50,883 bases of DNA from Cetorhinus maximus (lineage: Eukaryota). A model generated the notes under the pieces. The model was not told where the DNA came from. It made no database searches and saw nothing but the letters and a program-made list of their open reading frames with translations. Of the stretch, positions 1-50,883 are shown in pieces (positions within the stretch are counted from its first letter, which is position 1; the number at the start of each line of letters is the position of its first letter). Made by a program: the position numbers and the translations under genes. The stretch spans positions 3,237,118 to 3,288,000 of the forward strand of contig NC_135909.1 in NCBI RefSeq assembly GCF_964194155.1, in the 5' to 3' direction.

Positions 1-3000
1 CAGCGAACCCCCCCCCCCCAACACTGCTGCCAACTGACTGGAATTGAAGCAGGCGTTTTCACTTACTGGGCACCCCGGACACCCCACAATCTTCGCCGCT
101 CCCTCCCTCTCCTTTTTGTTTGCACGTACGGCTTGAAGGAGCGTGGCGACGCGACCCACCTCGAATAAGAGTATTGAAACCACTTCAAACGGACGCAGCC
201 TCGGAGTGCCGGAAGTAGGCGCAGCTGCGTTTAAATATGATCCAGGTCTTTTGTCCCCTCTTTATAATTAATTTTTTTTTTTAAACGTCAGTGTTCACTA
301 TTTGTTTGTGAATGTGTCTCACTTGATTGAATAACTGAGTGAGAGAGCCCAGAAACAGTGTTTCCTTAAAGGGTATAAATGTGTAACAGAGGTATAATGG
401 GCCACAAACAAGTGTGTGTTTGTCTTTTTATTTAGCGGGCGGGAGGAGAAATGCTCGCCTGCGTGTGCAAATAATCTTCCCTGAGTCAGAGACTTGTACG
501 GGAGACCTGGGATACAAGAATTGTACAGGAGTGGCACTTTTGAGCGGTTCAATTTTAACTCCTGCAATAGGATTAAAATGACGACTGGTCTAAAAGTAAA
601 TAGATGCAGTTTGTGACTTTGGGGCTTAAGTAGTTTGGCAATTGATGATGAATAATTTTATTACTTAAAGCATTTTTTTTTGTGTGTGTGTGTGTGCATT
701 TAAAACCTTGCAGGAAAGTCCCTACTTCTTGTTTTAAAGAAAGTTTGATTGGAGTCATGTTCCTGTACACAGTAACTATAACCTGTCTGGGGGAGGGGGG
801 GGGTGAGTAGGTTGGCTGGAGGTGTCCCTTTCCCCTAACCGGGTAGGTCCAGCGCTCTACATAAGGATCAGTCATGGGGACTACTTTATTTCTGCAGCCA
901 GTGAAGTGGCTTGGCACCCCCGAATTCCTCCCCTTGTTCTCAGTCCGCACTCCGTTTTCACAGGGTCAGTCAGTGTGCCACAAGTAAATCCTTGTCACGC
1001 GGCAGAAACAGACCTGTGGAAGAGGGAGGTGGGGGGTGAAGTCCTCGACTCCCCCTGTTCTCTCAAGTCGTTTTGAAACATTGTTGGGAACAGCGGAAAC
1101 TAGAACCTGGGGTTGGCGGGAGGGCCCTACCACCGCCACAGTGCGTGTGCGCTTCTCAAAGTGTTGTTTTCTCTGCCCCGTTAAAGATTTAAGTTGTGAA
1201 TTGCGGCAGCAAGTGTTTAAAAGCCTCGTGCTGAAAGAGAAAAATGACTTTTTCTTAAAGGATAAGGCGTCTTGTGATTTGACTTTCACTAGGCCAATCA
1301 GCGGGGTTTGGCGGTAGTATTGTTGGAGCACCTTCTGCAGAATTCTGTCTCACCAGCAGCTTTAGTACAAAAGAACGCATCCCTTCTCATCACCACGCCC
1401 CACTTACCCCTCCCCCCACCCCACCTTCCCAAGTACGTGCGACACGGAGCACCACAAACCAGGAAGTTCAGAGATCTGATTCCCCCTTTCATTGTCCGTG
1501 CTGAGCTGGGTGATCACGGGAAGTAAAATTGACCTCCGCGTTCCCTCGGGTTGCTTGGTGAGGAGAGAGAATGGGAGGGTCGTGGGGTGGGGTGGGGGGG
1601 GAATGTGACCTTGTCTCTTCCGAGGGTCCCGTGGCCACTGTACAGCCCACCCTTCATGGGGAGCGGTCAGCATAATTATTGGGCAGGCTCCCTTTGGAGT
1701 TCATTGTGCCAGTGCGATGGGTTCACCTTCCACACAATACAGACTCCTCTAACCAGATCACAATTGCAGACACATTCACGGCCTCGCACCGGCTCTGGGA
1801 ATCTCCTGGGAGAGAATCAAGGAGCCACTGTTCTGTTGTTCCATTAATTTAGAACGACACCTCCAATTCTGATCAGTGGATGCCGTGTGAGGACAAGATA
1901 GGATTTTAAGTGTGTTTCCCTCGCCCCCCGTGGTGGAATAGTCTGCCGGCACTCACTCTGCTCACACGCACATGTGTGAAGGGGCACAGGGGCTGCTGAG
2001 GGATCTATACCATGCCCTCCCTGCCCAGTGAGAGTCAGCATTGCTTGGAGAGGAGGCGGGGTGCAATTGACATTTTTGATGACAGTGGGATGGGTCACAA
2101 GTAAATTTGCAAGTGTGATCTGTGATTGAGTTTGTATTATTGCAGCCCACAGTTGGACCGTGGCTCCAGTTGCTGTGGCTCTTTTACAATTCCATCCTCA
2201 GAACAACAGCTTCAAAAGATTGCAGGGAATCTTCCCCCCCACCTTCCCACCACTGTCCATGTAGCAATACCCCAGAGCTTTTTGGCAGGGGGGGGTGGGG
2301 TGGGCTGGATGTCCGAGCTTCCACACAGCAAATGAAAAGGAAGTGAGGCCTGGCATTCTTCCTTCCCCCTCTCTCTCCCCCCCCCGTGGGTGCTGCCCAG
2401 CTTCCATTTGACAAATGCCCCCGGGTACGATGGTTGAAATAGAGCTGGGTGTGTGGCAGGCATCCATCAGCCTGTGATGCGTTGTTTGGGAGAGGGGGCA
2501 TGAGGGTACGACATCTTTTGGGATATTGAGTTTCTGATTAGGGGTAATGGGTAACACTGCTGCACACTTAGCTGGCCATCTCCCGTCTTGCCCGTCTTGT
2601 CCTTATGATAAGTCGATCCCAGTGACCTTGACCAGGAACACCCTGAGAGTTGCAACTCCTCACTGACTCCTGTTGACGCTGGTCCTGTTAACTGATTAAC
2701 ACCTTCGCAGAAGAACACTGCCCCCTAAGGAATAAGGCTTCCTGTTTCATTTCTTTTTAAACTTCAGTCCACTCATTTTATTGGCACCTTCCCTTCCCTT
2801 CCCCCAGTCAGCGAGTGATGGAATACAGCCTGCGTGCTGATTTAAAATGATAGGGCCCGTGTTTCTGCCTCTGGCAGGCCGCCCCGTAGCCTGTGCGAAT
2901 CTAGTTCAGATCTGTGGTTGGAGTTGGACTTGGGACGTGTGGAGGGTGACCCCAGGGCTGGTGCAGAAATTACTTCCTCTCTGCAATTTTCAGGTTAGGG

Positions 3001-3121
3001 TTTACGACTAGATTACTTGCGTTAAGGCTAAGAGCTCTTTAGAGGTGAGGGTTTTGTGGTTGATTATTTAATTTGTATATATTGTATAAAATTTTAATAG
3101 CTGGAATTGTACATACTGCAC

Positions 3122-3127
3122 AATAAA
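3122..3127 (+). terminator. Polyadenylation signal, probably of an upstream + strand gene
   Basis: AATAAA preceded by AT-rich sequence with several TGTA motifs (3073-3112) and followed by a GT/T-rich tract (ctgtcttgcctgtgttgtcttt). Confidence 0.6.
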
Positions 3128-3199
3128 TCCTGCTGGTTCTGTCTTGCCTGTGTTGTCTTTACAAAAATCAATGGATGTGCTTTTTATCTTCACACCCAT

Positions 3200-3485
3200 T
3201 TCGCAGCCACACCAACGTGACAAGTAATACCATAAACATCTACTTCCTCCACCATCGGTACACCGTGGCAGCGGTGTGCCATCTACAAGTTGTACTGCAA
3301 AAACTTGCCAGGCTTCCTCATACACCACCTTCCAAACCAGCCAACCTCTACCACCTAGAAGAACAAGGGCAGCAGGTGTATGGGAACACCGCCACCTGCA
3401 AGGTCCCCTCCCTGTCATAAGCCATCCTGACTTGGAACTATATCGGCCAGTCCTTCACTGCGGCTGGGTCAAAATCCTCCCTCCT
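3200..3485 (+). mobile_element. LINE 3' fragment, same family as 8131-9815
   Basis: Matches 9360-9665 (ccatctacaag...ccttccaaacc...ctgggtcaaaatcct). Confidence 0.7.
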
Positions 3486-4294
3486 GTTTTTAAAGTGTAT
3501 TAACTTTGATTTTTTTTTAAACCTCATAAATCTGTTGGCAGATCCACACCCCTGCTTATTTTTCAAAGCTTTTCTGTCATTCATTGGGTAGTAAGGGAAC
3601 CTCCAGCTTGACTTGCAAGTAATGCCTTCCACAGCTGACCACCAGGAAAATTAGGCAACATCAGCCCTACCCTATAACCTTCAGCAGGTGCCCAATAATC
3701 CACAGAGTGGCAAGTATTCGAGTGTACGCCACAATTGTTTGATTGTCTGTGTATTAGCCCCCAGAAGTATGTTAAGCAGAATCTAGTATTTCGTCATTTC
3801 AGTTCCTCCTTGTGCTGAACAGGAACTTACTTTTACACACCAGGGTGTCATAACCTCAGGATAGCCAATGGTGTTGTTTGGAAGCATAATTACTGTCCTA
3901 ATGTGTGCATAGTAAAAGTGCGGCGGTCTACATTGGCCAAGTAATCTGCTTTATTGATTTTGGTTTGGGGATACATATCAGCCAGTACATCAGGAGAGAT
4001 CCCAGGAGAAATCCCCTGCTGCTCTTAGAATACTGTCTGGGATCCTTAAGATTCATGGGGGTGTTTCGTATCTCATTCAAAAGAGAACGTTTTCAACAGC
4101 CTATTCGATGTGTCTTTATTGGGAGCAGCTCGAGGAGCCAGAGGCCTTTTGGAATGTGGGTGTGATCAATAAGGTCAGCATTCACTGGATGTCCTTAGTT
4201 GCCGCAGCTGAGTGACTTGTTCAGCCAGTTCAGAGGGATGTCAAAGAGTCAACTGATGGTTCGTCTGCACCCTTCAGTGGGACTTATGACAGCA

Positions 4295-5255
4295 TATTAT
4301 GGGGCAGCTGGTGGTAAATGCTGAGTTGTTCAAATCATAAAGGGAAACTTGAAACAACTGCCACAACTTGTTTTGCAGATTGTATAAGTTTCAAGACGTG
4401 TGCCTTGAATTCAGTAGTAATATGACCACCAAGTCTTACAGGTTTTTATAAAACTAAATTAAACACTTATTAATAAGAGGAGTGATTTTAAATACATAGA
4501 ACTAAAAATTACTACTATGATTACTTCTAAATCCCCTAATCAGTCTAACTCCCAGTTACACTTTTATTAAGGCAACAGTAAGACACACAGATTTTAAAAG
4601 ACCCAGGCAAAGAAACATGATACCCTGAACAAGTCACATCCAAAGTGACTTTTCTTAACTTCAGTCCTTTGAAGACACCAGATTGAGGCATAGATGCTGA
4701 AGGCTTTTCACACTTGTAAGATCTTAAAATGCCTCCCTTACAAACAGTCTTCTCTCCTTTATACATATTTTCCTCTTTGAATGCAAATACCCATTGTTTC
4801 ACTATGTCTTTGGACTTTATCTTCTTGATGATAATAACCTCTCACAGCACTAAGTTTTACCAGTAATCTTTGGGAAAAATAAACATTGTTTCTAAACTTC
4901 ATCTGGCTAGGTGACACAGTTCACCCCTCCTTTGCAAACAATCTAGTCTGGTTTGTTTCAAAATGCAAATGTTCCCTTGATACCAATGTTTCTAAACTTC
5001 CCCATGTTTACCTAATTAACATTTCAAACCTAACTTCTCTTCTTATACCAAAGAACCCTGACTAGCTGCCAATTCAATTCAATTAAGTCTCACACAGACA
5101 CATCCCACTATTACTCTATTTTACAATAAATTCCAATAACTTTATGGAAATTATTATATCTTCTTGACATCCCCCTCTGTATTGAAAAATGAACAGTCAT
5201 AATTTTAAAAGACAAGCTTAAATTTTATTAACCCATCTTACACTATCACCTATGT
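4295..5255 (-). mobile_element. LTR (4295-5169) plus polypurine tract and short internal remnant of an LTR retrotransposon
   Basis: The minus strand reads AGAGGGGGA|TGTCAAGAAG at 5178-5160 (PPT then TG start), with a TATA-like TATAAA near 4760 followed by AATAAA near 4565. A second copy lies at 44372-45230. Confidence 0.7.
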
Positions 5256-5259
5256 AACA

Positions 5260-5682
5260 TCATCTGTGTCATTATCACATTGCTGTTTGTGGGAGCTTGC
5301 TGTGCCCAAATTGGCTGCTGTTTCCTACATCACAACAGACTGATTACATTTCAAAAATATTTTTTTATTCATTCACGGGATGTGGGCTTCGCTGGCTGGG
5401 CCCAGCATTTATTGCCCATCCCTAGTTGCCCTTGAGAAGGTGGTGGTGAGCTGCCTTCTTGAACCGCTGCAATCCATGTTGTGTAGGTACACCCACAGTG
5501 CTGTTAGGGAGGGAGTTCCAGGATTTTGACCCAGTGACTGTGAAGGAACTGCTGATATATTTCCAAGTCAGGATAGCGAGTGACTTGGAGGGGAGCTTCC
5601 AGGTGGCGGTATAATTGACTGTAAAGCGCTTTAAGACATCTGGTGTTAATGAAAAACACACTATAAATGCAAGTCTTTCTTA
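5260..5682 (+). mobile_element. 3' part of a Deu-domain SINE interrupted by a minus-strand LINE tail (about 5360-5612)
   Basis: cattgctgtttgtgggagcttgctgtg...aaagcgct...ctataaatgcaagtctttc matches 9826-9975. The insert is the reverse complement of 9600-9800. Confidence 0.65.
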
Positions 5683-5789
5683 TAACCACAAGACTAGTAT
5701 GCCTGCAATAAGCATGACTGTTGATGTAGCAAAATTGAATGGGAAATATCAGCCTAATGATTTACATTGGTAAATGTCCATAGAAAAAG

Positions 5790-6095
5790 ATGATGGTGAG
5801 ACCCTAATGCCCTGGGGATGTGGGTTCGAATCCCACCACAGCAGCAGCTGGTGGAATTTGAATTCAGTTAATAATTCTGGAATTATAAAGCTAATCTCAG
5901 TAATGGTGACCATGTCATAACCATGTAAAAACCCATCTAGTTCACTAGGAAATCTGCCATCCTCACCTGGTCTGGCCGACGTGTGGCTCCAGACCCACAG
6001 CAATGTGGTTGACTTTTAACAGACCTCCGAAGGTCAGTTCAAGGGGCAATTAAGGATGCTGGTGACCACCACATCCCAGGCAGGAATAAAGGAAG
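5790..6095 (+). mobile_element. tRNA-derived SINE with LINE-type tail
   Basis: B-box ggttcgaatcc at 5823. Body and tail match 21005-21385 and 33250-33640. Confidence 0.7.
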
Positions 6096-6187
6096 AAAAA
6101 AAGTAACAGCAACATTGAATTGCTTTCCCTATGAAATACCCCTCGAATTTGCTGATGGCAGGTTCTGGAGATTTCTGTGGAGCTTGT

Positions 6188-6495
6188 AGGGTTGCCAACT
6201 GCAGCTAAATGTATTCCATTTAATCACATGACTGGCCCCAGCCATTAGTCTGCCAACACATCACTCCCTGTGACGTCTGTCTACGTGAGTTGGAAAGCAA
6301 AAAGACTCATTACCCAATTGGACGATGCTTGACTGTCAGCCAAACCGTCTTCCATTTCTCTCCCCCAATATTTTTTATAACCGGTAACGAGAAACGTTCA
6401 AAGAAAAATGACAAAAAAAACCCCACTATTTTTAACAGTCTTGATTTTTCTCTAGGAAGATTGATCTCCAATCCCTGGGCCAATCCTGGAGCCTT
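6188..6495. mobile_element. Truncated non-autonomous DNA transposon (TAGGGTTGCCAAC terminus, hAT-like)
   Basis: Same 13-bp terminus as the TIRs at 19764 and 20782. The right TIR is not visible. Confidence 0.5.
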
Positions 6496-6859
6496 CTCAG
6501 TCCTGGATCCCAGGAAAAAATAAAAGCAAAAAAAAATGAGTGACTTAAAAAAAGCAACAGCAATATTGAAGGGCAAGAATTGCTTTCCTTGTTAAAAATT
6601 AATATATCTCAATATTGCTGTTGTCAGGTTCTGGAGATGGCTATGGGGTGGTGGGGAGTGATGTGGTCTTGTCATTAACTGAATTGTCTCCTAAGTATAC
6701 TCTTGGGGTAAATTGCCCCCCCCCAACACACACAAAAGCAATTCAATTTGTGCAATAAAATCACAACAGCAAGATAATAGGAAATAAAGGATTAAATGGG
6801 AATTATCATGGGCTTTAAGTGAACTGGCTCATCAGGCTTAAGGCTTCCCCCCCCCCTCC

Positions 6860-7420
6860 CCCACCCTCAGAGCAATTTCCGGTTCCGGTGCCTCAGACGA
6901 TGGTGACGGGAGTAATGGAGGCGGCGGAGAATCCGTGGTCGGGGCCGGAGCCGAATCCACCGGCATCGGCTCCATCGGGCGGTGAGTGAGCGCGTTCCTG
7001 TCACCGATGGAAAGGGAAGGAGGGGATCGGTTGAATGGCGTCGATATTGACCGGGGGAGGGAGAGATTTGTCGCCGACGCCGGGAAGCGGATCCGAGCTG
7101 GCGCTCGGCTTTTCCGATGAGGGGGGAGGGGCACCAGCTTGTTGTGAGGGGAAAGTCGGATATGGGTTGGGGTGGGTGGAAGAGACTGAAGGACGCCATC
7201 TTCCATCACCATTCCTGAATTTGGCTCCATCTTTCCCCTGCCCCCCTTTCAAGGCTCTGAGATCGGGCGGAAACCCCGCTCGTAATGGCGCCGATAACCG
7301 GCCTTGGCGGAGGGGCACCGCGCAGGCGTAGACCCGGTTTCTGGGCGGGGCGGGGAGGAGGAGGTGAGGATACAAGACCCGGATGGGAACCCGGAAGTAA
7401 CATCACATCAATCCTTCCCG
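6860..7420 (+). promoter_or_regulatory. CpG island / TATA-less promoter region of the PRPF39-like gene
   Basis: Dense CpGs, tandem ETS/GABP-type cores TTCCGGTTCCGG (6877-6888), GC boxes gggcggggcgggg (7343-7355) and CCGGAAGT at 7391. Overlaps predicted exon 1. Confidence 0.7.
6900..6981 (+). CDS. PRPF39: PRPF39-like exon 1 (MVTGVMEAAENPWSGPEPNPPASAPSG; start at 6900 or 6915)
   Basis: ATGs in a CpG island with an open frame to donor G|GTGAGT at 6982. Phase 1 joins in frame to the acceptor at 10857 (G+AC = Asp). No homology support. Confidence 0.65.
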
Positions 7421-7959
7421 CCAGTTGACAACATATGGGGGTGGAATGAATTCATCTACTTAACACTCCCTCCACGGACCCAGACAGGTTTAGGGGGTTG
7501 GAGAAGCTGGGATTGTTCTCCTTGGGGGCAAAGGAGATTGAGGGGGAGATCTGATAGAGGTGAACAAGATGGTGACAGGTTTGGATAAGGTAGACAAAGA
7601 AAAGCTGTTCCCATTGGCTGATGGGACAAGGACAAGGGTTTACGGATGTAACATTCTGGTGCTAATTCTGACCCTGAGTTCCCTTCAAAGAGGACTTGTC
7701 ACAGGGCGCGTGGTGAACTTTTCTAACGTTTGAGTGATCAGTCACAGGAATTTTAGTGTAGCATCGCAGGGCCTGATCTGACCGAAGGGACGGGGCGCCC
7801 TAACATTGGGATTGGACTGTTCCATGTGTCAGGTTTGAAATTGGGTCAGGGTCGGCGCTGAGGGTGCGCTGCATTGTCAGGGGAGGGGAAGTCGACGTCG
7901 AAGTGTTGGGGGAGGGGAAGATGGCGCTGAGGGTGCGCCGCAGTGTCAGGGGAGGTTGG

Positions 7960-8130
7960 TGCCGAGGGTGCGCTGCACTGTTGGAGGAGCAGTCTTTTGG
8001 ATAAGACATCGAACTGAGGCTCCATCTGCCTGCTCGGGTGATGTAAAAGATCCCAGGGCACTGGGAAGAAGAACGTGGGGGAGTTCTCACCGGTGTCCTG
8101 GGGTCGATATTTATTCCACAGTCAACATCA
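7960..8130 (+). mobile_element. Deu-domain SINE 5' part; the tail resumes at about 9816-9975 after a LINE insertion
   Basis: gtaaaagatcccagggcact...gggagttctcaccggtgtcctgg matches the Deu domain of AmnSINE1/SacSINE1-type SINEs as recalled. Repeated at 14000-14240. Confidence 0.65.
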
Positions 8131-9815
8131 TTCCGGAAATCCCCAGCATCACAGATGCCAGCCTTCAACCAATTTGATTCACTCCACATGATATCAAGAA
8201 ATGGCTGAAGGCACTGGATACTGCAAAGGCTACAGGGCCTGACAATATTCCAGCAATAGTACAGAAGGTTTATGCTCCAGAATTTGCTGCGCCCCTAGCC
8301 AAGCTGTTCTAGTACAGCTACCACACTGGCATCTACGCAGTAATATGGAAAATTGCTCAGCTATGTCCTGTATACAAAAAGCAGGACAAATCCAACCCGG
8401 CCAATTACTGCCCATCAGTGTACTCTCGATCATCAGTGAAGTAATGGAAAGGGTCATCGACAGTACTAACAAGCGGCACTTGCTTAGCAATAACCTGCTC
8501 ATTGCCGCTCAGTTTGGGTTCCGCCAGGGCCACTCAGCTCCCGACCTCATTGCAGCCTTGGTTCAAACATGAACAGAATAGCTGAACTCCTGAGGTGAGG
8601 TGAGAATGACTGCCCTTGACATCAAGGCAGCATTTGACCGAGTGTGGCATCAAGGAGCCCTAGCAAAACTGGAGTCAATGGGAATCGGGAAAATTCTCCA
8701 CTGGTTGGAGTCATACCTAGCACAAAGGAAGATGGTTGTGGTTGTTGGAGGTCAGTCATCTCAGCTCCAGGACATCACTGCTGGAGTTCCTCAGGGTAGT
8801 GTCCTCGGCCCAACCATCTTCAGCTGCTTCATCAATGAGCTTCCTTCCATCATAAGGTCAGAAGTGGGGATGTTCACTGATGATTGCACAATGTTCAGCA
8901 CCATTCAAAACTCCTCAGATACTGAAGCAGTCCATGTCCAAATGCAGCAAGACCTGGACAATATCCAGGCTTGGGCTGACAAGTGGCAAGTAACATTAAT
9001 GCCACACAAGTGTCAGGCAATGACCATCTCCAACAAGAGGAATCTAACCATCGCCCCTTGATGTTCAATGGCATTACCATCGCTGAATCCCCCACTATCA
9101 ACATCCTGGGGGTTACCATTGACCAGAAACTGAACTAGACTAGCCATACAAATACTGTGCCTACAAGGTCAGATCAGAGGCTGGGAATCCTGTGGAGAGT
9201 AACTCACCTCCTGACTCACCAAAGCCTGTCCACCATCTACAAGGCACAAGTCAGGAGTGTGATGGAATAGTCCCCACTTGCCTGGATGAGTGCAGTTCCA
9301 ACAATGACTCAAGAACCTCAACATCATCCAGGACAAAGCAGCCTGCTTGATCGGCACCCTATCAGCAATATTTACTCCCCCCCCCACCACCGACGCACAG
9401 TAGCAGCAGTGTGTGTACCATCTACAAGATGCACTGCAGCAACTCACCAAGGTTCCTTTGGCAGCACCTTCCAAACCCACGACCTCTACCATCTAGAAAG
9501 ACAAGGGCAGCAGATAGATGGGAACACCACCACCTGGAAGTTCTCTCTCTCCACCCCCCCCCCCCCCCCCCGCCCCCCCCACACCCAGTCACACACCATC
9601 CTGACTTTGAACAATGTCGCTGCTCCTTCATTGTCACTGGGTCAAAATCCTGGAACTCCCTCCCTAACAGCGCTGTGGGTGTACCTACACCACATGGACT
9701 GCAGCGGCTCAAGAAGGCAGCTCACCCCCACCTTCTCAAGGGCAATTAGGGGTGGGTAATAATTGCTGGCCTAGCCAACGTAGCCCATATCCCGTGAACA
9801 GATTTTTAAAAAAAG
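8131..9815 (+). mobile_element. 5'-truncated decayed LINE (CR1-group reverse transcriptase) in intron 1
   Basis: RT motifs LDIKAAFDRVWH, GVPQGSVLGP, FTDDCT, DLDNIQAWADKWQ, broken by stops and frameshifts. Ends in an A-rich tail. Confidence 0.9.
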
Positions 9816-10199
9816 CTAAAAACAGATTGCTGTTTGTGGGAGCTTGCTGTGCATGATTGGGCTGCTACGTTTCCTATGTTACAGCAGTGACCACACTTGG
9901 AAATATTTCATTGTCTGTAAAGCACTATGGACATCTGGTGGTCCTGAAAAGCGCTGTAGAAATGCAGCCCTTTCTTCAGGAGTGTTCTGGAGAGGCACGG
10001 CTAGTTACAGGTCTGTCAGCAAAGCTAACGTTTGGAGGCAATGAATTCAGGTTATCATGGCCTGAGACGCTATCAGAGATTCGAATGTCTTTGAGTTTCC
10101 AGCTCCCTCACCAGGATTTTCATTGTTTGTTTGATCATCCGTTACAGACCTGTTACAGAGTATGACATCTGCATAGGCAGTTGCACTATTTTTAATTTT

Positions 10200-10665
10200 C
10201 ACTTTATCATTCTAATCTCTGCTGCCCGTGTCCTAACTTGCTCTACACCCGCTCGCCGATCTGCTCTGTGATCACTGACCTATGTGGGCCCAGTGTTAAG
10301 CAACCTCTCCATTTAAAAAAAAAAATCCTTAATTTCAATTCCATCCATGGCCTTGCTCCTCCCTATCTCTGTAATCTCCTCCAGTTTTACAGCCCCCGAG
10401 GCCTGTGTGGCCTGCTAATTCTGGCCCTTTGAGCGTTCCATATTTTAATCACTCCACCATTGGTGACCCGCCTTTCACTGCCTGGAGCCTAAAACTCTGT
10501 AATTCCCTCCCTAAACCTCCCTGATTTTCTACCTTGTTTTACTCCTTTAAGACGCCCCTTAAACCCACTTCTTTGCCCCTTCATCACCTGTCCTAATACC
10601 TCCCTATAGGCTCGGTGTTGAATTTTGCGATTTGAAGCTGCTATGTGAATGCAAGCTATTGTTGG
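10200..10665 (+). mobile_element. L2-like LINE 3' fragment
   Basis: ccatggccttgctcctccctatctctgtaatctcctccag...aattccctccctaaacctc. Reverse-complement relatives lie at 22430-22820 and 24370-24590. Clade is inferred. Confidence 0.55.
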
Positions 10666-10857
10666 TGTATCACCATTATTTTCCCTGGTAAGTGTTGATT
10701 GTATTCAGAATGGATGACCCTTCCAGGCACAGCCTATTCTCAATGTCGTTAAACTTCGTGGAACCGTGGTCTCCAGCTGTTTCTCACCAGCCTAAACTGT
10801 GACCGTTCCGAGTGCCTGTGCGTTAACCTCTGCTGTCTCCCTCTCTTTTGTTTGCAG

Positions 10858-12815
10858 ACGGTGAGCAGAAATTACTGAAAGGCAGTCTGGGTGGGAGCGA
10901 TCAGTGCGCCGTGCAGAAGGGGTCCACACGAGCCCTTGGCCTACATGCCGATGAGACTGCAGTAGAGGAGGCGATTGCCGACTGCCCCAGCCCCTGTGAC
11001 AGGGACTCCGGCGAGGAATCAGCGGCAGACACTCCAGGCTCAAGTGACGGGGCCACTGTGGAGGACCCGGCAGCCGATTCCACTGGGGACACGGGTGAGG
11101 AGTCAGCAGCCGATTCCACTGGGGAGGAGTCAGCAACTGATTCCAAAGGCCCAAATGACAGTGGAGAGGAGTCGGCAGCAGATTCCACAGGACCAAGTGA
11201 TGGGGACACTGTAGAGGAGGCAGCAGCGGACAGCCCTGGCCCCTGTGATGGGGACACTATGGAGGAGGCAGCAGCGGACAGCCCTGGCCCCTGCGATGGG
11301 GACACTGTAGAGGAAGCAGCAGCGGACAGCCCTGGCCCCTGTGATGGGGACACTATGGAGGAGGCAGCAGCGGACAGCCCTGGCCCCTGTGATGGGGACA
11401 CTGTAGAGGAAGCAGCAGCGGACAGCCCTGGCCCCTGCGATGGGGTGTCTGTCGATGAGGCAGCAGCGGACAGCCCTGGCCCCTGTGATGGGGACACTGT
11501 CGATGAGGCAGCAGCGGACAGCCCTGGCCCCTGTGATGGGGACACTATGGATGAGGCAGCAGCGGACAGCCCTGGCCCCTGTGATGGGGACACTGTCGAT
11601 GAGGCAGCAGCGGACAGCCCTGGCCCCTGTGATGGGGACACTGTCGATGAGGTAGCAGCGGACAGCCCTGGCCCCTGTGATGGGGACACTGTAGAGGAAG
11701 CAGCAGTGGACAGCCCTGGCCCCTGTGATGGGGACACTGTCGATGAGGCAGCAGCGGACAGCCCTGGCCCCTGTGATGGGGACACTGTCGATGAGGCAGC
11801 AGCGGACAGCCCTGGCCCCTGTGATGGGGACACCGTCGATGAGGCAGCAGTGGACAGCCCTGGCCCCTGTGATGGGGACACTGTCAATGAGGCAGCAGCG
11901 GACAGCCCTGGCCCCTGTGATGGGGATACTGTAGAGGAAGCAGCAGCTGATTCCACTGGCCAAAGTGTTGGGGACATGAGGGAGGAAGCTGCTGCACGCA
12001 GTCCTGGCCATTGTGATATGGATACCGTAGAGGAGGCAGCTGCTGATAGCCTTGGTCTGTGTGATATGGACACCGTAGAGGAGGCGGCTGCTGGTAGCCC
12101 TGGCCCCTGTGATACAGACACTGTGGAGAAGACGGCTGCTGGTAGCCCTGGCCCCTGTGATACAGACACTGGAGAGGTGACGGCTGCTGGTAGCCCTGGC
12201 CCCTGTGCTACAGACACTGTAGAGGAGATGGCTGCTTGTAGTCCTGGTCTGTGTGATGATACTGTGGACAGTCCCAGCCCATGTGACCGTAATGAAGTAG
12301 AGAAGTCAGCTGCTGAAAGTCCAAGTCCGTCGGGTGTTCAGAGCACAGCAGGAGAACTATCTGGAAGTCTTAACCCGCCTTCTGATCAGGACAATGTGCC
12401 AGAGGTGGAAATGGGTGGGCCGAGCATTGACAAGGATACTGCGGAAGAATCAGCTAATGAGTGCACTAGCCTGGGTGCTGGTGGTCAGGACACTGTAGGT
12501 GAGCTAGCTGCCGATTCTTCCTGTAGTACGATGGTGCAGGAGGGAGTGCCACAGCTCCCAGAGAGCTCCAATGGGCCAGAGCATGTGGTAGACAAAGCAC
12601 TGGCCAACTCTGATTGTGTGGGCTACACAACAACAGAGGGCACCGCTGCTGGCCTGGATGAGTATGGGCAGGGCAGCAGTGAGTACGGGGCCTTGGAGGC
12701 CGAGGGCAGCATCCCGCCGTACCCAGCGGACTTTGAGAAATACTGGAAGATAGTGGAGGATAATCCGTACGATTTCACTGGATGGACATACGTCTTGCAG
12801 TACGTGGAACAAGAG
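10858..12815 (+). CDS. PRPF39: PRPF39-like exon 2: giant acidic tandem-repeat region followed by the first HAT repeat
   Basis: Acceptor ctctcttttgtttgcag and a 1958-nt open frame ending PADFEKYWKIVEDNPYDFTGWTYVLQYVEQE|gtgagg, matching the end of human PRPF39 exon 2. Confidence 0.9.
11199..12260 (+). repeat. Coding minisatellite, 48-nt unit (16 aa): 15 near-identical copies at 11199-11918 plus about 7 diverged copies
   Basis: Unit gatggggacactgtcgatgaggcagcagcggacagccctggcccctgt, counted directly. Confidence 0.97.
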
Positions 12816-13999
12816 GTGAGGAGATTGTAACGTGGGCATTGGCTGGGCTGGTTGTACCTCCTTGTATCACTGCTGTATCTCTTCCTGTTCACCTCGTAGT
12901 ACAGTGTGTCCCTACCTACTTGTCCTCCCTAATCCAGTGCCAATCTGTATCCCTGCCTGTTTGTAGAGACCACTGGGACAGCAAGTGGACTCCTTCTGTA
13001 GGTTTTTTTCCCTAGTTTGGGATGCTTTGAGAGCGTAACACTGTCCGTGCGCCAAAGGGGGTTTGAAAGCGAAAGGGTGTCTGACCTCGGAATAACCGGA
13101 CTATGAGCAGGAATAGGAGAACGTTGCTTGGGTTGTGACTGCTGGCCTGTTCAGAGTTTTGAGGCACTTGAAGCAGGATGTGGGGGTGGGGGTGGTAGCA
13201 TTTCAGCAGCTGGTGCAGGTGAAGGTGTCAGCAGCTGAATATCAGGCACAGAGGGGGCCAAGGATTCAAAGAACCCCAGAGTTGGAGAAGAGGGCTGCGG
13301 AGAGTAGACTGCAAGAGGATTTTTTTTTTTAAAGTAGCGTTCAGGGAGGGTGAGAGCCAGTGAAAGGTGGGGGATGGCACTTCACGCAGTACAGAATAAG
13401 GCTGGTGGCATTTGAAGGTTCTGAAAGACAGGAATCTGGAGGCCGACAAGGAAAGAATGGAGTAGTTTGACTCTGGGCGTGACGAAGGCAGCCTAAACAT
13501 CACTGGGGCTGAAATGGAGCTGATGGGGTGAGGTGGAAGTAGGTGGAGGATGTGGGGGTATTATCTCCGCTCTGAGCGAGGTTGGACTCGGATTGGTTGA
13601 GCAGCCAGCCAGGGAGGGAGGGCGCCGAGGCGTGGCGTGTTTGGCGGAGACCCAGGAAGACGAGGGGGGAAGCTCCGAGGTTACAGTTAACACAAGATGC
13701 CTTTGACCAAATGCAGAGCTTGGGGTGGGGTCAGGGCTGGGCAGGAGCCTGATAGGGTGGGAGGGAGGCCCTGTGGCTTGGGTTGAGGAGTGTGTGTGGT
13801 GGGTGGGGGTAGGGTGGTGTGGAACATACAGCTGGCTGGGTGGGTAAGGCTAGAGGAAACATGGAGATGTGTTGGAGAGAAGAATCCCTTTGATCATCCA
13901 ACCTGATGGGGTGGGAGGGGCTGGTAGACCCTTGTGCTGGACTTTGTGGCAGGTGATTAGCTGGGTGAGGGGGTGGAAGAGCATGTACTAGCGCTTTTG

Positions 14000-14240
14000 T
14001 GCCAGTCAGTAGGTTGCGGGTTCGAGACCAACACCAGAGACTTGAGCATGCAGTCTAGACTTGACACTCCCAGTGCCAGCACTGAGGGAGTGCTGCACTG
14101 TCAGAGGTGCTGCCTTTCAGATGAGACATCAAACTGAGACCTTCTCCAGTGAGATCCTATAATTCTATTTTGAAGAGGGGCAGGGGAGTTCTCCACAGGT
14201 GTCCTGGCCAATATTTCTAACTCAGCTAACATCACTAACT
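14000..14240 (+). mobile_element. Deu-domain SINE
   Basis: tRNA-like head (gggttcgagacc) followed by actgagggagtgctgcactgtcagaggtgc...gtgtcctggccaatatt. Confidence 0.65.
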
Positions 14241-14806
14241 GCTAGTTCTGTCTGTCTACACATTTTGGTTTAATGTTTGTAAGTTTCCTTTAAATTTAGT
14301 CTTTTGTTTTTGCAGTTTCCCTTTAAGCGGCTCCCTTTTAATTTGTCCCTTGATTTGTTAATTTAGTTTATTTGTTTTGACTCGAGAGTTACAGCCCACT
14401 CACCCTGCCCCTCCGTCCCTGTGCCAAGCCCAGCTTTCAGGAAAGTTGCAGCGTAACTGGCACCTGTGATTTCCCCCCCACCCCCCATGCCCTCCTCACT
14501 GAGCCCTGTGCCTTGGGCACCAGGAACAGTGGTCCTGTTCTGCAGCCCCACTATAAGGGCCTTCCTGGCAGTTTGACTATCTCTCCTTCCCTTGCCTGCT
14601 TCAGCTGCTGAGCAAGAAAAGGAGGGGTGACCATATCGAGTGTTCCGGCGAGGGGGCAGGTGGGCATCTGAGGGTGGTAGTATACCCGAGCACCCGGACC
14701 GGCAGGATTGGCAGTGTGGTGAGGAAGCACGTGGCATGGGGAAGTGTTTCTCTGGGCACGTTGTAGATGCTGGGCTGCTCTGTTGTTAATTCTAGTCTCC
14801 TTTCAG

Positions 14807-14932
14807 AATCACATCTGGGCCGTGCGGAAGGCGTTCGATGCATTCTTCGCCCGCTACCCCTACTGCTATGGCTACTGGAAGAAATACGCTGACATTGAAA
14901 AGCGTTTGGGGTTCACCAAAGAGGTTGAGGAG
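14807..14932 (+). CDS. PRPF39: PRPF39-like exon 3
   Basis: NHIWAVRKAFDAFFARYPYCYGYWKKYADIEKRLGFTKEVEE; AG/GT boundaries, 126 nt. Confidence 0.96.
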
Positions 14933-15255
14933 GTGAGGGGGGTGATGCTGGGAGTTTTGGGGCTTCTGTTTCCTTTCAGTTGTTTAAGCTGCTGACTAAA
15001 ACTACTGGTATACGGCTGACAGGTTGGTCAGATTACACCATGGTCGCTGGGCTACTTTTGACCACTGGTGCCAACTTGTGACAGAAAAATATTAGACCTT
15101 TGCCAATGAACTTTATGTGATTACGTTTGCGATTTTTATTTCTCTGCTTCTCAACATAGACACAACTGTGGACATTGTAGATGTCGACAGTGTGGAGGGA
15201 AGCCATTTGGCCCATGTGTGCCCAGCCGCTCACTTTCCCTTTTTCTCTTTGCCAC

Positions 15256-16610
15256 AAGAACAGAAGGAATAGGAGCAGTAGTAGACCACTCGGCCCATTC
15301 ACCGTGAGATACGATCATGGCTGACCTTGGGCTTCAACTCCATTTTCCCCGTCCGTCCCCCATATCCCTTCGTTCCCTGAGGGACCAAAAATCTGTCTGT
15401 CCCGCAGCCTTAAACGTATTCAACAATGGAGAATCCACAACCCTCTGGGGCAGAGAATTTCATAGGTTCACCACCTTTTTGAAGCATTTTCTCCTTGTCT
15501 CAGTCCTAAATGATCGGCCAGTTATCCTGAGACTGGGCCCCCCGCGTTTTAGATTCCCCGACCAGCGAAAACAATCTCTCAGCGTCCACCCAGTCACAAC
15601 CGCAAAAGAATTTTGTAGCTTTCGAAGAGATCGCCTCTCATTATGCTAAAATAGAGAATACAAGCCCAGTTTACTCAGCCTCTCATCTTAGGACAACCCC
15701 CTCATCCCGGTGAACCTTCACTCTACCGCCTCCAATGCGAGTATATCCTTTCTTAAATGTGGAGATCAAAACTGCGCACAGTATTTGCTGTGGTCTCACC
15801 AAAATCTTGTAAAACTCTAGCAAAATTTCTTTATTCTTGAACTCCAATCCACTTGCAACAGAGGCCAACAAGCCATTTGTCTTCCTAATGCAAACTTTCC
15901 ACATTCCTTCTACGAGCACACCCAAGTCTCTTTGGACATCAGCACTTAAAGTTTCACACTTATACAATATTCTGCTTTTCTATTCTTTTGACCAAAGTGA
16001 ATAACTTCACATTTGCCTACGTTATAATCAATCTGCCATCTTGTTGCCCACACACTTAACCTGTCTATATCTCTCTTGCGTCCTCCCCACAGCTTAATTT
16101 TCCACCAAGCTTTGTATCATCAGCAAACTTGAGTATTACTCTGTGTCTCTTCTCTAAGTCATTAATATAAATTGTAAATAGCTGAGGCCCCAGCACTGAT
16201 CCTTGCGGCACACCACTAGCCACTACCTGCCAGCTTGGAAAAGCCCTGTTTATGCCCACTCTCTGCTTTCTATCCATTAACAAATCCTCTATTCATGCTA
16301 AAATGTTACCCCCTCCCTTATCTTGCCTATTAACCTTTTGTGTGGCACCTTATCGAATGCCTTTTGGAAATCCAGGTATACTACATCTACTGGTTCCCCT
16401 TTATCTACCCTACTAGTTACATCCTCAAGAAACTCTGATAAATTTGTCAAACAGGATTTCCCCTTAGTGGAACCATGTTGACTTGTTCTAATCATACTAG
16501 AGTTTTCTAAGTGCATTGTTAAGACTTCCTTAGGAATAGATGCCAGCATTTTCCCAACGACTGATGTTAGGCTAGCTTGACTGTAGCTTGCTGTTTTCTC
16601 TCTCCCAGCT
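15256..16610 (-). mobile_element. Decayed CR1 LINE in intron 3
   Basis: Minus-strand RT motifs VDVVYLDFQKAFDKVPHKRL, SGVPQGSVLGPQLFTIYINDL and KFADDTKLGG. Confidence 0.9.
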
Positions 16611-16708
16611 TTCGGGAAAATAATGCTCTCTGCCAACCCTGTTAACTCCCCAGGTTAAGGCCCATCAGTGCAGGGAAATGGAGCTCTTTTATCATTGGTA
16701 CTAACTAT

Positions 16709-17113
16709 CCCATCAAACATTCCCAGGACAGCTACACCATGGGGTTACATACAGAGTAAAGCTCCCTCTACACTGTCCCCATCAAATACTCCTAGGGCAG
16801 GTACAGCACGAGGTTAGATACAGAGTAAAGCTCCCACTACACTGTCCCCATCAAACACTCCCAGGACAGGTACAGCACGAGGTTAGATACAGAGCAAAGC
16901 TCCCTCTACACTCTCCTCATTAAACACTCCCAGGACAGGTACAGCACGGGGTTAGATACAGAGTAAAGCTCCCACTACACTGTCCCCATCAAACACTCCC
17001 AGGGCAGGTACAGCACGAGGTTAGATACAGAGTAAAGCTCCCACTACACTGTCCCCATCAAACACTCCCAGGGCAGGTACAGCATGTGGTTAGATACAGA
17101 GTAAAGCTCCCTC
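16709..17113. repeat. 69-bp minisatellite, about 6 copies
   Basis: Unit tacactgtccccatcaaacactcccaggacaggtacagcacggggttagatacagagtaaagctccctc. The marker gagtaaagctcc recurs every 69 nt. Confidence 0.95.
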
Positions 17114-17214
17114 TATCTAAATAATGTGCTTAGCCCCCTTTTTTCACAAGCATCCCATTTGTCCCGTTTCTTACTGATGTGTTCTAACAGTTGCACTGTG
17201 TTTTTTTGCTGCAG

Positions 17215-17333
17215 GTTTACCAGCGAGGTCTCCAGTCCATCCCACTCAGTGTCGATCTGTGGGTTCATTACATCACTTACCTGCAGGAGGTCCTTGAGGC
17301 TACCAATCCTGAAACTCCTGCTAAACTTCGAAG
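17215..17333 (+). CDS. PRPF39: PRPF39-like exon 4
   Basis: VYQRGLQSIPLSVDLWVHYITYLQEVLEATNPETPAKLR; 119 nt; donor AG|GTAAG. Confidence 0.96.
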
Positions 17334-17740
17334 GTAAGCCTGAACTATCCAGCATTGGAATGGGCAGGCGTGGTGGAGTTTGAGCCCAGTGCCTGAGCCT
17401 CAGTCGCTGTTTGTTTTTTACCTTAAATTGGTGCTGTTTAATCTGCTCTCTGGAGCAAGATTTTGAGGAGGTCTCTGAACAGACTTGAACAGGATGGATT
17501 ATTGTGAAAGTGGGGTGGGGGAGGGATATAAGAACCCCACCTTGGCTGAGCAGCCAGTTCCTCAGGGGTGGAAAGATCAAGAGCCAGAGCACACAGATTG
17601 AAGATGATTAGCCAAAGACACAATAGCGGCATGTGGAAAATCCTTTTCAGGCAGTGAGTGGTTTGGATCTGGAATGCACTGCCTGAGAGTTGTACTGCCC
17701 ACAGCAATGTGGTTGACTCTTTATTGCTGTCTCTGCCCAC

Positions 17741-17807
17741 AGTGGTGTTGCGGAAGCATGCTGGGCCCGTAACCCAGAAATCAATGGATTGAAACCATCC
17801 TCTGCTA
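17741..17807 (+). pseudogene. Initiator tRNA-Met pseudogene (first 5 nt missing, anticodon CAT changed to CGT)
   Basis: 9 differences over 67 nt from vertebrate tRNA-iMet as recalled (…GCGGAAGCGTGCTGGGCCCATAACCCAGAGGTCGATGGATCGAAACCATCCTCTGCTA), several at CpGs. Confidence 0.9.
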
Positions 17808-17810
17808 TTT

Positions 17811-18450
17811 ATTCACCAGGATGTTGCCTGGACTGGAGCGTTTCGGCTATGAAGAGAGACTGGATAGGCTGGGATTGTTTTCCTTAGAGCAGCGAAGGCT
17901 GAGGGGGGACCTGATTGAGGTATACAAAATTATGAGGGCATAGACAGGAAGAAACTTTTTCCCCTTAGTGGAGGGATCAGTAACCAGGGGGCATAGATTT
18001 AAGGTAAGGGGCAGGAGGTTTAGAGGCGAGTTGAGGCAAAAAATAATTTTCACCCAGAGGGTGGGCAATATCTGGAGCTCTCTGCCTGAAAAGGTGGTAG
18101 AGGCAGGAACCCTCACAACATTTAAGAAGTATTTAGATGAACACCTGAAATGCCATAGCATACAAGGATATGGGCCAAGTGCTGGACAATGGGATTAGAG
18201 TAGATAGGGGCTTGACCAGCGCGGATACGATGGGCCGAAGGACCTCATTCCGTGCTGTTCAACTCTGACTCTGAGTGTGGTGGAGGCAGGTTCAATCGAG
18301 ACTTTCAAAAGAGGAATTGGGTATTTATCAGAAAGGGGGAGAAGTTGTAGGGCTATGGGAAAAAGGCCGGGTGAGCGGGACTAGACGAGTCGCTCTGGCA
18401 GAGAACCGGCGCTGACACAATGGGCTGAACGGCCGCCTTCTGTGGTATTA
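17811..18450 (+). mobile_element. CR1 LINE 3' ends (two adjacent fragments)
   Basis: Encodes ...RLGLFSLEQRRLRGDLIEVYKIM...TRGHRFK...FTQRV. Tail gatgggccgaagg. Confidence 0.85.
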
Positions 18451-19261
18451 CAATTGCGACCTACTCGCAGCATCGCAGAGAGGGAGAATGCAACGCTCCC
18501 TCAGTACTGGCACTGGGCGTGTTGGCCTAGGTTTTGTGCTGCAGCACCCAGGACAGGGCTCAAACCGACTCTGACGTGAGAGGAGAGTGTGAGCCCGTAA
18601 GTCACGGCTGGCACACCCATTGGGATTAGTGGGCAGGGAGGGGAACACTCCTCTCGCACGCTCAGTACTACTGTTTCTCAGCCACATTCCCTGTTTTACA
18701 GACTCGCACAGCCATGGGCTTGTTGCATCAGACTGGCAACAATGCAGGGTTGCATAGACCTGGCACTGCTAGATTGAAATTCATCCAGTGCCCAAGAAGA
18801 TTTGCACCATTTTAGTGCAGGAGTAAAGTGGATAATTTAATGGCCCAAACTGACTAACAGAAAATCTAACGGTGAATGCCGCCAGAGTTTTCTGTTTCTG
18901 ATTTGCAGCATCAGCAATATTTTTCTTGCCTCTTTTTGGGAGTTGTTAGTGATGGCTGTTTGACAATTATTCGATATAATTGGGAGCCAGTCCGGTCATG
19001 GTGAGAGTGCAGTTATTATTGGTGCCCGTGCTTGTTTGAACACTTAATGGACATGTAATTATTTAATCATTTTTCTGCCATTCATCTGTAGCCATAAAAT
19101 CTTAGACGTTAAGGTATGAATACATTGCCTCCCTACAAAACCCATGTTTTGGGGTGCAGCAGAGCGACATCAGCACCGACCAGTGCAGATGGCAATATGG
19201 CGTTGGCAGGAGGCACAGTGTTTGTATAATGCTCCTGATCGAGGTTGGTCTTTATTGGGCA

Positions 19262-19267
19262 CTCTCT

Positions 19268-19308
<41 letters not shown>
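19262..19308. repeat. (CT)n microsatellite
   Basis: Seen directly. Confidence 0.9.
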
Positions 19309-19310
<2 letters not shown>

Positions 19311-19384
19311 CTGTACTGCTCTCATCTGTTGATCTCTGCCATTGGGTTTCGCCTGACGAACAGTTCTTGTTTTTCTATTCGCAG

Positions 19385-19552
19385 TGTGTTTGAAATGGCG
19401 TTGGCTGCCGCCGGCACCGATTTCCGCTCTGACCGACTCTGGGACCTGTACGTGAACTGGGAGAAGGAGCAGGGGCAGCTGAAGGCCGTGACTGCCATTT
19501 ACGACCGGGTGCTGTCGATACCCACGCAACTCTACAGCCACCACTTTGAGAA
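19385..19552 (+). CDS. PRPF39: PRPF39-like exon 5
   Basis: VFEMALAAAGTDFRSDRLWDLYVNWEKEQGQLKAVTAIYDRVLSIPTQLYSHHFE; 168 nt, phase 2/2. Confidence 0.97.
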
Positions 19553-19763
19553 GTGAGTGAAGAAGGCGGCTTTGTACGGTTAACGTGTAAATGTTAGGAA
19601 ACGTTGTTCGCGGCTGACCCGGGAGGCCGGGTGGGTAAGGGCACCGTTCAGAGAAGAGTTAAAGCTGTGTTGAGTTTCTGGCGTGGTATCGCAAAGTATT
19701 TACAGCACAGCGACAGGGCATTCAGCTCAACTGATCCACGCACCGCACGGGCCCCCTCCTCAC

Positions 19764-20782
19764 TAGGGTTGCCAACCCTCCCGGAAAGGCTGGGGATCTA
19801 CCAGATACACCATCCATCTCCCAGTGGCTGAAAGCAATCTTGGAGATTTTAAAAGGATAATTCTGTGATTCCATTCTGTAATTCATAGCCCTCGGCCGCA
19901 GCCCAGTCACGAGCAGCGATGATTGTGTTCACAGCGGCCGCGCGGGCGCAGTCTGATGACATAGAACCTAACCGACGTGACCACACACGCATACCGTGCT
20001 CGTAGACTTCGTTGCTGTTGCCTGTTTTCCCTCCCCCCCACCCCAACCCCGTCAACGGTGTCTGACCTCGAGCTGACATTAACAGAGACAAAAAGAACTC
20101 AGGAGGTAAAGGAGCGAGCAGTTAAGCGAAGGGCAACTGTCTTGAGCTTTCAACTGCCCCTGCCTGGAAAATCCACAGCACTGGTTGCCAGCCTAGAAAG
20201 CCTTGCACACAGCTGAAGTCCCGCGGCGCGATGCCAGAGGGAGCGTGGCTGCCTGCTTTGTTGCTGTGCTAGGAAAAGTTGAATTGATTAAAAAAAGGCC
20301 TAATGAGGCCATTTCGCCTTAAGACAATGGAATCGACTGAACCAGCAACAAAACATTTGTTTTGTTGGAAAAATCTTTGACTCAGCAACTCGTCAGGCAT
20401 TAGGAATGTGGTGAAACGGTGGCGATCGAGGAGAAATCGTGACCTAGGCCCTGCTTAAAGCCTGGGCCTGTCCTGCGCCTGCATTCGCCATTAAGGTTCC
20501 AGCGTGTTACTTCAACCCCCAAAGAGAGAGTGGGCGGGCGTGCCGCCAATTTTTAACGCAGTGTTTTATTTGTTTTCTAATCTTGGGATCTTGAGCACAA
20601 CTCGTGTTGGGAGCCGGAATTTAACGTTTAAAAGGTGGCCAAGGGAAGCGGGCTGAGATGGGTTGGATGAGACGTTGGGTCCGGCGAAGAAATTCACCAG
20701 CTAGTGCCATGCTGCCGGCTTTCCATTGTGTCTCTTCTGCTGACGTCTCCTGAAATATGCCCAGCCAGAGTTGGCAACCCTA
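19764..20782. mobile_element. ~1-kb non-autonomous DNA transposon with perfect 13-bp TIRs (hAT-like)
   Basis: TAGGGTTGCCAAC (19764-19776) and GTTGGCAACCCTA (20770-20782). Flanks cctcctcac / cctcccat resemble a decayed 8-bp TSD. Confidence 0.6.
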
Positions 20783-21004
20783 CCTCCCATCCCCTCGCCT
20801 CGCCCCGTCAACATATCCTTCTATTCCGTTCTCCCTCGTGTGTTTATCCAGCTTCCCCCTTAAGTGCGTCCATACTGTTTACATCAACCACGCGCTGTGG
20901 GAGCGAGTTCCACATTCTCACCACCCACTGGGTAGTGAAGTTTCTCCTGAATTCCTGATTGGATTTACTAGTGACCATCTTATATTCCTCTGGGGAGTTG
21001 GTGG

Positions 21005-21385
21005 TGTACTGGTAATGGGCTAGTAACCTGGAGGCCCAGGCTAATGCTTTGGGGACAGGGGTTCAAATCCCACCACGGCAGCTGGTGGAATTTAATTTCA
21101 ATTAATAAATCTGGAATATAAATCTAGTCTCAGTGATTGTTTCATAGTCACCATCATCGATGGTTGTAAAGATCCATCTGGTTCACTAATGTCCCCTGTA
21201 GGGAAGGAAATCTGCTGTCCTTACCCGGTCTGGCCTACATGTGACTCCAGACCCCACAGCAATGTGGTTGACTCTTAACTGCCCCTCTGAAATGGCCGAG
21301 CAAGCCACTCAGTTCAAGGGCAATTAGGGATGGGCAACAAATGCTGGCCTTGCCAGTGACGCCCACATCCTGTGAATGAATTTTT
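21005..21385 (+). mobile_element. tRNA-derived SINE with LINE-shared tail
   Basis: B box ggttcaaatcc. Tail aagggcaattagggatgggcaacaaatgctggcc...cccacatcc...gaatgaat. Confidence 0.8.
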
Positions 21386-22965
21386 TTTTTTTTAAATGAC
21401 CAACCTTGGATTTCACTTTGTAAGTTTGGAAGGCCAGGATGCTGGAACATGAGAACGATGACAGACAGACAGGAAAAAACCTTCTCTCCTCCACCGACTC
21501 CATCCCGCACGATCGCAATACCTTATGCATCGCAGTATGTAAACTCCTCACCTCACCTGGAATCGTGATCGCCCGGGAGAGGCGAGAAATGGGATTTAAA
21601 ACCCCCAGGCTAGTTGGTTGAGGTGGGCGCGGGGGGGGTTTAAGATTTCGGAAATTCCTCTCTGACCCCCTGTTGACGACCAAAACTAGTCCAGGAGATC
21701 ACACCAGCCCTGAATTCTTCGCAGTACCTAAGGCGATCCCTGCCAGCACCAGGCCCAGTTTGCATTTGAAACTCTTAGCTATATAATGTTGCATTGTTTT
21801 CTGGACCGTAGCAACAATGCTCGGGGCCCACTGCCAGACTCCGTATTAAAAGAACAGCCTCAAACGAGAGGAGCTTCATAGGCCAGAAAGCTCTAGTTTC
21901 AGTTCTGTTAGCCCACCTCAGTGCAGGGCAGTGTGTACGCTGTCTGTTTAAAATTTGTTCTCGGTATCCAGACCTCGCCGGCATTAGTTGCCCGAGGAGG
22001 TGACGGTGGTGGGCCGCTGCCGCTCAGAACCGCTGTGGGACACTCTCAGAGGCTAAGACCCCTGTCCGCATTGCGGTGGGACTGACGTGCAGGCCCAGAC
22101 TGGGTAAGGACAGCCCTACAGGATGTCGGTGAACCAGTTGGGGTTGTTGACTGGCCTCGGTGCTGTCGAAGCCAGGGGAGCGGTAAGATCGTCCAGGGGG
22201 TTGCCAGCTCCTCCTGATCGCCATTCGCAGGCCCCTGGCCTGGTGTGGACGGATCCAGCTTGGCTGTAATGCCCCCCTGCTGAGCATAGTAGCCTCCTGC
22301 GCATGAAGAATGGCCGCTCGGGCAAATTACTGGAGGCCTCCCCCAACCCAACCCACTCTCACTGTTGGGATGGCATCTGAGTGAGAGTTGGTGCCTTCAG
22401 GAGTGACTGGTGTCTTTTAACATGCACTTTAACGCAGTAAAAGTTCCCAAGGCTAATCACGAGGAGAGGTTATTAACCAGGCGTTGACACATGAGACACT
22501 AGGACAGGTGGAAGCTTGCTCATAGGGGTCGGCTTTAAGAAGCATCTTAAAGGAGAGGTTTAGAGAGGGAATTCCAGAGCCTCAGACACAAGCAACTGAA
22601 GCTACAGCCACCAGAGGTGGACTGATGAAAATCGGGGGTGAGCAAGAGGCCAGATATCTCCAAGGTGTAAGGGTGTGGAGGGATTACAGAGATAGGGATG
22701 CGAGAGGCCACGGAGGGATTTGAACGTGAGCCGATGCGGGGCCAGGAGCTAATGTGGGTCAGCGAGCACAGAGGCGAGATAGGTGAACGGGACTTGGTGA
22801 GAGTTAGGCCACGGGGCAGCAGGAACAGGAGGAGACAGGTCCAAAATGTAACGTCGCGCTTTGAGCCGCTACTCGCTACTCACCAGGGGTCCACACCCCA
22901 TGCGGTGACAGCTTCACCTAAATCTGGAGCCGAGCCCTAACTCCGGGTCTCTCGCTGTCGTACAG

Positions 22966-23137
22966 GTTTAAGGAACACGTGCAGAACTACTCACCGAAGG
23001 ACATCCTGTCCACCGACGAGTTCCTCAAGCTGAGGTCAGAGGTCGTGACCAGCCTAACGGTGGCAGAAGCAGATTGCGACGAGGGTCCCCCTGGAGACGA
23101 CCCTCCCCCTGGAGTGGGGACCACTGACGAGGAGAAG
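22966..23137 (+). CDS. PRPF39: PRPF39-like exon 6
   Basis: FKEHVQNYSPKDILSTDEFLKLRSEV...GPPGDDPPPGVGTTDEEK; AG/GT boundaries and phase consistent. Confidence 0.95.
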
Positions 23138-23893
23138 GTGACCCATTGGACTTTTTTACCTGGGAGTTATTTACATAATGAAGTCTGGCCGTCTCCAAGA
23201 ACCCTAATTTTTAACTGCCCATTCGTACAGAGGCTGATTCCCCCGAAGTTGACACCCTACAGCTGATATAGTAGTCCTTTTGTGCTCAGCCTGGGGAAAA
23301 GAGGGCAGAATTGGCTCATTGTGAGTGCTGACCTGTTATCCACCGCTGGAAGTAGACACGAATGTGTGGCAAGGGCAGGGGTAGCGGTTGATTGTGGTCA
23401 AAGAGCCTGTCTTGGATGACGGGTGAGATGCTGTCACTCGGGTGATGATTTGGCACTCGAGGGTTGTAGCACAGCAGCACTCGTCCTCTTCGAGAGAGAG
23501 AGAGGGGGAGTTGCTGCGTGTCAAACGGTTGCAATCGCCCTGTGTTATCTCCAGGTTAACAGCAATCGCAGGTCAAACAGCCAGTGTTGGTGGCTTGTGC
23601 AAGTCCTGATACTGAGGCTGCGCTGTGATCATTAAGTCCCCCTCACTGTTTCATTCAGTTCACTCCTTAACTTCCTTACGGGAATGTTGGTTTGCGGGAC
23701 CTTGGGAGGAGCGTGGGCGGGGTGGAGAGTTCTGTCCCATGAGCTCACGTCCATTGCAAACTGGTGAATGTAATTCAGGAGGGCAGGGCCCGCGGAGGGG
23801 TGTGGGGATTTGTCAGGTTTTATATAGACGGTACCTCCGAGTGCCGGTTCCTCTCGCTGACGTTTGTTTCTTTATCACGCTGCCCCGTCCCAG

Positions 23894-24001
23894 GCTGACA
23901 CGGAGCTGGAGAAGATCCGAGCGCACCTAGTGGCCACTCGGCATGAGATGTACCTACTGAACGAGGAGGAAGTCAGCAAGAGGTGGAATTTCGAGGAGGC
24001 G
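23894..24001 (+). CDS. PRPF39: PRPF39-like exon 7
   Basis: ADTELEKIRAHLVATRHEMYLLNEEEVSKRWNFEEA; 108 nt. Confidence 0.95.
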
Positions 24002-24658
24002 GTAAGGTTGAATCTGTGCGCCCCACTGTCTGGCGTATAACCTGCTAACCAGCAACTGTGTGCCGCTGTAATAGAAGCGGGGGCGCAGTGCTGTGTTTGC
24101 AACGTGGGCAGCGATGAGGAAGAGCGACTCGCCCATCCCTGTTCGTGCGTCTTTTCATAGAGAGACAGTCCTCTTCCCCCCCCAACCCCCCAACAACATG
24201 GCATGCAACTACATCTTAAACCGCCTCCAGCACTGAGCCCATATTCCAGGCTGACCCCCTAATGCTAGTACTGAGGGAGTGTTGTCAGAGGAATCATACT
24301 GAGGCTCTTTCTGCTGTTCAAGTGGACGTTAAGGACCCTATGGTATTATTTTGAGGAGAACAGCGGATACTAGCACAGGCGACCAAAAGCTTGGCTGAAG
24401 AGAGAGAGAGAGAGGTTTTAGGAGCAACTTAAAAAGAGGAGGGAGAGACAGAGCGGCTTAGGGAGGGAATTCCGGAGTTTGGGGCCCAGGCAGCTGAAGG
24501 CACGGCCAGTGGTGAAGCGATTACATTTGGGGTAGGGGGGGGAGAGAGAGAGAGAGAGCGCAAGAGTCCCGAATTGGAGGAGTTCAGAGATCTCGGTTTC
24601 TTTACCCTAACTTGCACTCGCTTTATCAGCTCTGATTATCCTGTCGCCCTCTTCCCAG

Positions 24659-24823
24659 ATCAAGAGGCCGTACTTCCACGTCAAGCCTCTCGAAAGAGTG
24701 CAGCTGAAAAACTGGAAGGACTACCTGGATTTCGAGATTGCCGGCGGCACCAACGAGCGGGTTCTGGTATTGTTCGAGCGTTGTATGATCGCCTGTGCTC
24801 TGTACGAGGACTTCTGGATCAAG
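24659..24823 (+). CDS. PRPF39: PRPF39-like exon 8
   Basis: [55 protein letters not shown]; 165 nt. Confidence 0.98.
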
Positions 24824-25232
24824 GTGAACCCCCTCTTCTCAGAAGCTCGCACCCGGGATACAGATCCCAGCTTTTCCTGCCGATCGTTCCCGATCAGCGG
24901 CTTCTCGTTTTTTCCTTTTATAATTTTTGTGTTTGTTGATTATTTTTTGCAAGCGTTTCCAACAAAAAAAATTTCACGTTTTACTTTGATGATCTGACTT
25001 CTAACATAATCTTTTAATTCCATTGCTGTTTTATCTGCACGTGTTGCTTCAAACTAAAGAAGTTAAGGGATTGCTGAAGAAATGTGTAAGCGTGTTATCA
25101 CTGTGAGTGCCCCCTCCAGTTCTCAATAAGCTGTACCATGATGTCTTTTTATTTTTTAACACGGCGCCGTGCGCGTCGGAACCAGTTGATCTTGTTTTCC
25201 TTCATCCCTTTCTGACCTCCTTCTGCCCGCAG

Positions 25233-25359
25233 TACGCCAAATACCTGGAGAACCACAGTGTGGAGGGGGTCCGTAATGTTTTCCAGCGGGCCTGCATGGT
25301 CCACCTGCCCAAGAAGCCCACCCTGCACTTGCTGTGGGCCGCCTTTGAGGAGCAGCAAG
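25233..25359 (+). CDS. PRPF39: PRPF39-like exon 9
   Basis: YAKYLENHSVEGVRNVFQRACMVHLPKKPTLHLLWAAFEEQQ; 127 nt. Confidence 0.97.
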
Positions 25360-25944
25360 GTGAGGAAGCCCCGATTGCTTGCGTGCGCGCCACCCCCTCC
25401 CCAAAAAACATTTGGTCGTTAAAAGCGTCTGAACCTTCCAATCCCGGCAGCCGCGGTGCTGTACGCAAATCGGCCCGGTCTGGGTTAGAGGTCCCAGCGC
25501 GTTACGCGACCTTTTCGGGGACCTTTTCTCGCCCCATCTCTCAGAAATGAACCTAGTTTCGAAGCAGATTGATGGGTTTTAGGTGACTTCACCACAGCCG
25601 TCATCGTGGTACCGGACTTTACAGTGCAGGACCAGGGCAGATTGTGAAATTGGGTTTGACATGAATGTGGCAATTAGTGAGCCGGCACCACAAAAGCTGC
25701 GGATTGCCATTAAAAGCCCGACTTATTCACTGATGTCCTCCAACCGTTTGCGACGGTGACACACTGGGGGCCAATAAGTGCACCTTGTCCACAAATACAA
25801 TTAATTTCTAACGAGTGGCAGAATGTCAGGGATAGGAAGACGAGCCTTGTTTAACACCTTGTCCAAAGAATGTTAATAAGAGTGGCGACTCGGCACTGGA
25901 ATCCTGGAGTAGACTCCACCACGTCCACCGTGTGGTTGACACCA

Positions 25945-26200
25945 CAACCACATTGCTGTGGGCCTGGAGTCACATGTAGGCCAGACCGGGTAAGGACAGC
26001 AGATTTCCTTCCCTAAAGGGACATTAGTGAACCAGATGGGTTTTTGCAACAATCAACAATGGTTTCGTGGTCATCGTTAATCTTTTAATTCCAGATTGTT
26101 ATTCAATTCAAATTCCACCAAGACATGGCGGGGTTCGAACCCTGGTCCCCAGAAGATTTCTCTGGGTTACTAATCCAGCGACAATACCACTATGCCATAG
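25945..26200 (-). mobile_element. tRNA-derived SINE (same family as 21005)
   Basis: Reverse complement of 21020-21270. Confidence 0.75.
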
Positions 26201-26475
26201 CCTTTGAGGCTAGTGATGATCCAAGACTGAATTTGGAGCAGGGCTGTTAATTCTGCGATGATGAGCGATGTATATTTGGCTTTCATGGGAAGAGTTCCGC
26301 TGTTAGTGAGATGTTGGGTTGTCGTGAAAGCCCAAGTGGTTCAGTAACATCCTATAGGGAGCGAAACCTGCTGATCTGACTCCAGTCCCACAGCAACGTG
26401 GTTGGCTCTTAACTGCCCTCTTGTAGTGATCTAGCAAGGCACTTGGTCGCATCAAGTTACCACAAAGAATGATCA

Positions 26476-27262
26476 GAGGTCCCCAGCATCACAGATGCCA
26501 GTCTTTGGCCAGGTCGATTCACTCCATGTGATATCAAGAAATTTGATTGGTAAGGGGATCAAAGGTTACGGGGAGAAGGCGGGAGAATGGGGTTGAGAAA
26601 CTTATCATCCATGATTGAATGGCGGAGCAGACTCGATGGGCCGAATGGCCTAATTTCTGCTGCTATGTCTTATGGTCTATATGGCACTGGGCCCTGACAA
26701 TATTCCGGCAATAGTAATGAAGACTTGTGCTCCAGAACTTGTCGCGCCCATAGCCAAGCTGTTCCAACACAGCTGCAACACTGGCATCTACCCAGCTATG
26801 TGGAAAATTGCCCAGGTATGTCCTGTACACACAAAGCTGGACAAATCCAACCCTGCCAATTACCGCCCCACCAGTCTACTCTCCATCATCAGTAAGGGAA
26901 GGGGTCGTCAACAGTGCTATCAAGCAGCACTCACTTAGCAATAACCTGCTAACTGGCGCCCAGCTTGGGTTCTGCCAGGGCCACTCAACTCTTGACCTCA
27001 TTACAGCCTTGGTTCAAACATGGACCAAAGAGCTGAACTCCCAAGGTGAGGTGAGAGTGACTGCCCTTAACATCAAGGCAGCATTTGACCGAGTGTGGCA
27101 TTAAGGAGCCCTAGCAAAACTGGAGTGAATGGGAATCAGGGGAAGACTCTCCACTGGTTGGAGATGTACCTGGCACAAAGGAAGATGGTTGTGGTTGTTG
27201 GAGGTCAGTCATCTCAGCTCCAGGACATCACTGCAGGAGTTCCTCAGGGTAGTGTCCTAGGC
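26476..27262 (+). mobile_element. LINE fragment (family of 8131-9815) containing a short CR1 tail insert (about 26542-26682)
   Basis: GPDNIPA..KTCAPEL, NPANYRP.SLLS, KAAFDRVWH, GVPQGSVLG. Confidence 0.85.
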
Positions 27263-27550
27263 TGCCACTCCCAGTTACTCCACAGTGGGCACCGTTGGGA
27301 AGTGCAGGTGTCAGATGAACTCATTTCCCTCAGTCGAGTAACGACCCCGTACGCTCCCTGCGTAAAGGAGGGGATTGTAGACGACAGCCGTGGAACCGTA
27401 TCCCAGCGCGGCTGCTGTGAACCCTAACTCTCGGCTGGTCAGAATAACTCGATTGGAAACTTCTGGTCGTGACTTCGCACAAAATGGGTGCCAAGTTGTT
27501 CTGTCGGTCATTGTCCCATCTACCAGATTATGGGTTGCAATTGATCTAAT

Positions 27551-28180
27551 AGCCTTCATTGGCAGAGGTATAGAATATAAAAGTAAGGATATAATGTTGG
27601 AATTGTATAAAACACTGGTGAGGCCACAACTGGAGTATTGTGTGCAGTTCTGGTCACCACATTACAGGAAGGGCGTAATAGCTCTGGAGAGAGTGCAGAG
27701 GAGGTTTACAAGAATGTTGCCAGGGTTAGAAAAGTGTAGCTACGAGGAGAGATTGGATAGGTTGGGGTTATTTTCCTTAGAACAAAGAAGGCTGAGAGGT
27801 GACTTGATTGAGGTGTACAAAATTATGAGGGGAATAGATGGAGTGGACAGGGTAAAATTGTTTCCCTTGGTGGAGAATTCTAGAACCAGGGGACATAGAT
27901 TCAAGATAAGTGGCAGAAGGTGTAGGGGGGGACATGAGGAAGAACTTTTTCACGCAGAGGGTAGTGGGTGTCTGGAATTCACTGCCCAAGGTGGTAGAGG
28001 CAGAAACTCTAAGCTCTTTTAAAAAGTACCTGGACCTGGGCCTTAGGTGCTGTAAGCTGCAGGACTATGGGCCGGGTGCAGGAAGGTGGGATTAGAAAGG
28101 GCACCTGGGTGTCTTCGGGCTGGCATGGACAAGATAGGCCGAATGGCCTCCTTCTGTGCTGTAACTTTTCTGTGGTTCTA
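27551..28180 (+). mobile_element. CR1 LINE 3' end, relatively intact
   Basis: LYKTLVRPQLEYCVQFWSPHYRK...LERVQRRFTRMLPGL...RRLRGDLIEVYKIM. Confidence 0.9.
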
Positions 28181-28184
28181 AGAC

Positions 28185-28620
28185 CGTAAGTAATGGGAGT
28201 TGGAGGAGGCCATTCAGCCCCTTGAGCCTGCTCAACCATTCATTAAGATCATGGCTGATTTTCTACCTCAGCTGCACTTTCCCTCCCCTATCCCTCAGTG
28301 GCCAAAAATCCACCGGTCTCGGTCTTGAATGTACTGGATGACTGAGCGTGCACAGCTGTCTGGCGTAGAGAATTCCAAATATTCACCACCCTCTGAGTGA
28401 AGAAATTTCTCCTTCTCTCAGTCCAAAATGGCTGACTCCTTACCCTGAATCAGTGACATCCACCCCCCCGCCGAGTTCTTGACTCTCCAGCCAGGGGGAG
28501 ACAGCTTCTCACAATCTGCACTGTCAATCGCTCGAAGAATCCTATGAGATAACCTCTCATTCGTCTAAACTCCAGGGAATATATAGGTCCATTTTACTCT
28601 GTCTCTCCTTGTAGAATAAT
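28185..28620 (-). mobile_element. CR1 LINE 3' end
   Basis: Similar to 15256-15700 (ggccattcagccc...atcatggctga...ccaccctctgagtgaagaaatttctcc). Confidence 0.75.
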
Positions 28621-29264
28621 GCGCGCTCATTCCCGGATCCGCACGCGTGAGCTTTGGTAATTGCAATTTCAGTGTTAGCATTTTGGTTGTGGGGGGCGGT
28701 GGGGGGGTGTTGTGTGAAGGTGAGATCGGGACAGGCCGCCCACCCTCTTTGGACAGCCAGCTAACCGGACGGAATAAGTGAGCGGGGTGGGGGACAGCAG
28801 TCAGTCCCAAATGACGACAGCAGCAGTAGTTACAGGGGCTGTGGCATTGGCAGTACACAGAAAGTGAGTTCAATTTTTAAAAGAGAAAAAGAGAGAGACT
28901 AGCAAGCACGTTGTATCCCTTTATGATAAATACAGTTTTGCAAGTCCATTGCAGTACACCGTCCGTCTTAGCAGTTCCATCTCAATTTGTTGCACAGTTC
29001 AGGGTCCAACTGCGCTGGTGCAGAGTCGGTGCCAAGGCAGCCCACAAACGATTGACAGTTTACTGGACTGGAATGTGTACCGTGCAAATAAACCCCCCCA
29101 CCCCGGCCTTGTAAACTGAGACCAGTGAACCAACCAAATTCTCGAGGCCAGTGCGTGTTTTTTGTCGCTCTTGTTCCAGGCCATTTGTTTTTAAGAGAAT
29201 TTGTAACCCAGGCCTCTAATGTGCAGCCCAAAGTTTACAAGTTGGTTACGCTTGCTGCCTTCAG

Positions 29265-29740
29265 CTGATTCCTGCCTGGGATGAAGGGGGGTTTGTCTGA
29301 TGAGGAGAGGTTGAGCAGGTTGGGCCCTGTGCCCATTGGAGTTTAGACGAATGAGGGGTGATCTCATTGAAACACACAAGATTTTGAGGGGCCTCGACCG
29401 GTTTCGATGCTGAGAGGATGACCCCTCTTGTTGGAGGAATCTAGAACTAAGGGACAGAGCTTCAGAATAAGGGGTCTCTCCCATTTAGGGTGGAGATGAG
29501 GAATTTCTTCTCTCTGAGAATCGTTTGTCTTTGGAACTCTCTTCCCCAGGGAGCAGTGGAGGCTGGTGAATCGATTCAGGGCTGAGTTAGACAGGTTTTT
29601 GATTGACAAGGGAGTCGAGGATTGTGGGAGACGGGCAGGAAAGTGGAACTGAGGCCACAGTCAGAACAGCCACGACCTTATTAAACAGGGGAGCAGGCTC
29701 AGTGGGCCGAATGGCCGCCTCCTGTTTCTTATGATCCTAT
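29265..29740 (+). mobile_element. CR1 LINE 3' end
   Basis: tgaggagaggttgagcagg...aatgaggggtgatctcattgaaac...gggccgaatggcc. Confidence 0.75.
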
Positions 29741-30634
29741 TTTGACCGACTAAAGCAATTTAAGAGGCAGCTACAACTTGACTGGATTCACCCTTTCAGA
29801 GCTGTGACCTTTTTAACTGGACCGGGCCAGGTGAGTGAGTGAGTGCGAGCAGCCCCATGGATATTGGGTGCATTGAGAAATCTAGCTGAATGACCAAGGA
29901 CAGTAGTCCAGGGTGCCTGGTGAGTCTTGGAAAGGGGCCACAGCCAAGTTGAGTAGCGGAAGTCAGGTGAAGCCAAGCTCGTGAAGCAAGCTAAGGAGGG
30001 GGGAGGGGGGGGCGAGGTGTAGAGTTTGCTTGCATTTGAGGTCCTGGCTCAGAAGGAGTTAGAGTTGGGAGGTGGTACAGTGACCCCCCCCATTGTGGGG
30101 AGTGGTGGTGTTCTGGAGTCACTGGGGTCTTTTGGGGTGGTGGAACGCAAGGAGAGGATGCTGACTGTCGAACGGTGAGGGGATTGATTTGGAGTTTTTT
30201 CCGCGGGCAGGTTCGGCAGGGAGTGGGGTGGGGGTGTGGGCAGCACGCCCCAGAAACGCAGGCTGACTGCCGCCCAGTACAAACCGGTTTGTGCACAGGC
30301 TGCGTAACCCCCCGCCAAAACCCTTCACGCTGTCCTGAGTGATCTTCCATTGTTCGGTAGTTTTAGTTGGGGACGTGGCTTATTTTGGAAACGAGCTTTA
30401 TTACTTCAGGCTTCACGGGATAATCCCATTTTAGATGGTTATGGAATTCCTGCTAAACACTGTGTAGAAGCAGTTGGTAAGTTTCTGAAGCAGAGCACAG
30501 CTTTGAAACAAGAAGCCTATAAAACACAAATTCAGGGAACTTTGTATGATAGATTGTCGTAAGCACATCTGCTGAATGACACTTCGTCACCTGTGGCAGC
30601 CTGATGTGAATTTGCTCTCGTGTTACTCGCCTAG

Positions 30635-30903
30635 GTGACCTCGAGGAAGCCCGGCGTATCCTCAAGTCCTTCCAGATGGTGGTGCCCGGCCTGGCGATGG
30701 TGCTCCTGCGGCGCGTGAGCCTGGAGCGTCGCTGCGGGCACCTGGACCAGGCAGAGGAGCTCCTGCGGGAGGCCATCGAGCAGCACAGGGACACGGCCCT
30801 GGCCTCCTTCTTCTCCATCAAACTGGCGAGGCAGCTCCTGAAGGTGCAGAAGAGTCTGGTGAAGGCCAGGAAGGTGCTGCTGGAGGCTGTCGAGAGGGAC
30901 AAG
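30635..30903 (+). CDS. PRPF39: PRPF39-like exon 10
   Basis: GDLEEARRILKSFQMVVPGLAMVLLRRVSLERRCGHLDQAEELL...RKVLLEAVERDK; 269 nt. Confidence 0.97.
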
Positions 30904-31609
30904 GTGAGGTGGGGGTGGGGGGGGTTAGCGGTGGGTAGGGGTGCGTACATGTGTCTGTCTGGGAGTGCCAGGGTTCTGCTGGGTCAGCTGCTGAATTCAA
31001 AGGTGAATGAGACCTTGTCTGCTCCATCGGGTGCGTATCAAGGATCTTAGAACTGGGGTGTCCTGAGCCAATGTTGATCTCTCGGCTGACATCATTAAAT
31101 CGGATGGTCACGATGCTGTTTGTGGGTGCTTGCTGTGCGCAAAATAGCTGCCACATTTCTGTCTGCTCCGTGTTGGCTTCTCTAGGGGGAAACTAGAGGA
31201 ATTTGATTCTTATTCATCGACACAGGTTAAGTGCGATCCCTCAAAATCATGAGGGGTTTTGACAAAGGAAATTGGAGAACAACTACTTGCGCTGGCCGGT
31301 GATTTAGTAACTAGAGGGCATCAGTTTAAGATTAGCGGCTAAAAAAAATTGATGGTGGGCAGTTGGTAGTTAAATTTGTTTTACCCAGTGGGCGGTGAGA
31401 ACTTTGAACCCCCTGAGCAGGAATAGTGGGCGATCAGCCTGCACCCCCCTTCACTGAATAGACTTTCTCAGCCTAGGGTCATGTGAGGTGCCCACAACCC
31501 CTAGAGCTGTATCTCGGTGAAGGATAAGGGCCTTGAGGGAAGGGGATAGATAACGCGCGCGATGCAGTACTTACCTCCCTCTAACGTGGGCGCCTTTTGG
31601 CTTTGGCAG

Positions 31610-31794
31610 GAGAACACCAAACTGTACCTGAACCTGTTGGAGCTGGAGTTCAGCGGTGATGTCCGAGTGAACGAGGCCAACATCTTGGGCTGCTTCGAGC
31701 AGGTGCTTATCAGCTCCCTCCCCCTTGAGACCAAAATCGTCTTCTCCCAGCGGAGAGTGGAGTTCCTGGAGGATTTTGGCTGCAATGTACAGAC
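31610..31794 (+). CDS. PRPF39: PRPF39-like exon 11
   Basis: ENTKLYLNLLELEFSGDVRVNEANILGCFEQ...FSQRRVEFLEDFGCNVQ; 185 nt. Confidence 0.97.
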
Positions 31795-32696
31795 GTGAGC
31801 GTCAATCTCCGTGTCTACAGCGCCGGGGGGTGGGTGTGTCTGTGGGTGGGGGTGTGGGTGCGCAGGTGTCTGTCTGTGTTGTCCTACCTATTGGGAAAGG
31901 AAAAACAAGCTGGATCGCCCTTCACATCGCAAGATCGGGATGAGGGCTGACCTGACTGAGGTGTTTAGAACTAGGAAAGGTTTTGATAGAGTAGACACAG
32001 AGAATACTTCCGCTTCAGGGGAAGAGCCAAACTAGAAGCCACCAACATGTAGAGTGAAGAAACCCAATCGGGAATTCCGGAGAAATTTCTTTACCCAGCG
32101 ACTGATGAGAATGTGGAACTTTGCACCACAGGGAGCGGTTGAGGTGAATAGTACACACTCACCCTTAAATGTATCTCTCTACCTATGAAACCCCTGAATG
32201 CAGCAGGCCAATCAGCCATGTAGGGCATCACATTCAAGTTGAATTCATTAATGTGATGGGGCACCTAGAGACGTCCAGCACTGGAGAGCGTGTCCACCTG
32301 GGTGGGCACAGCAACCCCTCGGCTGCCTGTGGCCTGGCTATGCCAGTACCACCGTTACTACCCAGCCTGGCTGAAATTCAATGCCGGCTCAGGTGTAACC
32401 AGGACTTTCCAGGCCTGTGCGTGTGAGCAGCTCGCCTCCTTCAGCCAAGGTCAGAAAGAGACGACTTGAGAATCTAAAGCGCATCAACTCGGGAGGCATT
32501 TAACGTTTTAAAGAGGGTTTTGGGGCCTCTGTTTCTTTTGAAGCTTTGCACACCTCTGCCCCCTCCTAGCTGCTTTTCAGCTGGCTGAGGTCACGTGTCT
32601 GCTCTTGTCTCCTGTTGCCGATGCCTGATGTGTGTCCCATATGTTTCTCCCCCTCAACCCCCACCCCCCCCATCCCCCTCCCCACACCCACTGCAG

Positions 32697-32771
32697 ATTA
32701 CTACACGCCTACGATGAACATCAGAAACTCCTCAAGCAGAATTCCAGTAAGAAGCGAGCGGCCGAGAATGG
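32697..32771 (+). CDS. PRPF39: PRPF39-like exon 12
   Basis: LLHAYDEHQKLLKQNSSKKRAAENG; 75 nt. Confidence 0.95.
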
Positions 32772-33249
32772 GTGAGTACCTCGTGGCTTTAGGTTTTCTT
32801 TTTTAAGCTTTCCTCTCGGCGCCTCGCCTCTCTGTGCACCCGTTTCCAACATGGGGTGGGGGGAGGGGGGGGGGGGGGGGCTTGTGGGCTTGAAAGGGTT
32901 GGGCGAAGACGCTCTCTGCCCGCCACTTTGAGTTGAGCGTGAGAGTGCAGGGCCCACTTCACCATTCCTACCCGTGCGGTGATGCCCATCGCCTGGTTTA
33001 GGCGAGAGTTGGGTTGCGACCGGCAGTGTCTATTTGATCCCCTCCCCAGAGCTGATTGTGAACATGCCACTCTCCATCTCTGGTAAATCTCCGCACATAT
33101 CACTGGGAATGGTGTAATATACTGGTATCAATTTCTTAAAGAAAGACTTGCATTTCTCAAGCACCCTTCACAATCTCCGCGTACCCCCAAACGCTTTGCA
33201 GCCAGTGAAGCATTTTTTGAAGTTGCAAGTTGACGTGTAGCCAGGACTT

Positions 33250-33640
33250 TCCAGGCTAGTAATCCAGAGACCCAGGGTAATGTTCTGGGGACCCGGGTTC
33301 GAATCCCACCACGGCCGATAGTGAAATTTGAATTCAATAAATATCCGGAATTAAAAGTCTAATGATGACCATGAAACCATGGTCGATTGTTGCTTCACTA
33401 ATGTCCCCTTTAGGGAAGGAAATCTGCCGTCCTTACCCGGTCTGGGCCTACACGTGACTCCAGACCCACAGCAATGCGGTTGACTCTTAAATGCCCCTCA
33501 GAAATGGCCGAGCGAGCCACTCAGTTGTAATAAACCGTTTGCCACCACCTTCTCAAGGGCAACTAGGGATGGGAAATAAATGCTGGCCCAGCCAACAAAG
33601 CCCACGTCCCGTGAATGAATGAATGAATGAATGAATAAAA
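33250..33640 (+). mobile_element. tRNA-derived SINE with (GAAT)n tail, nested in a minus-strand Deu-SINE
   Basis: B box ggttcgaatcc. Flanks 33135-33230 and 33645-33700 are the reverse complement of the Deu-SINE tail. Confidence 0.75.
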
Positions 33641-34177
33641 AGAAAATGTAGGAAACATAGTTGTGCACTTATGCACAGCAAGCTCCCACAGGCTGTAATT
33701 AGATAACTGATCGAGTAATCAGGTTTTAATATTGGTTGCGACTTAATTATTGGTTGGTCAGGAAGCAGGGAGAAACATCGGAACTTGCGAGCATAATGAA
33801 CGCTATTCGGCCCATCGTGCCTGTTCTTGCTCTTGGAATGTCAAACTCCCCTGCTCTCTTTCCAGTAGTGTAATGGGATATTCTATGTCTACCCAAGAGG
33901 GCAGTCAGGGTCTCATTTTAATGTCTGATCTGAAGGACGGCGCTGCTGACGGAGCAGCGCCCCCCCCAACGAGAGTGCTTGGCCTGGATTTTGTGCTCAA
34001 GCCCCCTTTGGAGGGGAGAACGTCTATGATTGTACAGCATGAGGGGGAGGGAATGTGTGGGGCCAGGTCAGCACAAGATAGCCAAATTCTTCCTGCCCGT
34101 CACCGTTACTGACAGGCCCCACCTTCTCCACGAGAACACTCAGGCCTTTATTGAAACTGTAACGCTTGGCTTCACAG

Positions 34178-34331
34178 TACCGAGGAGCCGGAGGAGAAGA
34201 AAGCGAGGGTGGATGATTCCTCCACAGGCAGCATAGCGAGCACAGCAACAACCACCACCAACTCCACGGCCCTAATGAGCGGAGATGTAACCAGCAGCCA
34301 GGCGGCGTACAACTACAGTGCGTGGTATCAG
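34178..34331 (+). CDS. PRPF39: PRPF39-like exon 13
   Basis: TEEPEEKKARVDDSS...GDVTSSQAAYNYSAWYQ; donor CAG|GTATGT. Confidence 0.95.
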
Positions 34332-34872
34332 GTATGTCTCATTGCTCTCCCGCTCCCGCTCCCACACCCCCAAAACCACAAGATCCATCCACTCAACAAG
34401 CAGGCACACCTTGGGCAGCCCGTGGGACATAAACTACAAAGGCCCCGAAACTGTCCTTCGATAATATCGCTCCGAGTTCCTCGATGATCACCCTAAACCC
34501 TTGGATATGTGCAAACGATGACAAATCTTCTATCGTGGTTTCTACCCCGAGCCCCTTTTTCTCTTCTCCTGAACCGCCCCGCTCCTCGCTCCACCTTGTA
34601 GCATTGCCCTCAATAATCCCCATCTGCCCCCCTCCGCCAGCAACTCAGCGGTGTCCCTGCTCGACTGGGTCCCGCCGTTTTTAAACGGAGCGCAGGCTCG
34701 GAGGTTTTCCCCACTGCATCGGCCGTGATTTTTGCAGTCGGGTCTTTGGAGTGGGGTTCGAACCCACAGCCTTCTGGCTCGAGCGAGGGCACCTCCACAC
34801 GAGGGCGTCGGGGCTTTCCAAGCCAGGCACAGCCTCTCACTGATTTTTCCATGTCTCTCTCTCTCTCTGCAG

Positions 34873-34935
34873 CCTTACGGATCGTATGGATATCAGAACC
34901 CGTGGAACTACAGTCAATATTACTCTCACAGCTGA
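34873..34935 (+). CDS. PRPF39: PRPF39-like exon 14 (last coding exon)
   Basis: PYGSYGYQNPWNYSQYYSHS-stop, compared with human YNYQNPWNYGQYY; strong (CT)n-gcag acceptor. Confidence 0.95.
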   Translation, partial: PYGSYGYQNPWNYSQYYSHS

Positions 34936-36591
34936 GACGCGCTGGGCCTGAGGAATGCGAACTGTGTACATACTGAAACCAAGGGACCGATTTTCTGTTT
35001 TCTCCCTGCCTTTTCTAACACCCCCTCCCCCACCAACCAACCCCCCCCAACTCCCCACCTCCCCCCGCCATCAAACACCACCCCACAACTCGAACAGGAA
35101 GACACAGCAGGACAGAGTCAATCTGCAAGGCGTTTTGTGTCTATTGTGCGGGTGTGATGTTACCGTGAAAAGATGTCACGTTCTGGGAGATTGTTGCGTG
35201 CAGTTCCTTTCGCAGTCCCCGTTTACAGTTTTCCCGTTGTACCCCCACCCCCCCTGCCCCTCTTTCGTTATTTATTTTGGAGGGAGGGGGGAGAGAGAGA
35301 GAGGAGAAAGCGAGAGCGGGTGGTCATCCTGTCGGAGGCAATCGGGTAGGTTGTATCAGCACCGTCTCCCGAGTGATCTCTGGCGTGTCGTTGTGAGGTG
35401 GGAGTTCAGAGCGGGCTGCCCACCCCCCCCACACTCCCCACCACCACTCCCCCGAGGTGGTGTATGTACCCAATAAACTCTGCTCGAGAAGGGCATTCGC
35501 CCCCCCCCCCCCCCCCCCTCCCCGCAGTGAAATACGGAGTAAGTCTGTGCGTCTGGAGAGGTGGGTGGTGGAACGCAGTGCTAGAACTGGTGAGGCTGCT
35601 GCGTATCTCCACCACCGTGGTTTCCGCTTTAAAAAATCACCCGGGGGGGCCCCCTTCTCTGGCACAGCGCGCGGTGCATCGCGAGAGGAGGCTTGACGCT
35701 CGGCACGGACACGGCAGCCTGCAGCGGGTCAGTGCCCGAGATTCCAGGCTGGGAATTCTGGACGTCGGGGCTAAGACGGAGTGACCACACGGCCAGCCAC
35801 TTCGGAAGGTGGTTCCCGGCTCAGCTTTGAGACGCGCCGAACGGGAGCCACGGGGAAGCTGTTGTCCACTCTGAAGGCCGACCCCCCCCGCCCCCCTCCG
35901 CAGTCTCTCTCATCAACTCGGCTTCGCTGTGTGCGTTTTGCAATGAATCTGTTTCGTACCCTCGTAAAAGCACAAATCCTCGTGCAGCTCATGTGGCATC
36001 CGGAGATGGGAGTAGCATTGTGACCCAGCCTGACCCAGCGCAACAGGGAAAGCCCCTGACTGGGCACATTTTCCCCTCCCCTCACTGACTTGTTTCTCCC
36101 CTCCCCCACGCCGCACTCCAGCCTCGACGCCAAGTGTAAGTAGAAAAGGCACGGCTACCAGGAGTGCGGCACACAGCAGGGTTAGCCTTAAGGGCTGATT
36201 GCAGCTCGGCAAGACCCTCTCCTGGTTGGGCGTTTTCTCCCCACCCCCACCCCCCCACTGATCGACAGACACAGGGACCCCCATAACACTAACCTCCGAT
36301 CTCCTTCCGCTGCTATATTGACATAAATGTTCCTGTCGGCGTTTGCTGCTGCTGCTTCCACACCGACGCAAGTCTGCGAGTTGTCCCGGGGTGAGCCGGA
36401 GAATCTCTCGCTCGGCCTCGAGGCCCCAGTAGCTGACAGCAGATCCCAAACGCCTCAATGTGAATCTTCCTTTTTTTTTTTCCTCTTTTTTTTTTCTGTA
36501 CGAATTCTCGTTCAGGCAAAAAAAAACATTTTTGCGAGTAGTTTTTTTTAACGAATGTAATGTACCTTTTTTTTGTGAATGGATGGTGCAA

Positions 36592-36597
36592 AATAAA
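36592..36597 (+). terminator. Likely distal poly(A) signal of PRPF39-like (proximal candidate at 35472)
   Basis: AATAAA after T-rich and TGTA elements (tgtaatgtac) and before a GT-rich tract. Confidence 0.6.
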
Positions 36598-37914
36598 TGG
36601 AAGGTTGGAGGCGGCTATTCCTGTGTTCTGTCGGAAAGCGTGGCGCTGGGTTTGGGGGAAAAGCTCCGTTCCTTCTGGAACGTTCTGGTGTTTTAAGTGC
36701 CACCCGTGCCGAATAGACCTTCGGTCAAGATGGCCTGCGGCCTGGTTCCCTGTAAAGCCTAGCTCAAAACCGGACCTTCGGTGGGGCAGGGTTTTGCAAG
36801 CAGTGGTCAATCCAGCTCTCCGGTCTTGCTGCCTTTAAAAATAACGATCCATCGAAGCCACGAACTTTCCAACCATGAGACGAGAGTTGGGTAAGTGGTG
36901 ATGAATGATTTCGGTTTTTGAAAGTGAGCTTCCATTTTGTGTCATCTGACTTTGGTGGGGGGAGGGTGTTTGCCACTGGCAGCTCTGAGTCCTGAGACAG
37001 CCCTCACTAGGAGAGCGTTCCCAGAATAGGGAAAGGAGGGACTGAAACTATAAAAACGCTTCTACACACCTAAACGGGCAGTCCTAATCGGAAGATCCAT
37101 CACGCTGGGGAGCACCTTCCTGACATCGGGACTGAACAGCTCCTTTTAGTATCGTTGCACCCTTCCGTGCTGTAATGACTCCAAATAGCACACGTTAATC
37201 TTCCAGTGGCCTCTGGCTGCTGCTGACAGCTGAAAACTGGTGCTTTAGGGTCCTAAACTTCCACCGGTTCCTATGCTTTGAGGGGCCATAGTAGTTTACA
37301 GCACAGATGGAGGCCATGCAGCCCATCTTAAGGGACAGGCCGCAGCCCATCTTAAGGGACAGGCCAAAGCCCGTTCAGTCACTAGAGTCGGTTCCCACCT
37401 CTCGAGTATGGCTGATCTGATCTATCCCAGCTTCACATCCCTTAAAATCCTTGACCAGCAATTGTCTTGGTGATCTTGGATTGGTTGTTAATTTTTGTGG
37501 AAGAGAGCTCCACACTCCTGCCCTCCGTTGTGAAGTAGTGTTTTCTAACCCCTCTCCTGGGCGGCCTGCTCAGATTTTAACCTTGTCCTAGGCTCCCCCG
37601 CACAAGGTTTCTGTCAATCCCTTTCAAAATGCTTAAGGAAAGCCCTCAAATCAAATTGCACCCTTAACCTGATGTTCTTAATGTTTTTTTTTCCTTCCCT
37701 CCTTAACCTAACGCCTGAAGCCCTGGTAACATTCTGGTGAACACGTTGTCCATTTGCTAGAACAATGTAGAACTAATCCCGCTGCCTCACTGTCAGAATA
37801 ATTTGTCAAGTTTCCCCATGAAAGATGCACTGGCCCCCCCCTGCCTTGACTAGTCTGTAAAGCTATTGTGTTCCTTGGTGTAAAGAAATTTCCTCCAAAA
37901 GCCCCCCCCCTTTG

Positions 37915-38285
37915 GAATGTGGGTGTTGCTGGCAAGGTCAGCATTTGTTGCCCATCCCTAATTGCCCTTGGCCGGAGTGGGCTTGTTCGGCCATTTGAGG
38001 GCAGTGAAGAATCAATTCTGGAGCCTCGTGTAGGCCCAGACCGGGTAAGGACGGCAGATTTCCTTCCCTAAGGGGGACGTCAGTGAACCAGATGGGGTTT
38101 TTACAACAATCGATGATAGTTTCGTGGTCACCGTTACTGAGACTCCAGATTTATTAATTGAATTCAAATTCCACCATCTGCCACTAGGGAGGGGAGGGGG
38201 GATTTGAACCCATGTCCCCAAAGCATTAATCTGCGTTCCTGCATCACTGGCCAAGTGACATTACCCGTTAAACGCCACTGTCTCC
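37915..38285 (-). mobile_element. tRNA-derived SINE (same family as 21005)
   Basis: Reverse complement of 21005-21370. Confidence 0.8.
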
Positions 38286-38589
38286 CATCTTACTGACCAT
38301 TTTAAATAGATCCTATGTTCACTCAATATTAAGATTCTTGAGTAATTACCATTTTAAAAATCTTTGCACTGAAGCATTTCTTCATTGCTACAATGTCTAA
38401 GCCCTACAAGTGGGGAGGTTCGGTGACCCATTTGAAAGTGGTGTCTCCAGCAACAGTGGGGAGAGGCTGCCCCATCACCGTGCCAGTTCAGTCTCAAACG
38501 CCACACAGGCACCCCGGTTAGAAACTGTTCAAGGGGAAAGGATACCACGGACCACGTTTTCCTGTTGAGCGAGGGGTTTATTTGCATTG

Positions 38590-39300
38590 AAATCACAGAA
38601 TTGTTACAGTGCAGAAGGAGGCCATTTGTACCATCACGTCTGCACTGGCTCTCCGACTGAGTAACTCACCTAGTGCCATTCCCCTGCTTCTCCCCGTAAC
38701 CCTGCACATTGTTTCTTATCAGATAGCAGTCTAATTCCCTTTTGAACGCCTCAATTGGACCTGTCTCCACCACACATTCGGGCAGAGCATTCCAGGCCCA
38801 ACCGCTCGATGCGTTAAAAAAAACAAGTTGTTACTCCTATCAATTTTTGCTTCTCTTGCCAATCACTTGTGCCCTCTCATTCTCAATCCTCTCAAGAGTG
38901 GGAACAGTTGCTTCCTAAACTACTCTGTCCAGACCCCTCGTGATTTTGAATACCTCAATCAAATCTCCTCTCAGCCTTCACTTCAAGGAAAGCAGTCCCA
39001 ACTTCTCCAATCTACCTTCATCCCTGGAACCATTCTCGTGAATCTTTTCTGCACCCTCTCTAATGCCCTCACACCCTTCCTAAAGTGCGGCGCCCAGAAC
39101 TGGACACAAGACTCCAGCTGAGGCCAAACTAGTGACATATACAAGTTTCATATAAGCTCCTTGCTCTGATACTCTTATGCCCCTATTAATAAAGCCCGAA
39201 AAACAGTACACTTTATTAACCAGGCTCTTAACCTGTCCTGCCACCTTCAATAATATACACCCAGGTCCCTCTGCTCCTGTACCCCTTTTGGAGTTTTATA
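38590..39300 (-). mobile_element. CR1 LINE fragment
   Basis: gtgcggcgcccagaactggacacaagactccagctg is the reverse of the LEYCVQFWAP motif. The CR1 tail is at the left end. Confidence 0.8.
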
Positions 39301-39429
39301 TTGTCTCTAATTGTTCCAGAATGGCCTGTAGGACCAAACTGCTGAGTCTGAAAATGCTCTGTCTAGAAACTCCTGTTTAAAAATGATGTCCGTTGGAAGT
39401 GACTTTCTCTCAGTCACTAAACAGATACA

Positions 39430-40110
39430 ATTTGGCAAGGAAAAATAGAAATGCAGAACATAATTTTAAATGGGGAGAGACCGCAGAATGCTGTGGTACA
39501 GAGGGATCTGGGTGTCCTTGTACATGAATCACAAAAAAGCAAATGGAATGTTGAGCTTTATTGCGAGGGGGACGGAGTAAGTCTTGCTACCACTGTACAA
39601 GGTGTTGGTGAGACCGCATCTGGACTATTGTGTATAGTGTTGGCCATCTTGCTTGGCGGTATACTCGCATTGGAAGCAGTTTAGAGAAGGTTCACTCGGC
39701 TGATTTCTGGGGTGAAGGGACTTGTCTCATGAGGAAAGGTTGAGCAGGTTGGAGCCATACTCTCTGGGGTTTATAAGAATGAGGGGTGACCCTTCTGGAA
39801 CATAACATTCTGAGGGGGCTTGTCAGGGCAGATGCTGAGAGATGTTCCCCCTCGTGGGGGAAACCTAGAACTGGGGGCACAGTTTCAAAACAAGGGTTCT
39901 CCCAGCTTAGACAGATGTGAGGAATTTGTTTTTGAAATTCTGTATCCCAGTGGAGACTGGGTCATTGAATATATTCGAGCATGAGTTAGGCAGATTTTTA
40001 ATCCACAAGGGAGTCATGGGTTATGGGGTCAGCTGGGAAAGTGGAGTTAAGGCCACAATCAGATCAGCCATGAATGATGGAATGGGTCAAATGACCTACA
40101 CCTACTTCTT
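39430..40110 (+). mobile_element. CR1 LINE fragment
   Basis: QRDLGVLVHESQK, LYKVLVRPHLDYCV. Confidence 0.8.
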
Positions 40111-41014
40111 ATCAACAAAAGGCCCTTTCAGGGTGAGTTCCTGGTCAATTGAGTGAGAATTGAAAGTAATCCAGCTTGAACTCTGCTGAGCAGCAGATCC
40201 ACCACGGTAGGGAAGGAGGATGTCAACTGGTCTCCATTCTCATTTAACTCAACAACTAAACAAGAGGCTGAGAGTACAGCCGGAATGTCCTGTGACATTC
40301 TCGGCTCGCGCGTTGGCCAGGGCGCGGGTGCAGAGGAGATTCACCAGAATGTTGCCAGGGACGAGGGAATCCAATTAAGTGGAGAGACTGTAGAAACTGG
40401 GGCTGTCCTTGGAGCAGAGAAGGTTAGGGGGGAGATTTAATAGAGGTGCTCAAAATCATGAGGAGGGGTTTTAGTGTCATTCACAGCACAGGAGGAGGCC
40501 ATTCTGCCCATTGAGTTTATGCGAGTAAGGTGAAACTGTTTCCATTGGCAGAAGGGTCAGTAGCCAGCAGGTCAATGTAAAGATTTGTGTGACATGTGGG
40601 AAACCGGAACACACTACTTTGCACCTCTTGTAGGAAGTTGTTCTGCTTCATGTGGAAGGGTTGTGGCTTGTATACTTCAGTCAAATCCTCAAAAACCACG
40701 CTGCCACCATGTTACGTTCTATTCCACCTAAGCACACCAATCATACAACATGGATTGGCAAAACAATGATGTGGGTTCTTCATTAGAAGATGAGGCTTTA
40801 TACATGGTATGTGTTAACTGGGAGACTGTATTCATGTCTGACCTCTCCAAGCTGCTGCCACAGACTGCGTACAGAGCCATGGGACTAATAGATCACATCT
40901 TGTGTTGAGGTGGTCGTGATTGAAACCAGTTTAAGATATGCACCTTTAAAGGTACATTTACAGCACATCGCTAAAGATCAGACAGCATCTGTGTGGTGAG
41001 AAGCGGTGTTTGAC

Positions 41015-41706
41015 GGGTTGGATCTTACAGGGTGCGGTGTTCCCCACGCCCCTTGACGAAAAGCTCAGTCGGGAGCCTGCCCACGAATAAGCCAGCTGTC
41101 CCACAGCTATTTTACCCTAGGTGGGGCGTTAACTGACTAAGGACAAGATTTCTGCCACCGCTTGGAGAAGCGGAGAGAGCTGCGGGGCATTTGGATTGGC
41201 GGGCAGCTCTGTAGACCCAGCAACGGCAGGTTTGAGCAGTGGTCACTGCTGGGACTGCAGCCAGCCCCTGAAGAAGCGGAGAGGTTATTGGAAGCTGGGC
41301 TGAAGGTAAGTCCAGTCCTAGCTGGCAGGCCCCAGCGAGGGGAGGTGAGGGGCTGAGTTTGGGAATCCAGGTGTGGGAGAGTTAAAGGGGGGGGTAGGGG
41401 GGTTTGCCTCAGATGGGTATAAAGCAGCGGCCAGTTGGATTAAGCGCTTGGCATAGGCTTATACGCCAGAATCCCCCCCTCCCCCAGGGCTGCGGGTAAG
41501 ATAGTGGCAGAGGTAGGTGAGGCCCTTAAGTTGCCATTAGCTAAGAGGTCTCCACCATGTGAACCCCTCCCCAACCCCCCAACTCCCTGCAGAATTGGAG
41601 ACAGTTTGGAGGTCAATGGGAAGGCAGTGGGCAGGCCAATCGCTGCATTTTATGAGCCAGCATCCTGCCTTCAAACATGCTGGCAAGGGATTGTAAAATC
41701 CAGTCC
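41015..41706. mobile_element. Probable non-autonomous DNA transposon with imperfect TIRs
   Basis: gggttggatcttaca at the left and tgtaaaatccagtcc at the right (12/15 complementary), with a GC-rich interior. Confidence 0.5.
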
Positions 41707-42745
41707 AACGTTTCAGCTCCTGGTCCTGCAACAGAACTGAGGAGCTTATTTCTTAGCAGAGAGGTCAATAACCAGGGGTCACATTTAAATTAATTGGTTA
41801 GGAGGATTAGAGGGGAGTTGAATGGACCTTTTATTTTCCACTGAGGTTGGTGTGAGGGTCTGGAGCTCACTGCCTTGGAGCATCATCTTGAAACATTATC
41901 GGGACACACATGTGAAGTGACACAACCTACAGATCAAGAGCTGAAAAGTTTAATGAGGCCGGATAGCTGCTCATGGCTGGTACGAACACACATGGCTGAA
42001 TGACCCTGCCCTGTGCCTTAAATATCTATGATTGACTGATACAATAAATGATTTCATGTTTTAATAGGGACAGAATGGAATATATGGGCGTTATAAAGTT
42101 ACAAGTTTTGCTTTTTCAAGGGCATGATTGCAATAGATTTGTGCTTTTGAAAGAGAGAATGGGAAGCAGAGAAGCTGTGGTAAGTCAATGCTCAGGGACA
42201 CCAAGTGTGGGTTTTAGCAGTCTGGAGATTATAGGAAGACTGAGGCAGGTAAAAAGTTTCACTATCCTTTCATCCAATTGCAAACAGCTTCAACAGATGA
42301 TGCTTCAATCATTTTTCTCCCCCTCCAACTGTTTTGATTTCAGCTACTTCAGTTGTTTTGACCTGAAATACTTCTGGAAAGACAGGGCTTATGTCCATTG
42401 GTGAGTGAGGACACTGAGAAGGTGGTACTTTGTCTATTTCAGGGAATTGATTGATGAGACTTTATAAATGTTGGTGATAAGTACACCATTGAATTGGCCA
42501 CTCACTCTCCCAAACCCCCACATGGACTTCCTCTCATAGTGTCCAAACTCATTAAACCAGGTTTATCAAGTTGGCATGAAAAAGTAACTCTGTTATCACC
42601 TGATTAAACATTACTCAATGTATGGATTAATGATCAGTTCAGCCCAAGGCACACTGTCTCGGCATCAGACTCTCCGTCAGTGTCACAATCTCTCGGTCAG
42701 TAACAGTCATTCCTCCAACAGTGTCTCCATCGCTAAGCCGCAGTC

Positions 42746-43147
42746 ATGAGCTTCGGTGACATCTTGGAGGATGTTGGCGGCATGGGAAAATTCCAAATCA
42801 TCCACGTTTTGTTGCTGGTAGTCCCAACACTTTTTTTGCCCAGCCACAACATGCTTCAGAACTTTGTGGCTGCTGTACCCGACCATCACTGCCGGGTCCG
42901 CTTGGAAATGAACGGCTCGGGTCCCGCCAACGCTACAACCACACTGCAGGCAGAGGAGCTTCTCCGCGCTTTCATCCCTCTGGACCAGAATCAGGAGCTG
43001 GAGCAATGCCGTGTGTATTCCTCACCTCAGTGGCACCTGCTGGACCCCAACGCGACCTGGCGAAACACGACCGAGTACGACATGCAGATATGCACTGACG
43101 GGTGGACGTACGACCACTCCCAGTTCAAAGCCACAATTGTCACAGAG
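42746..43147 (+). CDS. SLC22A6: SLC22 organic anion transporter (OAT1/SLC22A6-like) coding exon 1
   Basis: MSFGDILEDVGGMGKFQ...SHNMLQNFVAAVPDHHC...PQWHLLDPNAT...CTDGWTYDHSQFKATIVTE|gt, covering TM1 and the glycosylated extracellular loop. Exact orthology among SLC22A6/8/12/20 is uncertain. Confidence 0.92.
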
Positions 43148-43609
43148 GTACACGTGAGAATGTTTATTTGCTAAAGGTTTCAAGAACATTGTGTGTAATG
43201 TGGACCTGAAGGAAGGTCTGTGGATGGATCGGTATACACTGGGATAACCTCACATCCATGAGGAGTTTTCAAATCAAACATCTGGGAACACATGCAGGAT
43301 TTGTGTCATTGCCAGGGGTAACAGCACCTTCAGCCCCCTTAATAGCCCAATTGGCAAAGTGACCGCTGGTGTGGTACTAAGCCATAAAGACTAGAAGATT
43401 TCATGCTTCCTTTTTGCATTGAATTAGCTAATCTCATTGTGGTGGCAGCTGTGACATGATAACAGTTCTGTTACAGGGAGAGGAATAAAGCAGTCGAGGG
43501 GGTCACACTGCTAGGTGCCATCCTACTCAAAGGTGCAAGTGTGTGGAACAAGGCTAGGCTCAGCTCTGAGATTCATCATAGTCTAAGAGGCTGCTGATAT
43601 CAGTATCTA

Positions 43610-44300
43610 GGCTGAAAAAAAGAAACATATTGTCGAAGCTTTTTGTCTTGCACTCATCAGGACAGATGCACGAATACCAAATTTCGACGGGAGCAGCAAC
43701 AGTTTATACTGTATGAGAGAAGGGTGCTGATTAATTGGCAAGTCAACTCTGGTCGAGGCATTGCCGTGGAGATTGCACCAGGGAAGCAATGTCTTCCAAG
43801 ATGTTGCTTTAATTCAAGAAAGTGCGATGCCTGGACATGCTCCTTTTGCCTGCAGAGGACAGGTGCCTGTGTATGAATATATGTAGCTTTTAGCAAGCAT
43901 AAGTGAGCCACATTGCAAACCCAATTGATGATCTTAAATTGGTCGTTAGTGTAATTCTGTGCAGCAAGTGTTGTCCAGTCACTGAATCACACCTGAAGCT
44001 CTGAGTTTTGCTAGTACATTGAGGAAATAGAACTCGTTAGAATGTTTCATTTCGAAGGTGAATTTGAGTGTGGAATGGAGCCTATTAAAACATGTAAAGA
44101 AATTCTTACATGCTGTTGCGTGTTCAAATATAGTAAACATATCATCTCCATATTGGAAATATGCAAGAGATAGGGAGTTAGGGGTCATTCCATCAAAAAC
44201 ATGTTTCTCATGGAAACCAATGAAAATGTTAGCGAGAGCTGGGCCCAGAGGGGGTCCCATGAAATACACCATCTATTTGGGCATACATGGTGTCATTTAA
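43610..44300 (-). mobile_element. Penelope-like element remnant: RT fragment, GIY-YIG C-terminus and terminal repeat (pLTR)
   Basis: MYAQIDGV / MGPPLGPALANIFIG..YFQYGDDMF..LHSTLKFTFE (PLE-type RT), then LKATYIHTQAPVLCRQKE, then the pLTR. Confidence 0.85.
43631..43664 (-). ncRNA. Decayed minimal type I hammerhead ribozyme
   Basis: Minus strand tgtc-CTGATGA-gt(gcaag)ac-aAAA-agct-TC-gaca: stem I, core, short stem II, palindromic stem III. GAAA is mutated to AAAA. Confidence 0.7.
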
Positions 44301-44314
44301 AGCTGAACTCAACT

Positions 44315-45580
44315 GTGTGAGTTGGGAGTGTTTTCCTTGGAGAAAAGAAGGCTGAGGGGAGATTTGATAGAGGTAATGACACAGCAGATGGTAAATGCCG
44401 AGCTGTTCAAATCCCAGAGGGGAAGATGAAATAACTGTCACAACTAATTTTCAATTTGTATAAATTTCGAGATGCGTGCCTTGAATTCAGTAGTACTAAG
44501 ACCAGCAAGTCTTATAGATTTTTATAAAACTAGAGGAGTGATTTTAAATACATATAGTAGTAATTTGTAGATCTATGTAAGTTCTAAACCCCCTAATCAA
44601 TCTAACTCCCAGTTACACTTTCATTAAGGCAACAGTAAGACACACAGATTTTAAAAGACCCGGGCAAAGAAACATGATACCCTGAACAAGTCGACTTCCA
44701 AGTGAGTTTTCTTAACTTCAGTCCTGTGAAGACAGCGGCTTGAGGCTTAGATGCTGACTGTTTTTCATACTTGTAAGATCTTAAAAATGGCTTCTCTTAC
44801 ACACAGCCCTTGCTTCTTCTTTATACATATCTCCCTCTTTGAATGCAAAGACCCATTGTTTCACTATGGCTTTGGACTTTATCTCCCTGATAATAAAACC
44901 CTCTCAGAGCACTAAGTTTTACCAGTAATCTTTGGGAAAAATAAACACACTGTTTCTAAACTTCACCTGGCTAGGTGACACATTTCACCCCTCCTTTGAA
45001 AACAATCTAGTCTGGTTTATTTTAAAATGCAAATGCTCCCTTGACACCAATGTTTCTAAACTTCCCCAAGTTTATCTAATTAACATTTCTAACCTAACTT
45101 CTCAGCTCAAAGCACCCAGAATAGCTGCCTCTAATTCAGTTAAGTCTCTCGCACACAGACACATCCCACTTTTACTCTATTTTACATTAAATTCCAATAA
45201 CATTATGAGAATTATTATATCTTCTTGACATAGGGTATTCAAAATCACGAGGGGCCTGGACAGAGTAGATAGAAGGAAACTGTTCCAACTCATAAAAAGA
45301 TCGAGAACGAGAGGGCACAGGTTTAAAGTAATTGGCAAAAGAAGCAAAAGCCGCTTGAGGAAAAAATATTTTCACGCAGAGAGCGGCTAAGATCTGGAAC
45401 GCGCTGCCTGAGAGTGTGGGCGGACGCAGATCCAATCGAGACTTTCAAAAGGGAATTAGACTGTTTTCTGAAAAGGAGGAATGTGCAGAGGGAGTGGCAC
45501 TGAGGGAATTGCTCATTCAGAGGGCCGGTGCAGACACGATGGGCCGAATGGCCGCCTCCTTCGCAGTAACAATTCTGTGA
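44315..45580 (+). mobile_element. CR1 LINE 3' end split by a solo LTR
   Basis: ttttccttggagaaaagaaggctgaggggagatttgataga | LTR | ggtattcaaaatcacgagggg...gatgggccgaatggcc. Confidence 0.8.
44372..45230 (-). mobile_element. Solo LTR (second copy of 4295-5169)
   Basis: Colinear similarity over about 860 bp, ending at the same ...tcttcttgaca; no PPT follows. Confidence 0.75.
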
Positions 45581-46029
45581 GTTGCTAAGTTCAATGAATA
45601 CAGATTTAGAAAATGGTGGCGTGTCTAGATTGGCCATGATATAGTAACACGGTGCAAATATCTACAGCTCCCTTGAGCTATGGCTTCCGCTGGCTCCTAC
45701 TTGATCTTAAATCCCCACAGATACCAGCAGAGAGAAAACTGAGTGGAAGATTACAATGCACCCTGTGGGTGGACCTATACTCACCAACTGCTCTGCTGCT
45801 GCTGCTGGCATGAGGATTATGGAAAATTGAAGTCTCATTTATTAAGCACGGCAACCAGAGATGGTGGAAGTACAAGCAAACTGTGCAGATATTCATGCAA
45901 TGTCTGAAAGTGATATGACACCCACTCCTCATGTAACAACCCCGCTTAAATAACTTGCCCTTCCCGGCTGAGTTCATTTTGCACTTGATCAGCATTACCT
46001 CAGGTTCCCCATTCATTGACTCATTCTTC

Positions 46030-46282
46030 AGGACAATGCCTTGACCAATCAGGATCAAGCTGCCTGGATTAAATTTCAAATAATGCTTGGCAGTTAACAG
46101 TCAGTCACAATCGCTGGTGCATTCTCCAGGGCAACGCCACTTGCCAACCAATTGGCACTCTCTTCACATACAGTATAAATTGTTGTTTCCCACCCCCACC
46201 CCCCCACCTTATATTGGTATTCTGGCGAGTGTCCTGATGAGTGCGAGACAAAAAACTTCAACATGTCTCTGTTTTTCAGCAA
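46030..46282 (+). mobile_element. Penelope-like terminal repeat, inverted relative to 43610-43790
   Basis: Shared catacagtataaa...ttggtatt...tgtcctgatgagtgc.agacaaaaa.cttc.aca...tttttcagc. Confidence 0.75.
46230..46263 (+). ncRNA. Decayed minimal hammerhead ribozyme (second copy)
   Basis: tgtc-CTGATGA-gtgcgagac-aAAA-aact-TC-aaca. Confidence 0.6.
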
Positions 46283-46599
46283 TTCTCCATTTAAGCAAAC
46301 AATTAACATTCTGGATGATGTGGTTACTGTCCAGTAATGGTTAAGGAATAGGCCTGTTTACAAAGGAAAAAGAATAAATCAAATGAAGCAAACAAGAGCA
46401 AAGATCCAGCAAATGATTCTGCTCCCTTGAAAATCGACGCTTTGAAAATTGTTGCCTGAGAAATGTTGTGGACTTCATTTCCCAACCACTGTTCACTGTG
46501 GAGGCAACTCTTCCCCCACTCCCCTCCCCACCCCACCTGCCCCAGGGGTTCAGCTGGTAAAAGCAACAGTGTGGGAGTGAATGAAATGGCTTCTTGGAT

Positions 46600-47032
46600 A
46601 AGTGTGAGGAAAGATTGGAGAGGCTGGGTTGTTCTTCTTGGAACAGAGGAGGCTTGGGGGGGAGATTTGATTGAGATGTACAAAATTGTCAGAGGCCTGG
46701 GTAGAGTGGATGGAAAGGACCTGTTTCCCTTAGCAAGGAGGGGGCAGAGATTTAAAGTGATTGGTAGAGAGATTAGAGGGGAGATGAGGAAATGTTTTTT
46801 TCACCCAGAGGGTTGCAGGGATCTGGAACTCGTTGCCTGAAAGGGTAGTGGAGGCAGAAACCCTCAACTCATTTAAAAGGTGCCTGGATGTGCATCTCAA
46901 CTGCCTTAACCCACAGGGCTGTGGACCAAAAGCTAGAAAGTGGGATCAGGCTGGGTGGCTCCTTTCTTGGCCAGCACAGACATGATGGGCCGAGTGGCCT
47001 CTTTCTGTGCCATAAACGCTCTATGATTCTAT
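46600..47032 (+). mobile_element. CR1 LINE 3' end
   Basis: GDLIEMYKIVRGLGRVD; tail gatgggccgagtggcct...ctatgattctat. Confidence 0.8.
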
Positions 47033-47211
47033 AAGGTGCCGTTGTCCCTGTGGCACTGTAATAACGCAGCTCAAGTCAGCAGCCGACTGGCCACATGTGG
47101 ATGGCTACGCTTGCTGGCCCTCTGCTCAGCCCAGACTTACAGCTTTCAGTTGGCACAGCGGCACTCCAGAGAGTGCACGTCGTCCAGAGTGGACTCCTCC
47201 AAACTGAAGGC

Positions 47212-48210
47212 TGAACACAGCACAATCCCAGAATCCCCAGAGGGTCACCACTGAGCAATCCCAGAATCCCCAGAGGGCGAGCACTGTGCAATCCCAGAAT
47301 TCCCAGAGTGTGAACACTGCGCAATCCCAGAATCCCCAGAGGGTCAACACTGAGCAATCCCAGAATCCCCAGAGGACGAACACTGCGCAATCGCAGAAAC
47401 CCGAGCGTGAACACTGCGCAATCCCAGAAACCCCAGAGCGTGAACACTGCGCAATCCTAGAAACCCCAGGGGACAGACACTGAGCAATCCCAGAATCCCC
47501 AGAGGGCCAACACTGCGCAATCCCAGAATCCCCAGAGGGCCAACACTGCACAATCCCAGAATCCCCACAGGGCAAACACTGCGCAATTCCAGAATCCCCA
47601 GAGGATGGACACTGAGCAATCCCAGAATCCCCAGAGGGTGAACACTGCGCAATCCCAGAATCCCCAGGGGATGGACACTGCGCAATCCGAGAATCCCCAG
47701 GGGCGGACACTGAGCAATCCCAGGATCCCTAGACCGTGAACACGACGCAATCCCAGAATCCCCAGGGGACAGACACTGAGCAATCCCAAAATCCCCAGGG
47801 CGTGAATACGCGCAATCCCAGAATCCCCAGAGGGCCAACACTGTGCAATCCCAGAATCCCCAGAGGGCGAACACTGCGCAATCCCAGAATCCCCAGAGGA
47901 TGAACAGTGAGCAATCCCAGAATTCCCAGAGGGTGAACACTGAACAATCCCAGAATCCTTTGGGTGAACACTGTGCAATCCCAGAATCCCCAGAGGGTGA
48001 ACACTGAGCAATCCCAGAATCCCCAATGAGCAATCCCAGAATCCTTTGGGTGAACACTGTGCAATCCCAGAATCCCCAGAGGGCGAACACTGAGCAATCC
48101 CAGAATCCCCAGAGGACGAACACTGAGCAATCCCAGAATCCCCGGAGGACGAACACTGAGCAATCCCAGAATCCTTTGGGCCAACACTGAGCAATCCCAG
48201 AATCGCCAGA
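47212..48210. repeat. 33-bp minisatellite, about 30 copies
   Basis: Unit aacactgagcaatcccagaatccccagagggtg, which gives the 11-aa periodic spurious ORFs. Confidence 0.95.
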
Positions 48211-50228
48211 GGAAAAACGCTTTTAAGATATTAGGTGTATTACCTTGGCTGCATGGTTATCTTGCAGCTGGTTCAATGGCTTTCAGATGGTGTTTCTGTT
48301 GGTATCTGTCCCAGGACAGCTTCTGCTGTTTATACTTCAACACTGTCTCCTGCCAATGCAATATGGCCACTCAGGGTGGCCGCCGATATCCGTCCGCACA
48401 TGCGCACATGTCCGCGCACGTGTGGAAAGCCAATGACGCCACTGGCCGGAGACACAGTGCTAGCAAAACCCGCCTTTTAAAAATACTTCTGCGATTAAGG
48501 GGAGGGGAATATTAAAGCAACCAGAGAAACTTCCTTCTCCCTTCCCAATTCCATAAGCAAAGGGTTACAAATCAAAAACCCTGAATGACGTGAGCTGTGT
48601 ATTATAACTACTGTGACAAGCCTGTTGCATTGAACTGAGCCGGAGATTGATGGGAAACCTGGACACACACCTACATTCTGGCTGGCCTTTAAATTTGTGT
48701 CAAATTTTTTTTTGGGGGGGGGGGACACATTTATTTCTGTTAAACTGTGTGCATATTTTCTTTTATTTAGGAAACCAAAACTTTTGGTTTTGATTTTTAT
48801 CTCCGTCGCTCTCGGTGACACCACAGAGTGAGACGGCACAACGTGTTGGCAACAGACCCAGCCAAATGTTGAAAGGAAGTAACAAACATGGCTGCCTCAC
48901 CCACGTGACCTGTTAAAAGCCCAAAGTCCTTTCCAAATAAGGTGGTGGGTGAGGCGGATACACGTCCTGTGTTTTGGCTCTTCACACCCTGAGAGTTTCG
49001 GACAGCTCAGGTCCTCCGTGCTTGGGATGAGGAGCCTTCGCAGCACAATGAAAGTTCGATGAGACCCATTTCATATTGATCATGCACCTTTTGAGTTTCA
49101 TCCTCTCCGCTGCCCACGAAGAAGAAAGACGAGTCGGCTGTCTTGTTAGTGACTTTCCTGTTGAAGGCGCATCCTTAATGAAGGGATGCGTGAATTTCAC
49201 AAGCGTCCATGTATAATTAAGTATTTTCTTGGGTTTTGGGATTGTCTGGAGCTGGATACTGCCAAGTCACGTGATATGTTACAGCCGTCTTAAATAGCTT
49301 TTGGCGTCCGCTTTTTAAAACACAGCTTTAAAATTTGTAATATCTTCATGCCTGTACTGGGCAAGGCAGGTAGATTATGAGAAAGTCAATACTGTGGCAC
49401 TGAATATGTTGGGTGTGAGGCATTTGCAGAATGTGTTTTTAACACTCTGTCACCTGCCAACGCAAGATGGCCTTCTGCCTATGCACGGAAATCGAGTGGC
49501 ATCATTCCCCTGTGACCAGGCTGCCAGTATCAGTCTGTGCATGTATAGTTAAAGCCCATCTGTGCAGGGCTGCATTTAAAATTTGGGGGTTCCCCAGGGA
49601 GTGTGTCAGTAGGCACGGAGAGTCCATGGGGAGGGCTGGGAAATATTTACAGGGGTCCCCCCTCCTCCTCCTCCTCTCCCTGAGTAAACATCTCGGGGAG
49701 GGGGGGGGGGGTGGAGTCCCCTGCTAATTCCAAAGCACTTCCTGGGCATACTGGCACACTCCGAGGGGAGCCCTCCCTATCTCTCACGCCTAGGATTAAC
49801 CTCCTTCCTTTACTCTCGCTTCCAAGGCTCACCCTCTCGAGAAAGGTTCGGATTTATCGCAAGGCCCAAGTTGTTCTGGGGTCAGCTCAGCACAAATGGA
49901 TACAGTTTCACGACACTGTCTGTGTGCCGCTGCCCAATCTGTGACGATTTCAGCAAGAGCCATCTTTGGTCCTGGCCGCTGCCTAGTCGGGGGCGGTCCA
50001 AGGGACATCATGGAGCGACCCGCTCGAACTGCGCGTGTTCCGAGCCTGCACAGCGTTGGCACGAAATGCAGCCCTTTTTCTATTCTTTCATGGGGCACTG
50101 GCATCGCCGGCGAGGCCAGCGTCTTTATTGCCAATCCCTAATTGCCCTTGAGAAGGGCGGGTTAGGGGTTAGGGCTACTGCTGACGTTGTTAAATTCCCA
50201 AATAACTCTCGGCTCCATTCTTTCACAG

Positions 50229-50332
50229 TGGGACCTGGTGTGCGCCTGGAAGTCTCTGAAGTGGATCTCACAGTCTATCTACATGGCTGGCTTACTGATA
50301 GGAGCCATAATACTGGGCAGGCTTTCGGACAA
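50229..50332 (+). CDS. SLC22A6: SLC22 organic anion transporter coding exon 2
   Basis: Acceptor tctttcacag, then WDLVCAWKSLKWISQSIYMAGLLIGAIILGRLSD(K); 104 nt; donor AA|GTAAG. This frame is not in the ORF track. Confidence 0.93.
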
Positions 50333-50639
50333 GTAAGAAATGGGGGCGGTGGGGGGTGGGGGGGTGTGGTAATGAATTATACAAAGCGTACCATCAAGTC
50401 GGGGGTTTTAAGCTGCTGGCTGCTCCCCCAGGATTTCGCAGCCAAACTTTCCTACTCAACCTCTAGCCAGTTCTTCGGCAGGCAATGATGGAAAATTCTC
50501 GGGTGTACTCTGTCCCTTTGCTGCATCCTGTGTTCTGGTCGCCAGGCCCAGTGTGACCATTGTGATTTACATCGAATGAATTGATAGGTTCAGACATCCG
50601 GCATTTTTCTCTACGACAGCTGCCCCCTGTGCTTTTTAA

Positions 50640-50883
50640 ATTCTTTCACGGGACGTGGGCGTCGCTGGCTGGGCCCAGCATATATTGCCCATCCCTAATT
50701 GCCCCTTGAGAAGGTGGCGGTGAGCTGCCTTCTTGAACCTCTGCAGTCCCTGTGGTGTAGGTACACCCACAGCGCTGTTAGGGAGGGAGTTCTAGGGTTT
50801 TGACCCAGTGACAGTGAAGGAACGCCCGATATATTTCCAAGTCAGGATGGGGAGGGACTTGGAGGGGAACTTGCAGGTGGTGG
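50640..50883 (-). mobile_element. LINE 3' tail (family of 8131-9815), runs off the window
   Basis: Closely similar to 5370-5600. Confidence 0.8.

What the first reader, a model, noticed from the sequence alone, without database searches (positions are those of the whole stretch)
6900..50332. PRPF39-like lies next to an OAT-type SLC22 gene: probable second PRPF39 paralogue absent from mammals
Human PRPF39 (14q21) is followed immediately by FKBP3 and hosts SNORD127. Here the downstream neighbour is an SLC22A6/8/12-type gene, a cluster at human 11q12-13, and I see neither FKBP3 exons nor a SNORD127-like sequence. 11q13 and 14q are generally placed in one whole-genome-duplication paralogon. This may be a retained ohnologue with intact exon phases but a new N-terminus. 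PRPF39 acts as a homodimer that replaces yeast Prp39/Prp42, so a second paralogue could allow a heterodimeric or tissue-specific U1 snRNP component (inference).
Basis: partly seen in the sequence, partly recalled or inferred. Interest (0 to 1): 0.7.

Follow-up and report, generated by a model that had tools for sequence, protein, structure and literature searches.

The report
Second PRPF39 splicing-factor gene in sharks
This intact shark gene is an old second copy of the splicing factor PRPF39, also found in rays, bony fish, amphibians, reptiles and birds but not among the mammal proteins retrieved, and it keeps the surface for pairing with the standard copy.

Summary
Real. A 14-exon gene (6900-34935, 1256 aa) equals a basking-shark RefSeq protein labelled 'uncharacterized'; that species has a separate canonical PRPF39, 62% identical. 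Trees give two jawed-vertebrate clades: A (holds the mammals) and B (this gene), each 100/99; a shark-only duplication is rejected, p-AU 2e-8. B occurs in sharks, rays, coelacanth, lungfish, gar, sturgeon, a tetra, amphibians, reptiles and birds; 0 of 39 mammal proteins listed are B. Monotremes and marsupials were not seen. The four charged dimer residues tested in mouse are invariant in 30 of 30 B rows; a modelled A+B dimer passes (0.81, control 0.02), probably by likeness to the solved mouse homodimer. The long N-terminus is a shark-specific 16-residue acidic repeat. Neighbours (SYVN1, OAT-type SLC22 for B; FAU, TMEM151 for A) fit an ohnologue, but human map positions are recalled. A candidate 43-nt poison exon lies in intron 8, the intron that holds the human one (weak support). 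Databases list B as 'PRPF39-like'; seven searches found no paper on it. It qualifies the one-gene homodimer view of metazoan PRPF39.

The parts
1..3143 (+). Probable last exon and 3' UTR of the upstream gene (SYVN1 is a guess, not shown)
   Evidence: Covered by contigs of runs X4 (33-3127), X1 and X14 (to 3143), which are only guessed to be RNA and give no strand; AATAAA at 3122; frame 2-37 ends in a Ser/Pro-rich stop like turtle SYVN1, but tblastn with turtle SYVN1 finds nothing there
6900..6981 (+). Exon 1 (start codon) in a CpG-rich stretch
   Evidence: CpG o/e 0.8-1.1 at 6801-7400; joint 6981 to 10860 in 2 of 4 runs laid, from related organisms
10858..12815 (+). Exon 2, 1958 nt: acidic low-complexity arm and start of the HAT N-terminal domain
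   Evidence: residues 1-648 hold 161 Asp/Glu, 13 Lys/Arg, 29 Cys, 25 Ser-Pro, 4 aromatics
11197..12227 (+). 48-bp coding tandem array, about 21.5 copies, unit DSPGPCDGDTVEEAAA
   Evidence: period 16 aa in all 11 shark B proteins measured, weak in 1 of 6 rays and skates
14807..14932 (+). Exon 3
17215..17333 (+). Exon 4
19385..19552 (+). Exon 5
22966..23137 (+). Exon 6 (linker)
23894..24001 (+). Exon 7
24659..24823 (+). Exon 8
25060..25102 (+). Candidate 43-nt poison exon in intron 8 (AG before it, GTGAGT after it, in-frame stop at codon 5); unproven
   Evidence: turtle and emu B models carry an extra exon here; likeness weak (16 and 23 of 300 shuffles as good)
25233..25359 (+). Exon 9
30635..30903 (+). 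Exon 10, with the basic dimer patch (R1034, R1040 = mouse R458, R464)
31610..31794 (+). Exon 11, with the acidic dimer patch (E1152, D1153 = mouse E576, D577) and F1112 (mouse Y536)
32697..32771 (+). Exon 12
34178..34331 (+). Exon 13
34873..34935 (+). Exon 14, coding part with stop; AATAAA at 35472 and 36592 downstream
42746..43147 (+). First coding exon of an OAT-type SLC22 gene
50229..50332 (+). Second coding exon of the SLC22 gene

Best explanation
The gene is PRPF39B, a working paralogue that split from mammalian-type PRPF39 (A) before cartilaginous and bony fish parted, most likely in an early vertebrate genome doubling, and was lost on the mammal line. Shown: intact gene, two clades, both copies in one species, same exon plan, kept dimer residues. 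Inferred from mouse and human PRPF39: it dimerises through its C-terminal HAT domain, binds U1C and TRNAU1AP-type partners and helps U1 snRNP engage weak 5' splice sites. Because the interface is symmetric and its charged residues are identical in A and B, cells that make both should form A/A, A/B and B/B dimers (inferred). B evolves faster in bony vertebrates, so it is probably a partly redundant or tissue-biased partner rather than the essential copy. The shark arm is a disordered, very acidic, Ser-Pro-rich extension that may tune partner or RNA access (inferred, low confidence). Levels are probably held by a poison exon in intron 8, as in human (about even odds).
For: Both copies in Cetorhinus (P0284, P0286; 378 of 614 identical) and in 15 more cartilaginous species, and in Latimeria, Lepisosteus, Acipenser, Astyanax, Ambystoma, Bombina, Gekko, Pogona, Dromaius. 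A and B each 100/99 in the careful tree of 29 rows, 100 and 98 under a mixture model on 25 rows. 162 of 171 sites invariant in A and cyclostomes are kept in this protein. R458, R464, E576, D577 invariant in 30 of 30 B and 34 of 34 A rows (residues from PMC6582350). A+B C-terminal domains: ipSAE 0.81, best of 3 controls 0.02, runs agree in at least 92% of contacts, pLDDT at least 88; the mark was reached by 51 of 78 solved and 2 of 108 mismatched pairs (eukaryotes: 71 of 105 and 2 of 126). Synteny: SYVN1 fused upstream of B in a Rhea model and given adjacent accessions in two turtles; FAU fused downstream of A in three ray-finned fish models and TMEM151 upstream in one sturgeon-like model; SYVN1, FAU, TMEM151A and the OAT genes map to human 11q12-13 (recalled). 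Exon 1-2 joint in 2 of 4 runs, from two studies.
Against: No function, binding or tissue data. The dimer model resembles solved 6G70, so the pass may be memory; close cousins passed 10 of 12 in the tool's older test and my alignments were not used. Interface identity between shark A and B (21 of 29) is not higher than the rest of the domain (152 of 231; p 0.54). Cyclostome position is open (with B 83/79; alternatives p-AU 0.16 and 0.18), so the duplication round is not fixed. Synteny rests on fused gene models and recalled human positions; no genome was available. The runs laid are only guessed to be RNA and are not this species'. B was not found in Callorhinchus, Xenopus or perch-like teleosts in my calls. 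The poison-exon likeness is matched or beaten by chance hits in other introns.
Confidence: 0.7

Rival explanations
1. B is a real old paralogue but specialised: it works as a B/B homodimer in its own tissues or on its own targets and rarely meets A.
For: B is less conserved than A between sharks and bony vertebrates (shark-gecko 61% against 73%; shark-gar 58% against 74%); 8 clade-diagnostic columns, one at the interface (Y to F); lineage-specific long arms in sharks and newts.
Against: All charged interface residues are the same in A and B, so nothing in the sequence bars mixed dimers; at 6 of the 8 diagnostic columns cyclostomes match or lean to the B residue, so A is the more changed copy there.
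Confidence: 0.2
2. A and B arose by a local or segmental duplication in an early vertebrate, not by whole-genome doubling; function as in the best explanation. This concerns origin only and is compatible with either function.
For: Trees date the split but not its mode; the paralogon is recalled, not tested.
Against: A and B lie on different contigs in Cetorhinus and Carcharodon; genes recalled from 11q13 flank both loci (SYVN1 at B; FAU and TMEM151 at A); the date fits the doublings.
Confidence: 0.2
3. The gene is the ordinary PRPF39 moved by rearrangement, or a shark-only duplicate.
For: None beyond the 62% similarity and shared exon plan.
Against: A separate canonical gene exists in the same species; forcing all cartilaginous A and B together costs 145 log-likelihood units, p-AU 2e-8.
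Confidence: 0.01

Closest known systems
Mammalian PRPF39 (mouse structure 6G70; PMC6582350, PMC5648754, PMC9808567, PMC13408128)
   Same: Two HAT domains, exon plan, charged dimer patches, basic motif and Tyr-rich tail
   Different: Separate clade; different neighbours; no intron-10 snoRNA found (chicken PRPF39 intron 10 has one, PMC2653536 table row); 648-residue repeat arm against 76; Y536 is F
Yeast Prp39/Prp42 pair (U1 snRNP)
   Same: Two paralogous HAT proteins in one genome that could pair through their C-terminal domains
   Different: Independent duplication; yeast pair is 22% identical with a hydrophobic interface, A and B are 50-62% identical with the symmetric charged interface intact, so an obligate heterodimer is not implied
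NCBI 'pre-mRNA-processing factor 39-like' entries of non-mammalian vertebrates
   Same: These are the orthologues: 114 of 361 classified proteins fall to B by best hit
   Different: Automatic labels only and unreliable (B is also called 'PRPF39', 'mucin-17-like' or 'uncharacterized'; some A copies are called '-like'). A Xenopus 'prpf39.2' and zebrafish si:ch211-114c12.2 are recalled as possible B names; neither was tested

Membership tests
PRPF39/Prp39 family | N- and C-terminal PRP39 HAT domains | tested here: met
   PF23240 269 bits, PF23241 248 bits, far above cut-offs
PRPF39/Prp39 family | Charged dimer residues R458, R464, E576, D577 | tested here: met
   R1034, R1040, E1152, D1153; invariant in 30 of 30 B rows
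PRPF39/Prp39 family | Forms a dimer through the C-terminal HAT domain | tested here: inconclusive
   A+B model 0.81 against 0.02, but a like complex is solved; B/B not modelled
PRPF39/Prp39 family | Binds U1C and promotes weak 5' splice sites | not testable with these tools
   N-terminal domain 69% identical to A; no binding residues mapped
PRPF39/Prp39 family | Poison exon in intron 8 | tested here: inconclusive
   Candidate 25060-25102; extra exon in turtle and emu B models; no RNA laid on it
Orthologue of mammalian PRPF39 (clade A) | Groups with mammalian PRPF39 | tested here: not met
Orthologue of mammalian PRPF39 (clade A) | FKBP3 neighbour and intron-10 snoRNA | tested here: not met
   (limits given in the observation check)
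Vertebrate ohnologue pair | Split dates to the vertebrate or jawed-vertebrate stem | tested here: met
   Both clades span sharks to birds; invertebrates lie outside (99-100)
Vertebrate ohnologue pair | Loci lie in paralogous chromosome blocks | tested here: inconclusive
   Only fused models and adjacent accessions; human positions recalled; no genome
Prp42-like obligate heterodimer partner | Asymmetric interface that bars homodimers | tested here: not met
   Both charged patches intact in A and in B

The most novel reading that the evidence does not exclude
Non-mammalian jawed vertebrates use a mixed PRPF39A/B dimer as a distinct U1 snRNP adaptor, a re-evolved counterpart of yeast Prp39/Prp42, with the two genes balanced through poison exons in the same intron and the shark acidic repeat arm acting as a regulated RNA-mimic on the B side. 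The mammalian homodimer would then be a secondary simplification, and zebrafish, chicken or lizard data on PRPF39 would be confounded by the second gene.
Probability: 0.2. Interest if true: 0.75.

Novelty: new member of a known kind. Interest (0 to 1): 0.5.

Why it matters
The structural papers treat metazoan PRPF39 as one gene forming a homodimer, and one ties that state to complex splicing (PMC6582350). A second copy kept from sharks to birds with an intact pairing surface shows that the one-gene state is not general in vertebrates and gives a natural test of whether the two halves of the dimer can specialise. Against a high score: genes kept in other vertebrates and lost in mammals are common (own knowledge), the copy is already in databases under automatic names, and nothing here shows a new activity.

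Tried and rejected
No genome of the window was available, so a direct genome search for the second copy was replaced by protein records. No RNA holder was listed for 6800-15000; no evidence either way. ESM Atlas gave no usable hit for the repeat arm. Pfam hits of the arm to Cornifin and Fibrinogen_BP are taken as low-complexity matches. Rfam's 18 weak hits are far below gathering. Intron 8 folds no better than shuffles (z -0.74). A first poison-exon guess starting at 24954 was dropped for 25060-25102; by eye the human 99-nt poison exon shows no clear likeness to window intron 8, and this was not scored. The upstream gene could not be named. The careful tree on 66 rows did not finish and is cited as a quick tree; 10 long-branch or partial rows were left out of it, and (29 rows; 25 rows) used subsets of the 76 rows. 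The planned Pfam check of the LINE-like frames was not obtained. Literature: 'prpf39'+'paralog' 28 papers, 25 listed, none on this gene by title or abstract start; 'prpf39.2' 0; 'prpf39-like' 0; six name variants 4 papers, 3 on plants and 1 a chance phrase; 'lost in mammals'+'ohnolog'+'shark'+'spliceosom' 0; 'prpf39'+'syvn1' 0; 'prpf39'+'genome duplication' 1, on plant U1C. The library lacks most subscription papers, and supplementary gene lists of genome papers were not searched, so a listing of this gene there is possible. One supplement of PMC13408128 was too large to read.
Full report
Observation. The window holds an intact 14-exon gene from 6900 to 34935, all introns GT-AG, 1256 aa. Its product equals P0286, a Cetorhinus maximus RefSeq protein named 'uncharacterized', and its core is 99.8% identical to the Carcharodon 'PRPF39-like' protein. 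It has both PRP39 HAT domains and matches mouse PRPF39 6G70 over residues 639-1254. Two exons of an OAT-type SLC22 gene follow. No FKBP domain was found in 89 minus-strand frames (86 plus-strand frames not scanned) and no snoRNA. The exon 1-2 joint appears in 2 of 4 runs laid, from two studies; these runs are contigs of related organisms only guessed to be RNA.

Two genes. Three homologue searches (best 120 listed of 295, 1580 and 1437), one search of 50% representatives (best 150 of 3261) and three cluster look-ups gave the set. Cetorhinus has a second, canonical PRPF39 on another contig (102 Mb against 24 Mb), 62% identical. Trees of the core give clade A with the mammals and clade B with this gene: 100 and 99 on 76 rows, 100/99 each on 29 rows, 100 and 98 under a mixture model on 25 rows. 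A shark-only duplication is rejected (p-AU 2e-8). Lamprey and hagfish, one cluster each, join B weakly, and the two other placements are not rejected (p-AU 0.16, 0.18).

Distribution. By best hit 114 of 361 classified proteins are B, 245 A and 2 cyclostome; 4 of 365 were SYVN1. Both copies were seen in 16 cartilaginous species and in coelacanth, gar, sturgeon, a tetra, axolotl, a toad, lizards and birds; B also in lungfish, turtles, snakes and an alligator. None of the 39 named mammal proteins that I counted is B; all are placental. With a turtle B query no mammal appears among the B hits before the canonical proteins begin. Diverged B copies (toad, tetra) fell below that list and surfaced only, so a fast-evolving mammal copy could still hide. 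B was not seen in Callorhinchus, Xenopus or perch-like fish.

Origin. Shared exon plan: 25 of 30 deletions in clade-A isoform models remove a whole window exon. Neighbours come from fused gene models: SYVN1 upstream of B in Rhea, with adjacent accessions in two turtles; FAU downstream of A in three ray-finned fish and TMEM151 upstream in one sturgeon-like model. From memory, SYVN1, FAU, TMEM151A and the OAT genes lie at human 11q12-13 and PRPF39 at 14q21. That pattern fits two copies of one block with reciprocal losses. It is a lead; no genome was searched. I put genome doubling at about 0.75.

How it works. Mouse PRPF39 dimerises through opposite charge patches; R464D and E576K/D577K make monomers (PMC6582350, Results parts 1-2 of 3 read). 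These residues and R458 are invariant in 30 of 30 B and 34 of 34 A rows; Y536, dispensable in mouse, is F in 28 of 30 B. The protein keeps 162 of 171 deeply invariant sites and the basic motif and Tyr-rich tail. A model of shark A+B C-terminal domains scores 0.81 against 0.02 for the best of 3 controls (contacts agree at 92% or more, pLDDT 88 or more; mark reached by 51 of 78 solved and 2 of 108 mismatched pairs), with the same patches at the interface; since 6G70 is solved this shows likeness, not binding. Interface identity (21 of 29) does not exceed the rest of the domain (p 0.54). Human PRPF39 binds U1C, promotes weak 5' splice sites and binds TRNAU1AP (PMC5648754 and PMC9808567 passages; PMC13408128 passages and section 13). 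I infer the same for B, with mixed dimers where both are expressed. B diverges faster than A in bony vertebrates but not within sharks.

N-terminus. Residues 1-648 have net charge -148 and 4 aromatics, which suggests disorder; the 73 N-terminal residues of mouse PRPF39 were not visible in the crystal. A 16-residue period is the best period in all 11 shark B proteins measured (arms of 481-823 aa), weak in 1 of 6 rays and skates (56-388 aa), and absent from other B proteins, mostly 70-125 aa; two newts have arms of 869 and 1034 aa without it. Copy number differs between species (6-34 motif copies). Differences among the window's units fall mostly on third codon positions (12, 14, 44), a hint of constraint on the peptide, though units share history.

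Poison exon. The human gene has a 99-nt poison exon in its 313-nt intron 8 (supplement file 3 whole, file 4 part 1 of 3). Window intron 8 is the shortest of 13 (409 nt), the most U-rich (37%) and free of window repeats. Among 402 proteins with the exon-8 end motif, a turtle and an emu B model carry the same extra peptide there, frameshifting in the turtle. Its best match in intron 8 starts at 25059, next to an AG, and the only good internal donor gives a 43-nt exon with an early stop. The likeness is weak: 16 and 23 of 300 shuffles do as well, and other introns reach equal or higher scores. About even odds.

Novelty. Databases list B under automatic names. Seven searches found no paper on it; the main text of PMC6582350 has no 'paralog' or 'zebrafish' and its supplement lists one gene id per vertebrate row seen. 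PMC5595969, PMC5149563, PMC2211742 and PMC2653536 were seen as passages only. Earlier notes of this scan hold no look-alike and three other PRP39 findings, untested here. Verdict: a real, apparently undescribed paralogue of a known kind; interest 0.5.

Noticed in passing
P0275, P0283, P0303, P0308, P0316, P0319, P0325, P0355; P0277, P0278, P0307, P0320, P0351: Clade-A models of many sharks and rays stop just after exon 10 or switch there to a shared alternative tail; these would lack the acidic dimer patch. It is the intron that hosts a snoRNA in chicken.
   Followed up: no
P0366, P0388: Newt and axolotl B proteins have 869-1034-residue N-terminal arms without the shark repeat: a separate lengthening of the same region.
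   Followed up: partly
P0370: Bombina B is very diverged and has a 590-residue C-terminal extension with Pro-rich and tandem repeats.
   Followed up: no
P0413: A sturgeon B model is fused to a downstream tyrosine-kinase fragment, a further neighbour clue.
   Followed up: partly
P0208, P0214: Eel and conger clade-A copies have N-terminal arms of over 400 residues.
   Followed up: no
window 4372-5170 and 44448-45231: Two copies, about 90% alike, of an AT-rich element of about 800 bp; probably a dispersed repeat.
   Followed up: no
window 16709-17115 and 47208-48212: Intronic minisatellites of 69 bp (about 6 copies) and 33 bp (about 30 copies).
   Followed up: no
window 8140-9800, 26480-27262 and similar: Decayed LINE-like pieces with reverse-transcriptase-like frames (recognised from own knowledge; very high depth; copies).
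   Followed up: no
window 43148-50228: The first SLC22 intron is 7 kb and holds both the AT-rich element and the 33-bp minisatellite; the rest of the gene lies beyond the window.
   Followed up: no

Follow-up and report, generated by a model that had tools for sequence, protein, structure and literature searches.

Genes at the locus and structure of the PRPF39-like gene

The window (the whole stretch of 50,883 nucleotides that was analysed, on contig C32 of Cetorhinus maximus) contained a gene on the forward strand which matched the Pfam domains HAT_PRP39_N (E 3e-23) and HAT_PRP39_C (E 2.8e-28). The gene model comprised 14 exons (3771 nt, 1256 aa) with a single terminal stop and GT-AG at every intron. 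The coding part of exon 1 began with the ATG at 6900 and was spliced in frame to exon 2 from a phase 1 donor after 6981. Exon 2 spanned positions 10858-12815 of the forward strand (1958 nt), as first noted, with the acceptor TTTGTTTGCAG/AC at 10858 and the donor GAG/GTGAGG after 12815; no stop was found in one of its forward frames, while the other two contained 18 and 60 stops, respectively. A sequence-only reading of this DNA had claimed a 1958-nt exon with 15 near-perfect and 7 or more diverged repeat units, and its boundaries, frame and repeat counts were all reproduced. The features of the gene were as follows.

6900..6981, + strand: exon 1 coding part of the PRPF39-like paralogue, MVTGVMEAAENPW..., 27 aa (phase-1 donor; 100% match to residues 1-27 of P0011; X1, X2 and X8 contigs carry the joint with exon 2)
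10858..12815, + strand: exon 2, 1958 nt, acidic disordered extension and first HAT helices (open frame, contig joints, gene model, predicted disorder)
10960..11198, + strand: degenerate 5' unit copies of 14-16 aa, S/T-G-rich, some without Cys (repeat finding, translation, cross-species unit comparison)
11199..11918, + strand: 15 near-perfect 48-nt units, DGDTV(E/D)EAAADSPGPC, in 12 distinct DNA variants (repeat finding, translation)
11919..12254, + strand: 7 diverged 48-nt units (repeat finding, translation)
12255..12719, + strand: acidic non-repetitive 3' flank with a near-neutral change rate (contig joints, codon comparison, gene model)
12720..12815, + strand: start of the HAT_PRP39_N domain (..PYPADFEKYWKIVEDNPYDFTGWTYVLQYVEQE) (Pfam PF23240 positions 1-27; pLDDT 79-94)
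14807..34935, + strand: exons 3-14 (14807-14932, 17215-17333, 19385-19552, 22966-23137, 23894-24001, 24659-24823, 25233-25359, 30635-30903, 31610-31794, 32697-32771, 34178-34331 and 34873-34935), with intact HAT-NTD, linker, HAT-CTD and tail (core 609/610 aa identical to P0011)

The frame had also been described as open through the diverged flanks, which was borne out: the non-array flanks (113 + 155 codons) were jointly stop-free in 0 of 20000 base shuffles, and the frame was intact in every shark retrieved. An assembly artefact was ruled out because 12 of the 15 core units were distinct in DNA and the same array was present in other shark assemblies. Antisense ORFs of 478 and 391 aa lay over the array and were treated as a by-product of the stop-poor repeat.

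The gene stood beside BSCL2 and a DACT gene. Upstream, L028-L036 (C32:3,147,000-3,237,000) contained, in a row, TPR, Dapper, ATG8-family and Seipin genes, the first of which is presumably TTC9-like. Downstream, exons of a transporter family which we take to be SLC22-like were found in the window (42737-43171) and beyond it (L038:5726-5848, L040:6422-6586 and L042:3896-4018), forming at least two tandem genes; one of the four reached a match to Sugar_tr, and this was weak. Rfam gave 0 matches in the window and in seven C19 loci. The neighbourhood of TPR, Dapper, ATG8 and Seipin genes matched the Dact4 locus of PMC4236578; a passage of that paper gives Dact4 for reptiles, Latimeria and ray-finned fish only, and PRPF39 is not mentioned in its main text. 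The row of genes in this shark (Cetorhinus, C32) would be a Dact4-type locus.

A second PRPF39 gene and phylogenetic placement

A genome search with one HAT exon showed two genes, the one in the window and one on contig C19 (87%). The C19 gene was intact, with a matching exon series, a short exon 2 and an N-terminus of 136 aa, and per HSP its exons matched P0058, which its source enters as Cetorhinus maximus PRPF39, at 86-100%. Canonical PRPF39, with its short N-terminus, was therefore located at about 29,810,000-29,864,500 of C19 (L005-L010). A gene with a BTHB domain (FKBP3-type) was found about 40 kb downstream of it, at about 29,902,000 on the minus strand; we take this neighbour to be FKBP3, to which human PRPF39 is presumably linked as well. 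An ORF near 29,930,000 on C19 was also seen, which is presumably serpin-like. C19 carried reticulon, phosphorylase, DPF and BTHB genes, and a search of C32 with the paralogon markers reticulon, phosphorylase and DPF gave no match.

HAT-core trees were built quickly from 68 of 125 proteins and carefully from 20 rows, with the root placed on lamprey and hagfish by assumption. Two jawed-vertebrate clades were obtained. The canonical clade contained mammals, ray-finned fish, chimaera and the C19-type shark genes, while the paralogue clade (support 100/99, 20 rows, careful) united the shark and ray orthologues of the window gene with the 'PRPF39-like' genes of coelacanth, turtle, squamate and bird. 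Within the best 120 of 1160 matches, every mammalian, amphibian and ray-finned fish sequence that was placed in the trees fell into the canonical clade. A constraint uniting all cartilaginous-fish rows was rejected in the 20-row tree (p-AU 7e-44), and with the assumed root on lamprey and hagfish this dates the duplication before the split of sharks and bony fish. The window gene did not group with mammalian PRPF39, nor did it adjoin FKBP3, whereas the C19 copy did both.

By these sequence comparisons, the window gene is identified as an ancient jawed-vertebrate paralogue of PRPF39 and not as the orthologue of human PRPF39, and the duplicate likely came from the early vertebrate genome duplications. 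The earlier description of the exon as an addition to a core splicing factor did not hold, since the gene is a duplicate and the canonical copy, with its 136-aa N-terminus, is intact on another contig. The length of 1256 aa set against 669 aa in human stood as a number, but the comparison is one between paralogues, not orthologues. Human PRPF39 has been described as a U1-auxiliary alternative-splicing factor (PMC9808567).

Splicing of exon 2 into transcripts

None of the runs was on record as RNA, and splicing was read from GT-AG joints only. Runs X1, X2 and X8 represented two related organisms and three studies. The end of exon 1 (6981) was joined to the start of exon 2 (10860) in contigs of three of four runs (X1, X2 and X8), and two letters between 6981 and 10860 in the X2 joint placed the acceptor at 10858. 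The donor at 12815 was joined to 14807 over a GT-AG intron in the same three of four runs. Contigs of X1, X2 and X8 continued towards the array from both sides and ran straight through the in-phase AG at 12212-12213 into the diverged units. The comparison covered both ends of exon 2, with the near-perfect array itself outside, and contigs drop rare forms, so that minor isoforms may exist; among the contigs listed at these two ends, no internal-acceptor joint or loose end was found. X16 contigs covered part of 11050-11190 without a joint, and X9 had no joint of exons 2 and 3. Exon 2 is spliced into transcripts, and the in-frame splice to the HAT domain that had been claimed was confirmed by the GT-AG joints in contigs of related sharks and by the 14-exon model. 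We infer from the sequence that the long form is translated.

Reverse-transcriptase fragments, presumably LINE-like, were seen in the introns (window 8243-9750, 16298-16654 and 26754-28022) and dominated the transcript-contig coverage of intron 1. In annotation, isoform X2 of Mustelus (P0002) was without the 42-aa exon 3, which amounts to an in-frame deletion in HAT-NTD; this form did not appear in the contigs examined, in which such a skip would not show up as a joint.

The HAT core and the dimer interface

The core of the window protein was identical to that of Carcharodon (P0011) at 609 of 610 aa (99.8%), to other sharks at 92-95% and to canonical PRPF39 at 64%, while the flank of the N-terminal extension was 90% identical to P0011. 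The Heterodontus orthologue P0013, whose core is 95% identical to the window protein, was used for the fold test, and its model superposed on mouse PRPF39 (6G70) with a TM of 0.97 and an rmsd of 1.7. On this model, the PRPF39 fold (HAT-NTD, linker and HAT-CTD, as in mammalian PRPF39, PDB 6G70) appears to be kept in the window protein. The exon layout also matched that of the shark canonical copy from exon 2 onward. The paralogue differed from mammalian PRPF39 in its core, which shared 64% identity with that of lemur and likewise with the canonical copy of the shark itself, and in its N-terminus of 646 aa against about 75-136.

Residues R458, R464, E576 and D577 (mouse numbers), mutation of which breaks or weakens the mouse PRPF39 dimer (PMC6582350), were invariant in 51 rows (23/23 paralogue, 26/26 canonical and 2/2 cyclostome). 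The paralogue and cyclostomes have F in place of Y536; in shark and ray paralogues, L (F in one) stands two residues before R458. The net charge of the HAT core was negative (-12 to -28). The paralogue would still dimerise via HAT-CTD and act at the U1 snRNP.

Composition and predicted disorder of the array

Tandem Repeats Finder gave a period of 48 with 21.5 copies, and 28 windows matched the unit at 8/16 or more when the degenerate flanking copies were counted. Each core unit contained on average 4.87 D+E, 1 Cys, 1 SP, 0 K/R and 0 aromatic residues, in agreement with the composition claimed before (about five acidic residues, one SP, one Cys, almost no basic or aromatic residues). For the extension, f- was 0.25 and f+ 0.02, with 25 SP, 42 [ST]xx[DE] motifs and 29 Cys, and exon 2 had a net charge of about -140 without long D/E runs. 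Cys occurred once per 16 aa, and no CxC or CxxC clusters were seen. A search for the unit pattern elsewhere returned this array only, with 3 matches at one mismatch or fewer.

AlphaFold models (alignments of 14 and 51 rows) left the region ahead of the HAT domain without secondary structure and mostly at pLDDT <50, and charge-hydropathy values agreed, so that the extension is predicted to be disordered; a folded solenoid was rejected on these models. Long internal exons generally encode disordered regions (PMC9825244), and residues 1-73 of mouse PRPF39 are unresolved in the crystal (PMC6582350). Pfam matches to Cornifin (E 7.6e-12), Fibrinogen_BP and Bflower_2 were taken as compositional, and the ESM Atlas search (best score 0.85, recognition 745) was uninformative.

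Distribution of the array across species

The 16-aa array was found in 8/8 other sharks retrieved, from both superorders (squalomorph and galeomorph), with 14-32 units in N-termini of 479-821 aa and a period of 16 aa (18 in part of Pristiophorus). Comparison with other sharks, proposed along with the first description, thus showed an array of varying copy number in an intact frame. Among rays, Pristis had 3 units and the other four batoids scored 0-2, while 0 units were found in six non-array controls and the array was absent from bony-vertebrate paralogue copies. The 'PRPF39-like' proteins of coelacanth, turtles, squamates and birds (annotation only) share the 100/99 clade and an acidic N-terminus with the window protein but differ from it in having N-termini of about 90-125 aa and no 16-aa units.

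Sub-blocks differed by lineage (AAADS in Lamniformes, PPSGS in Heterodontus, MADGS in one Scyliorhinus and a Cys-free SPRPS in Mustelus). Across seven sharks, Ser (0.88) and Pro (0.75) prevailed at unit positions 13-14, and Cys stood at the first position in 67% of units. Only 4/14 Mustelus units kept the Cys, and entire sub-blocks in Heptranchias and Pristiophorus had S, N or G instead. The net charge of the extension was -83 to -181 in 8 sharks, -24 to -63 in rays and about -15 in bony-vertebrate paralogues. Because every PRPF39-family N-terminus examined was acidic (D+E 15-32%; that of lamprey measured 227 aa), the array amplifies an ancestral property.

Independent long acidic N-termini were also seen in the canonical-clade proteins of Conger (P0113, a protein of 1003 aa) and Megalops (P0093, 801 aa), and in the lamprey protein (P0020, 880 aa). 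A motif M-[ED]-[ITVL]-[DES] was observed in homologues of window 12405-12420, in N-termini of both clades (51/91 other rows); its forms were EMEID in several sharks and SMDTES or NMELED in canonical copies, and it was lost in the window protein and in Carcharodon.

Selection and mutational setting

Among the 15 units, variants in the window comprised 4 synonymous and 7 non-synonymous changes (p 0.25-0.39; small counts), and among 22 units 15 and 27, respectively (p 0.05-0.19), so that no significant synonymous excess was found among unit variants. Against the X2 contig, where 21/22 and 8/9 differences were visible, codons of the 3' flank (433/134 sites) differed non-synonymously in 14 cases and synonymously in 4 (ratio about 1.1); the corresponding numbers were 3 and 5 in the 5' flank (about 0.2; small counts) and 0 and 2 at the HAT start. 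Across orders, majority units agreed with the window unit at 11-14/16 positions, a likeness which the search threshold biases upward, while the non-repeat flank next to them was 57-64% identical. One-step changes to K, R, F, W and Y were rarer than others (p 0.009 pooled, 0.16 for transitions alone). The selection data, as far as these sequences go, fit a constraint on the frame and a weak constraint on the composition of the array.

Minisatellites (period of at least 15) made up 11.2% of 251 kb round the window (30 arrays, the coding array excluded) and 0.3% of 200 kb at the canonical locus (3 arrays), the window region being about 35-fold richer. GC3 of the core was 0.75. The GC- and repeat-rich setting is like that of the 'elusive' duplicates of PMC5901865; neither the main text of that paper nor 12 of the 19 supplements named PRPF39. 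Arrays of several kilobases with periods of 23 and 70 were observed in L027-L046, and a 33-bp minisatellite with a 99-bp higher-order period lay at window 47208-48213, downstream of the first SLC22-like exon. A dispersed 69-bp minisatellite, which reads DGDSVEG in one frame, was present in intron 3 (window 16709-17115, minus strand) and nearby (L033:6872-7687; L035:3120-4246), and it had 21-22 of 23 nt in common with the coding unit. This likeness was found post hoc, its score being reached in 3/20000 shuffles with many array families in view, and the 69-bp minisatellite may be the seed of the coding repeat or a chance match.

Possible roles of the extension

Taken together, the array is probably a tolerated coding minisatellite in the acidic disordered tail of a working PRPF39 duplicate and not a sequence-specific device. 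The 48-nt unit would have arisen in the already acidic, unstructured N-terminus of an elasmobranch ancestor, and slippage or unequal exchange would have enlarged the array and made its units alike. The frame would be kept by selection, and so, to a weak degree, would an acidic, non-basic and non-aromatic make-up, but not the exact sequence or copy number; the tail would contribute no more than unspecific charge and steric bulk. As in coding VNTRs, the units stand head to tail, and copy number and sub-blocks differ between species. Mucin VNTRs and cornifin/SPRR are coding minisatellites in low-complexity proteins, and the array resembles them in its one long exon, head-to-tail units and lineage-specific copy number, as also in the Cornifin match by composition and the naming of one shark orthologue after a mucin. 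It differs in being strongly acidic and on a presumably nuclear splicing factor, and homology is unsupported. Against a merely tolerated tail stand the low ratio in the 5' flank (small counts), the likeness of majority units across orders, the scarcity of basic and aromatic replacements and the at least 479 N-terminal residues kept by 8/8 other sharks. The 16-aa period has also persisted, together with the DxDT..SPGPC skeleton, in squalomorphs as well as galeomorphs. The array offers a clear example of a coding minisatellite that has persisted, in a region prone to minisatellites, in every shark order sampled, and it could serve to ask whether selection favours such coding expansions or merely puts up with them. 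Should the latter hold for the tail, it would be a curiosity of one lineage, which would also account for mis-annotations like 'mucin-17-like'.

A selected polyanionic regulator, in which the tail shields the side of the HAT domains that binds RNA or U1C, Ser/Thr phosphorylation tunes the effect, and length and charge matter but not sequence, is rather unlikely. The charge fractions, the SP and [ST]xx[DE] counts, the net charge in all 8 sharks and the weak deficit of basic and aromatic changes speak for it, as do the binding of human PRPF39 to GC-rich RNA (PMC9808567) and the ability of acidic IDRs to autoinhibit nucleic-acid-binding domains (PMC10250230). However, the HAT core is itself net negative, mouse PRPF39 is without the basic groove of yeast Prp42 (PMC6582350), and rays and bony-vertebrate paralogues, with their far smaller charge, manage without the array. 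HMGB1-type acidic tails are likewise disordered, strongly negative tails on a nucleic-acid-binding protein (PMC10250230), but the shark tail has no consecutive D/E run, its folded partner is net acidic and its masking is putative.

In the current model, metazoans are without a Prp42 counterpart and use a PRPF39 homodimer, which has been linked to splicing complexity (PMC6582350). The same interface residues in a second intact PRPF39 (sharks, rays, coelacanth, reptiles and birds) make heterodimers a testable possibility; the paralogue could heterodimerise with canonical PRPF39, and this is a more interesting lead than the repeat. Yeast Prp39/Prp42 offers the same arrangement of two Prp39-family genes per genome with a common dimer fold (PMC6582350, PMC5648754), but arose by an independent duplication, and the vertebrate paralogues are 64% alike against about 20%, their heterodimer being putative. 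A bolder reading, for which the chances are slim, is that many non-mammalian jawed vertebrates re-invented a Prp39/Prp42-like asymmetric dimer of canonical PRPF39 and the paralogue via the shared charged interface, and that in sharks the length of a phosphorylatable polyanion of 14-32 units on the paralogue arm gates binding of U1C or pre-mRNA. If it were true, repeat number would be a species-specific dial on the use of weak 5' splice sites.

The sequence-only reading had also proposed a scaffold like the Pol II CTD. In such a scaffold each unit would dock a partner, for example Pin1 or a protein with a WW domain, that recognises its phosphorylated Ser-Pro, and this is very unlikely. The frequencies of Ser and Pro at unit positions 13-14 and the conserved period favour it. 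The CTD of RNA Pol II has a Tyr-containing unit with multiple phosphosites, under strong purifying selection and with mostly synonymous variation, whereas the shark units have no Tyr or other aromatic anchor and no significant synonymous excess (small counts), the 3' flank has a dN/dS near 1, STG variants are common, copy number ranges from 14 to 32, and the units are decayed and mostly lost in rays.

It is scarcely probable that the long form is minor or not made as protein, either by a start at a downstream ATG or by a cryptic in-frame acceptor after 12213 that skips the array. In-frame ATGs downstream (for example at 12411) and the one in-phase AG (12212-12213) do exist inside exon 2, and some ray and shark annotations begin internally (P0001, P0004 and P0009); yet the peptide of exon 1 is conserved, each of the two ATGs in that exon stands in a context with a purine at -3 and G at +4, the contigs pass through 12213 into the diverged units, and the frame is intact across all sharks retrieved.

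Metallothionein and Zn-binding arrays have clustered, invariant Cys motifs. The metal- or redox-sensitive array proposed earlier is the least credible reading. In it, periodic Cys with neighbouring Asp would bind Zn or other ions or form disulphides. The 29 Cys of the extension and the retention of the first-position Cys in two thirds of units favour it. Against it, the Cys are spaced one per 16 aa without clusters, are not invariant, being mostly replaced in Mustelus and in sub-blocks of Heptranchias and Pristiophorus, stand in a region with no predicted fold and belong to units largely lost in rays.

Public records of the paralogue and the repeat

The literature search on a PRPF39 paralogue or the repeat found no description, although subscription journals and supplements may list the ohnologue; one supplement of PMC13450315 was searched and gave no match. 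The locus had been put forward as the best candidate for an undescribed system, which stood as far as the literature searched is concerned but not for sequence records, in which the protein is publicly annotated from other sharks. The array is real, shark-wide and not described in the literature searched, and the overlooked second vertebrate PRPF39 matters as much. NCBI and UniRef already list long proteins of this kind under the names 'PRPF39-like', 'mucin-17-like' or 'uncharacterized', and the Scyliorhinus canicula orthologue (P0012), a PRPF39-like protein, was automatically named 'mucin-17-like' due to its repeat.
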